Positions 1 to 64,000 of a stretch of DNA of 64,000 nucleotides are shown piece after piece. The notes below the pieces were generated by a model that saw only the letters and a program-made list of their open reading frames with translations, did no database searches and had not been told where the DNA came from. The stretch lies in NCBI RefSeq assembly GCF_022846255.1, contig NZ_AP025682.1; one strand, given 5' to 3'. How positions within the stretch are numbered: the first letter of the stretch is position 1; every line of letters begins with the position of its first letter. This DNA comes from Escherichia coli (GTDB taxonomy: Bacteria > Pseudomonadota > Gammaproteobacteria > Enterobacterales > Enterobacteriaceae). The translations under genes were made by a program, and so were the position numbers.

Positions 1-918
1 CTCCACGTGCCAGTGGTTTCGGATTGCTGTGGCGAACTTCTCTGCGGTTAAATCAGCAGAACTGATATAATATCTGACCGTCATTTCTGGCTATTTCTTT
101 TGTTCTGCTATTATGGACCGAAAGGAGACTGCCACGCATAATTTCTTCAGTCCTTTCCATTCAAACGTGAAATCAATAAGTTCATCAGGGACATCGCAAA
201 CAATATGAAGACGGATTTCTTCTCTGCCGTGACTTTTTTCACTAATTGCGTAACTGTCATGCTCTGGATTATTCAATTCTTTCAGCGGAAATTTTTCCTC
301 GAAGGCTTTATTTAGCCGCCCCTGGTTTCCTTTTACAGCGAATAAATAATCACCTCCCTGTTTTTGTATCTTCTCTGCAATATCTTTCTGGCAACCCATC
401 GCATCAGTTGTGATGATTTTTCCTTTAATATCCAGCATGTTAAGAAGTTCAGGGATAGCTGTAATTTCATTGGATTTCTCATCCGTCCTGATCTGTCCGA
501 TGACCAGACTGTGCATTGTTGAGAACGCACTAATGACATGAATCGCTCCCCTGCGGCGACTCTTGTCATAAGAATGTCGGAGCGTTTTTCCATCAATTGC
601 AATAACGTCTTTATCATCTGAAGAATGGCAGTCACGCATCCAGTTAATAAAGCACTCGTGAAATTTTGCAGGACTGATACAGGATACAACTCTGGCAATG
701 GTATCGTGAACAGGAATACCATTTTCAAAATCACCATATTGCTTCAAAAAATCGAGATGTGTTTCCCCAAAATCCTCTATATCTTCCCAGCCTTCTGCAC
801 CAGAAATAACGGCACAAATAGTCAACAGTAGAATATCCGATAATTTATGTTCCACTTTCCAGGCTTGTCTGTAATCGGGGATAATAGAAATATGTTCCAT
901 CAATTTTTTAAGTACCAT
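1..918 (-). mobile_element. ISAs1-family (H-repeat-associated) transposase gene, disrupted: in-frame TAG at 91-93, homologous reading frame continues to the window edge
   Basis: 275-aa [29 protein letters not shown]... matches the N-terminal three-quarters of E. coli H-repeat/ISAs1 transposases. Reverse-complement of 1-90 continues in frame as [30 protein letters not shown] after the stop. Confidence 0.7.
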
Positions 919-1147
919 TTTGTTCTCCTTAATTATGTAAGGAGTATTTGATCATGTATAAGCAATAAAAAACAGCTTCAGGTAATGAGGAATATCTCAA
1001 TTTTTAAACATAAAATGCGAATTATTTAGTACAAAAAAGCAGCGTTACGTGATCTTTCCCTGACTGTGTAGGAAAACAGGTTTCCAAGCCCTTCCGAACC
1101 ATTCATGCCTGCAAACAAAAGCAGCTGCGGCGGCACCGCACTACCAC

Positions 1148-1468
1148 TTACTGTGACGTTATGCGCCCCGGACCACCGGCAGCAAGCGACGCCGCCGCAT
1201 CCTGAACTGCACCAGCCATATCCGAGATCCCTGCTGCTGCAGCGGCAGCCTGCGCAGCAGCTACTGCTGCTTTAACCAGACCTGACGGTTCCGGCAACGC
1301 ACCAAACAGGTCCGCCGCTGCCTGTTCTGCCATCTCCTCGGCGGCACCAGATACATCGGTTACGGCTGAACCTGTGCTCATACCGCCACTTTCGCCAGCT
1401 ATTGGTGGTGTGGTGATGACGGGTCCACCGTTTCCAGCTGGTTTGTTACCCGTAGATACAAAACTCAT
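1148..1468 (-). CDS. hypothetical small Ala/Gly-rich protein (106 aa), no recognisable domain
   Basis: ORF with an AGGA-containing putative RBS upstream of the ATG; low-complexity A/G-rich translation; GC-rich relative to AT-rich flanks; lies just downstream of a putative immunity gene. Confidence 0.3.
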
Positions 1469-1492
1469 GATATTTATTCCTTTAATATCGGA

Positions 1493-1864
1493 TTAGAATT
1501 TAGCGCCCGGCTGCCAGAAAAAATAAGAAATAACCCGCCACTGTCCATCTTTATAATGAAAAAAACATGTCAGATTTAAATCCCCCCGCAAATGCCAAAA
1601 CATTTCTTTGATGGGAATATTTCTGAATTCAGTATTCGTTGAGCGATAGGTGTTTTCAATTTCTATATAATACTCACCGACAAATTTATAACGAGGCTTT
1701 ATAAATTCATACGCTGGCTGACCATAGTTATTTAATAGAACATTCTCTTCAACTCCATTATACACACCACTCGCATTCAGATAAGCATGCCCAGGAATAT
1801 CAGACATGCTATTTTTCGCCCCACCCACTATCAAAAAAATTATCACAGCGTATATTAGTTTCAT
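1493..1864 (-). CDS. putative periplasmic immunity protein (signal peptide), partner of the upstream HExxH protein
   Basis: N-terminal hydrophobic signal-like segment MKLIYAVIIFLIVGGAKN; start overlaps the stop of the upstream gene by 4 nt (translational coupling); no recognised domain. Confidence 0.4.
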   Translation of the reverse strand: MKLIYAVIIFLIVGGAKNSMSDIPGHAYLNASGVYNGVEENVLLNNYGQPAYEFIKPRYKFVGEYYIEIENTYRSTNTEFRNIPIKEMFWHLRGDLNLTCFFHYKDGQWRVISYFFWQPGAKF

Positions 1865-2601
1865 TTTTTTACGCTTTTCACAAAAAAATTAGAACCCGGA
1901 ACCATTCTATTTAACCGCTCAATGACATTTCTCATATAACGAGAGCGCAGTTCCATACCAATATTCATTAACGCACTGGCGTCCCCGGAGAATGGTGTAG
2001 TTGCTTTATCTGCATCATCACTATAGTATTCATCAGCAAGATATCCAATAATATGCCCAAGCTCGTGAGACAGCCCTATTTGCTCATGGCAAACTTTTGA
2101 TGAGCCAAGACATTTAGCTGCTGCAACTATATCTTTAGAGTCAAGTTCAACGTATCGACTATTCCAGACAATGGAACTCTGTCGAAAACTATTTGGATCA
2201 TCATTATCAATTTTAAACACCACCACATCCCAATACCCATGACGATCAGTCTGAATTATTTCTATTGAGAAAGATAAATCCTTACCATTAAACTTACTGG
2301 CAAACTCAGACTTCCCAGAAACGGATAAAAAAATCTTATTATTCCATGTTTGATTAATGACAAAAATAACTTTCCCATGAAAGGCATTTTTCTCCAAATC
2401 TGTCCAGTCAGTTTTTGCATCCCATCTTTTTATCCAATTATATTTCCATCTCAGCAACAATGAGATTGCACCATTTTCACGGTCAATTCTTAAATCTCCC
2501 CAGGCATCATTGTCCCTGATATATCGTTTATCCAGCATTAAGTCGTCATAAGCATCGTATGCCTGCTGAATAGCTTCATCATGAGAGTCACCCATGTTCA
2601 C
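1861..2601 (-). CDS. putative zinc-metallopeptidase-like protein (HExxH motif), candidate T6SS effector
   Basis: 246-aa ORF with strong RBS (AAGGAGG) and motif SHELGHIIGYLADEY; no signal peptide; followed by an overlapping signal-peptide ORF; located in the effector-rich tail of the T6SS island. Confidence 0.4.
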   Translation of the reverse strand: MNMGDSHDEAIQQAYDAYDDLMLDKRYIRDNDAWGDLRIDRENGAISLLLRWKYNWIKRWDAKTDWTDLEKNAFHGKVIFVINQTWNNKIFLSVSGKSEFASKFNGKDLSFSIEIIQTDRHGYWDVVVFKIDNDDPNSFRQSSIVWNSRYVELDSKDIVAAAKCLGSSKVCHEQIGLSHELGHIIGYLADEYYSDDADKATTPFSGDASALMNIGMELRSRYMRNVIERLNRMVPGSNFFVKSVKK

Positions 2602-2801
2602 CTCCTTATATTGCTATATATCCAATAAACCTGAAGATGCTTGCTTACCCACCAACGCAGACGGGACCAAGGGTAGCCTGAAGTCAACAGATAGCAGTCA
2701 ACTTGAAGTTCATGGGGATATTTGTTTCCCCATCTACACGTTTATCGTCATATTTTTGTATAGCTATTCTCAGCATTCGTGGGTAGATTATTTTTTTCCA
2801 A

Positions 2802-2906
2802 CCGCAGCGCATCCACATACCGCCCCTCGCTGTTCTGCTGCCACAACCAGCCCTGCCCCTGCTGCGCCTGCGTTAACATTTTTGCTAGCCAGCACGGTCA
2901 CGGCAG
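2802..2906 (-). repeat. degenerate ~105-bp copy of the 3' end of tagF (direct repeat of 3902-4007)
   Basis: Read by eye: ccgcagcgcatccacataccgcccctcgctgttctgctgccacaaccagccctgcccctgctgcgcctgcg... aligns with 3902-4007 at roughly 90% identity; the copy lacks the tagF stop context and sits between two effector/immunity modules. Confidence 0.8.
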
Positions 2907-2924
2907 GCAATTCCATGACAGGTA

Positions 2925-3398
2925 CTACTCATCCGTACAACCCAGCCCCCGGCGCTGAACCACTTCACTGGCAAACGTAGCTCCGGTTTTTTTCATTATT
3001 CCTTTTTGTATTTTTTGCAGCGCGGGAAATGAGATTCTCCTGCATGAATCCTCTTCCCATATATCACCAGTTACAGGACTAACTGAAAATAGTCCCCACA
3101 CATCTGTCGCTCCGGCGGAAGGAGAATCATAACCTACCCCAAAACTAAAATACCCAGGATGATACAGGTTACCTTTTTTATCTTTCAGAGAACCGTCAAG
3201 AAAAAACCCAGACAATTCCACATTATATTTTTCATTTTTTAGTGAAAAAACCAATAATGCCTGCGCCTGTATTTCAGTAAGACCTGACTGGTTAACAGTC
3301 GTTAGATCAAACCGCGGCACATTCCTGATAAGAATTTCAGCACAACAATTCACGGACACGACCATGAAAAGCAATACTGATATTAATTTACAGGACAT
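2925..3398 (-). CDS. putative periplasmic immunity protein (signal peptide) for the upstream GH73-like protein
   Basis: N-terminal signal-like segment MSCKLISVLLFMVVSVNCCA; overlaps the upstream gene by 16 nt; no recognised domain. Confidence 0.4.
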   Translation of the reverse strand: MSCKLISVLLFMVVSVNCCAEILIRNVPRFDLTTVNQSGLTEIQAQALLVFSLKNEKYNVELSGFFLDGSLKDKKGNLYHPGYFSFGVGYDSPSAGATDVWGLFSVSPVTGDIWEEDSCRRISFPALQKIQKGIMKKTGATFASEVVQRRGLGCTDE

Positions 3399-3853
3399 GT
3401 TATTCTCCGCTTAACCATATTAATCACCCACACTAACTCACTAGCATAACCGGTATGGCCGCCATTACTGTTTTTACCTGAATTAAAACCAGAATCAATC
3501 AATGCCTGCGCAAATTGCTCCGGAGATTTTTTATTTCTGACCGCATTACCAAATCGGATTGCAAAGGACTTTCCGCTAGTTGAAAAAAAGGTATAAGTGG
3601 CAACCCACACTTGATTACTCCCCAGCGGGTGAACCTGTCCTGACTGTAAAGGTGCCGGACCATGCATGGAAAAGTAGTTATTGTATTCTGTCGCGATTCT
3701 ACCCTGCCCGTAAAAGGACTCCTTTGCAGCAAGCCCCAGGATATTTTCCACAGGCACATCAAGTTGCTTAGCGATTAATTCACATTCTTTCAGATATTGC
3801 TGTACAAACCTGACTGCACCAGTGTTATTACAGGCTTTATCATAAGACCCCAT
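3383..3853 (-). CDS. GH73-like (FlgJ-type) N-acetylglucosaminidase-like protein, candidate peptidoglycan-targeting T6SS effector
   Basis: 156 aa, no signal peptide, RBS AAGGAG; motif LGLAAKESFYGQG...YNNYFSMHG resembles the GH73 catalytic region (AQAALESGWG...NNLFGIK) recalled from memory; immediately downstream of tagF. Confidence 0.45.
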   Translation of the reverse strand: MGSYDKACNNTGAVRFVQQYLKECELIAKQLDVPVENILGLAAKESFYGQGRIATEYNNYFSMHGPAPLQSGQVHPLGSNQVWVATYTFFSTSGKSFAIRFGNAVRNKKSPEQFAQALIDSGFNSGKNSNGGHTGYASELVWVINMVKRRITCPVN

Positions 3854-3880
3854 GATTCACTACTCCTTGTCTGATTATTT

Positions 3881-4651
3881 TTAATGCGGCCGGATATCCA
3901 GCCGCAACGCATCCACATACCGCCCCTCGCTGTTCTGCTGCCAGAACCAGCCCTGCCCCTGCTGCGCCTGCGTCAGCATTTTGTCCGGCCAGCCCGGCCA
4001 CGGCAGGTGGCGCACACCGGGCAGTTCCACTACCGGCACGTCCGGCAGGCCGGTGAGTTCCCGGCTACGCTGCGGTACACGTCGTAAGCCGCGTAGCCAC
4101 TGCGCCCAGCGCGGCCCCGGTCGCCACATCGCCCAGAGCTGGTCTGTCTGCTCCGCCAGTCGACCGCAGCGTTCTGTCTGTGGTGAGACATGAGCTGCCG
4201 TCAACTGCGCCAGCCAGTACAGCCAGCCCTGTGTGTCATCCAGGCTCTCTTCCAGCCATTCCCGCCCGACACGCTGGTAAATCACCAGTGGCCACGGCCT
4301 GCCCGTACTGTCACGCGAGGCGGTCAGGACCCCGGTCAGCCACTCATCGCGCCCGCCAATGGGGAGAAATCCCGGCGACAGCACAAAACTCCACGGCAAT
4401 GGGTGGTGCTCCGGTAGTGCCGTTTTCTCACGTGGTGACAGGTGCATCCAGCCGTCATTTGTTCCGGCCTTCGCAGCATCCGTTCCTTCCGGCAGAACAA
4501 TATGCCGTCCCTGTCCCAGCCACGTTTGCTGGTTCAGCCACGCCTGCCACACCTGCCCTTCGTTCGCGCTCACTCGCCAGCGCACATAGTCCCGCTGGTC
4601 CGGCAGTCTGCCGAACATCGCCGGGGCCGATATCTCTGCCCGGCGCATCAC
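3881..4651 (-). CDS. tagF: T6SS-associated protein TagF (ImpM family)
   Basis: N-terminal FGRLPDQRDYVRW matches the TagF signature (FGKLPxxGDFVxR); W-rich, GC-rich ORF downstream of the tssM/tae4 block. True start may be the internal Met of AMFGRLP. Confidence 0.6.
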   Translation of the reverse strand: MMRRAEISAPAMFGRLPDQRDYVRWRVSANEGQVWQAWLNQQTWLGQGRHIVLPEGTDAAKAGTNDGWMHLSPREKTALPEHHPLPWSFVLSPGFLPIGGRDEWLTGVLTASRDSTGRPWPLVIYQRVGREWLEESLDDTQGWLYWLAQLTAAHVSPQTERCGRLAEQTDQLWAMWRPGPRWAQWLRGLRRVPQRSRELTGLPDVPVVELPGVRHLPWPGWPDKMLTQAQQGQGWFWQQNSEGRYVDALRLDIRPH

Positions 4652-4836
4652 AACGTCCTTACCGGACAGGTGAAGTTTTTCAGCAATTCCCGGTAATACA
4701 GAACATAATTCTTCATTTCAATAATAAAGTCAGATATCAGGATTAATTTTCTTCCACAGGAATCAGAGCATTTATAATAAAATCGCTCAGGCATCCCCCC
4801 AACAAAGAGAACAGGAATCAGCTTCCAATAAAATTG

Positions 4837-5313
4837 TTAATTCAGTTCCCAGAACCAGATTTCCTTGCAGCTAAAATAGCAATGTGAATGACATATAGCA
4901 CCTGTGGTAGAAGGCTCAATAAGATCTATATGACCGCCACCGTAACCCGTAATTTTCCAGAAAAAGACCACTCCTCTTTTATTACTGGTGTCTGTTTTAA
5001 ATTTTTCTGAGTCACACCAGATAACTGGTCTTCCAAAAACATCAGCTCGGGAAAGCTGATCTGCCAGTAATTTCGCACCGGTTTCTATTTTCTTCCCTTT
5101 CCAGTCACCACTTTTGATCGTCAGTCGCCCGTTAAAGCTGACGCCTGATTTAATCAGCGCCAGACTCATACGTGTGGCACAGGTATTTACATAACCAGCA
5201 TTTTGCTGTTGCAGTGCTTCATAGTTATAACCCACTTCACTGTACAAAACATCACCATCAATCTGAACTGATGAGTAATGGTTTTTTTTAAGTGTGAAAA
5301 ATGAAGGTTTCAT
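4837..5313 (-). CDS. tae4: Tae4-family peptidoglycan amidase effector
   Basis: 158 aa; motif NTCATRMSLALIKSG matches the Tae4 catalytic Cys region (NACPIRMSYVLN) and GGGHIDL the His region, by recall of Salmonella/Enterobacter Tae4; no signal peptide; start overlaps the stop of the upstream signal-peptide gene. Confidence 0.65.
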   Translation of the reverse strand: MKPSFFTLKKNHYSSVQIDGDVLYSEVGYNYEALQQQNAGYVNTCATRMSLALIKSGVSFNGRLTIKSGDWKGKKIETGAKLLADQLSRADVFGRPVIWCDSEKFKTDTSNKRGVVFFWKITGYGGGHIDLIEPSTTGAICHSHCYFSCKEIWFWELN

Positions 5314-6005
5314 TTATTATTTCCTTTATCACAGGAGTGTTTACTTAGTGCCTCAATAATAATATTTGCAGCCCGTTCATTCAGTTTATCTGACGTTTTT
5401 TTTCTGAAATACCAGTAAATAATCTCATCCAGTGTAACTGTTTTAATCGTTTTATAATCGCACCATGTTTTTCTTTCCGTGGCATCTTCTATACCCAAAA
5501 GATAGATTTTCGCATTAAGCCTATCCTGCCTGTTATCTGACTGCCAGAAGCGGAAAAAATCATCTCCGTTCAGATCGAACGCGCCAGAGGTCAGGTGTGA
5601 AACAGATGAATGCCGGGGAGATTTTTTTTCCGGTGATGCCATATCCGGGCAGGGAAACAGCCTGACCATCGCTTGTTCAATCAGAGTTGAAGCTCGCATA
5701 TTCATATCGTTAACCGACTGCTGATTAAGATATGTCAGTACCGATGAATAAAGTTCTATTTCATTAATCTTATTATATCCACACCAGGTTTTACTTTCTG
5801 TCGCATCACTCACACCAAGGACATACATCAGAACATTTTCTTTTTCCTGTGACGTTCCACGAGCATAAAATGACAAAAATTCCTGCGCACTGAGATTAAT
5901 ATAATCGGGGTCAATAGTTCCTGTGTTTTTTCTGATATCAGCAAAAACATTTCCTGACATGGCATATAACAAAAAAATAATAAAAAAACGCGTATATTGT
6001 TGCAT
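5310..6005 (-). CDS. tai4: Tai4-like periplasmic immunity protein, internally tandem-duplicated (two homologous domains)
   Basis: Signal peptide MQQYTRFFIIFLLYAMSGNVFA; the two halves are visibly homologous (…VLMYVLGVSDATESKTWCGYNKI… versus …KIYLLGIEDATERKTWCDYKTI…); 4-nt overlap with tae4. Confidence 0.5.
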   Translation of the reverse strand: MQQYTRFFIIFLLYAMSGNVFADIRKNTGTIDPDYINLSAQEFLSFYARGTSQEKENVLMYVLGVSDATESKTWCGYNKINEIELYSSVLTYLNQQSVNDMNMRASTLIEQAMVRLFPCPDMASPEKKSPRHSSVSHLTSGAFDLNGDDFFRFWQSDNRQDRLNAKIYLLGIEDATERKTWCDYKTIKTVTLDEIIYWYFRKKTSDKLNERAANIIIEALSKHSCDKGNNK

Positions 6006-6251
6006 ATCATGCTTCCTGAATCACGGTAGTAGGATGGTCGCTATAACGTCGGTTTAAGAAAGTTTATAGTTTTGTTGCGTCGTTGCCCTGCCATCTCAGT
6101 ATATAAGTGACATTAATGGTGCCTTTTTGCTCACCTGGTGTAACGGCCTGTTTTAGCATACAACTCCACGTCAAGACATCCGTGAATGCAGCCTTTAGCA
6201 TAGTCACATGGGTCCGGTAGTCTGCCAACGATACTGCCGCCGCCCGGCGTA

Positions 6252-9200
6252 TCACAGCGCTCGCTCCGGGCAGGCGAAGCGTTGTAATAGTCCGCGATCC
6301 ACTGGGTCAAAATCCCGTCCGGCGGTGATTTCCAGTATCACCCGCCGCCCGTCAAAGCTGTACTCCACCTGCTGTGTTCCCCGTACCGCCGTTTCTTGCG
6401 CTTTTCCCGCATCCAGCAGGTGAAACAGCGCCCACGGTCCATTAGTCAGCAGCGTCGAGGTGTCCTGGCGGATGCGCGGGCTGGCGGTTATTTCCGCCAT
6501 TGAGCCGTTGCGCGGACCCGGCCAGTTCACTTTCAGCGGCCTGACCGGGCCGTGAGCGTAACGCAGTACCTGGCCGTCAATGTCAATCACCAGTTCGGTG
6601 ATGGCCGGGTCCATATCCACGACGCGGACCTGCATCGCCCATGAGAACTTTTTCCCTCCGTCGCCGTTAAAAAACACGCTGCGGATCTGTTTCGCCTCCT
6701 GAAACGGCGTCAGGTCTGGACCCTGTAAGGTCATGTTGCCTTCGGTCGGTTTGTAGCGCCACGGGTTGCTGGCGGTATCCGCCAGTGGGGCCAGTTGCTT
6801 CGTCCAGAAGGCATCCAGCACGCCGCCGCTGGCAAAGATACGGTTAAAATCGTCCGCGCTGACCTCCTGCGGGCTGTCGGTGAAGGGGTAGCGCCCGTCG
6901 ATGGCGTCGCGGCACTCATCACCGATCACCGCCTCCATCTGCGCGTTCAGCACTTCACCGGTGCCGGCGTTGATTTTTCGCGTTCCCTGCTGCGTGAGAT
7001 CCAGCAGAATATTTTTCAGCGGCGCGGGCAGTTTTGCCGCCTCCAGTTGCAGTTTATCCGCCGCAGAAATGCGCCCCGGCAGAGTGCTCGCAGCCAGCGC
7101 ACTGTCGGCAATGGTGAGCTGGGTGTAGTACTCATTGAGCATCGTCAGCAGCGAATTTAATTGCGGCACGCCGCCGCCCTGCCCGCTGTCCGTCTGCCCG
7201 GAAACCACTTCCCGCAGGGCGGCGAAACGGTCATCCACCAGTGATTTTTCCAGCCGCTCTTCCGGGTGAATGTCCTGCAACAGCTTCGCCGTCTGCACCG
7301 CTTTTCCCGCATTGCCGGAGAGCCGGTCCTGCGCGCGCTGGGCCATCTGCTTTTGTCTGGCCTGCGCATTCAGCGGCGGCACCAGCGTGGTCTGCTCCAC
7401 CACCGCTTTACTCAGGCGCATCAGCGGGGAATCCGGCGAGGCCAGAGTACGCAGCACCTGAAGGTCATACGCTAGTCCAGGGCTACCGTCCTCCCCGGCG
7501 CTGTTGATGCTGTGAATGCTTGCCAGAAAATCCTGCCATCGGCGAGCATATTCAGCCAGGTACAGACGACGTACCTCACGGGTAACCGGGAGTTCCTGCC
7601 CCGGCAACTGGCTCATCACAATATCAGTCGTTTTTTTTTGCGCACTTTCCCGGCCCATCACCCAGGCGTCGTCCGCTGATGCGGCGGCGACAAACTCCGA
7701 CAGCCGTTTGTCGAACAGTTCCCGGTAGCCTTCGCGGGTGAAGATGCCGGGCACGCCCCTGTCCAGCGGCGCGCCATCCGTGCGGACAAAAACTGTTCCC
7801 GCATCCGCGCCCACAGCGCGAACCAGCGAAAACTCCTGCGGTGCTTCGCTCTCCATGGAAGCCAGGGCTCGAGTGTAGATACGCTCAGTGCTGGTATGGC
7901 CGTCAAGGAAGGCCCGCGCCTGGCGGATCAGCCCCTCATCTTTTTCCCAGGGCGAATGCACCACGCGGCTGCCGTCAAACAGGGCGTCAATATGCTCCAG
8001 CACGGCTGCGCGACCGCCAAACTCCGCTACGCTGTCGCGGTTGTCCAGATCGTTCAGCACCCAGGCGTGGATCTCCGCCGCGTTGTATTTGTCCTCGTGG
8101 TCCTTATCGAGGTTCAGCAGCAGATAAACATGCAGGGCGTCATAGGCGGCTTTGCTGTCCTGACGCGCAATCGCATCTGAAAGCACGTATTCCATTCGTT
8201 TCACCAGCGGAGGGAGCAGTAGCTGGTCCAGCAGGCGGTCATACAGGGATGCGACACTCTCCATCACCGGCGGGACGCTGTAAAGACCATAACGCCAGGC
8301 CAGCGGCGGCGAGTCCGGGTCCAGCCCCGGCCAGGCAGAGAGCGCCCGCGCCTGGTTCAGCAGGGCCGGAACAGGCTGCATAGCAGGTTTTCCGGTATAG
8401 GCTTTGACATCACCATCCAGTTGGGTCGTCCGGCTGGCGATTTCATTCAGATAACCGCTGTTACCCTGCTGGCTACCCTGCATTCCCTGCCACAACCAGA
8501 AAGCCAGCGCCAATACCAGCAGATGCCCGCCGGTACGCAGCAGGCGATAACGCCAGGCCCATTGAAGATTCGGCTCCACCAGGTGCGCTTCGCGGAAGAT
8601 AAACTGCGTCAGTAGATCGTGCAGGAAATAGCTGCGGTTGCCGTCCGGCAGGGTATGGGATGGGGAATCCGCCTTCCCTTTGATCGCCCGGACAAAACGC
8701 TGCCAGATGCCCGTCTGATCGGCCACCGCGTCTGCCTGCGCCTGCGCGGCACTGGTGAAAAATACGCCGCGCAGGGTGTTGTTAAGCTGGGTAGCATCAA
8801 ATTTTGAATCGAGGAAAATCTGTTCAATAGCTTCCAGCAGCGGCGCACCCAGCGCGGCAAATTCACGCGGGAAGCGGTAGAGCCGCTGACGGCTTTTAAG
8901 GTCATATTCTTCCTGCAACCGGGTATCCAGCCCCTGATCCAGCCGCTGTGTCAGGTTTGCCAGTTCCCGGCCACAGAGCGCATGCAGCGACTGCGGATCG
9001 CTGGCGTGACGCCTGCGGCTGTAAGGCAGGGTGAAGCCCCAGACCTGGGCTCGCAGGTGACTGGTCAACCCACGGAAATACTCCGTAAAGCCCGGCAGCA
9101 GATCCATCTTGGTGACAACCAGATAGACCGGAAAACGAATGCCCAGCGTCTCCCGCAGTTCCGCCAGCCGCGCACGCAGAGCTGCACAGGCAGCCAGCCG

Positions 9201-10118
9201 TTCCGCCGGGGACTGCGCGGTCAGATCCGCCACGTTCAGCGTCAGGATCACGCCGTTGAGCGGTGCGCCGGGGCGGTGTTTACGCAGCAGTCCCAGAAAC
9301 CCCTGCCACTCCCCGGCGTTGCGCTGGGTCGCGCTGATTTCGCCACCGTCATCGTGGCGAGCATAGCGCCCGGCGGTGTCAATAAGCACTGCTTCGTTGG
9401 TAAACCACCAGTCGCAGTGCAGCGTGCCGCCGCCCGGCACGGTGAGAATATGCGCGGTTTGCTCCATCTGCTCCGCCAGCGGAAACTGTAGCCCGGTGTT
9501 AAGCAGCGCGGTGGTTTTACCATCGCCGGGGCTGCCGATAACCATAAACCACGGCAGCTCGTACAGAAAACGCTTTCCTTCCAGGACTTTTCGCCAGCCA
9601 GGAAGATCCACACGCAGTTGTTTCAGTTGCCGGATGGCGCGGTTGACAATATGGCTGACGGTACGCAGGTCGGCTTTAATTTCCCCCTCCACCGGTACGT
9701 CTTCCCCACGCGGATGCAGGAAACGGCGCAGCAGTTGTTCATCCAGACGCAGCGCCCGCCACAGCCGGTACAGGCCATACAGCGCATAAGTCAGCAGGAT
9801 CAGACCGATAAGCGTCAGACGCAGCCACAGCGGCGCAAATGGATGAACATCACCGAGGGACAGCAGGGGTGAAACAAAACCGATGACCAGGCACAGAACC
9901 GTCACGCCAATGATGCTCATCGACCAGTTAACCAGCCACAGTGCGAGGAACATCAGTAACAGAACGATGGTGACTACCCGACTTCCCACAGACGCGAGCG
10001 GATGCACGGTGTCAAACGCCACCAGCGGCCCGATAAACCAGACCAGCAGCGCCAGTACCGCCACGCCGACAACAGCCAGCGCGCGGCGGGAAAACAGCAG
10101 ACTGAGAAATTTTTGCAT
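6252..10118 (-). CDS. tssM: T6SS membrane core protein TssM (IcmF family)
   Basis: 1288 aa; N-terminal transmembrane segments, Walker A GSPGDGKTT, large periplasmic C-terminal region; typical IcmF architecture. Confidence 0.9.
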   Translation of the reverse strand: MQKFLSLLFSRRALAVVGVAVLALLVWFIGPLVAFDTVHPLASVGSRVVTIVLLLMFLALWLVNWSMSIIGVTVLCLVIGFVSPLLSLGDVHPFAPLWLRLTLIGLILLTYALYGLYRLWRALRLDEQLLRRFLHPRGEDVPVEGEIKADLRTVSHIVNRAIRQLKQLRVDLPGWRKVLEGKRFLYELPWFMVIGSPGDGKTTALLNTGLQFPLAEQMEQTAHILTVPGGGTLHCDWWFTNEAVLIDTAGRYARHDDGGEISATQRNAGEWQGFLGLLRKHRPGAPLNGVILTLNVADLTAQSPAERLAACAALRARLAELRETLGIRFPVYLVVTKMDLLPGFTEYFRGLTSHLRAQVWGFTLPYSRRRHASDPQSLHALCGRELANLTQRLDQGLDTRLQEEYDLKSRQRLYRFPREFAALGAPLLEAIEQIFLDSKFDATQLNNTLRGVFFTSAAQAQADAVADQTGIWQRFVRAIKGKADSPSHTLPDGNRSYFLHDLLTQFIFREAHLVEPNLQWAWRYRLLRTGGHLLVLALAFWLWQGMQGSQQGNSGYLNEIASRTTQLDGDVKAYTGKPAMQPVPALLNQARALSAWPGLDPDSPPLAWRYGLYSVPPVMESVASLYDRLLDQLLLPPLVKRMEYVLSDAIARQDSKAAYDALHVYLLLNLDKDHEDKYNAAEIHAWVLNDLDNRDSVAEFGGRAAVLEHIDALFDGSRVVHSPWEKDEGLIRQARAFLDGHTSTERIYTRALASMESEAPQEFSLVRAVGADAGTVFVRTDGAPLDRGVPGIFTREGYRELFDKRLSEFVAAASADDAWVMGRESAQKKTTDIVMSQLPGQELPVTREVRRLYLAEYARRWQDFLASIHSINSAGEDGSPGLAYDLQVLRTLASPDSPLMRLSKAVVEQTTLVPPLNAQARQKQMAQRAQDRLSGNAGKAVQTAKLLQDIHPEERLEKSLVDDRFAALREVVSGQTDSGQGGGVPQLNSLLTMLNEYYTQLTIADSALAASTLPGRISAADKLQLEAAKLPAPLKNILLDLTQQGTRKINAGTGEVLNAQMEAVIGDECRDAIDGRYPFTDSPQEVSADDFNRIFASGGVLDAFWTKQLAPLADTASNPWRYKPTEGNMTLQGPDLTPFQEAKQIRSVFFNGDGGKKFSWAMQVRVVDMDPAITELVIDIDGQVLRYAHGPVRPLKVNWPGPRNGSMAEITASPRIRQDTSTLLTNGPWALFHLLDAGKAQETAVRGTQQVEYSFDGRRVILEITAGRDFDPVDRGLLQRFACPERAL

Positions 10119-10445
10119 TATTGTTCAGAACTCCACATTGTAATCATCAACAATAAAAGGCCACAAGCTGAAAATGTTTTCCCGATTCAGCACAAAAAAA
10201 TAGATGGCGATCCGAAACATCACTAAACCTGAAAAATAAAATTTCGCAGCATCATTTTATTTACATCATCACGCAACAACGTTGTCATTATAAGGTTTAT
10301 GCTCAATATTTTAATTTATATACAAAATCATTCGAGTTGCATCAAGGCGGCAAGCGAGAGGATCCCGAATCATTTATTCCGGTAAGTGACTCGGGTGAAC
10401 GAGTGCAGTCAACGCAGAGGCAACCTGAAGGATAAGGTGTATACA

Positions 10446-10901
10446 TCAAAATTCTCTGGATAGAATAATATAGCCATTGAATCTTACGGAACACTCATTT
10501 TCATTAATAAGGCCGGATGCAATAAAAACATCTTTCCCTCTGTCATTGTTAATATAGGTATATTTTGCCACAATAGACTTGGCATGATTTTCATAGTAGC
10601 TATCAAAATACGATTTTTCATCTAACATTGCCTTCTTATTTCTGGCTTTGTCCTTCTCATAATCAATCTTAGCCAGAGACTCTGCATAAAACTTAGACAC
10701 AGGAGAAACATCAAGAACTTCTACCCTTGTTTTATCTCTTAAAATAGTAGAAGAATTTATATTCAAATCACTTTTCATTGCATCAAATAACGACAACTCT
10801 ATTGAGGCTCCAACCGTAGCGCAACCATCATTTTGTGCATATGAAATTGCAGGTATGCCAGCTAACAGGCAGATTATTACCTTGAACATATTAGTCCTCA
10901 A
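10446..10901 (-). CDS. putative periplasmic immunity protein (Tldi-like) for the upstream L,D-transpeptidase-like effector
   Basis: 151 aa with signal peptide MRTNMFKVIICLLAGIPAISYA; AT-rich; overlaps the effector gene end by 11 nt. Confidence 0.45.
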   Translation of the reverse strand: MRTNMFKVIICLLAGIPAISYAQNDGCATVGASIELSLFDAMKSDLNINSSTILRDKTRVEVLDVSPVSKFYAESLAKIDYEKDKARNKKAMLDEKSYFDSYYENHAKSIVAKYTYINNDRGKDVFIASGLINENECSVRFNGYIILSREF

Positions 10902-11259
10902 CCACTAATATTTTATCAGTACTGGCAGCAATAACCTTGCGATAAGGTAAATCCAGAATTATACAGCCATCAGAGGCTTCTCCTGGATGGGCTGAACTCT
11001 CTCCGTGTATCATGAAACCGTCACGCCCGCACATTTGATTTTCGGGGTAAGGCGTGAGCCTCATCGTCCATGCTCTTGTTCTGGCATGAAAAAATGCAAG
11101 TCCAATTGTATATGTACCTCTTGGCAATGGTCCCTTATCTCTTACACACTCATTAACAGAGTCATCTTTAAAACCCGGTCTGCCAGAATATCTGGCATTG
11201 AACTGATAGCTACCATTTAAATAAAATGAACGTGCATTAATTTTGTATACCCAAGGCAT
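10891..11259 (-). CDS. Tlde1-like (DUF2778, L,D-transpeptidase-fold) T6SS effector
   Basis: 122 aa; motifs KGPLPRGTYTIG and FMIHGESSAHPGEASDGCIIL match the His-x(14-17)-S-x-G-C signature described for Tlde1/YkuD-like effectors; no signal peptide. Confidence 0.55.
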   Translation of the reverse strand: MPWVYKINARSFYLNGSYQFNARYSGRPGFKDDSVNECVRDKGPLPRGTYTIGLAFFHARTRAWTMRLTPYPENQMCGRDGFMIHGESSAHPGEASDGCIILDLPYRKVIAASTDKILVVED

Positions 11260-11350
11260 TACACAATCTCCTTTTTGTTAAAAAATAATAGTCAGATCAG
11301 AACACCATATTTTATTGTTAGTTTTCTGACCTAACCATAGTCATATTAAT

Positions 11351-12667
11351 TCACTCCACCACCAGAATTTCCACCCGACGGTTCTGCGCCCGTCCGGTTT
11401 TAGTGCGGTTATCGGTCACCGGTACGGTATCTCCTTTCCCGACAACCCGGATCCGGCGGGCCGGAATACCATCGGACGTCAGCAGTGAAGCCACTTCCGC
11501 CGCCCGTTTTTCCGACAATACCTGGTTGGACGGGAATTCAGCGGAGTGGATCGGCTGGCTGTCCGTGTGGCCGGTCACCGTCACCGCGCCCCCCACACGC
11601 GCAATCTCACGCGCGGCCTTGTCAATCACCGGGCGCAGCGCATCATTCACGGTTTTCTGCCCCGGTATAAACATCGTATCGCCACGAAAAATTACACGGC
11701 TGTGATGGTCATCTTCCTCCACCGTCAGCAGGCCACGGGCGATTTCGTTCGCCAGCAGGATTTTCAACCGCAGTTTATGCACCGGAACGGGTGGCGGAGG
11801 AAGATTTTTACCAATGGCGTCGATACGCTGTTGTACGGTTTCGGTGGCGAGGTTCATCCGGTGGCTGTAAAGGCCAAACAGCGTCAGCATCACCAGCAGG
11901 GCGATTCCGGCGCTCAGCCAGACCGGCACCCGGCGCATCCGCCGCATTCGCCCACTGACGGCACCGGCAAAACCCGGCGAGAGCGTCGGCGTGATCGGAT
12001 CGCGACGCTGGACCAGTTGAGTCAGCAGTTGCTGGCGGATATCGTCCAGTTGTTTACGCCCGTCAGGCCGTACACTGTAGCGGCCTTCAAAACCCAGTCC
12101 CAGAATGTGGTAAATGATTTCCAGTACATCGCTGTGCTCCTGGAAGCTGGCGGCCAGACGCCCGATTATCTGAAACAGCTTGATGCCGCCTTCACTTTCG
12201 CCATGAAAAGTCACCAGCAGGCTCTTCCCGGCCCAGACACCGCGTCGCCCCCAGACGGTGTTGTTGGCAGCTTCATCCAGCGCCGTGCACACGCAGTAAC
12301 GTACCGCCAGCACATGTTCGCGGCGCAGGTTTGCCTGGTCGCACAGCGTCTGATACCGGCGGACTTCACGCTCCAGTAGGGCGCGATAATGTTCGACAAA
12401 ACCAGGGGAAAGTTCACGGGGCATTTGCGCCAGCGCGCATAACAGAGGGCTGGCCGCCGCCAGAAGAGGATTCACAGCAGCAGTGATCTCAGCCAAGCGG
12501 AGCTTCAAATCTGGCCCGTCTTCAACCACCATTTTTATATCTTCCCTGCGAAGGCTGTCCTGGACGAGCGTATCGTAACCGTCATTATCAGGCGACCTTG
12601 TTCCCCTCATTGAAGGCTGTAATTGCAGGGTATTCACCGCAGGTTGCGTCAGAATATCGTCGGTCAT
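11351..12667 (-). CDS. tssL: TssL (DotU family) with C-terminal OmpA-like peptidoglycan-binding domain
   Basis: 438 aa; DotU-like N-terminal region, one transmembrane segment (VWLSAGIALLVMLTLFGLY), C-terminal OmpA/MotB-like motif GHTDSQ...NRRVEILV. Confidence 0.8.
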   Translation of the reverse strand: MTDDILTQPAVNTLQLQPSMRGTRSPDNDGYDTLVQDSLRREDIKMVVEDGPDLKLRLAEITAAVNPLLAAASPLLCALAQMPRELSPGFVEHYRALLEREVRRYQTLCDQANLRREHVLAVRYCVCTALDEAANNTVWGRRGVWAGKSLLVTFHGESEGGIKLFQIIGRLAASFQEHSDVLEIIYHILGLGFEGRYSVRPDGRKQLDDIRQQLLTQLVQRRDPITPTLSPGFAGAVSGRMRRMRRVPVWLSAGIALLVMLTLFGLYSHRMNLATETVQQRIDAIGKNLPPPPVPVHKLRLKILLANEIARGLLTVEEDDHHSRVIFRGDTMFIPGQKTVNDALRPVIDKAAREIARVGGAVTVTGHTDSQPIHSAEFPSNQVLSEKRAAEVASLLTSDGIPARRIRVVGKGDTVPVTDNRTKTGRAQNRRVEILVVE

Positions 12668-14007
12668 TTATCGCGAACTCCCCACAGCTCCAGCTCCAGC
12701 CCTGGAAACTCTCCGGCGGTATGCATTGCCATGCCACCATAGCGGGCGATATGTTCCCACAACACGCCGTCGCGGCGGATGTCGTAATAGATGTAACCGG
12801 ACTGGAACGGGATCTGACGCGGTGGCACTGGCAGCACCTGTAGAACAAGACCAGGAAGGTGCGAGCGAATCAGTTCCGGCAGGCGTTCTGATGGCCCTAT
12901 TTTGGTCTGAGCCGAAAAATGTTGTAGTAAGGTGTCGGCGGACATCTGTGCCTTCACCGCCAATACTAACGAGCTGAAATCTGACAGTTCGGTAGGTTCA
13001 ACCACCGCATTGAGAATACCGTAAGTTCCCTCTTCCAGAGGGATTCGCTGCGCCCCACGTATTAGCACAGCATTCAGCAGATACTGAACCTCGTCCACCA
13101 CCGATTTCAGCCCGGCATAGGGCGTCAGGTGCTTATATTCTTTATATTCTTCCGGACGACGTGTTTGCGGACGCACGTAGGTAGAGAGTTCTCCGGCCAG
13201 TGCGCAGAGGTTACGATAGAGTACTTCAGGCGATAGCGGCGTTTTCGACATATGGATCAATAAGGGGCCGAAACGATTAAGAACTTGCAGAAGCAGGTAA
13301 TCCGACACTTCCGCCGCTTCATGACCGTGTTTGTCGCTCCCCGTCAATCGTTCCGCCAGCGAATCTGCACGCATTTTTATCAGATCGTTAATCCACGACA
13401 GCCAGGTACATATCAGCGTACTGGCCTGGTAGTTCGCCACTGGCGGGATCAACTCTTTGTCTATATCGACCCGACCATCGGGATGCAGCGCCGTGATGCG
13501 CGTCAGCGGCAGGCCGATCCACGCGTCTGTCACCGCCTTTTCCGGTAACAGTCGCAAGCGCAGGTGGCTAAGTTGCAGCAGTTGCGCGCCTCGCCCCAGC
13601 GAATTGGCATCACGGATTTCACTTTCATGTACCGAAAAACGTGCCAGTGATTCAGGGTTATTGTCGAAACTGGTTTCTTCACTGTTCGGCGTACGTATTG
13701 GCACAGCCAGATAAATCAACTGGTTAAGATGTTCTGGAAGGATGGTCAGAGGCGGCGGGAGTGGTGTATGACCCGGCGCATTAAAAGGTGTACCGTCAGC
13801 AAATACCCCGGAAGCCTTCGTAAGTACCAGTTTTCCGATGTTCAGCGCCTCACTACCAATACCATACTCATTGAAGCCCCAGTAAAAAGGTGAAAGAGGC
13901 AAACTGCGATAATGAATGACATGTTCCAGATAGCGTTCCTGCTGCTGAAACATCTGTGGCAACAAAAATTGTCCTTCACTCCAGACCACCCGGTTATTCC
14001 AACTCAT
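12664..14007 (-). CDS. tssK: T6SS baseplate protein TssK
   Basis: 447 aa; N-terminus MSWNNRVVWSEGQFLLPQMFQQQERY typical of TssK; 4-nt overlap with tssL. Confidence 0.85.
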   Translation of the reverse strand: MSWNNRVVWSEGQFLLPQMFQQQERYLEHVIHYRSLPLSPFYWGFNEYGIGSEALNIGKLVLTKASGVFADGTPFNAPGHTPLPPPLTILPEHLNQLIYLAVPIRTPNSEETSFDNNPESLARFSVHESEIRDANSLGRGAQLLQLSHLRLRLLPEKAVTDAWIGLPLTRITALHPDGRVDIDKELIPPVANYQASTLICTWLSWINDLIKMRADSLAERLTGSDKHGHEAAEVSDYLLLQVLNRFGPLLIHMSKTPLSPEVLYRNLCALAGELSTYVRPQTRRPEEYKEYKHLTPYAGLKSVVDEVQYLLNAVLIRGAQRIPLEEGTYGILNAVVEPTELSDFSSLVLAVKAQMSADTLLQHFSAQTKIGPSERLPELIRSHLPGLVLQVLPVPPRQIPFQSGYIYYDIRRDGVLWEHIARYGGMAMHTAGEFPGLELELWGVRDK

Positions 14008-14010
14008 AAT

Positions 14011-14565
14011 TTACTCATCCCGTTCTTTAATCACTATGGCGCTTTGCTCTATGCCAGCATCCAGTTCGACTTTTTTCTTTGGCATAAAGCGGCTGTACCA
14101 ACTTTTTTCCGGTGGATCAGGAATTTTATATGTAGCCCGCCAGACCGATTTTCCCAGATTGCGGTATCCGGCGAGGATCCCCAGCGTGGTAGTTTCCTTA
14201 TTGAGGGCGCGGCGTAATTTTTTCTCCTCGCCCGGACGCAGGATAAAGCTGTCGCGGTGGAGTAAATCATCGGCAAGAACAGCCTTGTCATTGTCCTGAA
14301 GGGACCACCAGTCCGCCGCCGTGAAAGCTGCATCAATTTTCAGTTCATAAACGCGTATCTCTATGGGCGCGGCTTTTTTCTGATTGTCAGGATTCACCTT
14401 ATCGGAAGCCTTAATCACCAGATCGAGTCTTTGTGACATCAGGTCCGGCACGTCGTCGCTGTCAATGCTGCACCCGGAAAGCAGGAAGACAAAAGACAAA
14501 GCTACCGCACATAACCACCCACCGGGGTTACGCCATTTATTCACTGTAATTTCCTTTAAAATCAA
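14011..14565 (-). CDS. tssJ: T6SS outer-membrane lipoprotein TssJ
   Basis: 184 aa; lipobox LLSGC after a signal-like segment; size and position (between hcp and tssK) typical of TssJ/SciN. Confidence 0.75.
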   Translation of the reverse strand: MILKEITVNKWRNPGGWLCAVALSFVFLLSGCSIDSDDVPDLMSQRLDLVIKASDKVNPDNQKKAAPIEIRVYELKIDAAFTAADWWSLQDNDKAVLADDLLHRDSFILRPGEEKKLRRALNKETTTLGILAGYRNLGKSVWRATYKIPDPPEKSWYSRFMPKKKVELDAGIEQSAIVIKERDE

Positions 14566-14611
14566 ATAATAAAAACCGGCCAGGCTATATACCTGGCCGG
14601 GAAAATGTTGC

Positions 14612-15103
14612 TTAAATTTCTTTGTTAGCTTTGAAATCGTAACCTGCCGTGATAGTGCCGCCGCTGCCGCCCTGCTGGTTCTGCACCACGTATTCCTGCT
14701 TCACGGTGCTGAAAGATAGTTCGACTCTCTCGCGGGAGGCGATCTCACCCTCCTTACTACCACTGGGGGAAACAACAGCCACAATCAGGTCAGTGAAGGT
14801 ATATTTGAGGTATTCCAGCGGATTGCCGCCTGCTTTGCGCATGACAAGGATGGACTTCGGAATATGCTTACCAGAGGCGCAGTATTTGAACAGGTTCGGG
14901 CTAGCGCGATCGATGTAATGTTCAAACTCCAGGTTAGTCACGGAGACTTTGCCGGATCCCAGACCGCTACCTGCGTGCATGGTGGACTCCTGGTGGATAT
15001 TCCAGCGCCAGCTCAGCACCTCAATTTCATTTTTATGTTTGTCATCCATTGACTCGCCGTCAATGCCGTCAATTTTCAGAAAAATGTCATAAGCCATTTT
15101 CAT
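14612..15103 (-). CDS. hcp: Hcp (TssD) tube protein
   Basis: 163 aa; AYDIFLKIDGIDGES...LSWRWNIHQ is the characteristic Hcp N-terminus; start may be the third codon (MAYD). Confidence 0.85.
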   Translation of the reverse strand: MKMAYDIFLKIDGIDGESMDDKHKNEIEVLSWRWNIHQESTMHAGSGLGSGKVSVTNLEFEHYIDRASPNLFKYCASGKHIPKSILVMRKAGGNPLEYLKYTFTDLIVAVVSPSGSKEGEIASRERVELSFSTVKQEYVVQNQQGGSGGTITAGYDFKANKEI

Positions 15104-15276
15104 TTCCTTATTAAGAATTACTTAAAATAATCCCTGGTTTATCTTCGCATATGAATTCAGGTAAACCATGGCCGTACAGAACCCCCTCTCCTTAATTTCA
15201 GAAGAATAGAAGGCTGTATAATTTCCGGTAATGAGATACCGGCACGTCATTAATTCACAAAATGAATGTATTACCT

Positions 15277-15729
15277 CTATTTACATGTCACAGATACCGA
15301 TGACTCTCCTGGTACCCGCTGCCCCGGCAAAGAAGATGCCTGGCACTGTGTCGCCAATGCAGGGACCGGTTGTGATAACCAAACCTGTCCATGGTTATAA
15401 ATACAGGAAACCCAGTAACGTTCACTATTCTGATTACTGGCCATTGTGGTATCCCATATTTGCCTGGTTTCACCCTTTATTGTCTCTGTCTCTGGTTTTA
15501 GATCCACCCGATTTTCAGGTTTTCCCTGCGACATCCCTACCCCGTCCAACCACAGACGGGGTTCATAGCGGGAAGATCTCTGCCACGATGCAGATATATC
15601 TGGCTCCAGTACTGTTGTTGAGGATTTTATATTGATAAACACGGGGCAACTGACTTCCCACGCAGTAACAAATTGTGAATAAAACAACATAAAACCCAAC
15701 AACAGAGAAAAAATAAAACGTGTCCCCAT
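15277..15729 (-). CDS. secreted Cys-containing protein, putative immunity protein for the upstream small protein
   Basis: 150 aa with signal-like N-terminus MGTRFIFSLLLGFMLFYSQFVTA; AT-rich; directly downstream (13-nt gap) of a 135-aa cytoplasmic-type ORF. Confidence 0.35.
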   Translation of the reverse strand: MGTRFIFSLLLGFMLFYSQFVTAWEVSCPVFINIKSSTTVLEPDISASWQRSSRYEPRLWLDGVGMSQGKPENRVDLKPETETIKGETRQIWDTTMASNQNSERYWVSCIYNHGQVWLSQPVPALATQCQASSLPGQRVPGESSVSVTCK

Positions 15730-15741
15730 TGAATCTATCCT

Positions 15742-16149
15742 CTACTCAATAATATAAAAAGCTTCCGCATTATTACTGGCATCAGGATATGTTCCATCGC
15801 TGCGCATTCCACCTTTTCGGGAAATAGGGCGTGCAGAGACTTTCGTGGTTTTACCTGTCCACTGGTCCATAACATAAATATACTGACTATCCTGTTCCAG
15901 ATAGAAAGCGGCATGCTTATGCTCATTCTGCCTCGAGGGATACTTTCCGTTAACAAAAGTGGCAATTGCTGTTCCTCTGGGGATCGATTTATCCCCAAAA
16001 ACCTTTCGCCCCTGCTTCCAGGCTCCAGTATTCCCCACATGTGCATATACCTGAACTAAGAACACACATTCCTTTCTGTCTCCTGCCCCCGCCATTCCCA
16101 CCATGTCAGTGCCCTGCAATGAATCTACCAGTCCATAAACATATGCCAT
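15742..16149 (-). CDS. hypothetical small protein, candidate Hcp-dependent effector (possible Cys/His hydrolase)
   Basis: 135 aa, no signal peptide; Cys28 and a His cluster (EHKHAAFY) about 50 residues downstream; sits between tssC and hcp, followed by a signal-peptide ORF. No motif confidently recognised. Confidence 0.3.
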   Translation of the reverse strand: MAYVYGLVDSLQGTDMVGMAGAGDRKECVFLVQVYAHVGNTGAWKQGRKVFGDKSIPRGTAIATFVNGKYPSRQNEHKHAAFYLEQDSQYIYVMDQWTGKTTKVSARPISRKGGMRSDGTYPDASNNAEAFYIIE

Positions 16150-16199
16150 ATATCCCCCAGAGTATTACCCGGCATCATTCATTAAAATATTCATAAAAA

Positions 16200-17714
16200 T
16201 CAGGCATTACCCTGTTTTACTGACGGCAGTTTTGTCACCAGACGCAGTGATCCTGTTAACCCTTCAAGCTGAAAATGCGGGCGCAGGAAGAATTTGGCGT
16301 CGTAATAGCCCGGATTCCCCTCCACCTCTTCCACCACCACTTCAGCAGCTGCCAGCGGGCGACGAGCTTTGGTTTCCTGTGAGGAGTTCACCGGATCGGC
16401 ATCGACGTAGTTCATGATCCACTCATTGAGCCAGCGCTGCATATCTTCGCGCTCTTTGAACGAGCCGATCTTGTCGCGCACGATACATTTGAGGAAGTGC
16501 GCAAACCGTGAGCAGGCGAAAAGATATGGCAAACGAGCTGAGAGATTGGCGTTGGCCGTAGCATCCGGATCGTAATACTCCTGCGGTTTTTGTAGAGACT
16601 GCGCGCCAATAAAGGCGGCGTAATCAGAGTTTTTGCGGTGGATAAGTGGGATAAAACCATTTTTCGCCAGTTCAGCTTCACGACGGTCAGAGATGGCAAT
16701 TTCTGTCGGGCATTTCATATCCACGCCGCCGTCATCGGTCGGGAAGGTATGACAGGGCAGATTTTCCACCGCGCCACCAGATTCAACACCGCGGATCAAC
16801 GTACACCAACCGTAATGTTTGAAAGAGCGGTTGATATTTACACCCATTGCATAGGCGGCATTGCTCCAGACATATTTGCTGTGATCTGCGCCATCCGCAT
16901 CTTCTTCAAAATCAAACTCATCGACAGGGTTTGTTTTCGCACCATAAGGCAAACGGGAGAGAAAACGTGGCATCGTCAGGCCAATGTAGCGAGAATCCTC
17001 ACTTTTTCGCAGCGAGTTCCACGGTGCGTATTCGAGGTTTTGGGTCACAATTTTGGTCAGATCACGCGGGTTAGCCAGTTCCTGCCAGGAATCCATCTGC
17101 AACACTGATGGAGAGGCCCCAGCAATAAACGGCGCATGGGCTGAGGCTGCCACTTTGGCAATGGAGCCGAGCAGATCCACATCCGGTGGCGTGTGATCAA
17201 AATAATAATCCGCAATAATACAACCGTAAGGTTCTCCGCCTAACTGCCCATATTCGGCTTCATACAGCTTTTTGAACATGGGGCTTTGATCCCACGCGAT
17301 CCCTTTGTAACGCTTCATATTTTTCCGCAATTCATCCTTCGAAAGGTTCATAAAGCGGATTTTTAATTTTTCATCGGTTTCGGTGTTGTAAACCAAATGT
17401 TCCATCCCACGCCAGGAGGACTCCAGTTTCTGAAATTCCGGATGATTCAGGATTAGTTTGATCTGCTCAGTTAATTTGAAATCGATCTGCTCAATAATTG
17501 CAGCAATACTTTTATAAGCATCATCACTAACAGTGATCGTATTTGTCAGAGCCTGTTGGGCCAGCGTCTGAACTGCCGCCTCAACAGCCTTTGCAGCCTG
17601 AGGAGTCTTGGGACGGAAAGCTTTATCCAGCAGCGAATCAAATTCCGTTTCCTGATAGGCAGTGGTTTGCGCAGCAGAGAGGTCGCCAGTCGCCAGAAGA
17701 GTATCGTTTACCAT
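16200..17714 (-). CDS. tssC: T6SS sheath large subunit TssC
   Basis: 504 aa; highly conserved TssC/VipB-like sequence throughout. Confidence 0.9.
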   Translation of the reverse strand: MVNDTLLATGDLSAAQTTAYQETEFDSLLDKAFRPKTPQAAKAVEAAVQTLAQQALTNTITVSDDAYKSIAAIIEQIDFKLTEQIKLILNHPEFQKLESSWRGMEHLVYNTETDEKLKIRFMNLSKDELRKNMKRYKGIAWDQSPMFKKLYEAEYGQLGGEPYGCIIADYYFDHTPPDVDLLGSIAKVAASAHAPFIAGASPSVLQMDSWQELANPRDLTKIVTQNLEYAPWNSLRKSEDSRYIGLTMPRFLSRLPYGAKTNPVDEFDFEEDADGADHSKYVWSNAAYAMGVNINRSFKHYGWCTLIRGVESGGAVENLPCHTFPTDDGGVDMKCPTEIAISDRREAELAKNGFIPLIHRKNSDYAAFIGAQSLQKPQEYYDPDATANANLSARLPYLFACSRFAHFLKCIVRDKIGSFKEREDMQRWLNEWIMNYVDADPVNSSQETKARRPLAAAEVVVEEVEGNPGYYDAKFFLRPHFQLEGLTGSLRLVTKLPSVKQGNA

Positions 17715-17738
17715 GAAAGTTCCTTAATAAAATCGCAG

Positions 17739-18284
17739 TTAGTCTGCTGTTCCCGTTTCACCTGATAAGACACTTTCCTGTTGAGCGACAGGTTTTGGCG
17801 CGCTGGCCAGAGCTTTCAGTAACGTCGGGTCTTGTAATAGTTTGTTGATCAGATTTTCTGCTCCCGCTTTACCATCCATGTAGGTTTGCAGGTTGGCAAG
17901 CTGAGTACGTGCTTCCAGCAGCTGGTTCAGGGCATCCACCTTACGGGCAATCTGCGCAGGCGAGAAATCGTCCATATTCTCCAGCGTGATATCGACCATC
18001 AACTGCCCTTCGCCCGTCAGCGTATTGGGGACAGCAAACGCCACGCGCGGCGCAATGGCTTTCATCCTCTCGTTGAAGTTATCGATATCAATATCAAGGA
18101 ATTTACGATCGGTGACCGGCGGCAGCTCTTCACGCGGTTTACCCGCCAGGTCGGCCAGCACCGCCATGACAAACGGCAGTTCGATTTTTTTCTCGGAGCC
18201 GTAAATCTCAACGTCATACTCAATCTGCACGCGGGGCGCGCGGTTGCGGGCAATAAACTTCTGCGCGCTGTTGTTGATAGCCAT
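17739..18284 (-). CDS. tssB: T6SS sheath small subunit TssB
   Basis: 181 aa; APRVQIEYDVEIYGSEKKIELPFVMAVLADL is the TssB/VipA signature. Confidence 0.9.
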   Translation of the reverse strand: MAINNSAQKFIARNRAPRVQIEYDVEIYGSEKKIELPFVMAVLADLAGKPREELPPVTDRKFLDIDIDNFNERMKAIAPRVAFAVPNTLTGEGQLMVDITLENMDDFSPAQIARKVDALNQLLEARTQLANLQTYMDGKAGAENLINKLLQDPTLLKALASAPKPVAQQESVLSGETGTAD

Positions 18285-18345
18285 AATCCTTCATTTCCTT
18301 ATCAGTGAGCCGACGACCACCAGGGGAGCGGTTCGACGGTACAGT

Positions 18346-18636
18346 TTAAAAATCATACGCAGAGAGTATTTTTATAATCTCTTTGTTTTCTTTGTACTTT
18401 TCCCGCAGCACAGGGAGTGATTTCTTTGCCGGAGGACACCAGGTATCAACCCCCTTTTCGATGTCTCTTTTATCCTTCTCTGGTAAAGAACTGTCCCATT
18501 CACCAGCAAGATGCTGGCACATTTCCGCATTACTCAGAAAATGCTGCACATCCTGTGGTAAAGGCGGTTCCCCCTGAACACAGAAAGCGAAAATCATTAA
18601 CAGGAATGTCAACAACATCGGATAACGAAATGCCAT
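18346..18636 (-). CDS. small secreted protein, putative immunity protein for the upstream M15-like peptidase
   Basis: 96 aa with signal peptide MAFRYPMLLTFLLMIFAFCVQG; starts 2 nt after the stop of the peptidase-like gene. Confidence 0.35.
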   Translation of the reverse strand: MAFRYPMLLTFLLMIFAFCVQGEPPLPQDVQHFLSNAEMCQHLAGEWDSSLPEKDKRDIEKGVDTWCPPAKKSLPVLREKYKENKEIIKILSAYDF

Positions 18637-18638
18637 AC

Positions 18639-19202
18639 TTAATGTCCATCAATTGACCAGTGAGGTATATCTGTATTGCCGCCAACAAATTTTCTGACGC
18701 CGTAACCCAGACCTACCGCCTGAAGCTGGGCATTCATTCCGGTTCGAGGTAGTGTATTAATTGCAACATTCTGACCATTGCTCCCCGCAATTGTTAATGT
18801 TCCGCTCCAACTGATATTCATATCTATCGCAGTACCGCGTGTATGGTTGGAGCTCAGTGCAGGCGCGACATTCAGATTATTCATACCATAGGCCGTAACC
18901 ATAGCCTGCGCCGCTTCAAGCGAGGCTTGCTCAGTCGGGTGAACCCACTCAATATCCACCCCCTCCATCGCCGGGACGTTTTTTGCCTGAACGATTTCAT
19001 GAGCAATCAACCATGACCAGTGCATGAGATATGCTCTGGCGGGAGGGCGATATGTTGCAGAAATACTGACCCTTGCGCGTGCATTACCAAGCGCTCGCAA
19101 AAAATTATCTACCGATGCACGAAAAGTCCCCTGCAAATCATTAGTGGAAGAACTTCCAGGAAAGCGACTGACCCACAGTGCGCCACTTAATTCTTTTGCC
19201 AT
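18639..19202 (-). CDS. M15/LAS-family zinc peptidase-like protein, candidate peptidoglycan peptidase effector
   Basis: 187 aa, no signal peptide; motif SSNHTRGTAIDMN fits the M15 signature S-x-H-x-x-G-x-A-x-D, with a downstream His pair (DIPHWSIDGH); located between clpV and tssB. Confidence 0.45.
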   Translation of the reverse strand: MAKELSGALWVSRFPGSSSTNDLQGTFRASVDNFLRALGNARARVSISATYRPPARAYLMHWSWLIAHEIVQAKNVPAMEGVDIEWVHPTEQASLEAAQAMVTAYGMNNLNVAPALSSNHTRGTAIDMNISWSGTLTIAGSNGQNVAINTLPRTGMNAQLQAVGLGYGVRKFVGGNTDIPHWSIDGH

Positions 19203-19214
19203 AAGGATGCTCCA

Positions 19215-21848
19215 TTAATCCGTGTCAAAAATAATCTGTTCATCCTCATCAACACGAATGCGGATTTGCGTGATGGCCGTTTTCTCTGTCATCGCCTGCA
19301 GCCAATAACGGGACAGTTGTGGGAGGATATGTTGTTCGATATAGCCGATGAGCAAACGAGCGCCGGTTTCGTGCATCGGGCAGCGCGACACAATATGCGT
19401 AATCAGTTCATCGCCATACACCAGTGAAACGCCATGCTGCTCCGCCATCCGATCCATCAATCTGCCAAGATGCAGGCGGGCAATAACACCACGCGCGGTC
19501 TCATCCAGCGGTAAATAAGGAATAACCGTCACACGCCCCAGGAAAGCCGCCGGGAAGTGTTTACGTAACTCCGGCATTAACGCCTCTTTTAACCCTGCCG
19601 AATCGGGCATCAGCGCCGGATCCTCACAGAGCTGGCTGATAAGTTCCGCCCCCGCGTTAGTCGTCAACAACAGCGTGGTATTTTTGAAATCGATGTGGAC
19701 ACCTTCGCCATCTTCCATCGCCCCCTTATCAAACACCTGGAAGAACAGCTCGTGGACGTCGTGATGGGCTTTTTCAATTTCATCCAGCAATACCACGCTC
19801 CAGGGATGGCGGCGTACCGCTTCCGTCAACACGCCGCCTTCGCCATAGCCGACGTAGCCGGGCGGCGCGCCTTTCAGAGTGGAGACTGTGTGAGACTCTT
19901 GATACTCGCTCATGTTGATGGTGATCAGATTCTGTTCACCGCCATAGATTGCTTCTGCCAGTGCCAGCGCGGTCTCAGTCTTGCCTACTCCGGACGGCCC
20001 GGCCAGCAAAAAGACACCCACTGGCTTACGCGGGTCACCTAAACCCGCCCGCGCGGTCTGGATACGCTCGCCAATCTGCGCCAACGCATCCATCTGCCCG
20101 GTAACACGCTGCGCCAAACGGGTGGGCAATTCCAGTATCTGACTGGCTTCATCTTTCACCATCCGTCCGGCGGGAATACCGGTCCAGTCGGAGACAATCT
20201 CTGCCACCACGGTTGCACTGACTTCCGGGTACACGACGGGGTTTTCACCCTGCCAGCCTCTTAATGCCGTTTCTGCCTGTTGTAGAGTGATTTCGTCGCG
20301 CTCGCCAGGCGCTGCGCCGCGTTGCTCCTGTAAACTGCGAACCAACTCCAGTTCCTGCTGCCACCGCGCTTCGGTGTCAGAAAGATCGGCATTAAGCGAT
20401 ATAATCCGCGCCGTCAGTACATCGCCCCGCTCCGAGCGGATACCCATTTTTTCCTGCTTTAATAACAACTCCTGCTCCAGTTCGGCAGCGTTGAGCTGCT
20501 GGCGCAGATACTGGACTCTCGCAGGCGGGGTATGCAGCGACAGCGCTACACGGGCCGCCGCCGTATCCAGCAGGCTGATGGCCTTATCCGGTAGTTGCCG
20601 GGCCGGAATGTAACGGTGAGAAAGCTGTACAGCGGCGCGCACGGCCTCATCAAGAATCAGGACATCATGGTGTTCTTCAAGCGTGGTGACTAATCCGCGC
20701 ACCATCTCAACAGCCGCAACCTCTTCCGGCTCAGCAACCTGCAATACCTGAAAACGCCGGGTCAGCGCCGGATCCTTTTCGATATGGCGTTTGTACTCGC
20801 TCCAGGTGGTTGCGCCGATGGTGCGCAGAGTGCCACGCGCCAGCGCCGGTTTCAGCAGGTTGGCAGCATCCCCCGTACCGGATGTACCACCAGCGCCCAC
20901 CAGGGTGTGAACTTCATCAACAAAAAGTATCACCGGCTGCGCCGAGCGCGCGGCCTCTTCCAGCAAAGCTTTCAGGCGGGATTCAAATTCACCCTTCATG
21001 GACGCCCCAGCCAGCAGCGCTCCAACATCCAGTGACAGCAACCGCACGTTACGCAGTGAAGGCGGCACTTCCCCCCCGGCAATCGCCAGCGCGAATCCTT
21101 CCACCACTGCCGTTTTCCCGACCCCCGCCTCGCCGGTCAGCAGCGGATTGTTCTGGCGACGGCGCAGCAGAATATCCGTCATAGTACGGATCTCGTGTTC
21201 GCGTCCGGTGACCGGATCGATATTGCCTTCACGGGCCAGCGCAGTCATGTCCTGGCAGTATTTCGCCAGCGCGGATTTACTTCCGGTTGATTCGCCGGCA
21301 AAGACCTGGCTAGCTTCCCCCGGTACTGCAAAATTTAAATCCGAGCCGTCATAAGGTATTTCTGTTAATTCAGGAGATGAAGCGATTAAAGACGGAAGAA
21401 TATCTAATAGTTCATCTACCGGTAGCCCTGCCAATGGCGCACAGATATTTTTTAACACCCGATACAATTCTGGCGTGGTTAACCAGGCAAGTAATAACCA
21501 TCCACTACGAATTTTTTGATCACCAAAGCGGATACTTGCCAACATCCAGGCTTTTTCAACAGAAAGATCGATATGATGGGAAAAATCGTTAATTACACTC
21601 GCTCCGGCAGGCAATATATTCAATTGCTGAATTAACGCCTTCTCAACATCAGCAGATGTTATTTGATAATGTCGAAGCACATTGTGAATGTCATTCTCTG
21701 GTTGTTGTATTAACTGATGCAACCAATGCGTCAGTTCGACATAAGGATTAGCGCGTAATTTACAGAACGTCGTCGCAGATTCCAAAGATCTAAACAAAGA
21801 TTTGGTTAGCTTTCCATACAGTGCACTGCGCGAAACAGGAGTGTCCAT
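19215..21848 (-). CDS. clpV: ClpV (TssH) AAA+ ATPase
   Basis: 877 aa; two Walker A motifs (GEAGVGKTA, GPSGVGKTE); ClpB-like without middle-domain extension. Confidence 0.9.
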   Translation of the reverse strand: MDTPVSRSALYGKLTKSLFRSLESATTFCKLRANPYVELTHWLHQLIQQPENDIHNVLRHYQITSADVEKALIQQLNILPAGASVINDFSHHIDLSVEKAWMLASIRFGDQKIRSGWLLLAWLTTPELYRVLKNICAPLAGLPVDELLDILPSLIASSPELTEIPYDGSDLNFAVPGEASQVFAGESTGSKSALAKYCQDMTALAREGNIDPVTGREHEIRTMTDILLRRRQNNPLLTGEAGVGKTAVVEGFALAIAGGEVPPSLRNVRLLSLDVGALLAGASMKGEFESRLKALLEEAARSAQPVILFVDEVHTLVGAGGTSGTGDAANLLKPALARGTLRTIGATTWSEYKRHIEKDPALTRRFQVLQVAEPEEVAAVEMVRGLVTTLEEHHDVLILDEAVRAAVQLSHRYIPARQLPDKAISLLDTAAARVALSLHTPPARVQYLRQQLNAAELEQELLLKQEKMGIRSERGDVLTARIISLNADLSDTEARWQQELELVRSLQEQRGAAPGERDEITLQQAETALRGWQGENPVVYPEVSATVVAEIVSDWTGIPAGRMVKDEASQILELPTRLAQRVTGQMDALAQIGERIQTARAGLGDPRKPVGVFLLAGPSGVGKTETALALAEAIYGGEQNLITINMSEYQESHTVSTLKGAPPGYVGYGEGGVLTEAVRRHPWSVVLLDEIEKAHHDVHELFFQVFDKGAMEDGEGVHIDFKNTTLLLTTNAGAELISQLCEDPALMPDSAGLKEALMPELRKHFPAAFLGRVTVIPYLPLDETARGVIARLHLGRLMDRMAEQHGVSLVYGDELITHIVSRCPMHETGARLLIGYIEQHILPQLSRYWLQAMTEKTAITQIRIRVDEDEQIIFDTD

Positions 21849-22180
21849 CTGTTACACCTAATGATGTAAGAACATATAAATGATACATAAACATAACTGT
21901 ACCGATTAAAACTTCTAATTAATAGAATTATCAAAAAGGCCGAATGAAACAATGATGCATATCACAGAACACAATGTAATATAGCAGGTAGTATCTTTTT
22001 CATGGTGATATTCAATAGAGCAAGCCAATTTCATACATACAATGAATATATTAAATTAAAAATCGCCACTATATATTTCCGCGAAAACTTATATTGATAA
22101 AGTAAATTGATCAGCATTGCTTATCTAAAAATTTAGAAAACTTATTCTTTTGAAATAAACATTCTACACAGTGATACACA

Positions 22181-23095
22181 ATGAAACCAAATATTACGTG
22201 GGGACTCCAAAAAATACAGGCGCACGGGATCGCCGATAACACAATTTACGCGACTGAAGGAACCCAAATTATCTTCACCGTTACCTCACCCTGGATTCCT
22301 GTTTTTGAGGTGAATGATGATGTAAAGATTGCCCTCAGTCTGACCCGCCACGAAGAAGCATGGTGGATTATCAATCAGTCTACCGAATATTGCTGTACGG
22401 TAAACGACCAGATTGTGGAACCTCATCACCGTATGCGTCTGAATGAAGGCGACCTGATAGAATGGGGGTTATCTTCATGGTGCCTTGTGCACGGCAATCC
22501 ATCATCTCCGGACCTGAGCGCAGTAAAAACGACATCGCAGACTGCCACCATGTCGGAAACAATAACCGAATATCTGGATCTGGATTGGTTCAGGCAGCAG
22601 CATCTGACATCACAAAATCCATTCGATATCATTCCTGTTCATGGAGCCTCCTCCACTGGAGAAGATGCTAAAAAAGAAAATGCCCTGACTCGACTTTATC
22701 AGGAATACCGCGAGGCGTTGTTATCTCCTGAACAAGATCTTCATCGCCATGCTGATCCTTTTCCTTTTAACGAAGAGCCCTCCTCACAGGATCTGGATTC
22801 ATTGCGTGATCTGGTCACTGAAGCCGAGACATTGCAGGATATGGTCACTGGCGGGTTAAGCATTGACGCTATTCTCGATGTCCTGGACGCCACCGGCGAA
22901 GGGGAAACCGCCTGGCCTGCCGAAAAGACACCCCCAGATATCCTGCACCTGCTATCCCCGGAATGCGCACCGGAAACAGCGCATAACACCGTTCTACCCG
23001 ACCTGACACGCAAAGAGCATCGCATCATTGGCATTGACAGCCATTATCGGATAAACCCGGCACAACACGGAGAGATATCTCATGACAAACAATAA
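22181..23095 (+). CDS. FHA-like domain protein (TagH/Fha-like T6SS accessory protein)
   Basis: 304 aa; N-terminal region loosely fits the FHA pattern (…SLTRHEEAWWI…TVNDQIV…LNEGDLIEWG); first gene of the plus-strand T6SS operon. Domain call is tentative. Confidence 0.4.
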   Translation: MKPNITWGLQKIQAHGIADNTIYATEGTQIIFTVTSPWIPVFEVNDDVKIALSLTRHEEAWWIINQSTEYCCTVNDQIVEPHHRMRLNEGDLIEWGLSSWCLVHGNPSSPDLSAVKTTSQTATMSETITEYLDLDWFRQQHLTSQNPFDIIPVHGASSTGEDAKKENALTRLYQEYREALLSPEQDLHRHADPFPFNEEPSSQDLDSLRDLVTEAETLQDMVTGGLSIDAILDVLDATGEGETAWPAEKTPPDILHLLSPECAPETAHNTVLPDLTRKEHRIIGIDSHYRINPAQHGEISHDKQ

Positions 23096-23912
23096 CGAGC
23101 TACCGGCTACCCTGTCGGCGCTGCTGCGGGATTATTCCGTGGCGGAGGGCATTCAAATGGCAGAGCAGCAGGTCAGGATGTACCCGGCGCAGGCCTCCCG
23201 CCGCCACAGCCTATTTCAGTTATTGTGCGTGGCAGGCTACTGGTCGCGGGCACTGCAACAGATCCAGCTATGCGCCCGGATGGACGCAAATTATACCCGC
23301 GAAGCGCAGGTATTTGGCGAGCTGATACGCTGTGAGATATACCGCCACGCCTGCTTTCAGGGAGAACAGCGGCCCGATTTTATTCTCCCGCCGCCCGCCT
23401 GGATGGAGGATCTGCTGACCGCCCTCGCCTGTAACGCTCGTGGTGAAGCGCAGGAAGCTGACGCCCACCGCAGCCGCGCACTTGAGGCCATAACAGATAC
23501 TGCAGGGCAGTGGAATGGCGGCGCATTTGACTGGATTAGCGACAGCGACTCCCGTACCGGTCCGGTACTCGAACTCATCGCGGGCGGAGTATATATCTGG
23601 CTGCCGTTTTCACAAATCTGTTCGCTAAAATCGCCGCGGCCTGCGCATCTGACCGATTTGATCTGGAAACCCGTCAACGTCACACTGAATAATGGCGACA
23701 CACACAGTGCCTGGCTGTTTTCCCGCTACAGCGGCTCTGAAAAGGCTGCCGACTCCCTGCGTCTGTGCCGGGAAACGGTCTGGCAGGACGGGCCGGGAGA
23801 GACTCTGGTACAGGCGCTGGGTCAGAGGGTGTGGCTCACCGGTCACGGCGATATCAGCCTGCTGGATTTGTCCACCTGTACCTTTAACACCGCTGAAGGA
23901 AGCGACGCGTGA
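23082..23912 (+). CDS. tagJ: T6SS accessory protein TagJ (ImpE family)
   Basis: 276 aa; size and position directly upstream of tssE; ImpE-like composition; overlaps neighbours at both ends (operon coupling). Confidence 0.5.
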   Translation: MTNNNELPATLSALLRDYSVAEGIQMAEQQVRMYPAQASRRHSLFQLLCVAGYWSRALQQIQLCARMDANYTREAQVFGELIRCEIYRHACFQGEQRPDFILPPPAWMEDLLTALACNARGEAQEADAHRSRALEAITDTAGQWNGGAFDWISDSDSRTGPVLELIAGGVYIWLPFSQICSLKSPRPAHLTDLIWKPVNVTLNNGDTHSAWLFSRYSGSEKAADSLRLCRETVWQDGPGETLVQALGQRVWLTGHGDISLLDLSTCTFNTAEGSDA

Positions 23913-24403
23913 GCGCTTCCCGCCAGCGTCCGGGCAATCACCTGCTGCCCACGCTGTTTGACCGCCTGTGTGATGATGCCCCAAACCAGAAACGCGACCA
24001 CGATATCAGCGTCAGCCCGGTTCAGCTTAAGGAGATCATTCGCCGGGATTTGTCATTTCTGCTCAACACCGTCAGCCATGAAGATGATATTGATGCTGCA
24101 CGTTATCCGGACGCGGCAGCGTCCGTACTGAACTACGGCCTGCCGCCACTGGCGGGCAGCTTTCTGTATGAACACAAGTGGGACGATATTCGCAGGGCCA
24201 TTTTGCGTACCATCATCCGGTTTGAACCCCGGCTGAAAGCGTCCACCCTGCAAATCATCCCACTTCAGGATGAGCGCCACCAGAGCGGCCATAACACATT
24301 ACAGTTTGAAATTCGCGGCGAGATCCTCACGCAGCCCTACCCGATGGCATTCCGGGTACGCAGCGCGCTGGATATGGAACAGAGCCGCATTACGTTTTTT
24401 TAA
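23909..24403 (+). CDS. tssE: T6SS baseplate protein TssE (gp25-like)
   Basis: 164 aa; LLPTLFDRL...RRDLSFLLNT is typical of TssE/GPW-gp25 family. Confidence 0.8.
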   Translation: MSASRQRPGNHLLPTLFDRLCDDAPNQKRDHDISVSPVQLKEIIRRDLSFLLNTVSHEDDIDAARYPDAAASVLNYGLPPLAGSFLYEHKWDDIRRAILRTIIRFEPRLKASTLQIIPLQDERHQSGHNTLQFEIRGEILTQPYPMAFRVRSALDMEQSRITFF

Positions 24404-24418
24404 TTCAGAGAGAAACCG

Positions 24419-26302
24419 ATGGATCCACGGCTACTGGAATACTACAACCGCGAACTGAGCTATCTGCGGGAAACGGGAGCCGAATTTGCCGCCCGTCATC
24501 CTAAAGTCGCCGCCCGACTGGGTATGCAGGGAACGGATATTGCCGATCCGTATGTGGAGCGAATGGTCGAGGCCTTCAGCTTCCTGACCGCCCGCACGCA
24601 GCTAAAAATTGACGCTGAATTCCCCCGTTTCACCCAGCGTCTGCTGGAAGTGGTCAGCCCCAATTACGTCACACCCACGCCCTCAATGAGCGTGGCGCAG
24701 CTTCATCCCGATCCGGAAGAAGGCGATCTGGCGAAGGGATTCACCGTCCCGCGCAACACGGCCTTTTTTTCCGCCATTCCGGAAGGCGAAAGTACCGCCT
24801 GCCAGTTTCGTAGCAGCCAGAATGTGACGCTGTGGCCGCTTGCCATCGAAGAGGTGCGGCTGACCGCCGCGCCGCCGGATATGCCTGCCCTGCACCGCTA
24901 CCTGCCAGCCAACATTCACGTCGCTGGTGCGCTGCGTATTACCCTGCGCACCTTTGGTGAACTGACGTTCAGTCAGCTTGCAGGGCTGAACAAGCTGCCA
25001 TTTTATCTCTGCGGCGAGGAGCGCACGGCCTCACACCTGTTCGAACTACTGCATACCAGCGCCATCGCGAGCCTGGCTGGCATTCCGGGGCATTTTGACG
25101 GCGCACTGGATGTGAATCTGAAACAGCCCGTTATGTACGAAGGCCTGGATCCGGATCAGGGACTGTTGCCGCTGGCGTGGAATGTGTTTCACGGCCATAA
25201 CCTGCTACATGAATATTTTACCTGTCCGGAACGCTTCTTTTTTTTCACCCCGACAGGCCTGTCTGACGGGTTACAGAAAATTAACGGCGGCGTGGCGGAG
25301 ATTGTTATCCTGCTGAACCGCCTGCCGCCGGACTGGCTGATCCACCAGACAAACGCGGCACAGTTCAGCCTGTTCTGTACCCCGGTTATCAACCTGTTTC
25401 CCCGCGTCGCCGCCCGGATCGATGTCACGCACAGCACGACGGAACAGCATCTGGTGGTGGACAGAACCCATCCGCTGGATTATGAGGTGTTCTCGGTCCA
25501 AGAAGTGGAAGGGCTGGAAACTGACACCACACGGAAGATGGCCTTTCGCCCGCTCTACCACACCCGCAATAATGATGAAGGCAATCACGGACGTTATTTT
25601 TCCCTGCGCCGGGAGCCGCGCCGGTTGTCGGAAAATGCCCGCCGCTATGGCACCCGCACCTCCTATACAGGATCAGAAGTGTTCCTGTCGCTGGTTGACC
25701 AGTATGAAGCGCCGTACCCGGAAAATCTGCGCCATATCACCATCACGGCTATGGTCACCAACCGCGATCTGCCCTGTCTTATTGCCCGCAATGGACGGGA
25801 CGATCTGACCGTGGATGCGGCCATCCCGGTGGCGGGTGTGGGGCTTATCCGTCCGCCGCGTCCGCCGCAGCCTCCGCTGGCTGAACGTGAAATGGCCTGG
25901 CGGTTGATCCGCCAGTTATCCTTTAACTATCTGCCGCTGGCCGATCTGGATCACCGTACCGGTGGTCAGGCGCTGCGCGATCTGCTTAACCTGTTTATTC
26001 CGGCGCATGACAGTCCGCAGTCGCGCCAGGTGCGCAGCCTGATTGGCTGCAACACCACCCCGGTCACCCGCCGTCTGCCCGGTTCCGGGCTGCTGGTCTA
26101 TGGGCGCGGCGTCAGTTGTGAACTGACCGTGGATGAGGAGGGGTTCTCCGGTATCAGTCCGTATCTGTTCGGTCTGGTGTTGGAGCACTATATCGCCCGT
26201 CATGTTTCCATTAATACCTTCTCGCAGATGACGCTGCACAGCATGCAGCGCGGCAAAATTATGACCTGGCCTGCCAGGACGGGACAGCGGGGAAGCGTAT
26301 GA
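24419..26302 (+). CDS. tssF: T6SS baseplate protein TssF
   Basis: 627 aa; N-terminus MDPRLLEYYNRELSYLRETGAEFAARHPKVAARLG is the TssF signature. Confidence 0.85.
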   Translation: MDPRLLEYYNRELSYLRETGAEFAARHPKVAARLGMQGTDIADPYVERMVEAFSFLTARTQLKIDAEFPRFTQRLLEVVSPNYVTPTPSMSVAQLHPDPEEGDLAKGFTVPRNTAFFSAIPEGESTACQFRSSQNVTLWPLAIEEVRLTAAPPDMPALHRYLPANIHVAGALRITLRTFGELTFSQLAGLNKLPFYLCGEERTASHLFELLHTSAIASLAGIPGHFDGALDVNLKQPVMYEGLDPDQGLLPLAWNVFHGHNLLHEYFTCPERFFFFTPTGLSDGLQKINGGVAEIVILLNRLPPDWLIHQTNAAQFSLFCTPVINLFPRVAARIDVTHSTTEQHLVVDRTHPLDYEVFSVQEVEGLETDTTRKMAFRPLYHTRNNDEGNHGRYFSLRREPRRLSENARRYGTRTSYTGSEVFLSLVDQYEAPYPENLRHITITAMVTNRDLPCLIARNGRDDLTVDAAIPVAGVGLIRPPRPPQPPLAEREMAWRLIRQLSFNYLPLADLDHRTGGQALRDLLNLFIPAHDSPQSRQVRSLIGCNTTPVTRRLPGSGLLVYGRGVSCELTVDEEGFSGISPYLFGLVLEHYIARHVSINTFSQMTLHSMQRGKIMTWPARTGQRGSV

Positions 26303-27294
26303 GCGACGATTTCACTCAGGCGCAGGAACCCCCCTGGCGTTACGGTTTTCTGAACCTGATGCGCCGCGTGGATGTGCAGTTGTGTACTGTTCCGGCAGGC
26401 AACACCTGGCAACCACGGATGGAAAAATTTCGCCTCGGACAAACTCCCGCGCTGACCTTTGCGCCACGGGAAATCGCCAGTGTGAGCTGGCAGGAAGAGC
26501 GGCTGCACATCAGTTTGTACAGTCTCGGGCTGTGGGGGCCGAACGGTCCACTGCCGCTGCACTACACCGAACTGGCGCGCAACCGGACTGAAAGCCGAAG
26601 AGACCCGACGCTAACCCGTTTTTCTGATCTTTTTCATCACCGCTGGCTGACGCAGTTTTACCAGGCATGGCGCAGCGCCCAGTCCGCTGGGGGCGGTCTG
26701 GATAAACCACAACATGACCGTTTTGCCTTTTATATCGCCAGCCTCAGCGGGCAGGATTTGCGGGAGAGCGCCGACAGCCCGTTGCCGGATCACGCTCGCC
26801 TGGCGGCATCGGCCCATCTGGTGCGTGAGTCCCGCAATCCGGACGGTCTGGCCACCACGCTGGCGCACTATTTCGGTGTACCTTTCCGGATACAGGAGTA
26901 TGTCCTGCACTGGATAGCCGTGGCGGACGATGAGATCACCCGGCTGGGGATGCCAGCCCCCTCTTCCGTTATTGGCAACGGTGCACTCATCGGCCAGGCC
27001 GTGCCGGACATGCAGTATAAGTTCCGGCTGGTTATCGGCCCGCTGACGCTGGAGGATTACCGACGTTTTCTGCCTGGCGGCAATAACCTGCCAGTCCTGA
27101 CAGAACTGGTCCGCGCCTTTAGCGGTTTTGAATACTGCTGGGAAATTGAGCTACAGCTAAAGCCCCACGCCGCCCCTCCGGCTGTTACCGGTGGTTCGTA
27201 CCAACTGGGCTGGACCGCATGGGCGGGTAAAGCCATGCACGAAAACCCGGTGACGGGCATGATTTTCGAACCAGAACACTACCTGGCGCACTGA
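26299..27294 (+). CDS. tssG: T6SS baseplate protein TssG
   Basis: 331 aa; 4-nt overlap with tssF; conserved TssG N-terminal region (WRYGFLNLMRRVD). Confidence 0.85.
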   Translation: MSDDFTQAQEPPWRYGFLNLMRRVDVQLCTVPAGNTWQPRMEKFRLGQTPALTFAPREIASVSWQEERLHISLYSLGLWGPNGPLPLHYTELARNRTESRRDPTLTRFSDLFHHRWLTQFYQAWRSAQSAGGGLDKPQHDRFAFYIASLSGQDLRESADSPLPDHARLAASAHLVRESRNPDGLATTLAHYFGVPFRIQEYVLHWIAVADDEITRLGMPAPSSVIGNGALIGQAVPDMQYKFRLVIGPLTLEDYRRFLPGGNNLPVLTELVRAFSGFEYCWEIELQLKPHAAPPAVTGGSYQLGWTAWAGKAMHENPVTGMIFEPEHYLAH

Positions 27295-27304
27295 GGATAA
27301 TTTA

Positions 27305-28351
27305 ATGGATACATCCCTGTCTGACCCAATTTCGGAAGAATGCCCCTGCGGCCCGGATCTGGAGTACGATCCGGAATACCTGCTACTGTTCACGCGCGCC
27401 GCACAGCGTGAAGAAGCGCAATACGGCGATTTTGTCAGTACGCCGGAAACCATTAACTGGGCGGAGCTTGAGCGGGATGCCTGCCGCCTACTGACGCGCA
27501 GCAAAGATATCCGCATTCTGGTTGTCCTGCTGCGCTGCCGTATCCAGCAGGCCGGTGTCAGGGGACTGGCGGAGGCGCTCGCGCTGCTGGAAACGTTGTG
27601 CGCTACGTACCCGAACGCCATCCACCCGCAACTGCTCGCGACTGAAGATATCACCGCCGAAGAGGCGGCAGTGGCACGTAGTAACGCCCTGGCGGCGTTG
27701 CTGGACCATGAAGGCGTAATAGCGGATATTCGTGGCATTACACTGTCAAACAATGCTGCCATACGCCTTCAGGTACGGGATGTGGAGCGTTCGCTGTCTG
27801 CATCACGCCCGGCGGATGCGCTGGCACCAGAATCGGTACGCCAGCAACTGGCCGACCTGGAGGCGCGCGGCACACTGCCGCTGGATGCCTTTCGCCAGGC
27901 CGCAGAGACCACTGAGCGGCTGCAACGCCATGCGCGTGAAACGCTGAATGACCAGGCACCGAACCTATCCCGTCTGACACAATTGCTGGCCCTGTTGCCG
28001 GGAGCGATACGGACCACCACGCCGGAGATCCTGCCACAACCAGTGGCTGAACAGGCGGAGAGCACCACCATCGTTCATACTGAACAGATATCATCAGAGC
28101 AGATTGCGCTACCGGTGCATATCGCGGAGGAAATATCACCGATGTCCGGCGCAGAACCCCGGCAGATCCGCGACCGGAACGACGCGCTGGAACGCCTGCG
28201 TGTCATCCGTCGCTGGTTTGAGCACAGCGAACCGAGCAGCCCGACCATTCCTTTGCTGCGCCAGGCAGAACGCCTGGTCGGAAAACGCTTCTCGGAGGTA
28301 ATAAATGAAATTCCAGTAGAACTGCTGGAAAAATGGGATGCGCTGGAGTAA
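27305..28351 (+). CDS. tssA: TssA (ImpA N-terminal domain protein)
   Basis: 348 aa; ImpA_N signature ECPCGPDLEYDPEYLLL...; last gene of the operon before aspV. Confidence 0.8.
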   Translation: MDTSLSDPISEECPCGPDLEYDPEYLLLFTRAAQREEAQYGDFVSTPETINWAELERDACRLLTRSKDIRILVVLLRCRIQQAGVRGLAEALALLETLCATYPNAIHPQLLATEDITAEEAAVARSNALAALLDHEGVIADIRGITLSNNAAIRLQVRDVERSLSASRPADALAPESVRQQLADLEARGTLPLDAFRQAAETTERLQRHARETLNDQAPNLSRLTQLLALLPGAIRTTTPEILPQPVAEQAESTTIVHTEQISSEQIALPVHIAEEISPMSGAEPRQIRDRNDALERLRVIRRWFEHSEPSSPTIPLLRQAERLVGKRFSEVINEIPVELLEKWDALE

Positions 28352-28357
28352 CAGAAG

Positions 28358-28389
28358 TGGCCAGAATTTATATTATCTGGCCATTTTTT
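28358..28389 (+). terminator. rho-independent terminator downstream of tssA
   Basis: Inverted repeat tggccaga / tctggcca (28358-28365 and 28376-28383) followed by TTTTTT. Confidence 0.6.
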
Positions 28390-28443
28390 AAATCATATTC
28401 GTTTTACTTGCGGAGTGAAAAATTCTCGCTTCACCAAAACGAC

Positions 28444-28475
28444 GAAAGCCCGAATCAGTAATGATTCGGGCTTTC
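28444..28475 (-). terminator. hairpin downstream of tRNA-Asp (aspV)
   Basis: Perfect inverted repeat gaaagcccgaatc / gattcgggctttc immediately 3' of the tRNA on the minus strand, followed by a short T-run. Confidence 0.55.
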
Positions 28476-28482
28476 TGAATAT

Positions 28483-28559
28483 TGGCGGAACGGACGGGAC
28501 TCGAACCCGCGACCCCCTGCGTGACAGGCAGGTATTCTAACCGACTGAACTACCGCTCC
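28483..28559 (-). tRNA. aspV: tRNA-Asp (GUC)
   Basis: Reverse complement reads GGAGCGGTAGTTCAGTCGGTTAGAATACCTGCCTGTCACGCAGGGGGTCGCGGGTTCGAGTCCCGTCCGTTCCGCCA; adjacent to dnaQ as in E. coli. Confidence 0.92.
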
Positions 28560-28691
28560 GCGTTGTGTTCCGTTGGGAACGAGGCGAATATTACGGATTG
28601 CCTCACCCTTCGTCAACGGTTTTTCTCATCTTTTGAATCGTTTGCTGCAAAAATCGCCCAAGTCGCTAATTTTAGCGCCTTTTACAGGTAT

Positions 28692-29423
28692 TTATGCCCG
28701 CCAGAGGCAGCTTCCGCCCTTTTTCTGCACCAGATCGAGACGGGCTTCATGTGCTGCAAGCTCTTCATCTGTCGCAAAAACAACGCGTAACTTACTTGCC
28801 TGACGCACAATGCGCTGAATTGTTGTTTCACCTTGTTGCTGTTGTGTCTCTCCTTCCATCGCAAAAGCCATCGACGTTTGACCACCGGTCATCGCCAGAT
28901 AAACTTCCGCAAGGATCTGGGCATCGAGTAATGCCCCATGCAGCGTTCGTTTACTGTTATCTATTTCGTAGCGGGCACATAACGCATCGAGGCTGTTGCG
29001 TTTACCGGGAAACATTTTCCTCGCCACCGCAAGGCTATCGGTGACCTTACAGAAGGTATTGGTCTTCGGAATATCGCGCTTAAGCAACGAAAACTCGTAG
29101 TCCATAAAGCCGATATCGAACGTTGCGTTATGGATCACCAGCTCCGCGCCGCGGATATAGTCCATGAACTCATCGGCGACCTCGGCAAACGTGGGCTTAT
29201 CGAGCAAAAATTCATCGGCAATACCATGTACGCCAAAGGCTTCCGGATCCACCAGCCGATCGGGTTTGAGATAAACATGGAAGTTATTGCCCGTCAGGCG
29301 ACGGTTCACCACTTCAACGGCACCAATCTCAATGATCTTGTGGCCTTCATAGTGCGCACCAATCTGGTTCATACCGGTGGTTTCGGTATCGAGAACGATC
29401 TGGCGTGTAATTGCAGTGCTCAT
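28692..29423 (-). CDS. dnaQ: DNA polymerase III epsilon subunit (proofreading exonuclease)
   Basis: [19 protein letters not shown]... recognised as E. coli DnaQ; start taken at the fourth codon of the ORF. Confidence 0.93.
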
Positions 29424-29487
29424 AGCGGTCATTTATGTCAGACTTGTCGTTTTACAGTTCGATTCAATTACAGGAAGTCTACCAGAG

Positions 29488-29955
29488 ATGCTTAAACAGG
29501 TAGAAATTTTCACCGATGGTTCGTGTCTGGGTAATCCTGGACCTGGGGGTTACGGCGCTATTTTACGCTATCGCGGACACGAGAAAACCTTTAGCGCTGG
29601 CTACACCCGCACCACCAACAACCGTATGGAGTTGATGGCCGCTATTGTCGCGCTGGAGGCGTTAAAAGAACATTGCGAAGTCATTTTGAGTACCGACAGC
29701 CAGTATGTCCGCCAGGGTATCACCCAGTGGATCCATAACTGGAAAAAACGTGGCTGGAAAACAGCAGACAAAAAACCAGTAAAAAATGTCGATCTCTGGC
29801 AACGTCTTGATGCTGCGCTGGGGCAGCATCAAATCAAATGGGAATGGGTTAAAGGCCATGCCGGTCATCCAGAAAACGAACGTTGCGATGAACTGGCTCG
29901 TGCCGCAGCGATGAATCCCACACTGGAAGATACGGGCTATCAAGTCGAAGTTTAA
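29488..29955 (+). CDS. rnhA: ribonuclease HI
   Basis: [26 protein letters not shown]... is E. coli RNase HI; internal start within the longer track ORF; divergent from dnaQ. Confidence 0.93.
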
Positions 29956-30674
29956 GCCTGTGGTTTACGACATTGCCGGGTGGCTCCAACCGCCTGGCGA
30001 ATTCGTGGCTTGTTTTTACTCTGTTTCATCGGATTTAGCGTTAAAGGAATAGTCCGTTTCCGGGCGACAATAAGTTGTAAGCAACCAAGCGCAGGAATAT
30101 GCGCATTCAATAGTTTTCCACCGTGTTTGTTCCACGGGAGAACGTGGAAACGGCTGGCGTGTAGCACTTCAAAATTCAACAAAGAGAGCCAGTCCAGCTG
30201 CCGCATCAGAGTAAACATCCGGCTGTTATAGGGCGATGTTTTGCGCAATACCGGCACAAGTTTGCGTAATCCCATTAAACTGATGGGATTGAAGCCACTA
30301 ATCACCAGCCAACCATCATCAATCAGTACCCGATCGGCTTCACGCAATAAACGATGCGGATCAGTGCACCACGGCAATGTATGTGCCAGTAGACAAACAT
30401 CAACGGATTTATCGGCAAAAGGAAGATGAAGTGGGTCCGCCTGCACCTGGACGGGCATTCCTTGCGCAGAAACATTCACTTGATGAGAAACCGCGCACGC
30501 TTCGCAATTGATTTCTGCGCTTAAATTGCCAATCTTAAGCAGATGAAAACCATACATTTTAGTGAACCACGGGTTGAGCTGACGCTCCAGCGCCTTGCGA
30601 TAAAGCTCTCCCCAGGGCAAATCGCCCCAGCAATCAGGAGCCACGACAGTTTGAGGGACTCTTGCCGGTTTCAT
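29952..30674 (-). CDS. yafS: SAM-dependent methyltransferase YafS
   Basis: Translation matches E. coli YafS from [22 protein letters not shown]...; conserved synteny. Confidence 0.85.
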
Positions 30675-30704
30675 CACAACCTTCCGTTTCACACTGAGAG
30701 GTAA

Positions 30705-31463
<759 letters not shown>

Positions 31464-31534
31464 TAAAACTTTCTTGTCATCGGCTCCGTTCGCCGTTATG
31501 ATCGGTCGTCTTTTAAGCAACTATTGACACACAC

Positions 31535-32893
31535 ATGAAGGCAAAAGCGATATTACTCGCCTCTGTCCTGCTCGTGGGTTGCCAGAGCACCGGCAACGTT
31601 CAACAGCACGCACAGAGCCTTTCTGCAGCTGGTCAAGGGGAAGCAGCAAAGTTTACAAGTCAGGCACGATGGATGGACGATGGGACGTCTATCGCGCCAG
31701 ATGGTGACTTGTGGGCTTTCATTGGCGACGAGCTAAAGATGGGAATTCCGGAAAACGACCGGATTCGCGAACAGAAACAGAAATATTTACGCAATAAGAG
31801 CTATCTCCACGATGTAACTTTACGGGCAGAGCCGTATATGTACTGGATAGCCGGGCAAGTTAAAAAACGTAACATGCCTATGGAACTGGTACTACTACCC
31901 ATAGTGGAGAGCGCTTTTGATCCTCACGCAACGTCTGGCGCCAATGCCGCAGGCATCTGGCAGATCATTCCGAGCACGGGGCGCAATTATGGTTTGAAAC
32001 AGACCCGCAATTATGACGCGCGTCGCGATGTTGTTGCTTCAACAACTGCCGCGCTGAACATGATGCAGCGTCTGAACAAGATGTTTGACGGCGACTGGCT
32101 TCTGACCGTAGCGGCTTATAACAGCGGCGAAGGTCGGGTCATGAAGGCAATTAAAACGAACAAAGCGCGTGGGAAATCCACGGACTTCTGGTCGTTACCG
32201 TTGCCGCAGGAAACGAAGCAGTACGTGCCTAAAATGCTGGCATTGAGTGATATTCTCAAAAACAGCAAGCGTTATGGCGTACGTCTGCCAACGACCGATG
32301 AAAGCCGTGCTCTGGCGCGTGTGCACCTGAGCAGCCCGGTTGAAATGGCGAAGGTTGCAGATATGGCGGGGATTTCCGTCAGCAAGCTGAAGACATTCAA
32401 CGCAGGCGTAAAAGGCTCCACGCTGGGCGCGAGTGGTCCGCAGTACGTGATGGTGCCAAAGAAGCATGCAGATCAACTGCGTGAATCTCTGGCTTCAGGC
32501 GAAATTGCTGCTGTACAGTCGACGCTGGTTGCTGACAATACGCCGCTTAACAGCCGTGTTTACACCGTACGCTCTGGCGACACGCTTTCAAGTATCGCTT
32601 CACGTCTCGGCGTAAGCACCAAAGATTTGCAGCAGTGGAACAAACTGCGCGGATCTAAGCTGAAGCCAGGCCAAAGTTTGACGATTGGTGCAGACAGTAG
32701 CGCACAGCGACTGGCAAACAACAGCGATAGCATTACGTATCGTGTGCGCAAAGGCGATTCGCTTTCAAGCATTGCTAAACGCCACGGCGTGAACATCAAA
32801 GATGTAATGCGCTGGAACAGCGATACTGCGAATCTGCAACCAGGCGATAAGCTGACGTTGTTTGTGAAAAACAACAGCATGCCAGACTCCTGA
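31535..32893 (+). CDS. mltD: membrane-bound lytic murein transglycosylase D
   Basis: 452 aa; lipoprotein signal (LLVGC), SLT domain and C-terminal LysM repeats (YTVRSGDTLSSIA, YRVRKGDSLSSIA). Confidence 0.9.
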   Translation: MKAKAILLASVLLVGCQSTGNVQQHAQSLSAAGQGEAAKFTSQARWMDDGTSIAPDGDLWAFIGDELKMGIPENDRIREQKQKYLRNKSYLHDVTLRAEPYMYWIAGQVKKRNMPMELVLLPIVESAFDPHATSGANAAGIWQIIPSTGRNYGLKQTRNYDARRDVVASTTAALNMMQRLNKMFDGDWLLTVAAYNSGEGRVMKAIKTNKARGKSTDFWSLPLPQETKQYVPKMLALSDILKNSKRYGVRLPTTDESRALARVHLSSPVEMAKVADMAGISVSKLKTFNAGVKGSTLGASGPQYVMVPKKHADQLRESLASGEIAAVQSTLVADNTPLNSRVYTVRSGDTLSSIASRLGVSTKDLQQWNKLRGSKLKPGQSLTIGADSSAQRLANNSDSITYRVRKGDSLSSIAKRHGVNIKDVMRWNSDTANLQPGDKLTLFVKNNSMPDS

Positions 32894-32941
32894 CAAACCA
32901 GATAATAAAAAAGGCACCGATTCCCCCGGTGCCTTTTTTAT

Positions 32942-33712
32942 TTATGCCGCTTTATGTGCTTCTAGCATGATGATATCACTGGTGAAAGAGCCATCATTCT
33001 GCAAGGCAAAATACGTTTTCACCTCTGTCGATGCGCTCTGTTGGTAAATGCGAATAGCGTCTACTAACGCTTCTGGCGTACGCATTCTCGCTACCCATGA
33101 AGAAAATTCCAGCGGTAACTTATCTGTAATTAAATTATCAACTATCAGATTGGCTTCATTGATTAACTTCAACCACTCACCGCTGGCGTAGTTTCGTACG
33201 TGAGAGGTATCGCGTAATGCTTCTACCGTCTGTAACCAGATGTCGCGCACTGGATGACCCGGAGACATTACGTCCATCACAATCAGCCTACCGCCGGGTT
33301 CCAATACCCGATTCACTTCACGCAGTGCTGCACCAACATCATGCCAGTGATGGGCAGAATAACGGCTGATAACAATATCAAATGCGTTATCGGCAAATGG
33401 CAGACTTTCGGCATAACCCTGGCGGGTGGTGATATTTTTCAGTTGCCGGGCTTCGGCAGCTTGTGCCACGACATCCAGCATTTGGGCAGATAAGTCATAC
33501 GCCACCACCGCGCTCACGTTCTGCGCAGCGACAAAGCTGGCATGCCCTGCTCCGCAGCCCATATCAAGTACACTTGCATCAGGATAATCAGCCAGACGCA
33601 CCGCCAGGCGCTGTAAATCTCGCCCGGATGCATGTACGGTACTGGTTAAATACTCACTGGCCTGCGAGCTAAACTGCTTTTCTACGTGGTCATGGTGGGA
33701 TTGTGTTGTCAT
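32942..33712 (-). CDS. yafE: SAM-dependent methyltransferase YafE
   Basis: Methyltransferase motif VLDMGCGAGH; synteny. True start may be internal to the track ORF. Confidence 0.8.
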   Translation of the reverse strand: MTTQSHHDHVEKQFSSQASEYLTSTVHASGRDLQRLAVRLADYPDASVLDMGCGAGHASFVAAQNVSAVVAYDLSAQMLDVVAQAAEARQLKNITTRQGYAESLPFADNAFDIVISRYSAHHWHDVGAALREVNRVLEPGGRLIVMDVMSPGHPVRDIWLQTVEALRDTSHVRNYASGEWLKLINEANLIVDNLITDKLPLEFSSWVARMRTPEALVDAIRIYQQSASTEVKTYFALQNDGSFTSDIIMLEAHKAA

Positions 33713-33788
33713 TGCGCTGTCCTTTTATTGTTTGATTAAAAAGGGCAGCGCCAAACGTTGGTCTGCCCTGTGGCAGACCTGACATACC

Positions 33789-34640
<852 letters not shown>

Positions 34641-34829
34641 CTACTGTTATAGGGATTTTAGCTCACTCTTTCAACGAGCAATTGTATATTGCTATGTAAG
34701 CAAGTGCTTACACCGGTCAGAAATTTGCTCATTATTGAGAACATTAAATCGGATGACATATCTCGCATCCTGATGGTTTAATGACAATTAAATTCAAAAT
34801 ATCTCTTCTATTTTGCAACAGGAGCAAAA

Positions 34830-35744
34830 ATGAAAGCCACGTCGGAAGAACTCGCCATTTTTGTTTCAGTCGTCGAAAGCGGCAGCTTTAGCCGGGCAGC
34901 GGAACAATTAGGGCAAGCAAACTCAGCGGTAAGCCGGGCGGTGAAAAAGCTGGAGATGAAACTTGGCGTTAGCCTGCTTAATCGGACCACGCGGCAACTT
35001 AGCCTGACGGAAGAAGGCGAGCGTTATTTTCGTCGCGTACAGTCAATTTTGCAGGAGATGGCAGCGGCAGAATCAGAAATTATGGAGACGCGTAATACAC
35101 CGCGTGGACTGTTACGGATCGATGCCGCAACTCCAGTGGTGCTGCACTTTCTGATGCCGTTGATTAAGCCTTTTCGTGAACGCTATCCGGAAGTCACTTT
35201 ATCGCTAGTCTCCTCCGAAACGATTATTAATTTGATCGAAAGAAAAGTGGATGTCGCGATACGCGCCGGTACGTTAACGGATTCCAGCTTACGTGCCAGG
35301 CCGTTATTTAACAGTTATCGAAAAATTATCGCCTCCCCCGATTATATTTCCCGCTACGGGAAGCCAGAAACGATCGACGATTTAAAGCAACATATTTGCC
35401 TGGGATTCACTGAACCCGCTTCCCTCAATACCTGGCCGATAGCCTGTAGCGATGGACAATTACATGAGGTGAAGTACGGTTTGTCATCCAATAGTGGGGA
35501 AACACTGAAACAGCTTTGCCTGAGTGGCAACGGGATTGCGTGTTTGTCCGACTACATGATCGACAGAGAAATCGCTCGCGGAGAATTGGTGGAGTTAATG
35601 GCAGATAAAGTATTGCCAGTGGAAATGCCATTCAGTGCCGTATATTACAGCGACCGTGCGGTAAGTACACGCATCCGGGCTTTTATCGATTTCCTTAGCG
35701 AGCATGTAAAAACAGCTCCCGGAGGAGCTGTCAGAGAGGCTTAA
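34830..35744 (+). CDS. yafC: LysR-family transcriptional regulator YafC
   Basis: N-terminal HTH ([23 protein letters not shown]), LysR substrate-binding region; synteny. Confidence 0.88.
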
Positions 35745-36544
35745 TCCCATTCAGGAGCCAGACCTTCCGGGCTAACCAGGCGGTCGTTGCAATCCAGTGC
35801 GGCGATCGCTTTTTTATCTTCGGCATCAAGCTGTAAATTTTGTGCCTTAAGATTACTTTCCAGGTTTTTACGTTTAGTAGAAGAAGGAATTACGGAGTAA
35901 CCTTCCCCCATAGCCCACGCCAGAATCACTTGTGCCGGAGTCGCATTGTGTTTAGCTGCGATACGAGCAATAACCTCATCTTTCAGGGCCTTACCATACG
36001 CCAGCGTCATATAGGAAGTAATATGGATGCCGTGCTGTTTAGCCCAGGCGACCACTTTACGGTTTTGCAGATAAGGTGAGAGTTCAATCTGGTTAGTAGC
36101 GATGTTTTCAGCGCCAACAGCAGCAATCGCCTTTTCCATCAATGGGATCGTGAAGTTGGAAATACCGATCTCACGCGTCAGCCCTTGTTTTTTGGCTTCC
36201 AGCAGCGCCTGCATAAACTCTTCAACAGAGACTTCATCGTTTGGTGACGGCCAGTGGATTAGCGTCAGATCAACATAATCGATACGCAATTTTTGCAGGC
36301 TCTCTTTCAGACTCGGGATCAATTTGTCTTTGCTGAGATTTTCAATCCAGATTTTAGTGGTGATGTAGAGTTCATGACGTGGCACGCCACTTTCTGCAAT
36401 CGCCTGACCTACTGCGGCTTCGTTATCATAGATTTGTGCGGTATCAATTGCGCGATAACCAAGTTCTAGCGCCGTTTTCACAGATGAAATAACAACGTCG
36501 TCTTTCAGACGGAAAGTACCTAAACCAAATGCAGGGATAGCCAT
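35741..36544 (-). CDS. dkgB: 2,5-diketo-D-gluconate reductase B (aldo-keto reductase)
   Basis: 267 aa AKR-family sequence [16 protein letters not shown]...; immediately downstream of rrnH aspU as in E. coli. Confidence 0.9.
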
Positions 36545-36665
36545 AATATGCCTCTTTTAATGCTATTTTCGTTAACTGAAGTGATTATGGGCTTTAGAAT
36601 GTTGCGGAAAAAGGGCGTAAAACGCAGAGGATTTTTGCGATTTAAGCAATAATAGAAATATAGAC

Positions 36666-36697
36666 GAAAAAAAACCTCGAGCGTTAACTCGAGGCTT
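36666..36697 (-). terminator. rho-independent terminator of the rrnH operon (after aspU)
   Basis: Inverted repeat cctcgag / ctcgagg with loop cgttaa, followed on the transcribed strand by a T-tract (plus-strand run aaaaaaaa). Confidence 0.75.
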
Positions 36698-36706
36698 CTT
36701 AATAAG

Positions 36707-36783
36707 TGGCGGAACGGACGGGACTCGAACCCGCGACCCCCTGCGTGACAGGCAGGTATTCTAACCGACTGAACTACCGCTCC
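36707..36783 (-). tRNA. aspU: tRNA-Asp (GUC), distal tRNA of rrnH
   Basis: Sequence identical to the aspV copy at 28483-28559. Confidence 0.92.
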
Positions 36784-36835
36784 ACCGAATTCTTTTACAA
36801 CCACCGGTTTTATGACCGGCTTACTGCTTAATTTG

Positions 36836-36955
36836 ATGCCTGGCAGTTCCCTACTCTCGCATGGGGAGACCCCACACTACCATCGGCGCTACGGCGTTTC
36901 ACTTCTGAGTTCGGCATGGGGTCAGGTGGGACCACCGCGCTACGGCCGCCAGGCA
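36836..36955 (-). rRNA. rrfH: 5S ribosomal RNA
   Basis: 120 nt; reverse complement begins TGCCTGGCGGCCGTAGCGCGGTGGTCCCACCTGACCCCATGCCGAACTC (E. coli 5S). Confidence 0.95.
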
Positions 36956-37054
36956 AATTCTGTTTTATCAACACGTCTCGTTATGACCTGTCGATTTAAT
37001 CTGTATCAGGCTGAAAATCTTCTCTCTATCCGCCAAAACATCTTCGGCGTTGTA

Positions 37055-39957
<2,903 letters not shown>

Positions 39958-40140
39958 TCACAACCCGAAGATGTTTCTTGCGATCCATCATCGTGTTGCG
40001 AAAATTTGAGAGACTCACGAACAACTTTCATTGTTCAGTGTTTCAATTTTCAGCTTGATCCAGATTTTTAAAGAGCAAAACTTCGCAGTGAACCTTTGCA
40101 GGTACACTCTGAAGTATTTTTTATTTAATCACTACAGAGA

Positions 40141-40216
40141 TGGTGGAGCTATGCGGGATCGAACCGCAGACCTCCTGCGTGCAAAGCAGGCGCTCTCCCA
40201 GCTGAGCTATAGCCCC
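40141..40216 (-). tRNA. alaV: tRNA-Ala (UGC), spacer tRNA
   Basis: Reverse complement reads GGGGCTATAGCTCAGCTGGGAGAGCGCCTGCTTTGCACGCAGGAGGTCTGCGGTTCGATCCCGCATAGCTCCACCA. Confidence 0.92.
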
Positions 40217-40258
40217 ATAACATGTAGTTAAAACCTCTTCAAATTTGCGGTGCAAATT

Positions 40259-40335
<77 letters not shown>

Positions 40336-40403
40336 GTAGAGGTTTTACTGCTCATTTTCATCAGACAATCTGTGTGAGCACTTCAAAGAACGCTTCTTTA
40401 AGG

Positions 40404-41945
<1,542 letters not shown>

Positions 41946-42076
41946 AAAAGTTTGATGCTCAAAGAATTAAACTTCGTAATGAATTACGTGTTCACTCTTG
42001 AGACTTGGTATTCATTTTTCGTCTTGCGACGTTAAGAATCCGTATCTTCGAGTGCCCACACAGATTGTCTGATAAA

Positions 42077-42089
42077 TTGTTAAAGAGCA
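42077..42089 (-). promoter_or_regulatory. boxA antitermination element in the rrn leader
   Basis: Reverse complement is TGCTCTTTAACAA, the canonical rrn boxA. Confidence 0.8.
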
Positions 42090-42129
42090 GTTGCGACGCG
42101 GCTTTCAGCTCACTGTCGCGAGGTGGCGT

Positions 42130-42157
42130 ATATTACGCTTTCCTCTTTCAGAGTCAA
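42130..42157 (-). promoter_or_regulatory. rrnH P2 promoter (-35 TTGACT, -10 TAATAT, 16-bp spacer)
   Basis: Hexamers read directly on the reverse complement, about 110 bp downstream of P1 as in rrn operons. Confidence 0.7.
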
Positions 42158-42239
42158 TCCTGAATTTCAGGATTTTTCTCTTCAACCGAACCGGCTGTTT
42201 GTGTGAAGTGATTCACATCCGCCGTGTCGATGGAGGCGC

Positions 42240-42290
42240 ATTATAGGGAGTCGGCTCAGGAAGACAAGCGAAAAAATGCATTTTTATTTC
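42240..42290 (-). promoter_or_regulatory. rrnH P1 promoter with upstream AT-rich UP element (-35 TTGTCT, -10 TATAAT)
   Basis: Reverse complement reads GAAATAAAAATGCATTTTTTCGCTTGTCTTCCTGAGCCGACTCCCTATAATGCGCCTCC, closely resembling rrnB P1. Confidence 0.75.
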
Positions 42291-42310
42291 AACTGCTCAT
42301 CTTTTAATCA

Positions 42311-42883
42311 TTACGCCAGTTTTTGCTGCTTTTTTATCGCTTGCGGCAGGTCTGCCAGGCTATTTAACACCCAATCCGCCGCGTTTTCTGCTTCAGGCGT
42401 AACAGGTTTACCCGTACGCACCAGCACTTTTGTTCCCACGTTCGCCGCAGCCGCTGCCTGCATATCTTCTAATTTATCGCCCACCATATAAGAAGCGGCC
42501 ATATCAATATGCAAATAATCCCGTGCTGACAAAAACATCCCCGGATGTGGTTTGCGGCAGTCGCAGACCTGGCGAAACTCTTCAACACTACCCTGCGGAT
42601 GATGCGGGCAATAATAGATACCATCCAGATCGACATCGCGGTCCGCCAGCGACCAGTCCATCCACTCGGTCAGCGTTTCAAACTGTGCTTCAGTAAATTT
42701 ACCGCGAGCAATGCCAGACTGGTTGGTTACTACCACCAGCGCAAAGCCCATTTTTTTTAGCTCGCGCATGGCGTCAATAACACCGTCGATAAATTCAAAG
42801 TTGTCGATCTCATGGACATAGCCGTGATCGACATTAATGGTGCCATCACGGTCAAGAAAAATTGCGGGTACGCTCTTCGCCAC
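42311..42883 (-). CDS. gmhB: D-glycero-beta-D-manno-heptose-1,7-bisphosphate 7-phosphatase
   Basis: 190 aa HAD-family protein with DRDGTIN motif; divergent from metN as in E. coli. Confidence 0.9.
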
Positions 42884-42964
42884 CTTTTATAGCTCCTTAA
42901 TAAGGCATGTGACGCTAGTATCGCATGTTTCGACCTGCAAGAAAGTGCTCTTCGCATAAACCTG

Positions 42965-42988
42965 ATTGATTTAGACGTCTGGATGCCT
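42965..42988. promoter_or_regulatory. candidate MetJ operator (met boxes) upstream of metN
   Basis: Perfect AGACGTCT octamer at 42973-42980 flanked by degenerate octamers; metNIQ is a known MetJ target. Confidence 0.5.
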
Positions 42989-43070
42989 TAACATCCATTT
43001 CATTGACGGCGTTGCCCGTTCCAGGCATTCGAAATGCCACGACTAACTTAATGACGATAATAAATAATCA

Positions 43071-44102
43071 ATGATAAAACTTTCGAATATCACCAAAGTG
43101 TTCCACCAGGGCACCCGCACCATCCAGGCGTTGAACAACGTCAGCCTGCATGTGCCAGCTGGACAAATTTATGGCGTTATCGGTGCCTCAGGCGCGGGTA
43201 AGAGTACGCTTATACGTTGTGTAAACCTGCTGGAGCGCCCAACCGAGGGTAGCGTGCTGGTCGATGGCCAGGAACTGACCACGCTGTCAGAATCCGAGTT
43301 GACCAAAGCTCGTCGCCAGATTGGTATGATTTTCCAGCATTTTAACCTGCTCTCTTCGCGTACTGTTTTTGGCAACGTGGCTCTGCCGCTGGAGCTGGAC
43401 AACACACCGAAAGACGAGATCAAACGTCGCGTGACGGAATTGCTGTCATTGGTTGGTCTTGGCGATAAGCATGATAGCTACCCGTCGAATCTTTCCGGTG
43501 GGCAGAAACAACGTGTGGCGATTGCCCGTGCATTAGCCAGCAATCCCAAAGTATTGCTGTGTGATGAAGCCACCAGCGCGCTGGACCCGGCAACGACACG
43601 TTCTATTCTCGAACTGCTTAAAGACATCAACCGCCGTCTGGGTTTGACGATTCTGTTGATCACCCACGAAATGGACGTTGTGAAGCGCATTTGTGATTGC
43701 GTGGCGGTTATCAGTAATGGCGAACTGATCGAGCAGGACACGGTAAGTGAAGTGTTCTCGCATCCGAAAACGCCGCTGGCGCAGAAGTTTATTCAGTCGA
43801 CCCTGCATCTGGATATCCCGGAAGATTATCAGGAGCGTCTGCAAGCGGAACCATTCACTGACTGCGTGCCGATGCTGCGTCTGGAGTTTACCGGTCAATC
43901 GGTCGATGCCCCACTGCTTTCTGAAACCGCGCGTCGTTTCAACGTCAACAACAACATTATTAGCGCGCAGATGGATTACGCCGGTGGCGTTAAGTTCGGC
44001 ATCATGCTGACTGAAATGCACGGCACACAACAAGATACGCAAGCCGCCATTGCCTGGCTGCAGGAACACCATGTAAAAGTAGAGGTACTGGGTTATGTCT
44101 GA
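43071..44102 (+). CDS. metN: methionine ABC transporter ATP-binding protein
   Basis: 343 aa; Walker [13 protein letters not shown] signature LSGGQKQR. Confidence 0.93.
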
Positions 44103-44748
44103 GCCGATGATGTGGCTGCTGGTTCGTGGCGTATGGGAAACACTGGCAATGACCTTCGTATCCGGTTTTTTTGGCTTTGTGATTGGTCTGCCGGTTGGCG
44201 TTCTGCTTTATGTCACGCGTCCGGGGCAAATTATTGCTAACGCGAAGTTGTATCGTACCATTTCTGCGATTGTGAACATTTTCCGTTCCATCCCGTTCAT
44301 TATCTTGCTGGTATGGATGATTCCGTTTACCCGCGTTATTGTCGGTACATCGATTGGATTGCAGGCAGCGATTGTTCCGTTAACCGTTGGTGCAGCACCG
44401 TTTATTGCCCGTATGGTCGAGAACGCTCTTCTGGAGATCCCAACCGGGTTAATTGAAGCTTCCCGCGCAATGGGTGCCACGCCAATGCAGATCGTCCGTA
44501 AAGTGCTGTTACCGGAAGCGTTGCCGGGTCTGGTGAATGCGGCAACTATTACCCTGATTACCCTGGTTGGTTATTCCGCGATGGGTGGTGCAGTCGGTGC
44601 CGGTGGTTTAGGTCAGATTGGCTATCAGTATGGCTACATCGGCTACAACGCGACGGTGATGAATACGGTACTGGTATTGCTGGTCATTCTGGTTTATTTA
44701 ATTCAGTTCGCAGGCGACCGCATCGTCCGGGCTGTCACTCGCAAGTAA
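44095..44748 (+). CDS. metI: methionine ABC transporter permease
   Basis: 217 aa polytopic membrane protein; 8-nt overlap with metN. Confidence 0.93.
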
Positions 44749-44787
44749 CGTTCAACACAACATAAATAATTGAAGAAGGAATAAGGT

Positions 44788-45603
44788 ATGGCGTTCAAAT
44801 TCAAAACCTTTGCGGCAGTGGGAGCCCTGATTGGATCACTGGCACTGGTAGGCTGCGGTCAGGATGAAAAAGATCCAAACCACATTAAAGTCGGCGTGAT
44901 TGTTGGTGCCGAACAGCAGGTTGCAGAAGTCGCGCAGAAAGTTGCGAAAGACAAATATGGCCTGGACGTTGAGCTGGTAACCTTCAACGACTATGTTCTG
45001 CCAAACGAAGCATTGAGCAAAGGCGATATCGACGCCAACGCCTTCCAGCATAAACCGTACCTTGATCAGCAACTGAAAGATCGTGGCTACAAACTGGTCG
45101 CAGTAGGCAACACATTTGTTTATCCGATTGCTGGTTACTCCAAGAAAATCAAATCACTGGATGAACTGCAGGATGGTTCGCAGGTTGCCGTGCCAAACGA
45201 CCCAACTAACCTTGGTCGTTCACTGCTGCTGCTGCAAAAAGTGGGCTTGATCAAACTGAAAGATGGCGTTGGCCTGCTGCCGACCGTTCTTGATGTTGTT
45301 GAGAACCCAAAAAATCTGAAAATTGTTGAACTGGAAGCACCGCAGCTGCCGCGCTCTCTGGACGACGCGCAAATCGCTCTGGCAGTTATCAATACCACCT
45401 ATGCCAGCCAGATTGGCCTGACTCCAGCGAAAGACGGTATCTTTGTCGAAGATAAAGAGTCCCCGTACGTAAACCTGATCGTAACGCGTGAAGACAACAA
45501 AGACGCCGAAAACGTGAAGAAATTCGTTCAGGCTTATCAGTCTGACGAAGTTTACGAAGCAGCAAACAAAGTGTTTAACGGCGGCGCTGTTAAAGGCTGG
45601 TAA
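44788..45603 (+). CDS. metQ: methionine-binding lipoprotein
   Basis: 271 aa; lipobox LVGC; NlpA-family. Confidence 0.93.
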   Translation: MAFKFKTFAAVGALIGSLALVGCGQDEKDPNHIKVGVIVGAEQQVAEVAQKVAKDKYGLDVELVTFNDYVLPNEALSKGDIDANAFQHKPYLDQQLKDRGYKLVAVGNTFVYPIAGYSKKIKSLDELQDGSQVAVPNDPTNLGRSLLLLQKVGLIKLKDGVGLLPTVLDVVENPKNLKIVELEAPQLPRSLDDAQIALAVINTTYASQIGLTPAKDGIFVEDKESPYVNLIVTREDNKDAENVKKFVQAYQSDEVYEAANKVFNGGAVKGW

Positions 45604-45720
45604 TATTTAGGCTGTTTCCACAATTTGTAATATCATTCAGGACGGGCGCTTGCCCGTCTTGTCATTTTTACAAGCGCCTGATTCAATATTGACGTTTTGA
45701 TCATACATTGAGGAAATACT

Positions 45721-46125
45721 ATGCGTGCTTTACCGATCTGTTTAGTAGCACTCATGCTAAGCGGCTGTTCCATGTTAAGCAGATCCCCTGTCGAACCCGT
45801 TCAAAGCACTGCACCCCAGCCGAAAGCGGAGCCTGCAAAACCGAAAGCGCCGCGCGCCACGCCGGTCCGAATTTATACCAATGCAGAAGAATTAGTCGGC
45901 AAACCGTTCCGCGATCTCGGTGAAGTCAGTGGCGACTCTTGCCAGGCCTCTAATCAGGACTCTCCGCCGAGCATTCCAACCGCACGTAAGCGGATGCAAA
46001 TCAACGCCTCGAAAATGAAAGCCAATGCGGTATTACTGCATAGCTGCGAAGTCACCAGCGGTACGCCAGGTTGCTATCGTCAGGCTGTATGTATCGGTTC
46101 TGCGCTTAACATCACGGCGAAATGA
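45721..46125 (+). CDS. rcsF: outer-membrane lipoprotein RcsF (Rcs phosphorelay sensor)
   Basis: 134 aa; lipobox LSGC, Pro-rich linker, C-terminal Cys pairs. Confidence 0.9.
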   Translation: MRALPICLVALMLSGCSMLSRSPVEPVQSTAPQPKAEPAKPKAPRATPVRIYTNAEELVGKPFRDLGEVSGDSCQASNQDSPPSIPTARKRMQINASKMKANAVLLHSCEVTSGTPGCYRQAVCIGSALNITAK

Positions 46126-46829
46126 GCAGTTTCCAGTTCGAGCAAATAGGCGTTATTCGCTCGCCCTATAAAGAAAAATTCGCCGTTCCGCGCCAGCCAG
46201 GTCTGGTAAAAAGCGCCAACGGCGAACTACATCTCATTGCTCCCTACAACCAGGCCGACGCCGTTCGCGGCCTGGAAGCATTCAGCCATTTATGGATCCT
46301 TTTCGTCTTTCATCAAACGATGGAAGGCGGCTGGCGTCCGACTGTGCGTCCGCCTCGTCTCGGCGGTAATGCCAGAATGGGTGTTTTCGCTACGCGCTCC
46401 ACTTTTCGCCCTAACCCGATTGGTATGTCGCTGGTAGAGCTGAAAGAGGTTGTTTGCCATAAAGACAGCGTGATTCTGAAGCTCGGCAGTCTGGATCTGG
46501 TCGATGGTACGCCGGTAGTGGATATCAAACCGTATCTCCCCTTTGCTGAATCGCTTCCCGATGCCAGTGCCAGCTATGCGCAAAGTGCGCCAGCGGCAGA
46601 AATGGCGGTGTGTTTTACCGCAGAGGTCGAAAAGCAGCTTTTGACGCTGGAGAAGCGTTATCCGCAGTTAACGCTGTTTATCCGCGAAGTACTGGCGCAG
46701 GACCCGCGCCCGGCCTATCGTAAAGGTGAGGAAACGGGCAAAACCTATGCCGTCTGGCTGCATGATTTTAACGTTCGCTGGCGCGTCACCGACGCAGGTT
46801 TTGAAGTCTTTGCGCTGGAACCGCGTTAA
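46122..46829 (+). CDS. tsaA: tRNA (adenine37-N6)-methyltransferase TsaA (YaeB)
   Basis: 235 aa; 4-nt overlap with rcsF; synteny. Confidence 0.88.
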   Translation: MSSFQFEQIGVIRSPYKEKFAVPRQPGLVKSANGELHLIAPYNQADAVRGLEAFSHLWILFVFHQTMEGGWRPTVRPPRLGGNARMGVFATRSTFRPNPIGMSLVELKEVVCHKDSVILKLGSLDLVDGTPVVDIKPYLPFAESLPDASASYAQSAPAAEMAVCFTAEVEKQLLTLEKRYPQLTLFIREVLAQDPRPAYRKGEETGKTYAVWLHDFNVRWRVTDAGFEVFALEPR

Positions 46830-46939
46830 ATTCACGCCCTTCTCTTTTGACATTTCTTTTGCACTGGTAAACTAAATCACTTTTTTTGTCCCAGGCTCGC
46901 CTTGAGCCTGTTCTACCTTCCAACTGGAACCGTAACAAC

Positions 46940-48658
46940 ATGCGTACTAGCCAATACCTGCTCTCCACTCTCAAGGAGACACCTGCCGACGCCGAGGTGA
47001 TCAGCCATCAGCTGATGCTGCGCGCCGGGATGATCCGCAAGCTGGCCTCCGGGTTATATACCTGGCTGCCGACCGGCGTGCGCGTTCTGAAAAAAGTCGA
47101 AAACATCGTGCGTGAAGAGATGAACAACGCCGGTGCGATCGAGGTGTTAATGCCGGTGGTTCAGCCATCTGAACTGTGGCAAGAGAGTGGTCGTTGGGAA
47201 CAGTATGGCCCGGAATTGCTGCGTATTGCTGACCGTGGTGACCGTCCGTTCGTACTCGGCCCAACTCATGAAGAAGTGATTACAGACCTGATTCGTAACG
47301 AGCTGAGCTCTTACAAACAGCTGCCGCTGAACTTCTATCAGATCCAGACCAAGTTCCGCGACGAAGTGCGTCCGCGTTTCGGCGTCATGCGTTCCCGCGA
47401 ATTCCTGATGAAAGATGCTTACTCTTTCCATACTTCTCAGGAATCCCTGCAGGAAACCTACGATGCAATGTATGCGGCCTACAGCAAAATCTTCAGCCGC
47501 ATGGGGCTGGATTTCCGCGCCGTACAGGCCGATACCGGTTCTATCGGCGGTAGCGCCTCTCACGAATTTCAGGTGCTGGCTCAGAGCGGTGAAGACGATG
47601 TGGTCTTCTCCGATACTTCTGACTACGCAGCGAACATTGAACTGGCAGAAGCTATCGCGCCGAAAGAACCGCGCGCTGCTGCTACCCAGGAAATGACGCT
47701 GGTTGATACGCCGAACGCGAAAACCATCGCGGAACTGGTTGAACAGTTCAATCTGCCGATTGAGAAAACGGTTAAGACTCTGCTGGTTAAAGCCGTTGAA
47801 GGCAGTAGCTTCCCGCTGGTTGCGCTGCTGGTGCGCGGTGACCACGAGCTGAACGAAGTTAAAGCAGAAAAACTGCCGCAGGTTGCCAGCCCGCTGACTT
47901 TTGCGACCGAAGAAGAAATTCGTGCCGTGGTTAAAGCCGGTCCGGGTTCACTGGGTCCGGTAAACATGCCGATTCCGGTGGTGATTGACCGTACCGTTGC
48001 GGCGATGAGTGATTTCGCTGCTGGTGCTAACATCGATGGTAAACACTACTTCGGTATCAACTGGGATCGCGATGTCGCTACCCCGGAAATTGCTGATATC
48101 CGCAACGTGGTGGCTGGCGATCCAAGCCCGGATGGTCAGGGTACGCTGCTGATCAAACGTGGTATCGAAGTCGGTCACATCTTCCAGCTGGGTACCAAGT
48201 ACTCCGAAGCACTGAAAGCCTCCGTACAGGGTGAAGATGGCCGTAACCAAATCCTGACGATGGGTTGCTACGGTATCGGCGTAACGCGTGTGGTAGCAGC
48301 GGCGATTGAGCAGAACTACGACGAACGCGGCATCGTATGGCCTGACGCTATCGCGCCGTTCCAGGTGGCGATTCTGCCAATGAACATGCACAAATCCTTC
48401 CGCGTACAGGAACTTGCTGAGAAACTGTACAGCGAACTGCGCGCACAAGGTATCGAAGTGCTGCTGGATGACCGCAAAGAGCGTCCGGGCGTGATGTTTG
48501 CTGATATGGAACTGATCGGTATTCCGCACACTATTGTGCTGGGCGACCGTAACCTCGACAACGATGATATCGAATATAAATATCGTCGTAACGGCGAGAA
48601 ACAGTTAATTAAGACTGGTGACATCGTCGATTATCTGGTGAAACAGATTAAAGGCTGA
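46940..48658 (+). CDS. proS: prolyl-tRNA synthetase
   Basis: Class II aaRS; start taken at [20 protein letters not shown] within the longer track ORF. Confidence 0.93.
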
Positions 48659-48664
48659 TGCCAG

Positions 48665-48700
48665 AAAGGGTCCTGAATTTCGGGGCCCTTTTTTACATGG
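48665..48700 (+). terminator. rho-independent terminator after proS
   Basis: Hairpin aagggtcc...ggggccctt followed by TTTT. Confidence 0.5.
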
Positions 48701-48710
48701 ATTGTATAAA

Positions 48711-49535
48711 ATGGATAAACCAAAGGCGTACTGCCGCCTGCTTCTCCCCTGCTTTCTTTTACTTTCGGCCTGTACCGTTGATATCAGCCAGCCAGACTCA
48801 TCAGCCACAGTGGTAAATGCCGAGGCGAAAACATGGGCTGTTAAATTCCAGCATCAAAGCTCTTTCACCGAACAATCAATAAAAGAAATAACGGAACCAG
48901 ATCTCAAACCCGGCGATTTGCTTTTCTCCTCAAGCCTTGGGGTAACCTCATTTGGTATCCGCGTATTCAGCACTTCCTCTGTGAGTCACGTTGCAATCTA
49001 TTTGGGAGATAATAACGTTGCCGAAGCGACAGGCGCTGGCGTCCAGATTGTTTCCCTTAAAAAAGCCATAAAGCATAGTGATAAGCTTTTCGTCTTACGA
49101 GTCCCGGATCTTACCCCGCAACAAGCCACAGAAATCACCGCGTTCGCCAACAAAATTAAAGATAGCGGTTACAACTATCGCGGCATTGTCGAATTTATTC
49201 CATTTATGGTGACTCGCCAGATGTGCTCACTAAATCCGTTCTCCGAGGATTTTCGTCAACAGTGCGTCAGCGGCCTGGCGAAAGCGCAGTTAAGCAGTGT
49301 GGGCGAAGGAGACAAAAAGTCGTGGTTTTGTTCGGAATTTGTCACTGATGCATTTGCCAAAGCCGGGCATCCGCTTACGCTGGCGCAATCAGGCTGGATT
49401 AGCCCTGCCGATCTGATGCATATGCGTACTGGCGATATCTCTGCGTTTAAGCCAGAAACGCAGTTACAGTATGTTGGGCACATGAAGCCTGGGATTTATA
49501 TCAAGACAGGCCGCTTTGTTGGGCTGACTCAGTGA
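48711..49535 (+). CDS. yaeF: lipoprotein YaeF (NlpC/P60-like fold)
   Basis: Lipobox LLSAC; synteny between proS and nlpE. Confidence 0.85.
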   Translation: MDKPKAYCRLLLPCFLLLSACTVDISQPDSSATVVNAEAKTWAVKFQHQSSFTEQSIKEITEPDLKPGDLLFSSSLGVTSFGIRVFSTSSVSHVAIYLGDNNVAEATGAGVQIVSLKKAIKHSDKLFVLRVPDLTPQQATEITAFANKIKDSGYNYRGIVEFIPFMVTRQMCSLNPFSEDFRQQCVSGLAKAQLSSVGEGDKKSWFCSEFVTDAFAKAGHPLTLAQSGWISPADLMHMRTGDISAFKPETQLQYVGHMKPGIYIKTGRFVGLTQ

Positions 49536-49560
49536 TAAAAGCCAGCCTCGTGCGCAAAAT

Positions 49561-49594
49561 GCCGGATGCGGCGTGAACGCCTTATCCGGCCTAC
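49561..49594. repeat. REP (repetitive extragenic palindromic) element
   Basis: gccggatgcggcgtgaacgccttatccggcctac is a canonical E. coli REP. Confidence 0.8.
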
Positions 49595-49690
49595 AAAATT
49601 GTGCTAATTCAAAATATTGCATTGTATGCTTTAGGACTGATAAGCGCAGCGCATGAGGCAATATTTCATTTGTTTCTGTCTCAAGACGGG

Positions 49691-50401
49691 TTACAGCCCC
49701 AAACTACTGCAATCCTGGTTCGGGTAAAATTTACCTGCCGTATCGGGCGCTAATACTTTGGTTGGCGCACCGGTATCCGGATTAGCCTCAAGCGTAAAGT
49801 GACCTTCTACTGACAGTAACATCGGTTTTTCACTATGACCGCGCGCAGCCAGGTAGCTACGCTCCAGCTCTGCATTATTCGCTACCATGAAACGTTTTCC
49901 GGTCGCGCAATCAGTGAAGGTCGCCGCATCAGCCATATAAAAATACATGCCCCGCAGGGTCATCGGCGTCATGGGTAAACTGGATTGCGCCGGTTCCAGC
50001 GTATAGTTGAACTGCGATTCAATCGGATTACCTTCACGATCGAGCATCTCCAGCGCATCGCCTTTCGCCCGATAATATGACTTTTCACCTTTGCTGTCGG
50101 TTAATACCAGCTTGTCAGCGGTTCGCGCCCATGTACCGTAGGAAGCGAAAGAGGAAGGCTCTTCACGCGCACCAAGATAGCGTTCATTCATCACCCAGGT
50201 TCCATCTTTTTCGAGGAACAAAGAGGTTTCGATCCCTTCGCAATCGGCACACGGCAGCACGCCGCGCCAACTTTGCGGCATCGGTTTCAGTTCGGCAGCC
50301 TGCGCCGGAGAAAGCGTGTCGACTTCGGCCCGATTATTACATCCCATCAGAGTAAAGAGGCTGATTACAGCCATCGCTGTCACTATCGCTTTTTTCACCA
50401 T
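49691..50401 (-). CDS. nlpE: copper-resistance/envelope-stress lipoprotein NlpE (CutF)
   Basis: 236 aa; lipobox LMGC; CxxC motif (CADCEG). Confidence 0.9.
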   Translation of the reverse strand: MVKKAIVTAMAVISLFTLMGCNNRAEVDTLSPAQAAELKPMPQSWRGVLPCADCEGIETSLFLEKDGTWVMNERYLGAREEPSSFASYGTWARTADKLVLTDSKGEKSYYRAKGDALEMLDREGNPIESQFNYTLEPAQSSLPMTPMTLRGMYFYMADAATFTDCATGKRFMVANNAELERSYLAARGHSEKPMLLSVEGHFTLEANPDTGAPTKVLAPDTAGKFYPNQDCSSLGL

Positions 50402-50414
50402 CCATTCCTTCTTT

Positions 50415-50837
50415 TTATTCCCGACCGCTGCGCACTTTGCCGCGCATCGCCTTCACGCTTGATTTTTGTGCTTTCGATGCCAGCCTGCGCTCTTTTGATG
50501 CGCGGGTGGGCCGCGTGGGTCGTCGGGCTTTTTGTTCTGTTGTTAAATCTTTAATCACTGCCACCAGCCGGGCCAGCGCCGCTTCGCGGTTCAGTTCCTG
50601 ACTGCGGTATTCCTGTGCCTTAATGACAATCACGCCATCACTGCTGATCAAATGATGGCTGGCGGCGAGCAGACGCTCTTTGTAATACTCTGGCAGGCTG
50701 GACGCCCGAATGTCAAAACGCAGATGAATAGCCGTTGAGGTCTTATTAACATGCTGCCCGCCCGCGCCCTGCGCACGAATGGCGGTGATCTCAAGCTCAC
50801 CATCGGGGATAGCAACATGTCGGGAAATCACAATCAT
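50415..50837 (-). CDS. arfB: peptidyl-tRNA hydrolase ArfB (YaeJ), ribosome rescue factor
   Basis: 140 aa; GGQ motif ([10 protein letters not shown]) and basic C-terminal tail. Confidence 0.92.
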
Positions 50838-51379
50838 GAAGGTTGTTGCCAGACGGTTAAGTTCACTTCCAGATTATTCTTATCATCCGATAACCAGATC
50901 ACGCCATCCTGAATCGTTGCCTGCAGCGTCATGGTACGATCGGCAAAGGCGCTTACTTTCGCCAGTTGTTCATCGTCCAGATACCAGACGGAAAGATTGG
51001 CAAACTGCGCACATTTGCTCTGATTTTGCTGCCACCAGATTTGCGCCGCCCGACTATTATAGGCAAACAGCGCTACTTCTGCGGCCTGGGTGCAGGCTTT
51101 CTTAATCCGCCGCTCATCCGGCAGCCCCAGCTCAATCCACAAATCAATACCCAAATGATCGTTACGCAGCCACGCTTCCGGCTCATCATCGGCACACAAA
51201 CCACGGGTAAATTGCAGACGTTCATCGGCATATTTTAGCCACGCCAGCAGGCGCAGCATCATGCGCTCCTGGGTTTCTGAAGGATGGCGCGCCAGCGTCA
51301 GAGAGGCATCGAGAAACTGGTTGCGGTCGAGATCGGCCACATTAACCGTCGCTTTATAAATTGTCGCTTTAAGCGCCAT
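50834..51379 (-). CDS. yaeQ: YaeQ-family protein
   Basis: 181 aa; 4-nt overlap with arfB; synteny. Confidence 0.88.
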
Positions 51380-51544
51380 AAGAAAACTCCTTTCGAATCA
51401 GGAGGCCATTGTAACGGAATACGTGCAGTTGCGGCGCTGATATTGCAGAAATGAGTGAGGTATAGTCACCTTGCGAAACAGAGTTTATCTTCGTAGGCTT
51501 AGACTTGCATCCACGGTTAAGTCAGAGTGCTGACAGGAGGGCAT

Positions 51545-51745
51545 GTGGAAAAATATTGTGAGTTAATACGCAAGCGGTACGCGGAAATCGCCAGCGGAGA
51601 CTTAGGATACGTTCCGGACGCGCTGGGCTGCGTTTTGAAAGTGCTGAATGAAATGGCTGCCGACGACGCCCTTTCTGAGGCTGTCAGGGAAAAAGCAGCA
51701 TACGCTGCGGCAAACTTACTGGTGAGCGATTATGTCAATGAATGA
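51545..51745 (+). CDS. yaeP: UPF0253 protein YaeP
   Basis: Translation from a GTG start gives [28 protein letters not shown]...; preceded by AGGAGG. Confidence 0.85.
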
Positions 51746-51992
51746 TACGTATCAACCAATCAATTGTGATGATTACGATAATCTTGAGCTCGCCTGCCAG
51801 CATCATTTAATGCTGGCACTTGAGCTGAAAGATGGCGAAAAATTGCAGGCGAAGGCCAGCGATTTAGTCTCCCGCAAAAATGTGGAGTATCTGGTCGTCG
51901 AGGCCGCTGGTACAACCCGCGAGCTGCGTCTGGATAAAATTACCAGCTTTAGCCACCCGGAAATCGGTACGGTGGTGGTGAGCGAGTCCTGA
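51738..51992 (+). CDS. rof: Rho-binding antiterminator Rof (YaeO)
   Basis: [26 protein letters not shown]... recognised as Rof; overlaps the yaeP 3' end. Confidence 0.88.
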
Positions 51993-52001
51993 TTGACTTT
52001 C

Positions 52002-52034
52002 GCCGGATGCGACGTTTGAAGCGTCTTATCCGGC
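52002..52034. repeat. REP-like palindromic element
   Basis: gccggatgcgacgtttgaagcgtcttatccggc, REP-like, between rof and tilS. Confidence 0.6.
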
Positions 52035-52040
52035 TTTCAC

Positions 52041-53339
52041 TTAACTAAGCGTTTTCTTCCAGACAAAACTGACGCCATTCTCACCTTCAGCCACACCTTC
52101 TTGCGTCACAAATACCCCTGCCGCCGCAATCAACGTTTCGCCATAAAACAGCAGTGGCGTGGTGTCACGTAGCCACGGCGGCACGCCCAGCTCTTGCCAG
52201 ATTTTCTTCAGCTTACGTCCGCCGTTGCGCCCGATAATATGCAGCAATCCTGGCGCTTTGAAACGCACGCTGACCGCTTCGTCTGCACGCGGAGGGCGAA
52301 TATCGCCTCCCGCAGTAAGCTGTACACTTCCCAGTCCCGCCGGTAATTCCAGCGGTTGTAGCCACGTCTGCCACGGCACAATGGTTTCGCTTTGCCCGGC
52401 AACGGATTTAATCCACCACAGTTGCGACTGATAGCGGCGGATTTCAAACGCGCCCAGACGTAAACAGGGGGAAGCATCTTCCCGCGCCAGCGCCACTTCC
52501 TGCCAGATCCTCACCAACGCGTCGCGGGAAGGCATCGGTGCATTCTTCCCTGCCAGCCAGCGGCGGATAATCGCCGCGCGGCGGGCATCACTCATCGCCA
52601 GCATTGGCGCAATCTGCAGCGTCCCCTGCGACGTTTGACAGTGCGCTATATCATCCGCCAGCAGTTCATCTAACAGGCTCTCTTGTTCAGCGCAAAGCGC
52701 AGCGCTGCGGGCCGTTGCTTCGGCAAAATGCGGCCAACGCTGCTGCAATAACGGCACCACGCGCAGGCGCAGGAAGTTACGATCGTAGCTATCATCCTGA
52801 TTACTTTCGTCTTCAATCCAGCGTAAATCATACTGACGCGCCCACTGCTCCAGTTCCCCCCGCGTGCGGGCAAGCAACGGGCGGATAAGCCGCGTTCCGG
52901 CAAACGCCGAAACTTCCGCCATAGCCGAAAGCCCGGCAGGGCCGCTACCGCGTTTTAGCGCCAGCAGAAAGGTTTCACATTGATCGTCGAGATGTTGCGC
53001 TGTAACCAGCACTTCACCGGGCAACAAGGTGCGGGCAAATGCCTGATAACGTGCCTGCCGCGCCTGGGCCTCAATACCTAGCCCCTCTTGCGCAAGTTGT
53101 ACGCGCTCGACCACCAGCGGCACCTGCCACTGTTGGCAGATGTTTTCGCAATGCGTAACCCAGGCGTCGGCATTGGCACTTAAACCGTGATGCACATGGA
53201 TAGCGCGCAGAGTGACGCCCGGATTTTCCGCCCGCCACTGCACCAACTGATGCAGCAGAACGGTAGAGTCAAGCCCGCCGCTAAAGGCCACCAGAATCTG
53301 GCGTGAGGTGAGAAGTTGTCTATTGAGCGTGAGTGTCAT
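52041..53339 (-). CDS. tilS: tRNA(Ile)-lysidine synthetase
   Basis: 432 aa; PP-loop motif SGGLDS near the N-terminus. Confidence 0.92.
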
Positions 53340-53403
53340 GATGATGCGATTTTACAGTAGCAATGCCCGGCACGTTACCGGGCAAATGCGGCGATGACAA
53401 GCC

Positions 53404-53793
53404 TTACTGCTCATACAGTTCCAACGGCAGCCCGTCCGGATCGTTAAAGAACGTGAAGCGTTTTTGCGTGTATGGATCGACACGGATGGCTTCACACTTC
53501 ACGTTATGGCTTTCAAGGTGCGCCACTGCCGCATCGATATCATCAACGCTAAAAGCCAGATGACGCAGGCCGCAAGCTTCCGGTCGGCTGGGGCGCTCCG
53601 GCGGGAACGGAAATGAGAAAAGCTCAATCACATATTGCCCATTAAGCGCCAAATCCCCTTTCCACGAGTCGCGCGCTTCGCGATAGACTTCGCTTTGCAG
53701 CGTGAAACCAAGAATATCGCAGTAGAACGCTTTGCTCATCGCATAATCCGTCGCAATAATCGCAATATGGTGAACCTGTTTTAAACCCAGCAT
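53404..53793 (-). CDS. yaeR: glyoxalase/VOC-family protein YaeR
   Basis: Start taken at MLGLKQVHHIAIIATDY within the longer track ORF; synteny. Confidence 0.85.
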   Translation of the reverse strand: MLGLKQVHHIAIIATDYAMSKAFYCDILGFTLQSEVYREARDSWKGDLALNGQYVIELFSFPFPPERPSRPEACGLRHLAFSVDDIDAAVAHLESHNVKCEAIRVDPYTQKRFTFFNDPDGLPLELYEQ

Positions 53794-53849
53794 AACGTCT
53801 CCTTTATTTGTTAACAGCACGTTACTCGCCCGGAAGCCGCTCTGGCAAG

Positions 53850-55991
53850 TTATCCTGCCATTTTTAGGACTCGTACGCGGTAAACGCCGTCTTCGTCCTG
53901 TTTCGCGCCGTGAATATCCGTTTCAAAACCGGGGTAATGTTGCCCTACGGAACAAAGCATCAGTAGAAAATCGAGTACCGTGCGGCTCTCTTCGGTAAGC
54001 ATTTCTCCCGGCATCAGCAGCGGTACGCCGGGTGGATAAGGCAGGATCATATTTGCCGATACTCTACCGACCAGTTGTTCCAGCGCAATGGTTTCTACTT
54101 CGCCTTTAATCTGTCTCTGCCATGCCTGATGCGGCGTCATGATCATCTCCGGCAAGGTATCAAATGCCCGCAACATCAAACCGGGAAGATCGTGTTTACG
54201 AATCAGCTTATGGATCCCTTGCGCCAGATCCTGAATACGCATATTGCGGTAGAAATCAGGATCTTCTGCATAGAGATCGGGCAGCATATTTTTGATCCGC
54301 AGGTTGAGATCATAAGAGCGCTTAAATTCCGTCAACCCACGCAATAATCCCATTGCTTTGGTTTTATCGATGCCAATACTAAAAAGAAACAGCAGGTTAT
54401 ACGGGCCGGTTTTCTCTACTACGATCCCACGTTCGTCGAGGAATTTTGCCACCAGCGCCGCCGGGATCCCCTCCTCGCTCATATTGCCCTGCTCGTCCAT
54501 CCCCGGTGTCAAAATAGTGACTTTAACCGGATCGAGAAACATATGATCCGCATCCGCATCGTTAAAGCCGTGCCACTGTTCGCCAGGCGCAACGGGCCAG
54601 CATTCGGCTTCATCCACCTGCGGCGGTTGCCAGATATCGAAAAACCAACCGTCAGACTCTTCCCGCAGCCGCTGGACCTCTTTGCGAAAATGCAGCGCCC
54701 GCTCCACCGAACGGTTAATCAGCCGTTTGCCCGGATTACCACGCAGCATCGCCGCCGCCGTCTCAACCGAAGCAACAATGGGATAACTGGGCGAGGTGGT
54801 GGTATGCATCATAAAGGCTTCGTTAAACGCCTCTTCGTCATACTCGCCTTTAATGTGGATCAGCGAAGCCTGCGATAGCGCCGCCAGCATTTTGTGAGTC
54901 GATTGCGTTTCGAAGATCACTTTTCCCGCAACACGCTCGCCGCTCATACCACTTTTACCCTGGTAGATCGGATGAAAATGGGTGTACGGCACCCAGGCGG
55001 AATCGAAGTGGATCGACGGGACATCCAGCGTCTGTTTGATCCAGTCGGTGTTGTAGAGCAAGCCATCATAGGTGGAGTTGGTAATCACCGCATGAACCGG
55101 CCATTGTGCCTGCGTGGTGGCAGCGACTTTCTCTTCGATGCTGTCGCGAGTAAATTCACGGCGCGGGATCCCACCAAGAATCCCCAACGCATTACGCGTC
55201 GGTTTCAGCCAGACTGGCACTACATCGTTCATCATCAACAGATGCGCCAGTGATTTATGGCAGTTGCGGTCGATCAACAGCGTACTGCCGGATGGCGCGG
55301 CGTACATACCCACAATTTTGTTCGACGTCGATGTTCCGTTGGTAACGATATAACTCTGTTCCGCGCCAAACGTCCGCGCGATGTACTCTTCCGCTTCCAG
55401 GTGTGGCCCGGTGTGGTCGAGCAACGAACCAAGCTCGGTGACCGAAATAGAGACGTCCGCCTTGAGGGTATTCCCGCCGAAAAAATCATAAAACAGACAG
55501 CCAACCGGGCTTTTTTGATATGCGGTGCCGCCCATATGCCCCGGCGTACAAAAGGTGTACTTCCGCTCTTTGACGTAGGTAAACAAGGCTTTCGTGAACG
55601 GCGGTGTAATGTTATCAAGATATTCGTCGGTGTACTGACGCATACGAATGGCGATATCTTCCGCCTGCCCCAGCGCATATTCAAAAAACCAGAGCGCCAT
55701 CCGCATATCCTGCACGCTGACATCCATCGTCGAGTGGGTGTTGATGAAGGCATAAAGCGGGAGATATTCATTAAGCTGATTGATATCGCTACATAAATCG
55801 AGACTGTACTCATCCCAGTCAAAAATCACGCCGCAAATTCGAGGGTTATGTTCGATAAATTTCAGCAAATCAACGCTGTTTTGTGGCCAGATAATCTGAA
55901 AGCCTTGCGCCACCAGCGCCGACTCCAGTTCTTTGATGGGCTCATCTTTATAAAAGACGCCATGCGGTCCCATAATGGCAATGATGTTCAT
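53850..55991 (-). CDS. ldcC: constitutive lysine decarboxylase
   Basis: 713 aa Orn/Lys/Arg decarboxylase-family protein; position next to accA indicates ldcC rather than cadA. Confidence 0.92.
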   Translation of the reverse strand: MNIIAIMGPHGVFYKDEPIKELESALVAQGFQIIWPQNSVDLLKFIEHNPRICGVIFDWDEYSLDLCSDINQLNEYLPLYAFINTHSTMDVSVQDMRMALWFFEYALGQAEDIAIRMRQYTDEYLDNITPPFTKALFTYVKERKYTFCTPGHMGGTAYQKSPVGCLFYDFFGGNTLKADVSISVTELGSLLDHTGPHLEAEEYIARTFGAEQSYIVTNGTSTSNKIVGMYAAPSGSTLLIDRNCHKSLAHLLMMNDVVPVWLKPTRNALGILGGIPRREFTRDSIEEKVAATTQAQWPVHAVITNSTYDGLLYNTDWIKQTLDVPSIHFDSAWVPYTHFHPIYQGKSGMSGERVAGKVIFETQSTHKMLAALSQASLIHIKGEYDEEAFNEAFMMHTTTSPSYPIVASVETAAAMLRGNPGKRLINRSVERALHFRKEVQRLREESDGWFFDIWQPPQVDEAECWPVAPGEQWHGFNDADADHMFLDPVKVTILTPGMDEQGNMSEEGIPAALVAKFLDERGIVVEKTGPYNLLFLFSIGIDKTKAMGLLRGLTEFKRSYDLNLRIKNMLPDLYAEDPDFYRNMRIQDLAQGIHKLIRKHDLPGLMLRAFDTLPEMIMTPHQAWQRQIKGEVETIALEQLVGRVSANMILPYPPGVPLLMPGEMLTEESRTVLDFLLMLCSVGQHYPGFETDIHGAKQDEDGVYRVRVLKMAG

Positions 55992-56089
55992 GTGTTCCTC
56001 CTGGAAAATCCTTCCTTAATCATAGCCTGCTCAAACCGTGGCGATAAAAAAGGGCCACCGAAGTGACCCTTTTTCAGAACTTTTGCGAA

Positions 56090-57049
56090 TTACGCGTAAC
56101 CGTAGCTCATCAGGCGCTGATAACGACGATTTTTTAAATCTTCAGTGCTTAACACGTCGAGATCGGCCAGATCCGCCAGCAGTTGCGCTTTCAACGATGC
56201 CGCCATCGCTTCCGGGTTACGGTGAGCGCCGCCCAGCGGTTCCGGGATGATGGAGTCGATCAGTTTTAGTTCTTTCAGACGCGGAGCAATGATACCCATC
56301 GCTTCAGCCGCCAGCGGCGCTTTGTCAGCGCTCTTCCACAGAATGGACGCACAACCTTCCGGCGAGATAACGGAATAGGTGCTGTATTGCAGCATATTCA
56401 CTTTATCGCCCACGCCAATCGCCAGCGCGCCGCCAGAACCACCTTCACCGATAACGGTACAAATAGTCGGTACGCTAAGGCGAGACATTTCACGCAGGTT
56501 GCGTGCAATGGCTTCAGACTGACCGCGCTCTTCTGCGCCCACGCCCGGATAAGCCCCCGGGGTGTCGATAAAGGTGATGATTGGCATCTTAAAGCGTTCA
56601 GCCATTTGCATCAGACGCAGTGCTTTGCGGTAACCTTCTGGCGCTGGCATACCAAAGTTACGGCGAATTTTTTCTTTGGTTTCACGACCTTTTTGATGAC
56701 CAATGATCATCACCGGACGACCATCGAGACGGGCGATACCACCGACGATAGCTTTATCGTCTGCATACGCGCGGTCGCCAGCCAGTTCGTCAAATTCATC
56801 AAATGCCAGGCGAACGTAATCCAGGGTATAAGGACGCTGTGGATGGCGTGCCAGTTGCGCAATCTGCCATGCACCGAGATCGGCGAAGATTTTACGCGTC
56901 AGTTCTACGCTTTTTTCACGCAAACGATGCACTTCTTCATCGATGTTAATATCCAGTTTCTCATCCTGACGGCTAACCGCAGTCAGAGAATCGATTTTCG
57001 CTTCCAGCTCTGCAATCGGCTGTTCAAAATCAAGGAAATTCAGACTCAT
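56090..57049 (-). CDS. accA: acetyl-CoA carboxylase carboxyltransferase alpha subunit
   Basis: 319 aa; [22 protein letters not shown] is the AccA N-terminus. Confidence 0.95.
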
Positions 57050-57061
57050 AGTATTCCTGTA

Positions 57062-60000
57062 TTAGTCAAACTCCAGTTCCACCTGCTCCGAACCAATGAG
57101 GCCACGGAGATCGTTTAATAAACGATCGCTCGGAGAGACACGCCACGTCGCGCCAAAACGCAATCGCGCGCGTGCATCCGCCCTCTGATAGTAGAGATGT
57201 ACTGGAATTGTCCCAGAGCGGTGGGGTTCCAGAGACTGACGGAGTCGGTTTAAAAGCTGGTCATCAATTTGCCTGTCCGTCAGCGAGATAGCAAGCCCGC
57301 GAGCATATTTTTCCCGGGCTTCGTCAATATCCATCACTTCGCGAGCGGTCATTTTAAGCCCACCGCTGAAGTCATCAAAGCTGACCTGTCCGCTGACGAT
57401 AAGTATGCGGTCTTTTTCCAGCAATTGCTGGTATTTATCCAGGGCGTCAGTAAACAACATCACTTCCAGCCGCCCGGAACGGTCATCCAGCGTGCAGATA
57501 CCGATACGATTGCCGCGCTTGGTGACCATAACCCGCGCGGCAACAACGAGCCCCGCAGCCGTGATGACTTTACCACGTTCTGTCGGGTGCATGTCTTTCA
57601 GCCTTACGCCTCCGACATAACGCTCAATCTCTTTTAAATACTGGTTGATAGGGTGTCCCGTCAGGTACAGACCTAACGTTTCACGTTCCCCATCTAATAC
57701 CACCTGCTCCGGCCACGGTTGGCAGCTGGCGTAGGATTGTTCAATTTGTTCCGGCTCTTCGGCCAGCACGCCGAACATATCGGCCTGACCGATAGCTTCC
57801 GCTTTCGCGTGTTGATCTGCCGCTTTTAACGCATCGCCCAGCGAGTTCATCAGCGCCGCGCGGTGTGGCCCAAGACGGTCAAACGCCCCGGACATGATCA
57901 GTTTTTCCAGCACCCGCCGGTTTAACTTTTTGGTGTCGGTACGGGCGCAGAGATCAAACAGTTCGCGGAAGTAGCCGCCTTTATTACGGGCTTCGATGAT
58001 GGCCTCAATCGGGCCTTCACCTACCCCTTTGATCGCGCCAATACCATACACGATTTCGCCGTCGTCGTTGACGTGGAAATGGTAAAGACCGGAGTTTATA
58101 TCTGGTGGCAGGATTTTCAGCCCCATCCGCCAGCACTCATCCACCAGGCCCACCACCTTCTCGGTGTTGTCCATATCGGCGGTCATTACCGCCGCCATAA
58201 ACTCCGCCGGATAGTGCGCTTTCAGCCATAACGTTTGATATGACACCAAAGCATAGGCCGCAGAGTGCGATTTGTTAAATCCGTAACCCGCGAATTTCTC
58301 CACCAGGTCGAAGATTTTCATCGCCAGTTCGGCGTTGATTCCGTTCTTTTCTGCACCTTCAGCAAATACAGAACGCTGCTTAGCCATCTCTTCCGGCTTT
58401 TTCTTACCCATCGCACGACGCAGCATATCCGCGCCACCGAGGGTATAACCAGAAAGCACCTGGGCAATCTGCATGACCTGTTCCTGATACAGGATGATGC
58501 CGTAGGTTGGCTCCAGTACCGGTTTCAGGCTTTCATGCTGCCACTGCACGTCCGGATAGGAGATCTCTTCGCGACCATGTTTACGGTCGATAAAGTTATC
58601 CACCATCCCTGATTGCAACGGACCGGGGCGGAAAAGTGCCACCAGTGCGATCATATCTTCGAAGCAGTCAGGTTGCAGACGCTTGATTAGGTCTTTCATG
58701 CCGCGCGATTCAAGCTGGAATACCGCCGTGGTTTCCGAGCGTTGCAGCATGTCGAAGCTTTTCTTGTCATCCAGCGGGATCGCGGCGATATCCAGAGGCG
58801 GCTCGCCATTCTTCGCCCGCCGCTTGTTGATCATCTCCAGCGCCCAGTTGATGATGGTGAGCGTACGCAAACCAAGGAAGTCGAACTTCACCAGTCCGGC
58901 GTATTCAACGTCGCTTTTATCAAACTGGGTGACCGGATGTTTGCCCTCTTCATCGCAGTAAAGCGGCGCAAAATCGGTAATTTTGGTCGGTGCGATAACC
59001 ACCCCACCGGCGTGCTTACCGGCGTTACGGGTGACCCCTTCCAGTTTGCGCGCCATGTCGATCAGCGCCTTAACTTCTTCATCCGCTTCGTAGATTTCCG
59101 GCAGCTGCGGCTCGGCTTCAAACGCTTTCGCCAGCGTCATCCCCGGATCGGGCGGGATCAGTTTCGAGATACGGTCGACAAAGCCGTACGGATGCCCCAG
59201 CACGCGGCCTACGTCGCGGATCACCGCTTTCGCCGCCATCGTACCGAAGGTGATAATCTGCGATACCGCATCACGACCGTACATGTCCGCTACGTGCTCG
59301 ATAACCTGGTCGCGTTTCTCCATACAGAAGTCAACGTCGAAGTCAGGCATGGAGACACGTTCCGGGTTAAGGAAACGTTCGAACAGCAGGTCAAATTCCA
59401 GCGGATCGAGATCGGTGATTTTTAACGCGTAGGCCACCAGTGACCCTGCACCAGAACCACGGCCTGGCCCTACCGGTACACCGTTATCTTTCGACCACTG
59501 GATAAATTCCATAACGATGAGGAAGTAACCCGGGAAGCCCATCTGGTTGATAACCTGAAGTTCAGTATCCAGACGTTCGTCATATTCCGGGCGGCGCTTA
59601 ACACGTTCTTCCTCGTCAGGGAATAAAAAGGCCAGACGCTGTTCCAGGCCCTCTTTTGCACGCTTGACCAGATAATCTTCGGTGCTCATGTCCCCGGTCG
59701 GGAACTGCGGCAGGAAGTATTCACCAAGGCGCACGGTCACGTTACAGCGTTTGGCGATCTCAACGGTGTTGGCAAGGGCTTCGGGGATGTCGGCAAACAG
59801 CTCACACATCTCCTCTTCGCTACGCATATATTGCTGCGGCGAATAGTTACGAGGGCGTTTAGGATCGTCGAGGGTAAAGCCGTCGTGGATCGCGACGCGG
59901 ATTTCGTGTGCGTCAAAGTCGCTGCTGTCGATAAAGCGCACGTCGTTGGTCGCCACGACGGGCAAACCGCGCGCTTCCGCCAGTTCCACCGCCGCGTGCA

Positions 60001-60544
60001 GATAGCTTTCTTCATCCGGCCTGCCGGTGCGGATCAGCTCGAGAAAATAGCGATCCGGGAAGTGTTCTTCATAAAACGCGACACACTCATCTACCAGCGC
60101 GCTGTTACCACGCAAAAGACTGCGTCCAACGTCGCCCATGCGCCCGCCGGAAAGAAGGATCAACCCTTCGTTTAATTCGATAAGCCAGTCGCGATCGATG
60201 ATCGGCCCGGCGGCACCGTACCCGCGCTGATACGCTTTTGAGATCAGCAACGTCAGATTCTGATAGCCGGTATTGTTCGCCGCCAGCACCGTCAGGTGGG
60301 TTAACTCATCACCCAGCAGGTCACACTGGACATTAAAATCTGCCCCGACGATAGGCTTAATCCCTGCGCCATGTCCCGCTCCGTAGAACTTCACCAGACC
60401 ACAAAGGTTGGTGAAATCGGTGATCGCCAGTGCTGGCATACCCAACGCCGCCGCCTTTTTTACCAGCGGTGCGGTTTTGGCCAGGCCATCGATCATCGAG
60501 TAGTCGCTGTGCACCCGCAGGTGTACGAAACGTGGTTCAGACAT
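57062..60544 (-). CDS. dnaE: DNA polymerase III alpha subunit
   Basis: 1160 aa; [23 protein letters not shown] (PHP domain) and synteny. Confidence 0.95.
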
Positions 60545-60580
60545 CTTCAGATTCCGGTTTACTTAATCTCGACACAAGAA

Positions 60581-61177
60581 TCAGGACGCAAGTCCCAGTG
60601 CGCGTTTGACAGGCCCAAAGCTGCGACGATGATGTTCAGTCGCGCCATATTCAGCCAGTTTTTCCAGATGAAAAGCGGTTGGATACCCTTTATGTTGGGC
60701 AAAACCATATTGCGGGAAAACAATATCCAGCGCCGCCATTTCGGCGTCACGCGTCACTTTCGCCAGGATAGACGCGGCACTGATTTCCGGTACGCGGCTA
60801 TCGCCTTTCACCACAGCCATTGAAGGCATCGGTAATTTCGGGCAGCGGTTACCATCAATCAACACATATTCCGGCGCAATATGCAGTCCAGCGACGGCAC
60901 GCTGCATCGCCAGCATGGTCGCATGTAAAATATTCAGTTCGTCGATTTCGTGAGGTTCCGCGCGGCCCAGACTCCAGCTCAACGCTTTCTCTTTGATCTC
61001 TTCACAGAGCGCCAGACGGCGTTTTTCGCTCAGCTTTTTGGAATCATTCAGCCCGGCAATTGGGCGCGCCGGGTCAAGGATCACCGCAGCGGTGACGACC
61101 GCACCAACTAACGGCCCGCGCCCGACTTCATCCACACCCGCAACCAGCTGCGTGTGCGGATAGACAAATTCGATCAT
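60581..61177 (-). CDS. rnhB: ribonuclease HII
   Basis: 198 aa; [15 protein letters not shown] motif. Confidence 0.93.
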
Positions 61178-62322
61178 TGTGCTAACTCCAGAACGGCTTG
61201 TGCCGCCTGCTCATCGGCATTGCAGCGGATCTGCTGATGCAGCTCGCGGAAGGTGTCGTGCATCGCATGGCTGGTTTTCCCGTTCGCCAACAGCGGTAAC
61301 AGCGCCGCAGCCAATTTTTGCGGCTCACACTCTTCCTGCAATAACTCTTTGACTAACTCTCTGCCCGCCAGCAGATTTGGCAGCGAGACATAATCAGTTT
61401 TCACCAGTCGCTTCGCCAGCCAGAAGGTGAAAGGCTTCATGCGATATCCCACTACCATCGGGCATTTAGCCAGCATACACTCCAGTGCTGCCGTACCCGA
61501 CGCCAGTAGCGCCGCATCACTGGCGACCATCGCCTCACGGCCCATTCCATCCAGCATATGAACCGACAGGTCTGGCGCGACTGCAGCTTTGATGCGTTCA
61601 AACTGCTCGCGGCGTTTGGCATTCACCAGCGGCACCACGATTTCGAGATCCGGATATGTCTGGCGCAAAAGCTGGGCCGTTTTCAGGAAATCGGCACTAA
61701 GCATTTCGACTTCTGCACCACGGCTGCCCGGCAACAATGCCAGACAGTGGGCATCGTGAGGGATCCCCAGCACATCACGGGCACCATTTTTATCTGGATC
61801 TAATGGCATGGCATCAGCCATGGTATGACCGATAAAGCGGCACGGTACGTTGTATTTGTCATAAAACGCTTTTTCGAAAGGCAGAAATGCGAGCACCAGA
61901 TCGGTGGCTCTGCCTATTTTGAAAACGCGTTTCTGTCGCCACGCCCAGACGGACGGACTGACGTAATGAATGGTTTTGATACCCTGCTTTTTGAGGTTAC
62001 CTTCAAGAGTAATATTGAAGTCTGGCGCATCAATACCGACAAAAACATCTGGCTTCAGTTCGCCAAAACGCTTTGTCAGATCGGCACGAATATGCAGTAA
62101 GCGACGCAGACGCCCGAGCACTTCAACAATGCCCATCACTGCCAGTTCTTCCATTTCGTACCAGGCTTCGCAGCCTTCAGCCTGCATTCGTGGCCCGGCA
62201 ACACCAACAAAGCGGGCGTTGGGCACACGTTCTTTCAGAGCGCGGATTAAACCGGCCCCCAGGATATCGCCGGAGGTTTCTCCGGCGACCAGGGCAATCG
62301 TTAATGGACGCTGTTCAGTCAT
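61174..62322 (-). CDS. lpxB: lipid-A-disaccharide synthase
   Basis: 382 aa; synteny lpxA-lpxB-rnhB. Confidence 0.93.
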
Positions 62323-63110
62323 TAACGAATCAGACCGCGCGTTGAGCGTGCAAAGAAATCGGTAAAGGCTTTCACTTCCGGATATGTTTCCGCCAGTTCA
62401 GCAATTTCCGGTTTCACTTCATCGAGCGTTTTACCGCTACGATAAATTAGCTTATACGCATTGCGGATAGCGGTAATCGCCTCACGGCTGAATCCGCGGC
62501 GCTTCAGCCCTTCGATATTGACACCGAACGGCGTTGCGTGGTTACCCTGCGCAATGACATAAGGAGGGACATCCTGCGCCACACCGGAGCAGCCGCCAAC
62601 CATCACATGCGCACCAATGATGCAGAACTGATGGACTGCGGTCATGCCGCCGATAATCGCGAAGTCGTCAACCGATACGTGACCCGCCAGCGTTGCGTTG
62701 TTGGCGAGGATGCAGCGGTTACCTACCGTACAATCGTGCGCAATGTGCGCATTGATCATCAGTAAGTTGTCGCTGCCCACCTTCGTCAATCCACCGCCCT
62801 GGACTGTGCCACGATGAATGGTGACGCTTTCGCGAATGCGGTTACGATCGCCGATTTCCACGCGGGTCGGTTCGCCAGCATATTTCAGATCCTGGTTAAC
62901 TTCGCCGATGGAGGCGAACTGATAAATCTCATTATCGCGGCCAATTTTAGTATGACCATTCACGACAACGTGAGATTTCAGTACGGTACCCTCACCAATT
63001 TCGACATGGGGTCCAACGATACAAAAAGGACCAATGTGAGCGTTCGCGCCAATCGACGCGCCCTCTTCCACAATGGCGGTTGGATGCACAAAGGCGGATT
63101 TATCAATCAC
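62322..63110 (-). CDS. lpxA: UDP-N-acetylglucosamine acyltransferase
   Basis: 262 aa; left-handed beta-helix hexapeptide repeats; [18 protein letters not shown]. Confidence 0.95.
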
Positions 63111-63113
63111 GTA

Positions 63114-63569
63114 TCAGGCCTCCCGGCTACGAGCACACATCATCGTTGCTTCGCAAACTACTTTACCGTCGACCAGAGCAACCCCTTTAAAACGGGTCAG
63201 GCCGCGGCGCGTTTTTTCGAAAGTGACTTCCATGATCATTTGATCGCCAGGCACGACCGGGCGCTTAAAGCGCGCTTCGTCAATACCGGCGAAGTAGTAC
63301 AGCTCACCCGGTTCCAGTTTTCCTACGCTTTTAAACGCCAGAATACCTGTTGCCTGTGCCATTGCTTCCAGAATCAGCACACCCGGGAAAATCGGTTTTC
63401 CAGGGAAATGGCCCTGGAAGAATGGCTCATTGACAGAGACATTTTTTACTGCGCGCAGAAAACGACCTTCTTCAAAATCCAGCACGCGATCCACCAGTAA
63501 GAACGGGAAACGGTGCGGCAGAAGTTCTAAAATCTCTTCAATCTGCAGAGTATGAGTGTTAGTAGTCAA
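63114..63569 (-). CDS. fabZ: 3-hydroxyacyl-ACP dehydratase FabZ
   Basis: Translation from a TTG start gives (M)[28 protein letters not shown]...; the longer track ORF is an upstream read-through. Confidence 0.92.
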
Positions 63570-63673
63570 GATACTCTTCCTGTCAAAATATAAGAAACGA
63601 CAATAATAACACGGCCTGCCGCAATCGTAAGAATGAGACAGGCCGTAAAGTTTGGCGAACAAAAGATGGAACG

Positions 63674-64000
63674 TTAGTCTTGTTGATTAACCTTGCGCTC
63701 AAGCGATTTCAGACGCTTGCTCATGTCATCAATGTTCATCACCAGTGCAGCGGTTTTGCGCCAGACTTTGTTGGGTTGCAGCGGAATGCCTGAGGAATAG
63801 ACGCCTGGTTCAGTGATGGGACGCATCACCATACCCATGCCCGTAACCGTCACTTTGTCGCATATTTCCATATGCCCGTTGATTACGCTGGCTCCGCCGA
63901 TCATGCAGTAACGACCAATTTTCAGGCTGCCCGCCATAATGACGCCACCGGCAACTGCCGTATTGTCGCCAATCACGACGTTATGTGCAATCTGGCACTG
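63674..64000 (-). CDS. lpxD: UDP-3-O-acylglucosamine N-acyltransferase LpxD, 3' portion (gene continues past the window end)
   Basis: C-terminal hexapeptide-repeat region; synteny upstream of fabZ. Confidence 0.85.

Follow-up and report, generated by a model that had tools for sequence, protein, structure and literature searches.

The DNA between the tRNA-Asp gene aspV, next to dnaQ, and the start of the 64-kb Escherichia coli stretch analysed here (the window) encodes a type VI secretion system (T6SS), and raises the question of whether its many small enzyme genes, each with an exported partner, mark a new kind of system or a variant of a known one. The island occupies positions 1-28482 and adjoins aspV and dnaQ (Table 1); on the left it continues beyond the window, with position 1 lying inside a copy of ISEc1, an element followed by yafV in strain E04, which is 99.8% identical across 3897-29000. 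The island is missing from K-12, as a preliminary description had held, since the aspV-yafV interval of MG1655 measures only ~2.4 kb (yafT, ykfM, yafU', yafF'). A tssBC query recovered this T6SS type from 117 of 5,426 complete E. coli genomes (~2%).

Table 1. Features of the T6SS island and its right flank, with the evidence for each
Feature	Position	Strand	Evidence
Partial ISEc1 (ISAs1-family, H-repeat)	1-1063	-	97.1% identity to E04 ISEc1; true IS terminus at 1063
vgrG (tssI) 5' remnant	1064-1468	-	~137 codons, frameshift near codon 101; ISEc1 end abuts at ~codon 137
A2, 123-aa signal-peptide or membrane-anchored protein, putative A1 immunity	1493-1864	-	N-terminal hydropathy 3.07; 4-nt overlap with A1
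A1, 246-aa M64-like metzincin zinc peptidase, candidate T6SS cargo effector	1861-2601	-	HELGHIIGYLADEY, conserved Met212
tagF 3'-end duplicate fragment	2797-2907	-	90% identity to 3897-4007 (self-BLAST)
B2, Tgi2-family periplasmic immunity	2925-3398	-	Pfam T6SS_Tgi2PP 5.1e-12; signal-like N-terminus
B1, Tge2-family peptidoglycan glycoside hydrolase (GH73-like)	3383-3853	-	PDB 4KT3 chain A 3.1e-45; Pfam Glucosaminidase 1.4e-5
tagF	3881-4651	-	NCBIfam TIGR03373 41.7 bits, above cutoff; Pfam TagF_N 3.2e-7
C1, Tae4-family amidase, Ssp1-like	4837-5313	-	Pfam Tae4 5e-14; PDB Ssp1 4BI3 1.7e-57
C2, tandem two-domain Rap1a/Tai4 immunity, single signal peptide	5310-6005	-	Pfam Rap1a twice, 9.7e-10 and 2.7e-8
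tssM	6252-10118	-	E04 RefSeq annotation; 88% identity to Salmonella and Citrobacter orthologues
D2, signal-peptide partner of D1, Tldi1-like position, putative immunity	10446-10901	-	Hydropathy; RefSeq start 10889
D1, short (122 aa) Tlde1-domain L,D-transpeptidase-fold effector	10891-11259	-	Pfam Tlde1_dom 1.5e-10; H84...SDGC98
tssL	11351-12667	-	E04 annotation
tssK	12664-14007	-	E04 annotation; PDB 5Y0E match 4e-82
tssJ	14011-14565	-	E04 annotation
hcp	14612-15103	-	E04 annotation; TIGR03344 match
E2, STY0301-family, Tai2 position, periplasmic immunity	15277-15729	-	NCBIfam NF042415 1.2e-18, above cutoff; signal-like N-terminus
E1, Tae2 amidase effector (NCBIfam BPSL0067 family)	15742-16149	-	NF033857 8.3e-50
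tssC	16200-17714	-	E04 annotation; S. enterica TssC clusters 88-93% identical
tssB	17739-18284	-	E04 annotation; TssB/C 98% identical in Salmonella locus L013
F2, 96-aa secreted protein, two conserved cysteines, putative F1 immunity	18346-18636	-	Signal-like N-terminus
F1, 187-aa divergent LAS/M15 zinc peptidase, candidate cargo effector	18639-19202	-	H120-x6-D127, D178-x-x-H181, R52, H88
tssH (clpV)	19215-21848	-	E04 annotation; Salmonella orthologue 83% identical
tagK	22181-23095	+	NCBIfam TagK 1.4e-166; weak N-terminal FHA, E=0.0097
tagJ	23082-23912	+	Pfam ImpE 8.8e-40; E04 annotation
tssE	23909-24403	+	E04 annotation
tssF	24419-26302	+	E04 annotation
tssG	26299-27294	+	E04 annotation
tssA	27305-28351	+	NCBIfam TssA; E04 annotation
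tRNA-Asp(GTC) (aspV)	28483-28559	-	ARAGORN; right island boundary
dnaQ	28692-29432		

Intact open reading frames are present for tssA, B, C, E, F, G, H (clpV), J, K, L and M, hcp, tagF, tagJ and tagK, as evidenced by ORF lengths, the E04 RefSeq annotation and NCBIfam/Pfam matches. The gene first described as FHA-like is tagK, in which the FHA domain itself is weak. Interleaved with the structural genes are six bicistronic modules (A-F), all real pairs as first reported, each combining a small enzyme (122-246 aa, 13-28 kDa) that has no signal peptide with a partner that has one. Hydropathy places an N-terminal hydrophobic segment in all six partners and in none of the six enzymes, and the genes within each pair overlap or are separated by ≤12 nt. 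The partner follows the enzyme, as originally stated, except in pair C, where C2 (5310-6005) is encoded upstream of C1 (4837-5313). The cassettes have a GC content of 37-47%, compared with 49-65% for core genes, and occupy fixed 'variable-region' (VR) slots: tssH|tssB, tssC|hcp, tssL|tssM, tssM|tagF and tagF|vgrG. The VR1 slot holds Tae2/Tai2 here versus Tae4/Tai4 in AR_0077. Over the 117 islands, pair F is found in 116, D in 21, A in 18, B in 12, and C and E in 10 each.

The preliminary description's 'full set' of core components does not extend to the spike, as vgrG is cut by ISEc1, and genes for PAAR, Rhs, Eag (DcrB-like) and rhs-immunity are absent, with no Rhs or Eag match anywhere in the 64 kb. 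The ISEc1 transposase ORF (91-918) is itself truncated (275 aa vs 378 aa in E04), E04 VgrG matched only at residues 1-84 and 103-146 by tblastn, and the segment missing relative to E04 spans E04 coordinates 7063-14249. An identical ISEc1 terminus (...GCAGCGTTACGTRATCTTTCCCTG) adjoins another vgrG position in Escherichia sp. E1V33, and the ISEc1/vgrG junction seen here was found in no other complete genome. With vgrG ending at ~codon 137 and the genes for Eag, Rhs and PAAR all missing, the island is probably unable to fire unaided, as judged from 64 kb of a genome in which a trans-acting vgrG or PAAR could lie beyond the window. Unless another locus supplies a spike, the apparatus would be disarmed, and the island would chiefly represent immunity against relatives still carrying the toxins.

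It is possible, if somewhat doubtful, that the island still works as a weapon, with a chromosomal vgrG and PAAR elsewhere completing the needle, the small effectors carried inside Hcp, and loss of the vgrG-Rhs block removing one toxin only. Hcp-lumen transport is established for Tse1-, Tae- and Ssp-type effectors, a route compatible with the size of the six enzymes, and orphan vgrG-rhs loci are frequent in E. coli genomes. The remaining core genes are all intact, and E04-type genomes contain additional Rhs-related matches. However, the window holds no vgrG beyond the remnant, no PAAR and no Rhs; the baseplate here may not accept a VgrG from another T6SS subtype; and the A1 slot directly upstream of vgrG, together with PAAR linkage of F1 homologues, suggests that both enzymes are spike-dependent. 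We retain probable loss of unaided firing as the preferred reading.

On sequence criteria, four of the six enzymes are members of established effector families, namely Tae2, Ssp1-like Tae4, Tge2 and a short Tlde1-domain protein. The Tae4 and Tlde1-like assignments had been made at the outset, and the labels GH73-like, M15-like and HExxH are correct descriptions at fold level. Contrary to the initial view that four of the enzymes could not be named as effectors, the GH73-like enzyme is Tge2 with Tgi2 and the 'unknown' one is Tae2 with Tai2/STY0301, both established and with solved structures, while the M15-like F1 and HExxH-bearing A1 correspond by slot and description to bioinformatic candidates already catalogued for SPI-6 (PMC10469887; PMC11669294). 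Neither A1 nor F1 has a Pfam model, and no experimental work on either was found in the literature. The structure matched by B1, 4KT3, is Tge2PP/Tgi2PP (PMC4832377). The duplicated tagF fragment, at the edge of the Tge2/Tgi2 cassette, is a scar of recombination; the cassette region (2907-3897) is missing from E04, and in PapRG-06-5 the same fragment is annotated as a TagF pseudogene. C1 keeps the catalytic Cys45 (aligned with Ssp1 C50) and the GGHIDL His, and the halves of C2 match different proteins, the C-terminal Rap1a (3ZFI, 1.7e-25) and the N-terminal Tai4 (6IJF, 2.3e-7). The D1 motif was judged by comparison with PMC9638812; D1 has no sequence match to any solved structure. Family searches with D2 gave nothing significant, and the same slot in Citrobacter and in Salmonella holds a gene at 86% and 74% identity, respectively. 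E1 matches PDB 6WIN ('Type 6 secretion amidase effector 2') over its full length (4.1e-32), and the Salmonella gene at the slot of E2 is 50% identical.

The epithet 'peptidoglycan-directed' is justified for five modules but not for the metzincin-like A1. In Citrobacter and in Escherichia sp. E1V33 (cryptic Escherichia clade), the slot next to vgrG on its upstream side holds an A1-like gene followed by an A2-like one; A2 itself gave no match in family searches. A SPI-6 candidate of 243 aa in VR2 is listed as 'Peptidase_M64/Reprolysin_4' (PMC10469887; PMC11669294), and the 243-aa Salmonella relatives of A1 (48% identical) have been labelled 'peptidoglycan hydrolase (amidase)' (PMC10469887). That label, the company of five modules of peptidoglycan enzymes, and a place of action in the periplasm, argued from the export of its partner, would favour a reading of all six modules as peptidoglycan hydrolases, which we consider unlikely. 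The label is based only on weak domain matches, and here Peptidase_M64 is reached at E=0.11 over just 25 residues. Metzincins alone appear among the structural neighbours of A1, all cleaving proteins or peptides and none acting on peptidoglycan. Known peptidoglycan peptidases have other folds (LAS, NlpC/P60, YkuD, amidase_2/3). An envelope protein or peptide is the more likely substrate of A1.

F1 gave no match in Pfam, NCBIfam or PHROG searches. Its AF2 model (pLDDT 96) has only LAS/M15 enzymes among the best 20 Foldseek matches (Ply500 at 3e-4, VanX, LdcB, VanY, ChiX), weak in absolute terms (TM ~0.4, E 3e-4 to 0.1), and its metal-ligand residues are invariant. F1 most likely cuts a peptidoglycan stem-peptide bond, either L-Ala-D-Glu or one containing D-Ala. 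The corresponding SPI-6 candidate is an 'L-Ala,D-Glu endopeptidase' in the tssH-tssB slot (PMC10469887; PMC11669294), of which the published Salmonella remnant comprises 32 aa; F1/F2 is not present in the one Salmonella locus compared. F2 homologues (49%, 47% and 27% identical) immediately follow F1 homologues in Pectobacterium, where the pair is an orphan, Intestinirhabdus and Herbaspirillum. A PAAR gene immediately precedes the F1 homologue or pair in Herbaspirillum and Ralstonia, and the Rhizobium homologue has no T6SS neighbour within 9 kb. Near-universality such as that of F1/F2 is not usual in exchangeable cargo cassettes and would be compatible with an accessory role as well. One such role is that of TagX of Acinetobacter, an L,D-endopeptidase without which Hcp is not secreted and which was modelled on Ply500 (PMC5061870), the best structural match of F1. 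That F1 is a housekeeping hydrolase of this type, opening the cell's own wall for membrane-complex assembly with F2 as its regulator or chaperone, would suit its prevalence between the core genes tssH and tssB and a GC content (46.8%) nearer core genes than cassettes A-D, but is very improbable: TagX has two transmembrane helices and a PF13539 domain and is not secreted (PMC5061870), while F1 has no PF13539 match even at E≤10 and no hydrophobic segment (maximum 19-mer hydropathy 0.57), so that the periplasm is unreachable by Sec; pairs outside T6SS structural clusters, downstream of PAAR in two genera or orphan, are typical of effector/immunity modules; and the pair is dispensable for the apparatus because the orthologous Salmonella island lacks it.

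We posit that the structural operons are broken at the fixed slots by low-GC cassettes of a small enzyme and a periplasm-targeted inhibitor. By analogy with the characterised families, the Hcp/VgrG/PAAR needle would carry the enzymes as cargo, attached to it or within it, and on firing deliver them to the periplasm of Gram-negative neighbours, where Tae2 and Ssp1-like Tae4 would cut stem-peptide amide bonds, Tge2 the glycan, and the Tlde1-domain enzyme would trim or exchange the terminal D-Ala. The signal-peptide partners would shield the producer and its kin. Cassette exchange by recombination in flanking conserved genes has probably left the tagF-3' and vgrG-5' fragments as scars.

The genes present and their families, the synteny, the vgrG truncation and the spread among genomes are direct observations, and the delivery route, the substrates of A1 and F1, the immunity function of A2, D2 and F2, and the loss of firing are inferred from them. 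The region is very probably the orthologue, in E. coli, of the antibacterial T6SS island SPI-6 of Salmonella (subtype i3), at the same aspV-dnaQ site, with slotted effector cassettes and its spike lost. The comparison with SPI-6, proposed from the start, bears this out. In Salmonella locus L013 the tRNA-Asp gene likewise lies between dnaQ and tssA, and the order is as here (dnaQ, tRNA-Asp, tssA, G, F, E, tagJ, tagK; then tssH, tssB/C, Tae2/Tai2, hcp, tssJ), including that from tagK through tagJ, tssE, tssF and tssG to tssA. Identities to this locus reach 98% for TssB/C, 96% for Hcp, 90% for TssF and 88% for TssM. The closest TssC outside Escherichia is that of Salmonella enterica, and TssK matches PDB 5Y0E at 4e-82 versus 3e-23 for the distant TssK of EAEC Sci-1. 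The same architecture and families are described for Salmonella (PMC10469887; PMC11669294; PMC12994826). The impression of an 'unusually dense' set is only mildly true, with six modules where Salmonella genomes possessing a single T6SS typically have 3-4 effectors (PMC12994826), whereas clustering of peptidoglycan effectors in variable-region slots is normal SPI-6 design. Rare in E. coli, the island is a copy of the T6SS of Salmonella SPI-6, itself well studied: an interesting variant, with six toxin/antidote pairs and a needle-tip gene cut by an insertion sequence in this strain, of a kind of system already known.

The window is E. coli chromosome, and its flank at 28400–36000 occurs in 5,425 of the 5,426 complete E. 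coli genomes at 95–99% identity. From aspV to the window start lie at least 28.4 kb of unlike DNA, whereas in K-12 MG1655 only ~2.4 kb separates aspV from yafV (yafT, ykfM, yafU', yafF'), which bears out the preliminary description in its claim that a type VI secretion system (T6SS) island absent from K-12 sits at aspV. A tssBC query recovered this T6SS type from 117 of the 5,426 complete genomes (~2%), so that it is not among the common E. coli T6SS clusters, and a literature search found no description of an SPI-6-like island type in E. coli, which is absence of evidence only. Downstream of the island, a second tRNA-Asp gene (36707–36783), genes for tRNA-Ala and tRNA-Ile (40141–40335, minus strand) and a strongly negative GC skew over 37–42 kb indicate an rRNA operon, in what looks like an ordinary chromosomal context. 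The flank at 28400–36000 is matched in two or three pieces by E04 (the annotated strain closest to the window), 2014C-3338 and others, where the matching stretch contains an annotated IS3-family transposase that the window lacks, an IS insertion polymorphism in the mltD–yafC region.

Judged from sequence, the island can be assigned to the SPI-6/i3 kind of T6SS as its E. coli member, the SPI-6 system itself being of subtype i3 (PMC10469887). Outside Escherichia the nearest TssC proteins are those of Salmonella enterica (88–93% identity, vs ~80–83% for other Enterobacterales), and a Salmonella locus retrieved via one of them has the same order as the window: dnaQ, tRNA-Asp, tssA-G-F-E-tagJ-tagK and, divergently, tssH-tssB/C-Tae2/Tai2-hcp-tssJ. 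Identities between the two reach 98% for TssB/C, 96% for Hcp, 90% for TssF, 88% for TssM and 83% for TssH, and the shared site, gene order and core identities together make the island the E. coli orthologue of SPI-6. By pairwise matches, the core proteins group with SPI-6 and not with the other E. coli T6SS types; TssK, for example, matched PDB 5Y0E at 4e-82 vs 3e-23 for the EAEC Sci-1 TssK structures. In this Salmonella SPI-6 variant (two loci, 10001–11824) gene calling merges tssB and tssC into a single 607-aa protein (Pfam VipA+VipB) and tssJ runs straight into a tssL fragment with no tssK, so that the Salmonella island looks degraded.

The closest annotated match, E04 (99.8% over 3897–29000), has tssA, B, C, E, F, G, H, J, K, L and M, hcp, tagF, tagJ and tagK annotated at full-length ORFs of the window. 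TagF, Hcp and TssA are backed by NCBIfam/Pfam matches, as are TagJ/ImpE (8.8e-40) and TagK (1.4e-166), the latter also showing a weak FHA match at its N-terminus (E=0.0097). ARAGORN called a 94-nt tRNA-His at 26085–26178 (plus strand) inside the tssF CDS, almost certainly a false positive since the 627-aa ORF around it shares 90% identity with Salmonella TssF. Taking the 13 components TssA–TssM to define a complete T6SS, ORFs, the E04 annotation and NCBIfam, Pfam and PDB matches identify twelve as intact (TssA, B, C, D (Hcp), E, F, G, H, J, K, L and M). The earlier claim of a full set of core components therefore has to be corrected, as TssI (VgrG) is truncated and the window has no PAAR tip gene.

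This deficit is a strain-specific, IS-mediated loss of vgrG-Eag-Rhs. Positions 1–1063 comprise ISEc1 and its terminus, and from 1060 onward the window corresponds to E04 from position 14249, so that E04 7063–14249, carrying a rhs-immunity gene, rhs, eag/DcrB and most of vgrG, is missing. What is left of vgrG amounts to ~137 frameshifted codons beside the ISEc1 end; tblastn across the 64 kb with E04 VgrG, Rhs and Eag recovered VgrG residues 1–84 and 103–146 only, frameshifted, and the window has no PAAR, Rhs or Eag gene. In Escherichia sp. E1V33 the ISEc1 terminal sequence abuts a different vgrG codon, which shows that the IS truly ends at position 1063 and that vgrG was struck by ISEc1 in two separate events, one in each lineage. 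The junction found here is in no complete E. coli genome, and the vgrG remnant does not discriminate between an E04-like and an AR_0077-like ancestor (99.1% vs 99.3% identity; AR_0077 being a further island-bearing strain). The ISEc1 transposase ORF (91–918, minus strand) stops after 275 aa vs 378 aa in E04, and the element is 97.1% identical to the E04 copy, the rest of the island exceeding 99%; it may be a different or a decaying copy.

Six modules, each a small enzyme (suffix 1) with a signal-peptide partner as known or putative immunity protein (suffix 2), make up the cargo of the island. Four belong to textbook families of peptidoglycan effectors, the other two (A1 and F1) to metallopeptidase families catalogued as effector candidates. 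All six enzymes lack an N-terminal hydrophobic segment and all six partners have one.

Coordinates of the six cargo modules and of the tRNA gene at the island boundary
Feature	Enzyme or gene	Partner	Strand	Family, related entries or remark
Module A	1861-2601	1493-1864	-	M64-like metzincin + exported partner
Module B	3383-3853	2925-3398	-	Tge2/Tgi2; 4KT3, Pfam T6SS_Tgi2PP
Module C	4837-5313	5310-6005	-	Tae4/Rap1a; Pfam Tae4, Ssp1, Rap1a
Module D	10891-11259	10446-10901	-	Short Tlde1-domain; Pfam Tlde1_dom
Module E	15742-16149	15277-15729	-	Tae2/Tai2; 6WIN, BPSL0067, STY0301
Module F	18639-19202	18346-18636	-	LAS/M15 fold, no family model
tRNA-Asp(GTC)	28483-28559			dnaQ just past it

Module E is an ordinary member of the Tae2/Tai2 family, with no notable difference from it: E1 aligns end to end with PDB 6WIN ('Type 6 secretion amidase effector 2'; 4.1e-32) and matches NCBIfam BPSL0067 (NF033857; 8e-50, 167.9 bits against a cutoff of 27), and E2 belongs to the STY0301 family (NF042415; 67.2 bits, cutoff 22), named for an S. 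Typhi SPI-6 gene. B1 matches the effector chain of the Pseudomonas protegens pair Tge2PP/Tgi2PP (4KT3 chain A, 3.1e-45; PMC4832377) and Pfam Glucosaminidase (1.4e-5), and B2 the corresponding immunity family (5.1e-12). Of the four pairs that the preliminary description had left without a family name, the GH73-like and the 'unknown' one are thus Tge2/Tgi2 and Tae2/Tai2, established families with solved structures.

Module C resembles Ssp1/Rap1a of Serratia marcescens. C1 matches Pfam Tae4 (5e-14) and Ssp1 over its full length (1.7e-57), its Cys45 aligning to the catalytic Cys50 of Ssp1 and the histidine of GGHIDL being kept, and the C-terminal half of C2 matches Rap1a (1.7e-25). In contrast to the Serratia pair, the immunity protein is encoded upstream of the effector and is a single chain of 231 aa in which one signal peptide precedes two tandem Rap1a-type domains. 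The equivalent DNA in E04 is annotated as two Rap1a/Tai CDSs (189 + 414 nt); either the fusion is disrupted in E04 or one gene call is wrong.

D1 (122 aa) carries a Tlde1 domain (Pfam, 1.5e-10) and found only noise among solved structures in a PDB sequence search. Like Tlde1a/Tldi1a of S. Typhimurium, the module has an LD-transpeptidase-type cysteine, a periplasmic partner and a place in the tssL–tssM neighbourhood (variable region VR2); its motif H84-x10-SDGC98, however, has a shorter spacing and Asp for His compared with H-x(14-17)-(S/T)HGC. We accordingly file D1 as a putative short Tlde1-domain family member, not as Tlde1a. Its size and motif are consistent with the short Tlde1b/c-type subfamilies without a capping subdomain, and D1 is also consistent with the 122-aa 'Pgp2' SPI-6 candidate (PMC10469887). 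A full-length match of D1 to the phage family phrog_24118 (unknown function; E=3.6e-21) implies that relatives of D1 are also carried by phages. Matches of the first 110 residues of D2 to the Shiga toxin Stx2 A-subunit (E ~2.5e-3, 17 bits against a cutoff of ~735) and to phrog_866 (6e-4), and of F2 to StoA_CxxC (28 bits against 210), were judged spurious, the Stx2 and StoA matches probably being driven by the signal-peptide region.

The modules are poorer in GC (A 37%, D 38%, C 39%, B 42%, E 46%, F 47%) than the core genes (49–65%). By megablast, which misses divergent alleles of the same families, F occurs in 116 complete genomes, D in 21, A in 18, B in only 12, and C and E in 10 each. The slot between tssC and hcp holds Tae2/Tai2 in the window and Tae4/Tai4 in AR_0077 and in PapRG-06-5, another island-bearing strain. 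The Tge2/Tgi2 cassette (2907–3897), which lies within the structural cluster and is not in E04, lies between two copies of a 111-bp stretch of the tagF 3' end (2797–2907 and 3897–4007, 90% identical). In AR_0077 and PapRG-06-5, A1/A2 is followed by a vgrG 5' fragment, a second A-type module and then full vgrG. Such slot swaps and the tagF and vgrG scars point to an accretion of cassettes through recombination inside the conserved genes on either side. Two-module arrays of A-type metzincin and immunity genes were seen in the loci of E1V33 (7345–11368), PapRG-06-5 (12437–15637) and AR_0077 (7340–10538), each module preceding a vgrG 5' fragment or full vgrG and, in E1V33, an ISEc1 copy lying between the modules; the arrangement suggests that older modules were displaced step by step as vgrG-linked cassettes came in. 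Window 1–24000 is covered to no more than 96% by any complete genome, and hence the six-module combination is not represented among complete genomes. The set had been called unusually dense, and six cargo modules are indeed high against the 3–4 effectors usually encoded by one-T6SS Salmonella genomes (PMC12994826), but they stay within the known SPI-6 design.

Neither of the remaining two pairs has a housekeeping, phage or defence-system assignment that would undo the earlier toxin/immunity interpretation. For A1 and A2, a weak Pfam Peptidase_M64 match of A1 at HExxH (E=0.11) aside, there was no NCBIfam, Pfam, PHROGs or PADLOC assignment, and the PDB sequence search with A1 returned noise. An exhaustive profile search was needed to find its 306 representative relatives, mostly single-domain proteins of ~215 aa, as a word-indexed search yielded 5 clusters only; scanning the genome collection with a shallower profile gave two loci only. 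Across the family H179, E180, H183, D190 and Y192 do not vary and Met212 hardly does, and the zinc-site motif of A1 is HELGHIIGYLADEY. With an HExxHxxG...(D/H) zinc site, a Met-turn and a metzincin fold, A1 is a metzincin of M64-like type. Citrobacter amalonaticus (76% identical) and E1V33 (36–38%) carry genes like A1 and A2 in the same tagF–vgrG slot as the window; two further A1 relatives are on contigs under 2 kb, where context is uninformative. A relative of 243 aa at 48% identity appears to fit the 'Peptidase_M64/Reprolysin_4' candidates listed for SPI-6 VR2 (PMC10469887). A2 (123 aa) is filed in a 90%-identity cluster represented by a 244-aa A1-type protein; the two are unrelated in sequence, which points to a clustering artefact or fused gene calls.

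Island location, the exported partner and the vgrG adjacency of homologues make A1/A2 a candidate T6SS effector/immunity pair. The export of A2 places the action of A1 in the periplasm, from which specificity for peptidoglycan does not follow. Because every structural neighbour of A1 cleaves proteins or peptides, we lean modestly towards an envelope protein rather than peptidoglycan as its target.

F1 likewise matched no Pfam (M15 models included), NCBIfam, PHROG or PADLOC entry and gave only noise against PDB sequences, the four family resources yielding no assignment for F2 either, and NCBI labels the F1 family, which exceeds 400 clusters across Proteobacteria at typically 50–60% identity, solely as 'peptidoglycan-binding domain-containing protein'. 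All 35 homologues compared keep R52, H88, H120, D127, D178 and H181, residues that spell out the LAS signature H-x6-D ... D-x-x-H. The AlphaFold model (pLDDT 96) has only LAS/M15 proteins among its top 20 PDB neighbours (Foldseek), led by Ply500 (3e-4) and followed by VanX, LdcB, VanY, VanXY and ChiX, with modest TM-scores of ~0.4. F1 is thus predicted to be a LAS/M15 zinc peptidase, its fold assignment sound but the enzyme divergent.

In Herbaspirillum and Ralstonia a PAAR gene immediately precedes the F1 homologue; the Intestinirhabdus homologue is close to a vgrG cluster, and Pectobacterium has an orphan pair. In three of these genera an F2 homologue follows (49%, 47% and 27% identical), in every case with a signal peptide and with the two cysteines retained. 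Island location, the exported partner and the PAAR adjacency of homologues support F1 as a candidate cargo effector. The main rival reading, that F1 is an assembly hydrolase like TagX of Acinetobacter, would accommodate the presence of F1/F2 in 116 of the 117 islands and the Ply500-like fold; F1 indeed has the LAS fold and metal-binding motif in common with TagX and with phage Ply500-type L-Ala-D-Glu endopeptidases. TagX, however, has an N-terminal membrane anchor and a PF13539 peptidase domain and is not secreted (PMC5061870), whereas F1 has no hydrophobic segment, no signal peptide and no PF13539 match at E<=10, is paired with a small secreted partner and has PAAR-linked homologues, and the orthologous Salmonella island has a layout without F1/F2. 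Lacking anchor and signal, with a secreted partner and PAAR linkage, F1 would be cargo and neither an assembly factor nor an endolysin, and we regard a TagX-like role as improbable.

It is possible, at slightly under an even chance, that F1/F2 and A1/A2 are jointly two T6SS toxin–antidote families new to experiment, that A1 cleaves an envelope protein and that the strain is 'disarmed but immune'. F1 would then be the first LAS/M15 metallopeptidase shown as T6SS cargo, held in check by a periplasmic inhibitor of its own (~75 residues, conserved cysteine pair) and from a family often linked to PAAR; A1 would be an M64-like metzincin killing through cleavage of an envelope protein rather than of peptidoglycan; and the strain would have kept all six antidotes after an IS took its needle tip. 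To 'keep the shield, drop the sword' is the outcome predicted for T6SS arms races, and a spike lost by IS with all immunity genes kept is a clean natural case of it. The two tractable enzyme/inhibitor candidates, F1/F2 from a large family PAAR-linked elsewhere and A1/A2 with perhaps a non-peptidoglycan target, could extend the known cell-envelope targets of bacterial competition and be a source of novel lytic enzymes; current understanding of the T6SS mechanism is unchanged by the island.

An SPI-6-type antibacterial T6SS is thus also carried, at low frequency, by E. coli and its cryptic clades, with modular cassette slots kept as in Salmonella. The island shares with SPI-6 the aspV–dnaQ site, gene order and high core identity, and in the same slots the same effector families, namely Tae2, Tae4, Tge2 and Tlde1; 'Peptidase_M64' and 'L-Ala,D-Glu endopeptidase' candidates have also been catalogued for SPI-6 (PMC10469887, PMC11669294). 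It differs in its host, E. coli, where the type is rare, in gathering its six modules in one cluster, and in full-length F1/F2, nearly fixed in the E. coli islands but absent from the one Salmonella locus examined. Whereas related E. coli strains end distally in vgrG-Eag-Rhs, in the window this VR3 part (vgrG 3' end, Eag and Rhs) has been removed by ISEc1.

Follow-up and report, generated by a model that had tools for sequence, protein, structure and literature searches.

Defective H-repeats are a textbook feature of Escherichia coli K-12. At the 3' side of the K-12 rhsC gene lie ybfQ, which is truncated, ybfL, which is an annotated pseudogene, and ybfD, which is partial. The RhsC-linked ybfL retains a full-length H-rpt frame of 378 codons that is broken by a single in-frame stop. 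The genome paper on E. coli W notes that H-rpt elements are associated with the C-terminal tips of rhs genes and that their transposition has not been observed (PMC3032704). The H-repeat described here lies at the left edge of the window, the stretch of 64,000 nucleotides of E. coli DNA that was analysed, and resembles ybfL in having one in-frame stop in an otherwise open frame. The stop is located at codon 276, compared with codon 18 in ybfL, and the locus is an aspV-linked type VI secretion system (T6SS) island instead of RhsC. The whole reading, namely an ISEc1 copy with a G>T amber change at codon 276 and a dead transposase, situated beside the aspV T6SS island, is assigned a probability of about 0.85. 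The lesion itself is an ordinary one, a known kind of inactivation in a known E. coli element. The features at this end of the window are as follows.

1..1062, minus strand: ISEc1/H-rpt element (ISAs1 family), the first 1062 of 1291 bp, from alignment to copies.
1..90, minus strand: codons 277-306, open to base 1 and identical to intact proteins.
91..93, minus strand: amber codon TAG in place of GAG (Glu276), from alignments to intact copies.
91..918, minus strand: truncated transposase ORF of 275 codons plus TAG, from the ORF list, the translation and the coverage of the Pfam and NF033564 profiles.
925..930, minus strand: ribosome-binding site AAGGAG, 6 nt 5' of the ATG, read directly and kept in all copies aligned.
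1051..1062 (read 1062-1051), minus strand: transposase-proximal terminal inverted repeat CAGGGAAAGATC, the same terminus as in all copies compared.
1063..1468, minus strand: 5' remnant of vgrG, 135 codons, cut by the IS end after ...CCTACACAGT, from alignment to AR_0077.
1166..1169, minus strand: G4 run where relatives have G5, a 1-nt deletion that frameshifts the vgrG remnant, from alignment to AR_0077.

Sequences matching the element DNA occur in 5,342 of 5,426 complete E. coli genomes, at a median of five places per genome, and the matched places are annotated as 'ISAs1-like element ISEc1 family transposase' (ydcC, yhhI). Over 1000 nt, the window DNA reaches up to 98.5% identity with annotated ISEc1 copies, and two intact copies align with the element in every column. 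Pfam analysis of the translated frame returns DDE_Tnp_1_assoc (5e-34) followed by DDE_Tnp_1 (2e-23), in the order that is typical of the ISAs1 family, and the NCBIfam equivalog model for ISAs1 family transposases, NF033564, matches the truncated product with E=1e-91 and 307 bits, where the cut-off is 70 bits. By its sequence, then, window 1-1062 is one copy of ISEc1, the H-repeat of the ISAs1 family, with agreement well above what chance could give. Eight complete copies measure 1291 bp with termini CAGGGAAAGAT...ATCTTKCCCTG, and about 229 nt of the ISEc1 3' end fall beyond the left edge of the window. None of these eight copies is flanked by direct repeats, which do not, as a result, separate insertion from deletion. 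The terminal repeat CAGGGAAAGATC is followed by a 'B-type' variant of positions 14-25, ACGTAACGCTGCT; 1,236 complete-genome records match this B-type end at 99% or better over 51 nt. The ydcC and yhhI copies of ISEc1/H-rpt are like the window copy in their terminal repeat, ribosome-binding site, start codon and single-ORF layout, and share with it the association with vgrG or rhs loci. The window copy differs from them by TAG for GAG at codon 276 and by a private missense change, E2V.

The minus-strand frame across window 1-918 comprises 306 codons, and its sole stop is the TAG of codon 276 (window 93-91); the two remaining minus-strand frames of this segment are full of stops. The listed ORF (91..918) begins with an ATG at 918-916 and encodes 275 amino acids. 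All 30 of the 30 codons past the TAG specify residues 277-306 of the intact 378-residue ISEc1/H-rpt transposase, and every intact copy aligned has GAG at codon 276. The ydcC copy of strain JBEHAAB-19-0176 is intact, with 378 residues and Glu at position 276; the two copies differ at this codon only as GAG and TAG, and their downstream DNA is identical to the window edge. An initial sequence-only reading had described an ORF that ends at an in-frame TAG at 91-93 while the frame runs on to the edge of the window, and had taken the TAG for a nonsense mutation instead of a natural gene end. The translation of the 306 codons agrees with the former statement, and the alignment to intact ISAs1 transposases that it had proposed as a check bears out the latter. 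Because the intact homologues have 378 residues and GAG at codon 276, a nonsense mutation is supported over a natural end; a sense codon in homologues together with a conserved downstream frame is the pattern of a nonsense pseudogene. The placement of the feature at 1-918 holds for the stop and the frame, while the gene lies on the minus strand and the element extends beyond 918 to 1062. On the coding strand the change is a G>T at window base 93, and a single such transversion would convert codon 276 from GAG to TAG and end translation after 275 residues.

The 275-residue product contains PF13808 (DDE_Tnp_1_assoc) at residues 8-94, and PF01609 (DDE_Tnp_1) at residues 102-223 only. The latter match covers positions 3-130 of the 200 in the profile, whereas in intact proteins it reaches residue 341. 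Similarly, the product covers positions 1-243 of the 314 in NF033564, to residue 269, compared with 1-314 in an intact relative; in intact proteins the model spans residues 29-344. The HWHVEN motif corresponds to codons 302-307, past the stop, with codon 307 outside the window. Its Glu (codon 306, window 1-3) is the putative catalytic E of the DDE triad, as the C1 (YREK-type) region of IS4-like DDE transposases holds the catalytic Glu (PMC2266710) and the PF01609 match reaches residue 341. No solved structure for any ISAs1 transposase relative is present in the PDB. The uninterrupted ORF with all three catalytic regions that marks an active DDE transposase is absent from this copy. Since the stop comes before the C-terminal third of the DDE domain, where the putative catalytic Glu lies, the truncated product should be catalytically dead. 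It retains DDE_Tnp_1_assoc and the beginning of the catalytic domain but would lack the DDE Glu, so that no active transposase would be made; with its DDE triad incomplete, the product should at best bind DNA. The loss of activity may alter little in practice, as H-rpt transposition has reportedly never been observed (PMC3032704). As the terminus inside the window is undamaged, other genomic copies could in principle mobilise the element in trans. The element could also serve as a homology patch for recombination.

Among ten other copies compared, five substitutions are private to the window copy, three of them synonymous, the others being E2V and E276*; those besides the stop lie at IS positions 149, 486, 597 and 789. 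No second disabling lesion is present across the 306 codons. Because there are only five private substitutions and no further lesion, the inactivation looks recent. Further disrupted H-rpt copies were met in L004, L005, L019 and L040.

The amber allele is rare. None of the 13,143 places found in 4,993 genomes matches the 61-mer spanning the stop at 100%, and the sequence of the window copy recurs in none of the approximately 13,000 copies of the 5,426 complete E. coli genomes. TAG-bearing 35-, 34- and 22-mers have no match in GTDB species representatives or JGI metagenome contigs, and the exact 275-residue product is absent from indexed assemblies (153 billion gene positions). A TAG-centred 41-mer was found by megablast, whose seeding requires an exact 28-base word that necessarily spans the TAG, in five of the 5,426 complete genomes. 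All five matches represent one decayed ISAs1 pseudogene between wcaL and galF, in the colanic acid/O-antigen region (L004/L005 4020-4828), carried by strains CP131_Sichuan, B379 and three others. It has GAG>TAG at codon 276 and the B-type left end in common with the window copy, but it occupies another locus, carries several frameshifts and about 65 substitutions (approximately 6% divergence), and differs in its haplotype around the stop.

A single contig, L030 (ENA ERZ929318, k127_11549), reads through the element. It is derived from a metagenome assembly and is colinear with window 1-9468, with one mismatch in the 8,406 nt outside the IS. Its IS is complete at 1291 bp and has 22 mismatches to the window, all at IS positions 405-970. 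L030 encodes a transposase of 378 residues that was found in no other contig. The short contigs L037-L039, from similar assemblies, switch to variants of other copies about 130-150 nt into the repeat. The interior of the L030 IS may have been assembled from a mixture of several copies, or gene conversion may have taken place in one lineage or the other. Its intact ORF was considered as evidence for an intact orthologue and was discounted, the product being unique to that metagenome contig.

The near-identical L030 reads GAG at codon 276, which is what would be expected if the TAG were a sequencing or assembly artefact, produced by mis-threaded repeats or a consensus error, in a gene that is really intact. 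A multi-copy repeat, with the median number of places given above, is where assemblies are least reliable, and the adjacent G4/G5 homopolymer difference is of an error-prone type. A G>T substitution, however, is atypical of homopolymer errors, and the four other private substitutions fit a real, diverging copy. The G4 difference, at least, is real, as the exact 106-residue product of the frameshifted vgrG ORF (1148-1468) recurs in 20 other, independent public contigs. The L030 IS interior is itself suspect, and its GAG neither proves an intact orthologue nor refutes the TAG of the window. An artefact is thus considered unlikely. The identical substitution at the same codon in the wcaL-galF copy of five genomes would alternatively suggest that the amber allele was gained by gene conversion, or by descent from an older defective H-rpt lineage. 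The mosaic nature of H-rpt copies is in line with conversion, as exemplified by the window and L030 copies, which differ in block 405-970 and have identical flanks. The two TAG-bearing copies nevertheless have no common haplotype around the stop: they differ at IS positions 943, 948 and 963, and the wcaL-galF copy has indels just past the stop, at columns 998 and 1012 of the multi-copy alignment. A special 'B-lineage' joining the two was also considered and rejected, since the variants that they have in common, the B-type end and 912A, are frequent in intact copies as well. Given the number of substitutions in the wcaL-galF copy, the chance that one of them coincides with one of the five private changes of the window copy is estimated at about 0.1. 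Conversion or descent from this lineage accordingly seems quite improbable, and the TAG of the wcaL-galF copy is probably a homoplasy that arose independently.

Truncated transposases act as inhibitors in other IS families, as in the case of Tn5 Inh and IS1 InsA. With this precedent, and with the DDE_Tnp_1_assoc domain, start codon and ribosome-binding site intact, the truncation might be functional, the 275-residue protein inhibiting or regulating H-rpt transposition, or the TAG might be read through. Against this, the allele is essentially unique: the indexed assemblies hold no record of its exact product, and no other intact-looking copy carries the TAG; this lack of conservation gives no sign of selection, and a functional truncation is scarcely credible. 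Hardly less speculative is the broader idea of a regulatory amber H-rpt, whose DNA-binding 275-residue product would damp H-rpt, or of a non-autonomous variant that would be mobilised in trans, which we consider very improbable. If it were true, the wcaL-galF TAG would represent the spread of a defective lineage and not a coincidence. An apparently recent, private nonsense mutation in a single ISEc1 copy remains the preferred reading.

The left end of the IS abuts the vgrG remnant, an arrangement that qualifies the element as an Rhs/VgrG-associated H-repeat. The junction between vgrG and the IS is identical in at least eight independent assemblies among the matches listed (L030, L031, L034-L039), and it is absent from complete E. 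coli genomes. In L033, which encodes the same 106-residue product, the site is empty and the vgrG sequence runs on past the junction point; the empty-site alleles L033, L006, L014 and L020 all continue with vgrG after the same point. Because the same junction occurs in eight independent assemblies, it is real and present in a lineage that has been sampled repeatedly in metagenomes and sequencing runs. The sequence-only reading had expected an Rhs or VgrG module just beyond the window. This expectation is only partly borne out: the vgrG remnant and the whole T6SS cluster are found inside the window, from 1063 onward, and an rhs tail does lie beyond the edge, in L030 only.

Beyond the right end of the IS, L030 (9698-11123) contains the 3'-terminal 28 nt of an rhs gene, GGGCCTCAAGGAACC..., with no continuation of vgrG. 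The rhs tail is followed by two ORFs (85-115 and 100 amino acids, both without a Pfam match), then by a symE-like gene and by another H-rpt, whose terminus is CATGG. The same module is found at the pptA/ydcC Rhs locus in about 70 complete genomes; the junction of the IS with the rhs tail is absent from complete genomes. The L030 arrangement is either a real rearrangement that joins two loci or a repeat-mediated misassembly. If L030 is correct, the element marks a deleted or rearranged vgrG-dcrB-rhs module and not a simple insertion, with only rhs debris and another H-rpt beyond it; we would give even odds on this account of the sequence outside the window.

In relatives, the island ends with genes for the 244- and 123-residue proteins described below, VgrG (737 residues), DcrB, PAAR/Rhs (1368 residues) and an immunity protein, followed by an H-rpt (378 residues) in the same orientation, yafV and ivy. 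In some of them, such as AR_0077, a vgrG fragment is instead joined to the final ~80 nt of an H-rpt, and a second VgrG-DcrB-Rhs module comes next. The cut in vgrG, with fusion to the H-rpt transposase end, is at about codon 258-306 in L001 5560-5640 (AR_0077), L014, L015 and L023. Because other strains have the same vgrG cut at these different codons, H-rpt-associated breakpoints inside vgrG are, on these alignments, recurrent and independent.

In the window, the IS left end lies at codon 135 of an already frameshifted vgrG remnant; the rhs tail is at its right end in L030 only. Since the left end abuts the vgrG remnant and the right end abuts the rhs tail in L030, an H-rpt-associated deletion or rearrangement may have removed the vgrG-dcrB-rhs effector module that is present in relatives. 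The H-repeat would then mark the site from which the terminal VgrG-DcrB-Rhs effector module of the T6SS-1 island has disappeared in this lineage, and would constitute another case of H-repeats at rhs/vgrG rearrangement breakpoints. For annotation, the gene is best labelled as a pseudogene of the ISEc1 transposase that contains an internal stop, and the 106-residue ORF as a vgrG remnant. The lesion is of little importance beyond annotation, and its interest for the strain lies in the context.

A simple deletion, with the window copy as the orthologue of the resident H-rpt next to yafV, was also considered and is unsupported, as 23-27 of 1037 sites differ. The yafV-adjacent copies also have an end structure unlike that of the window copy, in which a complete 'A-type' element is immediately preceded by a solo 'B-type' left end of 25 nt (CAGGGAAAGATCACGTAACGCTGCT). 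This H-rpt is nested in the debris of an older copy in L006, L008 and L017 (around L006 17966-19300). In L006 and L008, though not in L017, part of the IS 3' end is repeated (GGGGAGCGGGCTTTCGTAGT) after the right terminus.

The window is a segment of the E. coli chromosome with rrnH, metNIQ and gmhB at about 36-46 kb. The T6SS-1 island fills window 1-28.4 kb, next to the tRNA-Asp gene aspV at 28483-28559, and the vgrG remnant and IS form the distal end of this aspV-linked type VI secretion island. TagF is encoded in the island, which also contains the following genes.

2925-3853, minus strand: glucosaminidase/Tgi2PP effector/immunity pair.
4837-6005, minus strand: Tae4/Tai4 (Rap1a) effector/immunity pair.
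6252-10118: tssM, within the T6SS-1 island.

The two effector/immunity pairs are neighbours. No complete E. coli genome covers 80% or more of window 919-6000. This segment is mosaic, made up of two island types and being in succession 99.7% AR_0077-like, 97% L020-like and 99.4% AR_0077-like.

ARAGORN calls a 94-nt 'tRNA-His' at 26085-26178 (plus strand), inside a T6SS ORF of 627 amino acids (24419-26302). Rfam finds no tRNA at 26085-26178, and the call is probably a false positive.

Directly upstream of vgrG, window 1493-2601 (minus strand) encodes a 244/246-residue HExxH protein (SHELGHIIGY) and then a 123-residue protein with an N-terminal hydrophobic segment. Neither has a match in Pfam, and the sole PDB match, to a snake-venom metalloproteinase, is non-significant (E=0.5). 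The two genes are conserved in many T6SS-1 islands and may encode an unannotated metallopeptidase effector/immunity pair.

Between tssL and tssM, window 10446-11259 (minus strand) contains an ORF of 122 amino acids and, downstream of it, one of 147-151 amino acids. The syntenic 122-residue product of relatives, on which the scan was performed, matches the Pfam domain Tlde1_dom, an L,D-transpeptidase-like effector domain. These two ORFs would be a third putative effector/immunity pair of the island.

Follow-up and report, generated by a model that had tools for sequence, protein, structure and literature searches.

The Ala/Gly-rich open reading frame at the tail of an Escherichia coli T6SS-1 island is most probably a remnant of vgrG, frameshifted and then truncated by an insertion sequence

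Introduction

At the tail of a type VI secretion system (T6SS) island of Escherichia coli, next to an insertion sequence (IS), lies a short Ala/Gly-rich open reading frame that stands out from its surroundings by a high GC content. The question is whether this ORF is a gene for a small protein, a piece of a larger gene or no gene at all. A preliminary description of the locus had offered two explanations. First, the ORF could be a fragment of a larger gene that was truncated by the IS; second, it could encode a small secreted or adaptor protein. We analysed the ORF together with its neighbourhood in a window of 64,000 nt, by which we mean the whole stretch of DNA under analysis. We find that the ORF derives from a known gene, of which it is a broken copy, in an island of a known type; it is not a new small protein. 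Most probably (we would put the probability at roughly 0.93) it is the pseudogene remnant of vgrG (tssI), that is, the front end of the T6SS spike gene, which was hit by a frameshift and afterwards truncated by the IS.

Results

The ORF and its predicted product

The ORF and the elements upstream of it are located as follows.

1148..1468, minus strand: the 106-aa ORF with an ATG start, corresponding to vgrG codons 1-101 followed by five codons read out of frame (RITSQ) and by the stop codon TAA at 1148-1150
1477..1482, minus strand: the Shine–Dalgarno-like AAGGAA of vgrG, intact, with 9 nt between AGGA and ATG, identical in strains E04 and AR_0077
1493..1864, minus strand: an immunity-like gene of 123 aa without Pfam or NCBIfam match, whose E04 homologue (WP_052431198.1) is a hypothetical protein in RefSeq
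1861..2601, minus strand: a gene for a 246-aa HExxH protein (HELGH motif) with a weak match to Peptidase_M64 (E = 0.011), which is below the Pfam cut-off

The general features that had been ascribed to the ORF, namely 106 aa, an Ala/Gly-rich and acidic composition, a high GC content and a plausible ribosome binding site (RBS), were all found again. The product contains 26.4% Ala, 15.1% Gly and 9.4% Ser, and its acidic character results from nine Asp and Glu residues versus three Lys and Arg residues. The GC content of the ORF is 59%; in windows of 200 nt it amounts to 0.61-0.62 across the ORF and to 0.32-0.40 on either side. The values for the three codon positions (GC1/GC2/GC3) are 0.70/0.64/0.44, and the high GC content is largely explained by the GCN and GGN codons in this frame. 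The coding strand reads TTAAAGGAATAAATATC-ATG at the start codon, with AGGA 9 nt before the ATG, and 24 nt separate the stop codon of the 123-aa upstream gene from this ATG. The placement between an immunity-like gene (1493..1864) and an ISAs1 element (transposase ORF at 91..918) is likewise correct. In a scan of window positions 900-2800 no promoter or terminator exceeded the shuffle expectation.

The 106-aa product matched no Pfam or NCBIfam family at E <= 0.1. A signal peptide, a transmembrane-like segment or a hydrophobic N-terminus were not found in it; the maximum of the Kyte–Doolittle profile (19-aa window) is 1.49. The AlphaFold2 model has a pLDDT of 53 and a pTM of 0.24 and contains no confident compact fold; helices are predicted for residues 33-56, 61-78 and 85-96, all with low confidence. 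At a pLDDT of 53 a fold search from the model was not warranted. Neither the Pfam and NCBIfam scans nor the model revealed one of the recognised T6SS adaptor folds or families (DUF1795/Eag, DUF4123/Tap, DUF2169).

The ORF is the start of vgrG

Window positions 1000-1600 were compared by megablast with 5,426 complete E. coli genomes. The first search gave 5,234 records because 62 nt of the IS end were part of the query; with the IS excluded, 53 genomes match. The near-full-length matches (at least 87% of the query), 23 in number, start at window position 1060. In all 23 cases the match falls on the upstream hypothetical gene and on a feature annotated either as "type VI secretion system Vgr family protein" or as a partial pseudogene of the "phage late control D" type.

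The DNA from 1063 to 1500 is about 99% identical to the start of the intact vgrG of strain E04, which encodes 737 aa, and to the vgrG copy of AR_0077. From the RBS through codon 135 the window differs from these two by two substitutions and one missing G and is otherwise identical to them; at about 1063 the homology stops. At the protein level, residues 1-101 differ from the E04 VgrG (WP_088144525.1, 737 aa) at a single residue. In intact islands the sequence does belong to a longer ORF, as had been suspected, and forms the start of the 737-aa vgrG.

By this nucleotide homology the ORF uses the same start codon and the same frame as vgrG. Its position is conserved as well: tagF and the effector/immunity cassettes precede it, and it stands at the far end of the T6SS island inserted at aspV. 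In addition, it carries inactivating lesions: a 1-nt deletion in a run of five G and the truncation at the IS end. The window keeps only codons 1-135 of vgrG, of which codons 1-101 are in frame.

In the intact homologue Pfam identifies Phage_GPD (residues 125-433), Phage_base_V (the OB-fold, residues 488-555) and Gp5_trimer_C (the gp5-like beta-helix, residues 572-679). A functional gp27-like hub was not found here, as the 106-aa product has no Pfam match and the vgrG DNA of the window ends, out of frame, at codon 135. The same holds for the OB-fold and the gp5-like C-terminal beta-helix, which carries PAAR and effectors, as from about 1063 the corresponding DNA is replaced by the IS. We infer that the remnant has lost the spike function. 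Since the RBS and the operon context are intact, the remnant may still be transcribed and translated; the product, if made, may be a non-functional and largely unstructured peptide. For equivalent remnants in related genomes the NCBI PGAP annotation already has pseudogene entries, either incomplete Vgr or "phage late control D".

A single missing G ends the ORF

The first lesion and its consequences map to the following positions.

1166..1169, minus strand: the frameshift site, with C4 in the window (G4 on the coding strand) versus G5 in intact vgrG alleles, changing GGTCCGGGGGCGC to GGTCCGGGGCGC
1064..1147, minus strand: the out-of-frame continuation of vgrG, about codons 108-135, with the beginning of the gp27-like Phage_GPD domain
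1026..1136, minus strand: a mechanically called 36-aa ORF, in which the displaced VgrG frame runs into the IS end

The missing G is found at alignment column 332; the frame shifts at codon 102 and reaches the stop codon at 1148. In comparison with the E04 protein this deletion explains both the 106-aa ORF and the 36-aa ORF downstream of it. The proposal that the IS truncated a larger gene is thus right as far as the origin is concerned, since vgrG codons 1-101 plus five frameshifted codons are present and the gene is cut by the IS at about 1063, but it does not account for the end of the ORF: the stop codon at 1148 lies 85-100 nt before the IS junction and stems from the deletion in the G run, not from the IS.

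Exactly the same 106-aa product is found on 20 public contigs. Ten of these were fetched (L013-L022), and all ten have the G4 allele; eight of the ten share an identical junction of 37 nt between vgrG and the IS. The agreement of eight independent contigs makes a sequencing error (for G4) or an assembly artefact (for the junction) unlikely. One Logan contig, L016, shows the G4 frameshift without the IS, and its vgrG continues for 317 codons or more. The frameshift is therefore not tied to the IS event and, in the order that we infer, probably preceded it.

The frameshift is situated almost exactly at the boundary between an N-terminal extension (see below) and the canonical VgrG body. Another lesion at this place was seen in contig L025 (GCA_902827765.1, at about 6290), where a different 1-nt deletion (G5-CGC to G6-C) affects the same 13-nt sequence GGTCCGGGGGCGC and the product (P0018) ends with ...GGPGGITSQ; this deletion sits in a vgrG duplicate that is already truncated. 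A 106-aa variant encoded on contig L024 (P0002) was considered as an independent recurrence of the frameshift and rejected, because nearly every gene of this contig is fragmented, which indicates an error-prone assembly. Further truncated proteins in the databases result from frameshifts within the stretch coding for poly-Ala. The region may be prone to slippage; the two deletions could reflect a hot spot or a coincidence.

The IS and its junction with vgrG

Two features describe the second lesion.

1..1063, minus strand: ISEc1 (ISAs1 family, "H-repeat"), running off the window start, with 98.5% identity to annotated copies over 1-1062
91..918, minus strand: the ISAs1-family transposase ORF (NCBIfam NF033564, E = 1e-91; Pfam DDE_Tnp_1_assoc and DDE_Tnp_1)

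The assignment to the ISAs1 family follows from the DDE transposase and from the DNA identity with ISEc1 up to the terminus. The IS terminus ...GATCTTTCCCTGA abuts vgrG at 1062-1064, and the A at 1063 can be assigned to either sequence. The element had been called a remnant, but a truncation is not visible; the IS runs off the window start. What it does carry is a nonsense codon in the transposase gene, E276* (GAA to TAA, window 91-93), compared with an intact 378-aa ISEc1 copy; beyond this codon the frame is open to the window edge. The copy is probably immobile by itself.

In the complete E. coli genomes the junction between vgrG and ISEc1 was not found, all matches starting at window position 1060, and an exact-match scan of the GTDB representative genomes for the 37-nt junction gave 0 matches. 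We considered two alternatives for how the junction could have arisen: a simple insertion of the IS, or a deletion adjacent to the IS, about 7.2 kb long, in which the remainder of vgrG was lost together with eagR and rhs. In E04 the island ends beside yafV with an ISEc1 in the same orientation, at a distance of about 7.2 kb from vgrG codon 135, and degraded islands, too, retain an ISAs1 fragment beside yafV. The layout of E04 fits the deletion; with the other IS end outside the window, the junction is compatible with either event. The ISEc1 of the window is only 97.1% identical to the resident copy of E04 and is not demonstrably the same copy.

A single contig crosses the IS, the metagenome contig L013. 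At 11698-13123 the same junction and the IS are followed by 1.1 kb from another Rhs/SymE locus, which strain 2014C-3338 has at 4.47 Mb, and by a further ISEc1 copy; the 22 mismatches between contig and window all fall inside the IS. This contig may represent a real IS-mediated rearrangement joining two Rhs loci, or a collapsed or chimeric assembly. Because of the latter possibility it was left out of the judgement on insertion versus deletion.

The island and the proposed order of events

The gene vgrG closes the E. coli T6SS-1/SPI-6-type cluster inserted at tRNA-Asp (aspV). Intact islands have on this strand the order tssM, Tai/Tae4, tagF, effector/immunity cassettes, vgrG (737 aa), eagR (DcrB/DUF1795), PAAR-Rhs, orphan Rhs bits, ISEc1 and yafV. 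In the window, the loss of one G from the G5 run at codon 102 shifts the frame and creates the 106-aa ORF. In what was probably a second step, an ISEc1 end was joined to codon 135, and the gp27-like, OB-fold and gp5 beta-helix parts are absent from this place.

The order tagF, 244-aa HExxH protein, 123-aa protein, vgrG, DcrB-related protein and RHS is common to the strains E04, 2014C-3338, HCP5S3_I2, LHM10-1 and 06-00048. In E04 the gene for a DcrB-related (Eag-type) chaperone and then the PAAR-Rhs gene follow 3' of vgrG, and the 123-aa and 244-aa genes and tagF are located 5' of it. The tRNA-Asp gene of the window is found at 28483-28559 with dnaQ/rnhA beyond it; it was called aspV by comparison of the gene order with AR_0077. 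A second tRNA-Asp together with tRNA-Ala and tRNA-Ile marks an rRNA operon at 36707-40335, which we take to be rrnH (K-12 map). The window as a whole is an ordinary E. coli-type chromosome around the T6SS-1 island.

Directly 5' of vgrG, the genes for the 246-aa and the 123-aa protein overlap by 4 nt; both products are hypothetical proteins in RefSeq. Diverged versions (233 aa and 128 aa) hold the same slot in other strains. Because of this shared slot the two genes are likely a metallopeptidase effector/immunity pair of a polymorphic family, with the HExxH protein as the likely metallopeptidase-type T6SS effector. Candidate effectors of the Peptidase_M64 type have been reported in Salmonella SPI-6 (PMC10469887).

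Further upstream the 3' end of tagF is present twice, as a direct repeat of 111 nt (90% identity) at 2797-2907 and 3897-4007. The repeats bracket a cassette of a Tge2-like glucosaminidase (3383-3853, minus strand) and a Tgi2PP-type immunity gene (2925-3398, minus strand). E04 and AR_0077 appear to be without this cassette, as window positions 1060-12000 match them in two pieces that together cover 83% of this 12-kb query. The doubling of the tagF end has the appearance of a scar that recombination left when the cassette was inserted; in other strains RefSeq lists the equivalent duplicate as a partial TagF pseudogene.

Other copies of the vgrG 5' end were also seen. A vgrG 5' fragment of 258 codons, followed by a second pair of HExxH effector and immunity genes and then by a full vgrG, is present in L002 (5638-6411), L005 (2638-3411) and L025 (6001-6899). 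These strains seem to use vgrG 5' DNA again as a flank for recombination by which effector/immunity cassettes are stacked, in the manner of orphan Rhs-CT arrays. Strain CFSAN064036 and about 27 other complete genomes (L010, 5000-5071) have only the first 71-72 nt of vgrG (24 codons, MSFVSTGNK...TTPPIA), fused to an Rhs fragment. The aspV island of this type is heavily degraded, with a partial tssA, a partial vgrG and an ISAs1 fragment beside yafV. In the database protein P0054 a similar vgrG stump is fused to the C-terminus of a fimbrial usher.

The N-terminal extension and other readings of the ORF

The alignment of solved VgrG structures with the intact E. coli protein begins only at about residue 98-111; residue 13 of P. 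aeruginosa VgrG1, for example, corresponds to residue 111. With the structures beginning there and Phage_GPD at residue 125, residues 1-100 constitute an N-terminal extension. The 106-aa ORF resembles a low-complexity small protein because its in-frame part is this Ala/Gly-rich extension of about 100 residues.

Seven E. coli alleles of the extension contain no indels. Their dN/dS is 0.41 for codons 1-45 and 0.20 for codons 46-100, compared with 0.06-0.07 for the VgrG body, and the variable sites in codons 46-100 are distributed 7/4/19 over the three codon positions. The N-termini of Salmonella VgrG proteins align in frame with 60-85% identity and two conserved blocks, and their length differences are in frame. 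A profile of the extension found only 29 proteins among 1.84 billion cluster representatives, all of them short N-terminal fragments or truncated proteins (46-288 aa), and no distant relatives were detected in this search. In a separate search, the matches that bear a name come from Escherichia, Shigella, Salmonella and Pseudocitrobacter and are called VgrG, partial. The extension is restricted to the Escherichia/Salmonella VgrG of this cluster type and is more weakly constrained than the body. The predicted model suggests that it is probably disordered or helical. For the Salmonella protein VgrS it has been reported that the full-length protein was insoluble and that residues 1-80 were removed as "a region of predicted disorder" for crystallisation (bioRxiv 10.1101/2024.12.20.629533).

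Could the ORF nevertheless be a genuine small gene, selected in its 106-aa form, whose product is secreted or serves the T6SS island as an adaptor or chaperone? Its RBS and operon position are intact, it holds precisely the complete extension module, and the product is the same on the 20 contigs. However, its last five residues are frameshift read-through, and in 5/5 full-length alleles examined the sequence is the in-frame start of a 737-aa VgrG; in 23/23 complete genomes with near-full-length matches it is annotated as part of vgrG or of a vgrG pseudogene. Variants of 99-106 aa ending with ITSQ and a stop codon occur on diverged backgrounds (P0003, P0018), but P0018 belongs to the vgrG duplicate that was already truncated and the further variant P0002 comes from the error-riddled contig. 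As for a secreted or adaptor function, the absence of a signal peptide or transmembrane-like stretch, the lack of Pfam, NCBIfam or distant homologues and the low model scores (pLDDT 53, pTM 0.24) speak against it, and every relative is a VgrG N-terminus or a broken VgrG, including 29/29 profile matches that are N-terminal fragments or truncated proteins. We regard a small protein gene as very unlikely.

A related thought is that the extension is an autonomous functional module, for example occupying the Hcp tube or the gp27 cavity or regulating spike loading, that the -1 frameshifts at GGTCCGGGGGCGC are recurrent and possibly selected as a switch turning the spike off, and that the ORF is the retained product. 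The dN/dS of 0.2-0.4, the two different -1 events within the same 13 nt and the kept RBS are consistent with such a module, to which we attach a very low probability.

It is extremely improbable that the ORF is non-coding and merely arose by chance, or as an out-of-frame shadow, in GC-rich DNA. Low-complexity GC-rich composition lengthens random ORFs, and there are indeed overlapping ORFs on both strands (1105..1275, plus; 1261..1356, minus; 1374..1496, plus). The frame of the 106-aa ORF, however, is the authentic vgrG frame and is annotated as such in every homologous genome examined. Purifying selection and a third-position bias are apparent in this frame, GC1 > GC2 > GC3 holds, and the length differences between the homologues in Salmonella are in frame. 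Moreover, the corresponding start codon has been used to express the Salmonella VgrS of 729 aa (bioRxiv 10.1101/2024.12.20.629533).

Finally, a functional split gene, in which extension and VgrG body are two polypeptides and the body re-initiates at the GTG of codon 111 or the ATG of codon 122 and continues past a simple IS insertion or comes from another locus, can practically be dismissed: L016 has the frameshift without the IS and the gene caller started its downstream part at M122, but in the window ISEc1 follows after codon 135 and no body can be made here, a start at M122 would drop the residues that align to the start of P. aeruginosa VgrG1, and codons 111 and 122 are not preceded by a clear Shine–Dalgarno-like motif.

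Discussion

In annotations the 106-aa ORF should appear as a vgrG pseudogene, frameshifted and truncated by ISEc1, rather than as a small hypothetical protein. With this assignment an otherwise complete T6SS-1 cluster is left without its only linked spike gene, and the linkage to the eagR chaperone gene and the PAAR-Rhs effector gene is gone as well. The remaining T6SS-1 core ORFs of the window are as long as in the intact cluster, and a second vgrG was not found within the island or the window. To fire, the T6SS would therefore need a VgrG encoded elsewhere. With the linked spike lost, the T6SS-1 of this strain is probably disarmed, unless a VgrG from elsewhere substitutes for it.

The closest known counterpart is the E. 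coli T6SS-1 VgrG of E04 (WP_088144525.1), with which the window shares the first 101 codons (one amino acid difference), about 99% DNA identity over 1063-1500 and the upstream neighbours. In contrast to the E04 gene, the copy in the window is -1 frameshifted at codon 102, ends at codon 135 at ISEc1 and lacks Phage_GPD, Phage_base_V and Gp5_trimer_C.

The partial vgrG copies of AR_0077 and PapRG-06-5, annotated as "phage late control D family protein, incomplete", are also 5' remnants at the same island position, and the AR_0077 copy is 99.5% identical to window positions 1064-1468. The way in which the gene was broken is different: remnants of the AR_0077, PapRG-06-5 and CFSAN064036 types end after 258 or 24 codons by recombination with an effector/immunity cassette or an Rhs fragment, whereas the remnant in the window ends by the frameshift and the ISEc1 junction.

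ISEc1/H-repeat elements are known to be associated with Rhs loci. The copy in the window resembles them in its DNA (98.5% identity) and agrees with the E04 copy in orientation and in its position at the island tail; it differs by the nonsense codon at residue 276 and by its neighbour, which is vgrG and not a remnant of Rhs.

The closest solved structure is that of the orthologous SPI-6 spike of Salmonella Typhimurium, VgrS/VgrG (STM0289, SL1344_0284; PDB 9MLP), to which residues 89-731 of the E04 protein align with 1363 bits. Like the E. coli gene, the Salmonella VgrG N-termini bear the same extension with the same conserved blocks. The authors of the VgrS study give no function to this extension (bioRxiv 10.1101/2024.12.20.629533), and the Salmonella gene is intact, whereas the E. 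coli window retains only a remnant of its counterpart.

Follow-up and report, generated by a model that had tools for sequence, protein, structure and literature searches.

Between tagF and a remnant of vgrG in an aspV-linked T6SS island of Escherichia coli (assembly GCF_022846255.1, contig NZ_AP025682.1) lie two small overlapping genes, and the question raised by this locus is whether they encode a T6SS effector and its cognate immunity protein. None of the T6SS core genes is missing from the island (tssA, B, C, hcp, E, F, G, clpV, J, K, L and M are present), and the core genes in the window, the whole stretch of 64,000 nucleotides analyzed here, are all full length. Known effector/immunity cassettes (Tae4/Tai4, Tge2/Tgi2 and Tlde1) adjoin the pair. 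The GC content of the cassette is 36–39%, versus 61–66% in the core genes. Upstream, the cassette is bounded by the tagF 3′ repeat that had been described as a scar in the original prediction: positions 2797-2907 match 3897-4007 at 90% over 111 nt, and in strain VCSW7 the annotation of this duplicated end reads partial TagF. Downstream, the vgrG remnant has intact relatives that are the vgrG of a vgrG-eag-rhs module. Here an ISEc1 region stands in place of the remainder of vgrG and of the genes for the Eag chaperone, the Rhs protein and the Rhs immunity protein; positions 1-1063 of the window match positions 712-1774 of locus L001 at 97%, annotated as an ISAs1-like ISEc1 transposase. In this window, the pair is one unremarkable part of a mosaic T6SS island.

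Table. Features of the candidate effector/immunity locus (positions within the window)
Feature	Position	Strand	Remarks
ISEc1/H-repeat transposase region	1..1063	.	abuts deletion junction
vgrG 5′ remnant	1060..1468	-	frameshift after residue ~101, then cut by deletion
Partner gene	1493..1864	-	123-aa exported protein (predicted); putative cognate immunity protein / protease inhibitor
Effector gene	1861..2595	-	244-aa standalone metzincin-like zinc metallopeptidase (predicted), without signal peptide
M210 codon in S/A-L-M-N-I-G	1966..1968	-	putative Met-turn; then conserved R217, R219 and C-terminal helix
DEY codons (D188, E189, Y190; residues 188-190)	2026..2034	-	conserved motif
HELGH codons (H177, E178, H181; residues 177-181)	2053..2067	-	two zinc ligands and catalytic Glu (predicted), active-site helix
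Duplicated tagF 3′ end	2797..2907	.	scar of Tge2/Tgi2 cassette insertion; upstream boundary of cassette
Upstream neighbors of pair	2925..4651	-	tagF, Tge2-like and Tgi2PP-family genes
Tgi2PP-family immunity gene	2925-3398	-	
Glucosaminidase Tge2-like effector	3383-3853	-	
tagF	3881-4651	-	

The first of the two genes had been proposed as an ORF of 246 aa, and such an ORF is indeed present on the minus strand (1861..2601), starting from a GTG at 2601. Because this GTG falls inside the Shine-Dalgarno sequence AAGGAGGTG, the true start is likely the ATG at 2595, which is preceded by a strong ribosome-binding site and gives a protein of 244 aa. This start agrees with RefSeq, which annotates the gene as a 735-nt CDS in other E. 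coli strains; the E. coli/E. marmotae allele of the enzyme is annotated only as ‘hypothetical’. The enzyme has an acidic N-terminus (MGDSHDEAIQQAYDAYDD...) that lacks a hydrophobic segment, in line with the earlier claim that it carries no export signal. The partner, by inspection and hydropathy, begins with what reads as a Sec-type signal or anchor (MKLIYAVIIFLIVGGAKNS), and the stop codon of the enzyme gene overlaps its start codon as ATGA at 1861-1864. Both the 123-aa signal-peptide ORF and this overlap had been anticipated and are borne out. A scan for promoters and terminators returned counts equal to those of shuffled controls.

The enzyme contains SHELGHIIGYLADEY, in which the original prediction saw an HExxH motif with a downstream acidic residue. 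The motif reads HELGH followed by DEY, and H177, E178 and H181 are invariant in all 96 aligned homologues; therefore, the HExxH is not a chance match. Conservation extends to the DEY residues (D188 in 94/96, E189 in 95/96 and Y190 in 94/96) and to a Met-turn-like SxMNxG, within which M210 is found in 82 homologues and replaced by Leu in 10. Farther along, G213 (95/96), R217 (90/96) and R219 (92/96) are nearly as constant, and G184 occurs in 67/96. In the metzincin clan, a third zinc ligand, His or Asp, is expected three residues past the Gly; D188 lies four residues past G184, and farther in most members owing to a loop insertion. D188 would be the third zinc ligand, E189 would be the family-specific residue, and Y190 may be a tyrosine switch.

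Structure prediction is consistent with this assignment. The model used here was an AF2 run on the 96-sequence alignment; with only 7 sequences the catalytic half was poorly modeled (pLDDT 66). In the model, residues 174-182 form a helix that corresponds to the HExxH active-site helix, and a C-terminal helix follows M210 at residues 218-231. The predicted structure matches the overall metzincin fold, with its five-stranded sheet, backing helix and active-site helix, and the enzyme is thus predicted to be metzincin-like. A Foldseek search of the model against the PDB gave no significant match.

The original prediction had not recognized the family, and this fits the profile libraries: there is no Pfam or NCBIfam model for it. 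Pfam gave the enzyme sub-threshold matches to M64 and M57 only, NCBIfam matched neither protein, PHROGs and PADLOC gave no matches, sequence searches of the PDB with the enzyme returned motif-level matches only, and the partner had no Pfam or PDB match. Several known families were considered for the enzyme. Membership in M64/igalysin (PF09471) was rejected, as the enzyme matches at E = 0.016 over just 28 residues, only 1/96 members match at E ≤ 1e-3, and the 96-sequence profile reaches PDB entry 3p1v at E = 0.049 with only the motif covered. Igalysins also carry a structural zinc site made of the family-specific Glu and three Cys, plus a wrapping domain (PMC12237041). The present enzyme has no Cys after residue 169 of its 244 and no extra domain. 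Tox-MPTase, M91 and HopH1 were rejected because none of them appears among the Pfam matches of the 96 members, even at E ≤ 0.1, and the protein is standalone. VgrG2b-type membership was rejected as well, and the papers found on other T6SS metallopeptidases deal with unrelated families.

A word-indexed homologue search recovered only 6 enzyme clusters and missed Salmonella, and an exhaustive profile search was then used. The enzyme family comprises 334 representatives at 50% identity and is widespread, with members in E. coli, Salmonella, the bee-gut genus Snodgrassella and marine Flavobacteriaceae, among others. Several of the metagenome contigs that bear homologues are too short to show gene context. 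Fifty distant loci in GTDB genomes were found with a 10-sequence alignment of the HEFGH subgroup, and therefore sample that subgroup rather than the enteric clade. In 47 of these 50 loci, drawn from Acidobacteriota, Alpha-, Beta- and Gammaproteobacteria, and Bacteroidota, a member of the partner family lies directly downstream of the enzyme on the same strand, as it does in 7/7 loci collected earlier. By heuristic criteria, a signal peptide or lipobox is present in 49/54 partners (a lipobox in at least 29), versus an N-terminal hydrophobic stretch in 1/123 enzymes. Together with the low-GC, polymorphic cassette, this co-occurrence and export asymmetry support the earlier description of the genes as an effector/immunity-like pair.

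The distant loci also speak to the link with the T6SS. In 16 Bacteroidota loci vgrG follows immediately after the pair, often with Rhs genes next, and at one Mesorhizobium locus the pair closes a T6SS core operon (tssA-B-C-hcp-E-F-G-clpV). Counted over all 50 loci, vgrG or T6SS core genes adjoin the pair in 17. With the tagF-pair-vgrG order of E. coli and SPI-6, these loci place homologues beside T6SS genes, as the original prediction needed. Within 10 kb, 32/50 loci have no T6SS gene recognized by a panel of E. coli queries, which may miss divergent systems; these include the Snodgrassella and Bryobacterales copies, set among housekeeping genes. Clustering with T6SS genes is therefore not obligatory for the family. 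One could instead imagine a protease/inhibitor pair that has nothing to do with the T6SS, in which the enzyme leaves by another route or acts inside the producer and the partner either guards the periplasm as a safety inhibitor or acts as a folding chaperone. Parallels would be serralysin-Inh and the Acinetobacter T2SS metzincin CpaA, whose membrane chaperone is CpaB. We consider such a pair unlikely here. The enzymes lack signal peptides, which excludes T2SS or Sec export, and they have no C-terminal repeats of the T1SS type. A chaperone would share the compartment of its client, whereas the partner is exported, and that role was rejected. It is also hard to see why else the pair should recur beside vgrG in two phyla, and T6SS effector/immunity pairs commonly lie as orphans far from the apparatus.

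Closer relatives show how the locus varies within the enterics. The gene order around the pair is the same in E. coli strains whose vgrG-Eag-Rhs module is intact. At least two alleles occupy this E. coli locus, the present one in 18 and another in 35 of 5426 complete genomes. In Salmonella SPI-6 the pair again lies between tagF and vgrG, with an enzyme homologue 48% and a partner homologue 54% identical. At one such locus (L004), genes for proteins of 243 and 144 aa are followed by vgrG, Eag and Rhs, and the two proteins match the pair by BLASTP at E = 5e-69 (enzyme) and 1e-44 (partner). A C-terminal remnant of another allele is also found in Salmonella.

The conserved position beside tagF and vgrG across phyla would also suit a T6SS accessory enzyme, that is, a peptidase that remodels the envelope or cell wall for its own machine, like TagX or the recruited MltE, with the lipoprotein partner as a regulator. 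The fusion of some homologues to peptidoglycan-binding domains lends itself to this view too. Several observations make an accessory role very unlikely. The gene is not a core gene, as its sparse distribution among E. coli genomes attests; many Salmonella serovars have the locus without the pair (PMC11669294); and the GC content is low, as in the neighboring cargo cassettes. The enzyme has no signal or transmembrane segment with which to reach the periplasm of its own producer, and allelic replacement with remnants is typical of effector/immunity loci.

The closest folds to the predicted structure include host-directed toxins, namely fragilysin/BFT and IgA protease, and the carriers include gut and pathogenic strains of E. 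coli and Salmonella. Both facts would fit a protease effector aimed at eukaryotes or across kingdoms, one that cuts a host protein as fragilysin or NleD-type effectors do, and a dual role is conceivable. To such a target we attach very little probability. An exported partner, seen in nearly all of the distant loci, is the signature of antibacterial effectors that act in the periplasm, and free-living marine Flavobacteriaceae, soil Acidobacteriota and Rhodobacteraceae carry the family in abundance.

What has been observed is the structure of the genes, the conservation of the motifs, the predicted fold, the synteny with T6SS genes, the co-occurrence of the partner and the asymmetry in export signals. 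From these observations we infer that the pair is probably a periplasm-acting T6SS cargo metallopeptidase and its inhibitor-type immunity protein. The secretion, toxicity, inhibition and substrate that we propose would run as follows. The enzyme, a small standalone zinc endopeptidase, would be made in the cytoplasm without a signal peptide and loaded onto the T6SS spike, most likely on the VgrG encoded just downstream in intact loci. An effector gene upstream of vgrG, as here, is less usual than one downstream. The spike would then fire the enzyme into the periplasm of neighboring Gram-negative cells. There, zinc would be held by H177, H181 and D188, water would be activated by E178, and Y190 and the M210 turn would complete a metzincin-type site. 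The substrate would lie in the cell envelope and be a (lipo)protein of the periplasm or outer membrane, or else the peptide portion of peptidoglycan. An envelope target is supported by independent fusions, N- or C-terminal, to LysM, PG_binding_1 and OmpA-like domains in family members that lack signal peptides even so. The PG_binding_1 fusion is the weaker argument, since this domain also serves as the MMP pro-domain. The 123-aa partner, exported to the periplasm of the producer, would bind and block enzyme arriving from sister cells, in the manner of a tight-binding protease inhibitor. The literature that we searched contains no report of T6SS-dependent secretion or delivery of this enzyme family, nor of its toxicity, neutralization or catalysis, Salmonella included.

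Whether this particular copy still works is a separate matter. Since the adjacent vgrG is a pseudogene remnant, frameshifted and truncated at the ISEc1 junction, the effector may be stranded in this genome unless another VgrG carries it, and the immunity gene would still protect. Relic copies occur beside vgrG and Rhs fragments in other E. coli strains. The locus could accordingly be a decaying relic here, delivery having been lost with the vgrG-eag-rhs module so that only the immunity function matters, and we see this as a real but lesser possibility. Both ORFs are intact and 100% identical in DNA to copies in strains where vgrG is intact, the T6SS core genes are undamaged, and other vgrG genes may exist beyond the 64-kb window. 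The relic reading concerns the state of this copy and not the function of the family.

If the pair is a cargo peptidase with its inhibitor, it would be useful in several respects. Protease effectors of the T6SS are poorly understood and, to our knowledge, those tested are of the VgrG2b type only. The present family is tractable, being small, confidently folded in silico, widespread, and accompanied by a conserved candidate inhibitor. It could be used to find the envelope target cut by a proteolytic antibacterial effector, to study a new protease-inhibitor interface, and to learn how cargo encoded upstream of vgrG gets loaded. For annotation, two ‘hypothetical proteins’ become a named effector/immunity candidate pair. 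A bolder and distinctly tentative reading is that the enzymes form a cross-phylum metzincin family, absent from Pfam, NCBIfam and the PDB, which, with its own and likewise uncatalogued lipoprotein inhibitor family, makes up a conserved [peptidase-inhibitor-vgrG] module in the T6SSi of proteobacteria and the T6SSiii of Bacteroidota. Such a family might be defined by the zinc site HExxHxxG-x(3-10)-DEY plus SxMNxG, and might act on one particular protein of the envelope, for example a lipoprotein or an outer-membrane tether, rather than on peptidoglycan. Were this true, the family would supply a T6SS toxin that works by proteolysis on a defined protein target.

The nearest known systems are in Salmonella. 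Proteins of 243 aa from SPI-6 VR2, labeled ‘Reprolysin_4’ or ‘Peptidase_M64’ and accompanied by exported or membrane partners, have been proposed as candidate effectors (Blondel et al. 2023, PMC10469887). The downstream partners are 84-144 aa long, with a signal peptide or transmembrane segment. L004 shares the size, position and partner features of these candidates of ~243 aa and has the same weak Pfam matches; the weak Reprolysin_4/M64 matches are shared by the VR2 candidates and this family, and the L004 enzyme, like the present one, carries HExxH...DEY...MNIGxxLRxRY motifs. By size, location, serovars, partner features and domain labels, the published Salmonella candidates appear to be homologues of this pair, and the Salmonella homologues are probably STox_19, listed as ‘STox_19, metallopeptidase, antibacterial’ (PMC12994826, supplement file 3). 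Through its SPI-6 homologues the pair thus appears to join an already published type of candidate effector. The Salmonella papers label the candidate a peptidoglycan amidase from a weak domain match. We find this label doubtful, because we know of no metzincins that are peptidoglycan hydrolases, and the predicted fold gives it no particular support.

Among characterized enzymes, the igalysins (MEROPS M64; Thomasclavelia ramosa IgA protease; PDB 3P1V and 4DF9) come closest in their motif, HExxHxxxGxxDEY compared with HExxHxxGxxxDEY here. The two motifs agree in the DEY and in the distance between the second His and the Asp. Igalysins also have a Met-turn and a C-terminal helix, both of which are predicted for the present enzyme. 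The igalysin motif Asp binds zinc (PMC12237041). Closest in presumed action are the C-terminal metallopeptidase of VgrG2b from P. aeruginosa (PDB 6H56) and SARI_02727 from S. arizonae SPI-20, both HExxH zinc peptidase effectors of the T6SS that are toxic in the prey periplasm and neutralized by an exported immunity protein (PMC6899460; PMC12992299); the present pair would work alike. Tox-MPTase2-5, M91 and HopH1 (Zhang et al. 2012, PMC3482391) are likewise HExxH toxin domains of polymorphic toxin and T6SS systems with adjacent immunity genes. However, they form the C-terminal domains of Rhs/PAAR proteins, and their immunity proteins are mostly cytoplasmic, whereas the enzyme described here is standalone. 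In genetic organization, the pair is most like Tae4/Tai4, Tge2/Tgi2 and Tlde1/Tldi1, with which it shares a small enzyme that lacks a signal, an overlapping gene downstream that encodes an exported immunity protein (putative here), and a low-GC cassette between core genes. It differs from them in catalytic class, as the enzyme here is predicted to be a metzincin-like metallopeptidase.

The candidate effector and candidate immunity genes overlap. As the original prediction had read it, the stop codon of the HExxH ORF overlaps the start of the 123-aa ORF. The overlap is an ATGA, and the product of the second ORF begins with MKLIYAVIIFLIVGGAKNS, which reads as a Sec-type signal or anchor by inspection and hydropathy. 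The HExxH protein itself had been described as 246 aa long and devoid of an export signal. The ORF, the motif (HELGH at residues 177–181, followed by DEY at 188–190) and an acidic N-terminus without hydrophobicity were all recovered, but the length was not. Because the upstream GTG sits within the Shine-Dalgarno sequence AAGGAGGTG, an ATG is next at 2595, and RefSeq gives this gene a 735-nt CDS in other E. coli strains, the product is most likely 244 aa. Exact sequences of both proteins occur on about 650–700 public contigs from E. coli and E. marmotae, under the name 'hypothetical protein' in every case.

No curated family claims the enzyme, in keeping with the first reading, which had not recognized one: NCBIfam holds no family for it, Pfam returns sub-threshold matches only (Peptidase_M64, E = 0.016; M57, E = 0.24), and a PDB sequence search gives motif-only matches. 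Clustered at 50% identity, the homologues recovered by an exhaustive profile search (E ≤ 1e-3) number 334 representatives, and most of these are standalone proteins of ~215 aa. In an alignment of 96 representatives, His 177, Glu 178 and His 181 are invariant, which argues that the HExxH is a real motif. Conservation extends to Asp 188 (94/96), Glu 189 (95/96), Tyr 190 (94/96), Asp 205 (90/96), Met 210 (82/96), Gly 213 (95/96), Arg 217 (90/96) and Arg 219 (92/96), giving the family signature HExxHxxG-x(3-10)-DEY ... D-x2-S-[IL]-M-N-x-G-x2-L-R-x-R-[HY]. Identity with Rhs-fused Tox-MPTase, M91 or HopH1 was rejected, as none of the 96 members matches those domains.

An AlphaFold2 model built on the 96-sequence alignment (pLDDT 94.4, pTM 0.88) consists of a mixed sheet, a backing helix (66–83), an active-site helix (174–182), a long loop and a C-terminal helix (218–231). 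Cys 162 and Cys 169, found throughout the enteric clade and in roughly one in four family members, flank the strand ahead of the active-site helix and would fit a disulfide formed only once the protein is delivered to the periplasm. The enteric clade also possesses an additional N-terminal helix (residues 4–24), absent from the ~215-aa members, that could, speculatively, be a loading determinant.

The partner has no match in Pfam, NCBIfam or PDB, and its family shares a C-terminal core, GE[FY]...E..W...LT.WFH...W....F-stop. A profile of enteric and distant partners was run on all ORFs of 50 GTDB loci retrieved with a subgroup of the enzyme family, which come from Acidobacteriota (Bryobacterales), Alphaproteobacteria (Mesorhizobium, Sphingomonas, Rhodobacteraceae), Betaproteobacteria (Snodgrassella), Gammaproteobacteria (Methyloprofundus) and many Bacteroidota. 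A partner-family ORF was found directly downstream of the enzyme, on the same strand, in 47 of the 50; the three loci without a clear partner comprise one truncated contig and two marginal matches. An N-terminal hydrophobic signal is present in 49 of 54 partners, with a lipobox in at least 29, and a hydrophobic N-terminal stretch in 1 of 123 full-length enzymes. T6SS effector/immunity pairs that act in the periplasm, among them Tae4/Tai4 of the same island, share this plan of a signal-less enzyme and an exported cognate protein, which places the probable site of enzyme action outside the cytoplasm. Some Bacteroidota carry tandem partner-family ORFs, two per locus (coordinates, together with those of the Cochleicola modules described below: L025 10649–11641; L040 10569–11520; L055 4470–6540 and 10001–12842).

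Homologues of the pair proved to be linked to T6SS loci, contrary to what would have refuted the original prediction. The gene order in Salmonella SPI-6 is tssM-tagF-[243 aa]-[144 aa]-vgrG-DcrB-Rhs, with 48% (enzyme) and 54% (partner) identity to the window's pair. The Salmonella partner gene is followed by a 124-aa ORF (L004 6387–6761), what is left of the C-terminal part of another, distinct member of the peptidase family (HEIGH...DEY...MNIGTELREHY), which suggests that alleles have been replaced here. E. coli has a second allele (233 aa, ~35% identical) at the same yafV/aspV locus, beside vgrG and Rhs fragments; it occurs in 35 of 5426 complete genomes, and the window's allele in 18. In some E. 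coli strains (L011/L012 8895–12356, from MB20 and another strain), the dnaQ-yafV locus has lost the whole T6SS and keeps a relic, which is what the 35 of 5426 genomes carry: a vgrG fragment, the 233 + 128 aa allele pair, and the C-terminal tip of an Rhs protein together with the matching immunity gene.

Among the 50 distant loci, vgrG begins within ~1 kb past the partner in 16 from Bacteroidota (2.6 kb in one), and Rhs genes frequently lie farther on. Cochleicola has two [enzyme-partner-vgrG] modules ~6 kb apart, the upstream one visible only as a partner fragment and vgrG, and one Mesorhizobium locus places the pair directly behind tssA-B-C-hcp-E-F-G-clpV. The remaining distant loci gave no T6SS gene within 10 kb with a panel of E. 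coli queries, which divergent systems may escape. In Snodgrassella and Bryobacterales the two genes are inserted on their own among housekeeping genes; effector/immunity pairs commonly occur as orphans. Near one distant orphan pair, a further unit of two overlapping genes (L006 1200–2365; 166 aa + 222 aa, faint Peptidase_C92 match) adjoins NERD and restriction-endonuclease genes and may be a toxin/defence islet.

The window contains a complete T6SS island in which the small low-GC cassettes between core genes are known effector/immunity pairs, and the series ends with the pair described here. Its GC content is 36–39%, versus 61–66% for tagF and tssM; the cargo cassettes together (the pair, Tge2/Tgi2 and Tae4/Tai4; 1400–6000) span 36–41%, the core being compared at 3800–4600 and 6200–10100. 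The island is sharply mosaic, with acquired cassettes set among the core genes. The tagF repeat scar noted earlier upstream of the pair was confirmed as a direct repeat of 90% identity that flanks the Tge2/Tgi2 cassette, and strain E04, which lacks this cassette, has a single tagF end. The duplicate marks the Tge2/Tgi2 insertion site.

Features of the window, with coordinates where available
Feature	Coordinates	Strand	Remark
ISEc1/H-repeat transposase region	1-1063		junction with vgrG at ~1060
vgrG	1060-1468	-	pseudogene remnant
Partner ORF	1493-1864	-	123 aa
HExxH ORF	1861-2601	-	from GTG
tagF 3' repeat	2797-2907 and 3897-4007		111 nt, direct
tagF	3881-4651		island gene
STY0301-family protein	15277-15729	-	inside T6SS core
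T6SS-core ORF	18639-19202	-	187 aa; no NCBIfam match
T6SS-core ORF	23082-23912	+	276 aa; no NCBIfam match
tRNA-His (ARAGORN)	26085-26178	+	94 nt; inside tssF coding region
tRNA-Asp aspV	28483-28559		end of island
T6SS island genes			tssA, tssG, tssF, tssE, tagK; clpV, tssB, tssC, hcp, tssJ, tssK, tssL, tssM
Known cassettes			Tlde1 + immunity gene; Tae4/Tai4; glucosaminidase (Tge2-like) + Tgi2PP-family protein

The tRNA-His call is probably spurious; the true boundary of the island is the tRNA-Asp.

Other E. coli strains have, downstream of the pair, vgrG and then genes for a DcrB/Eag-type chaperone, an Rhs toxin and the immunity protein to that toxin. In the window, vgrG is frameshifted after ~residue 101 (...AAGGPG) and cut by the transposase region, and the Eag chaperone, Rhs toxin and its immunity genes are deleted. 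The VgrG of this locus (7157–9370, minus strand, in the comparison locus L001; 1148–1468, minus strand, in the window) is unusual in its N-terminal extension of ~110 aa, rich in Ala and Gly, the canonical VgrG domain (TIGR03361) beginning at residue 112.

We propose that the enzyme is a cargo effector carried on the spike, most likely by the neighbouring VgrG, and delivered into the prey periplasm, where a His-His-Asp zinc site with Glu 178 as general base would cleave an envelope substrate. The partner would act in the periplasm as an immunity protein of the inhibitor type and, in most taxa, would be a lipoprotein. Some homologues, likewise without signal peptides, are fused to LysM, PG_binding_1 or OmpA-like domains, which suggests a site of action on the cell wall or close to it. 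Yet metzincins are endopeptidases of proteins, none to our knowledge a murein hydrolase, and the MMP pro-domain is itself a PG_binding_1 domain. A protein and the peptide part of peptidoglycan are thus, in our estimate, similarly probable targets.

The analysis shows directly how the genes are arranged, how well the motif is conserved, which fold is predicted, and the synteny, the co-occurrence of the partner and the asymmetry of export signals. The original observation is confirmed, and its reading as a possible metallopeptidase effector with an immunity-like partner is supported to the extent that sequence allows. Work on Salmonella had already predicted this kind of pair, of which the window would hold E. 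coli representatives: a metzincin-like T6SS effector that no catalogue lists, and an exported immunity family dedicated to it. To this we add an invariant catalytic signature and a confident predicted fold, a two-gene module conserved across phyla, its recurrent place directly upstream of vgrG in Enterobacteriaceae and Bacteroidota alike, and the loss of the neighbouring vgrG for the window's copy. While such a family will not surprise a T6SS specialist, it is a good way into the question of what proteolytic T6SS toxins cut.

Proteins of 243 aa encoded in variable region 2 of Salmonella SPI-6 and carrying 'Reprolysin_4' or 'Peptidase_M64' domains have been put forward as candidate effectors, their partners of 84–144 aa being exported or membrane proteins (PMC10469887); a serovar list is given in PMC11669294, and the candidates are probably those entered as 'STox_19, metallopeptidase, antibacterial' in PMC12994826 (supplement file 3). 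Matched by description, these are very likely the Salmonella proteins retrieved here, since the two sets agree in size, location, serovars, features of the partner and weak Pfam matches. Neither these three papers nor the others found in literature searches report an experiment on the enzyme family. T6SS metallopeptidase effectors that have been tested, VgrG2b and SARI_02727 (PMC6899460; PMC12992299), work like the effector proposed here but belong to a different, gluzincin-type family.

Follow-up and report, generated by a model that had tools for sequence, protein, structure and literature searches.

A duplicated tagF 3' end as a probable record of cassette addition by tagF-anchored recombination in an Escherichia coli T6SS island

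Gene content of the tagF–vgrG interval

The DNA analysed here, referred to below as the window, is a stretch of 64,000 nucleotides from E. coli. Its tagF-to-vgrG interval is a stack of effector/immunity (E/I) modules in a tRNA-Asp-linked, SPI-6-like T6SS island (Table 1). In this genome a Tae4/Tai4 cassette lies between tssM and tagF, and its products are 100% identical to those of AR_0077 genes annotated 'Tae4 family' and 'Rap1a/Tai family'. The cassette is absent from many relatives; in loci L001, L003, L004 and L005, tssM adjoins tagF. It is itself bracketed by a short repeat of its own insertion junction. The intact tagF gene is assigned to the TagF family by its match to TIGR03373 and by its place beside tssM in a T6SS cluster; relatives have it annotated as TagF, and its orthologues in Salmonella and Citrobacter carry PF09867 TagF_N.

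The gene pair that follows tagF belongs to the Tge2/Tgi2 T6SS effector/immunity family by homology of both partners, delivery and toxicity being predicted. The effector matches chain A of PDB entry 4KT3 (E = 3e-45), which we take to be the Tge2PP–Tgi2PP complex, in agreement with the NCBI name 'Tgi2PP family', and its orthologues in relatives are annotated 'glucosaminidase domain-containing protein'. Homologues of the immunity gene carry PF21576 T6SS_Tgi2PP and the annotation 'Tgi2PP family T6SS immunity protein'.

Beyond this pair lies a second, intact module with a putative metallopeptidase effector (the HExxH module, 1493..2601). Searches of NCBIfam, Pfam and PDB with the HExxH protein gave no family match beyond weak M64, M57 and reprolysin-like similarity around the HELGH motif, the Pfam matches being the weak M64 and M57 ones. 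The vgrG fragment that ends the array is 99.5% identical (one indel) to an orphan vgrG 5' fragment of AR_0077 and 97.8% identical to the full vgrG of that strain, and the similarity common to thousands of genomes stops at about position 1066. With Tae4/Tai4 counted, the window strain has four intact effector/immunity pairs or candidates around tagF, their E/I roles being predicted. Elsewhere in the window, a 94-nt 'tRNA-His' called by ARAGORN at 26085-26178 lies inside a long ORF and is probably a false positive.

Table 1. Features of the tagF region, by position in the window
Feature	Position	Strand	Remarks
ISAs1-family transposase	91..918	-	Truncates the array; NF033564 E = 1e-91
vgrG 5' fragment	1067..1468	-	Frameshifted, cut off by the insertion sequence
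Immunity candidate of the HExxH module	1493-1864	-	Small, with signal peptide; intact ORF
HExxH (HELGH) putative metallopeptidase effector	1861-2601	-	Intact ORF; displaced module 1493..2601
R2-left	2797..2874	-	'Young' part of the orphan, crossover zone; identical to AR_0077-type resident tagF end
R2-right	2875..2907	-	Old, decayed, cassette-linked part of the orphan; 8 substitutions incl. TGG to TGA
Spacer, immunity stop codon to R2	2908..2924	-	17 nt; R2-side end is the presumed original illegitimate junction
Tgi2-family immunity gene	2925..3398	-	16-nt overlap with effector; PDB 4KT3 chain B E = 5e-36
Tge2-family peptidoglycan glucosaminidase effector, GH73-type	3383..3853	-	Pfam PF01832 E = 2e-7
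tagF, intact	3881..4651	-	TIGR03373, 41.7 bits vs cutoff 41.2; downstream of tssM
R1, functional repeat copy	3897..4007	-	Last conserved 111 nt of tagF, inside tagF
Tae4 amidase effector (4837-5313) and Tai4/Rap1a immunity (5310-6005)	4837..6005	-	Cassette between tssM and tagF
tssM	6252..10118	-	Conserved upstream core T6SS gene; 1288-aa ORF; orthologues annotated tssM in all related loci

The tagF-end repeat and its two-part orphan copy

A repeat search reported just one family of direct repeats, made up of R1 and R2 (2797-2907), two ungapped copies of 111 nt that are 90% identical (11 mismatches; blastn E = 2.5e-39) and spaced 1100 bp apart. R1 ends 16 nt before the tagF stop codon, and R2 starts 17 nt past the stop codon of the immunity gene (2925). 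A sequence-only reading of this DNA had described a repeat of ~105 bp and ~90% identity (2802-2906 and 3902-4007), which was right except for a left end about 5 nt short, and had placed the effector/immunity pair between the tagF 3' end and an orphan fragment of it, as the positions of R1 and R2 on either side confirm. Chance and assembly artefact were rejected on the E value and on the recurrence of the structure in 12 complete E. coli genomes, in one Escherichia sp. and in PGAP annotations, where further E. coli genomes have this piece labelled 'TagF domain-containing protein, incomplete, missing N-terminus'.

R2 is a pseudogene fragment of the tagF 3' end with an in-frame stop: in the tagF frame it reads LP*PCWLAKMLTQAQQGQGWLWQQNSEGRYVDALRLE, and tagF itself reads LPWPGWPDKMLTQAQQGQGWFWQQNSEGRYVDALRLD. 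In several R1 alleles of other strains, successive substitutions are spaced at multiples of 3 nt, the pattern that synonymous changes would leave in a coding sequence under selection. In the window the C-terminal tail of tagF is DIRPH*, the last five codons and the stop being specific to the cassette-linked version; at empty sites the tagF end, in the R2-type frame, reads EKNNLPTNA..., and the AR_0077 gene is annotated 30 nt longer.

Comparison of 10 orphan copies (window, L001, L003 and L005-L011) shows that R2 has two distinct parts. On the cassette side, the eight substitutions of R2-right are invariant in all 10 copies (L010 has one extra change); they are not 3-periodic and amount to 24% divergence, with a stop codon among them. 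R2-left, by contrast, is identical to locus L002 at 77 of 77 positions over the aligned stretch, and across strains it tracks the tagF allele linked to the downstream module, falling into three types. Differences thus number 8/33 in R2-right and 0/78 in R2-left (Fisher p = 3e-5). At position 2854 both the R2 of the window and resident tagF have T, whereas eight of the nine other orphans examined have A. The comparison indicates that the distal part of the orphan has been repeatedly renewed by recipient tagF sequence. Intragenomic gene conversion was rejected as the source of the young R2-left, which differs from R1-left of the same genome (at 3 sites in the window and at more in L003) and matches empty-site strains with the same downstream module. 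A foreign intact tagF allele was likewise rejected as the source of R2-right: its substitutions are absent from Salmonella and Citrobacter tagF ends, which points to decay.

The junction at 2907/2908 has the same position in all 10 orphans, suggesting that it arose once. The spacer beside it varies at a single position, apart from an additional difference in L001, and the junction is unchanged even where the Tge2/Tgi2 core is just 35-72% identical (40-nt bins). In a search for exact matches to a 38-mer of R2-right, with one genome per species, the sole finding was in Escherichia sp. E1V33.

Carriers, empty sites and the origin of the orphan

We surveyed 5,426 complete E. coli genomes and compared about 20 loci in detail, four of them from Salmonella and Citrobacter. 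This tagF end is present in 114 of the 5,426 genomes and is present twice in exactly 12; the cassette occurs in 12, each time directly after tagF. Two tagF ends were found in all of the cassette carriers (12/12) and in none of the non-carriers (0/102), which supports the sequence-only reading of the repeat as a scar of cassette insertion or displacement. That reading had also held that the HExxH module once lay directly downstream of tagF, and had named comparison with related islands as a check. At least 10 E. coli genomes (H49-H58), AR_0077 and 2014C-3338 among them, do have the HExxH gene directly after tagF and lack the approximately 1100 bp, as predicted, and the same arrangement is found in loci L002, L004 and L014. 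Among single-module strains, L014 has the HExxH module, and L012 has a pair of 702- and 387-nt genes (the 'E3 module') directly after tagF.

The empty site of AR_0077 further supports the insertion-scar reading. There the 1100 bp are precisely what is missing, the HExxH gene follows tagF directly, and the single repeat is a perfect chimera of the left 77 nt of R2 and the right 33 nt of R1. In tssM, Tae4/Tai4 and the HExxH module, both AR_0077 and 2014C-3338 share 99.8-100% identity with the window; in tagF the identity is 100% for AR_0077 and 97.8-99.4% for 2014C-3338. A second pair of carrier (L003) and empty site (L004) exists on another tagF allele.

Several observations bear on horizontal spread. 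Cassette identity is 98.3-99.7% among strains with 88-100% identity in tagF and 92-99% in tssM, although purifying selection, rather than recent spread, could partly account for its conservation. The window agrees with AR_0077 at every discriminating site in 1496-2796 and 4096-4660, whereas its cassette is of the L001/L007 type, unlike the AR_0077-matching flanks.

Other modules, in E. coli, Escherichia sp., Salmonella and Citrobacter, also have an orphan tagF-end remnant in front of them. These remnants share a common end position on the 134-nt tagF-end profile and start at positions 24, 99, 67, 78, 78 and 30, with differing upstream ends and lengths of about 34 to 111 nt. The Salmonella loci include a tandem Tge2/Tgi2 pair and an orphan Tgi2, and Tgi2 stands without an effector in L016 and L017. 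A Tgi2/remnant junction common to E. coli and Salmonella is a possibility whose sole support is a 6-nt match (CCTGCC), and by nhmmer the Salmonella remnant starts at profile position 67, not 24.

These results are consistent with a model, which we consider very probable, in which R2 is what remains of an earlier resident tagF, its 3' end now displaced, and new cassettes join the tagF 3' end through tagF-anchored recombination, the first join being illegitimate and later spread proceeding by homologous recombination through R2. In the first step, which we infer to have occurred once, long ago, incoming tagF-Tge2-Tgi2 DNA would have paired with the resident tagF, and its far end, lacking homology, would have joined illegitimately at a point 111 nt short of where conserved tagF stops. 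With this DNA would have come a complete tagF end (R1, with the DIRPH* tail), and the old end, R2, would have been shifted downstream together with the resident module, which stayed intact; keeping the immunity gene of that module plausibly shields the recombinant against its kin. From then on, as the comparison of strains shows, the unit of tagF end, Tge2, Tgi2 and R2 has had homology on either side and moves between strains, or is lost, by RecA-type homologous recombination with its downstream crossover in R2-left. Such a crossover explains why the 33 cassette-side nucleotides are decayed and travel with the cassette, whereas the other 78 are replaced by those of the recipient.

For the window itself, the favoured course is that an AR_0077-like tagF-HExxH strain gained the cassette from a donor resembling R32_14_1F or 24A16CRGN010. 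The transferred tract would span 1.07-1.53 kb, with an upstream crossover in 3945-4327 and a downstream crossover in 2797-2874, narrowed to 2855-2874 for a donor with the common A at 2854. The outcome would be additive, the old E/I pair staying and the new pair joining it. Gain and loss through the repeat leave an identical sequence pattern, and gain in the window lineage rather than loss in its relatives is favoured but not proven. The call draws on T at 2854, a single site, and on parsimony, with several AR_0077-like empty genomes against one carrier.

The opposite direction would make cassette plus R2 the ancestral state, from which AR_0077-type strains arose when RecA recombined R1 with R2 and the cassette was lost; the repeat would then be mainly a deletion substrate. 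We regard this as unlikely. Such a deletion would leave precisely the R1-right/R2-left chimera seen as the repeat of AR_0077, and in the window the two copies have in common an uninterrupted block of 29 identical nucleotides (2845-2873 / 3945-3973), where the exchange would fall. A length of 29 nt comes near the lower limit generally given for efficient RecA recombination in E. coli. However, T at 2854, against A in most of the other orphans, is what a segment taken from an intact resident tagF would be expected to show; the collection includes several AR_0077-like genomes with an empty site, two of which were studied in detail, and no AR_0077-like genome with the cassette; and the cassette tract of the window resembles L001/L007 although its flanks do not. 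Loss would, moreover, strip a cell of immunity to an effector that its kin still fire.

A Campbell-type route seems distinctly improbable. Here recombination between R1 and R2 in a donor would excise a 1.1-kb circle of one repeat plus Tge2/Tgi2, which a single crossover could insert into any tagF 3' end, regenerating the flanking repeats. The unit is indeed exactly one repeat plus cassette with sharp boundaries at both repeats, the tandem Tge2/Tgi2 units of Salmonella resemble repeated integrations, and the Tae4/Tai4 cassette likewise has its insertion junction briefly repeated at its two ends. A single crossover, however, would give both copies donor repeat sequence on the same side of a single exchange point, and the invariant R2-right and complete donor-type R1 suit a linear double crossover equally well. 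No circle, replication origin or transfer function is present, a non-replicating 1.1-kb circle would have no obvious route between cells, and the first duplication would still require an illegitimate event.

It is very improbable that the tagF-end copies are functional module leaders (a promoter, a translational-coupling signal or an RNA element) instead of scars. The same 3' portion of tagF does stand before several unrelated modules in three genera, always with the common end, and R2-left is perfectly conserved relative to functional tagF. Against this, R2-right has decayed freely, as its stop codon and 24% divergence attest, the remnants vary in length with unequal upstream ends, and their common downstream end is simply where the conserved tagF coding sequence stops. 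A promoter and terminator scan found no sigma-70-like promoter or terminator inside R1 or R2, and as RNA the repeat is no more structured than its shuffled versions (z = 0.17).

Site-specific, integron-like or transposon-type insertion, with the repeat as attachment site or target-site duplication, is largely refuted and extremely improbable: the build-up of cassettes after a single fixed gene recalls an integron array, to which the Vibrio loci have been likened too (PMC5361080), but window positions 1-10,000 hold no integrase, no integrase or transposase lies in or beside the cassette, the sole transposase (ISAs1) is 1.9 kb away and unrelated to the junctions, the insert consists of effector and immunity genes alone with no inverted repeats at its ends, RNA folding found no hairpin-forming attachment site, the remnants' unequal upstream junctions (profile positions 24, 30, 67, 78 and 99) are not the uniform structured sites of integrons, and repeats of 111 nt that differ at 10% of positions (11) are unlike the short identical repeats of a target-site duplication.

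Relation to known systems and significance

Addition by tagF-anchored recombination would be a further example of the displacement already documented for Rhs, CdiA and Vibrio E/I arrays. C-terminal displacement with orphan toxin/immunity arrays has reportedly been described for Rhs and CdiA in work by Jackson et al. (2009), Poole et al. (2011) and Koskiniemi et al. (2014). The analogy with such arrays, drawn in the sequence-only reading, holds in part. In both cases the 3' part of a conserved gene is directly repeated, with the intact copy upstream, a truncated copy downstream beyond the newer module and recombination between the copies, and here relatives preserve the pre-insertion state. In Rhs and CdiA, however, the repeat lies within the toxin gene and the orphan is a toxin tip that recombination can re-activate, whereas the tagF orphan comes from an accessory gene and encodes nothing useful, serving just as homology arm and scar. 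It carries no toxin tip and leaves no orphan immunity gene; the displaced E/I pair is complete, and modules accumulate instead of being replaced.

Homology-facilitated illegitimate recombination (HFIR) combined with homologous recombination has been proposed for the E/I arrays of Vibrio cholerae (PMC5361080) and for the vgrG islands of P. aeruginosa (PMC11751169). In the V. cholerae T6SS (Kirchberger et al. 2017, PMC5361080), as here, a conserved upstream gene provides the homology, the join at the opposite end is illegitimate, older material moves downstream and is kept, and finished arrays spread by homologous recombination with no integrase. The anchor that HFIR calls for is present in our case, with tagF 88-100% identical among carriers and R1 continuous with it. 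In Vibrio, however, the old effector gives way to an incoming module, and what stays behind is an orphan immunity gene, in some cases together with a stub of the effector 3' end (PMC5361080), whereas here anchor and orphan derive from the accessory gene tagF, the displaced E/I pair is complete, effectors accumulate, and the orphan is a mosaic whose distal part is repeatedly renewed. In P. aeruginosa the dominant breakpoint likewise lies at the 3' end of a conserved gene just upstream of the effector, but replacement occurs without duplicated anchor fragments (PMC11751169); here the anchor end is physically duplicated, and the event is therefore directly readable.

Another close counterpart is VR2 of Salmonella SPI-6 (subtype i3), which also lies between tssM/tagF and vgrG, carries Tae4, Tge2/Tgi2 and an M64-like peptidase candidate, and varies between strains (PMC10469887, PMC12288458, PMC12994826). 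The M64-like candidate effector has been described as a 243-aa protein (PMC10469887), and the VR2 publications catalogue effectors (PMC10469887, PMC12288458, PMC12994826). The idea that VR1 and VR2 are recombination hot spots is said to lack support, since mobile elements do not flank them (PMC10469887). The Salmonella loci compared here carry tagF-end remnants as well; tagF is unmentioned in these three publications, and our literature searches returned no description of a tagF remnant.

A broader reading can be offered tentatively. In Enterobacteriaceae with SPI-6-type T6SS, the last 70-110 nt of tagF may be a general, recombinase-free docking sequence for E/I cassettes. Each cassette's decayed copy would be its portable downstream arm, and RecA alone could insert any cassette at any tagF end, stack cassettes there in tandem, excise them and swap them. 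The same might hold at the tssM/tagF junction, where Tae4/Tai4 lies, and at the vgrG 5' end.

T6SS effector repertoires determine which strains can coexist, and how cargo effectors are exchanged inside a conserved SPI-6-type cluster has so far been left open. The orphan tagF end is a readable record of this exchange: new cassettes would enter at the tagF 3' end, old modules would be retained, such that arsenal and immunity set grow together, and a decayed remnant would still work as a homology arm. As a practical marker, the number of tagF-end remnants reveals the insertion history of an array. If the docking reading is true, VR2 would be an 'integron without an integrase', which would explain its variability without mobile elements.

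A tagF-derived orphan next to the Tge2/Tgi2 cassette

The type VI secretion island of this E. coli chromosome spans approximately 1-28,400 and is bounded by a tRNA-Asp gene (28483-28559), and its region between tssM and vgrG, laid out below in order of transcription, corresponds to VR2, a variable region of the Salmonella SPI-6 / subtype-i3 cluster. The cassette that follows tagF consists of a Tge2-type effector gene and a Tgi2-type immunity gene, whose products each match one chain of PDB 4KT3 (E = 3e-45 and 5e-36). Downstream lies a gene for an HExxH protein whose size and position recall those of the M64-like candidate effector of Salmonella VR2 (PMC10469887). Elsewhere in the window, ARAGORN calls a 94-nt tRNA-His (26085-26178) within a 627-aa ORF of the T6SS cluster (24419-26302), which is probably a false positive. 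The stretch of about 5.7 kb at 36600-42300, which has no long ORFs and carries tRNA-Asp (36707-36783) and tRNA-Ala and tRNA-Ile (40141-40335), is most likely occupied by a ribosomal RNA operon, flanked by housekeeping genes.

Features of the tagF-proximal part of the island, in window positions
Feature	Position	Strand	Remark
tssM	6252-10118	minus	first in transcription order
Tai4	5310-6005	minus	after tssM
Tae4	4837-5313	minus	between Tai4 and tagF
tagF	3881-4651	minus	TIGR03373 score over cutoff
R1	3897-4007		functional repeat copy in tagF
Tge2-type glucosaminidase	3383-3853	minus	after tagF; PF01832 (GH73-type Pfam domain), E = 2e-7
Tgi2 immunity gene	2925-3398	minus	after Tge2; followed by a 17-nt spacer, then R2
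R2	2797-2907		orphan copy of the tagF end
R2-right	2875-2907		33 nt, cassette side
R2-left	2797-2874		78 nt, distal side
HExxH (HELGH) protein	1861-2601	minus	after R2; M64/M57 hits weak
Small signal-peptide protein	1493-1864	minus	after HExxH gene
vgrG 5' part	1067-1468	minus	about 400 nt; frameshifted, cut by ISAs1 element
ISAs1 transposase	91-918		truncates vgrG

A repeat search over positions 1-8000 returned a single long direct-repeat family, R1 and R2, which are 111 nt long, 90% identical without gaps and spaced by 1100 nt (blastn E = 2.5e-39); the coordinates and identity proposed in the sequence-only reading were essentially right. The final 127 nt of tagF contain R1, whose end is 16 nt short of the stop codon. 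Translated in the tagF frame, R2 reads LP*PCWLAKMLTQAQQGQGWLWQQNSEGRYVDALRLE, where tagF itself reads LPWPGWPDKMLTQAQQGQGWFWQQNSEGRYVDALRLD, so R2 is a C-terminal piece of tagF broken by an in-frame stop. The feature itself is not hidden, since the NCBI pipeline (PGAP) annotates R2-type fragments in other genomes as incomplete TagF pseudogenes. We found no promoter-like or terminator-like site in R2 and no RNA folding signal (z = 0.17) that would point to another role, and no recombinase gene nearby.

The duplication is tied one-to-one to the cassette. Among 5,426 complete E. coli genomes, the 989-bp cassette occurs in 12, directly after tagF every time, with 98-99.7% identity in eight and as a variant of about 76% in four; 114 genomes have the 111-nt tagF end, at 126 places in all, and exactly 12 of them have two copies. 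At least 10 genomes (H49-H58) match the window over 1100-4700, yet are about 1100 bp shorter. The clearest case of an exact empty site is AR_0077 (L002), which shares 99.8-100% identity with the window in tssM, Tai4, Tae4, the whole of tagF, and the HExxH gene and its partner, and in which the HExxH module directly follows tagF with no cassette unit between them. Its single repeat is chimeric, with the left 77 nt those of R2 and the right 33 nt those of R1, and has the sequence that would be expected of an R1 x R2 exchange in either direction. A second pair, the carrier VCSW7 (L003) and the empty-site strain 2012C-4221 (L004), shows the same relationship on a tagF allele that is about 10% divergent. 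Single modules are found in other strains, HExxH at comparison locus L014 and a 702/387-nt gene pair (E3) at L012.

Mosaic structure of the orphan

We tabulated 25 repeat copies from 15 loci. In several intact tagF ends, the substitutions relative to R1 come in runs with spacings of multiples of 3 nt, a spacing that synonymous changes in a selected coding sequence should show. R2-right carries eight substitutions, TGG to TGA among them, that show no 3-periodicity and are absent from the tagF of E. coli, Salmonella and Citrobacter. These changes are identical in 10 of 10 orphans, and the junction between the Tgi2 flank and R2 likewise keeps one position in every orphan, including those with a Tge2/Tgi2 core of only 35-72% identity (40-nt bins). 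Taken together, the shared changes and the fixed junction point to a single origin.

R2-left has none of these changes and instead matches the tagF allele linked to the downstream module: its A/G/C type is the allele of AR_0077 and 2014C-3338 and precedes HExxH type a, its T/A type is the allele of 2012C-4221 and precedes HExxH type b, and a third type precedes an 807/363-nt gene pair. With 8 differences in 33 nt against 0 in 78 nt, decay within R2 is far from uniform (Fisher p = 3e-5); the distal part has accordingly been recently and repeatedly replaced by functional tagF sequence. Crossovers inside R2-left, at each entry of the cassette into an empty site or each swap of the module behind it, would produce such renewal. 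Five module types part from the tagF sequence within 0-2 nt of position 3897, which is simply the end of the conserved TagF coding sequence; the final few tagF codons are module-specific.

Gain or loss and possible exchange of the cassette

Compared site by site, the window agrees with AR_0077 at all sites that discriminate it from comparison loci L001 and L007 across 1496-2796 and 4096-4660, and its cassette is of the L001/L007 type with three to four private differences. The part of R1 that corresponds to R2-left holds the three cassette-linked variants, and position 2854 in R2 is T, as in intact tagF and in place of the A of most other orphans. All of these observations are explained by import from an L007-like donor, and we consider it probable, on this pattern of variants, that the window lineage gained the cassette. 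Such an import would place the upstream crossover within 3945-4327 and the downstream one inside R2, at 2855-2874, or at 2797-2874 if the donor carried T, for an imported tract of 1.07-1.53 kb. Loss of the cassette in the AR_0077 lineage, through a 29-nt identical block, would yield the same chimeric repeat, but it is unlikely, being less parsimonious with several empty AR_0077-like genomes and one carrier, the window, and needing a separate explanation for the odd T at 2854. Gain and loss are in any case both parts of one mechanism.

Six other E. coli lineages carry the cassette at 98.3-99.7% identity to that of the window, and Escherichia sp. E1V33 carries it at 95%, compared with 88-100% for tagF and 92-99% for the tssM 3' end in the same strains. 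This greater uniformity than in the surrounding core genes fits horizontal spread by recombination. In the variant carried by four E. coli genomes and compared at L005 and L011, the core (2980-3740) is 35-72% identical in 40-nt bins. Identity is 87-100% at the gene ends and in R1 and R2-right, and the conserved ends take in ~110 nt at the start of Tge2, ~100 nt at the end of Tgi2, and R2-right. Allele replacement between conserved arms and strong diversifying selection both typically leave such a pattern; in this variant it suggests that alleles were exchanged between fixed arms.

Remnants at other modules and a proposed origin of the array

All comparison loci were scanned with a 134-nt nucleotide profile built from intact tagF ends, which recovered further remnants. 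A 34-nt remnant, preceded by a 774-bp orphan vgrG 5' fragment, lies before the E3 module at seven loci (L001, L002, L005, L006, L007, L009 and L010), and 67-nt remnants follow Tgi2-type genes in Salmonella (L015-L017). Citrobacter farmeri (L019) has three, of 47, 54 and 103 nt, each before a different module. In Salmonella enterica L015 (AAABVB010000050.1, 4546-6606), two Tge2/Tgi2 units in tandem each have tagF-end sequence behind them, the remnant behind the first carrying an internal deletion; in L016 and L017 (3515-5569), the second Tgi2 has lost its effector, leaving a 557-nt gap. The remnants end at a shared profile position (132-133) and start at positions 24, 99, 67, 78, 78 and 30; the differing starts thus reflect several illegitimate joins that arose independently, rather than one fixed site.

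In relatives (L002, 3468-4370; L001, 7605-8506), the HExxH module is followed by the orphan vgrG fragment, a 72-87-nt gene fragment and the 34-nt remnant, then by a third effector/immunity pair (702/387 nt) and a full vgrG. The vgrG piece of the window is 99.5% identical to that orphan fragment, with an indel of 1 nt, and ISAs1 truncates it; the rest of the array (vgrG, DcrB-like chaperone and PAAR-Rhs) is absent from this side of the window. In Hafnia alvei ATCC 51873 (L018, JH417541.1, 4446-9026), genes of the phage-integrase type flank two adjoining Tgi2-family immunity genes and two TsiV-family genes. No effector and no T6SS core gene is nearby, and the group resembles a mobile islet made up of orphan immunity genes.

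The Tae4/Tai4 cassette, in the tssM-tagF interval, also has a short degenerate direct repeat on both sides (4638-4675 and 6242-6279; 38 nt, 29 matches or 76%, offset 1604, P ~5e-9 for a fixed offset). The repeat covers the junction of the tssM stop and the tagF start: beside the real tssM stop is a decayed start of tagF (ATG to ATA, with 3 extra nt), and beside the real tagF start is a decayed end of tssM. The two genes abut in strains without Tae4/Tai4 (L001, L003, L004 and L005). These flanks suggest that an insertion scar of the same kind is present at a second site.

We propose that the founding event was a tagF-anchored recombination with an illegitimate far joint inside the recipient tagF end, that is, homology-facilitated illegitimate recombination, as has been proposed for Vibrio (PMC5361080) and for P. 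aeruginosa vgrG islands (PMC11751169). Selection may have favoured recombinants that retained the resident immunity gene, because kin cells still fire the resident effector. Thereafter, with homology on both sides of the cassette, RecA alone would suffice. The process is already known from Rhs/CdiA displacement, Vibrio effector/immunity arrays and Pseudomonas effector swapping; unlike in those systems, the anchor and the orphan here derive from the accessory gene tagF and not from a toxin, modules are added and not replaced, and the orphan can be demonstrated to be a homology arm that is still active. In the searchable literature, the Salmonella VR papers list the same cargo and mention neither tagF nor its remnants, and one of them considers the hot-spot idea unsupported, given the absence of mobile elements (PMC10469887). 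The orphan tagF end offers a concrete, testable explanation of VR2 variability.
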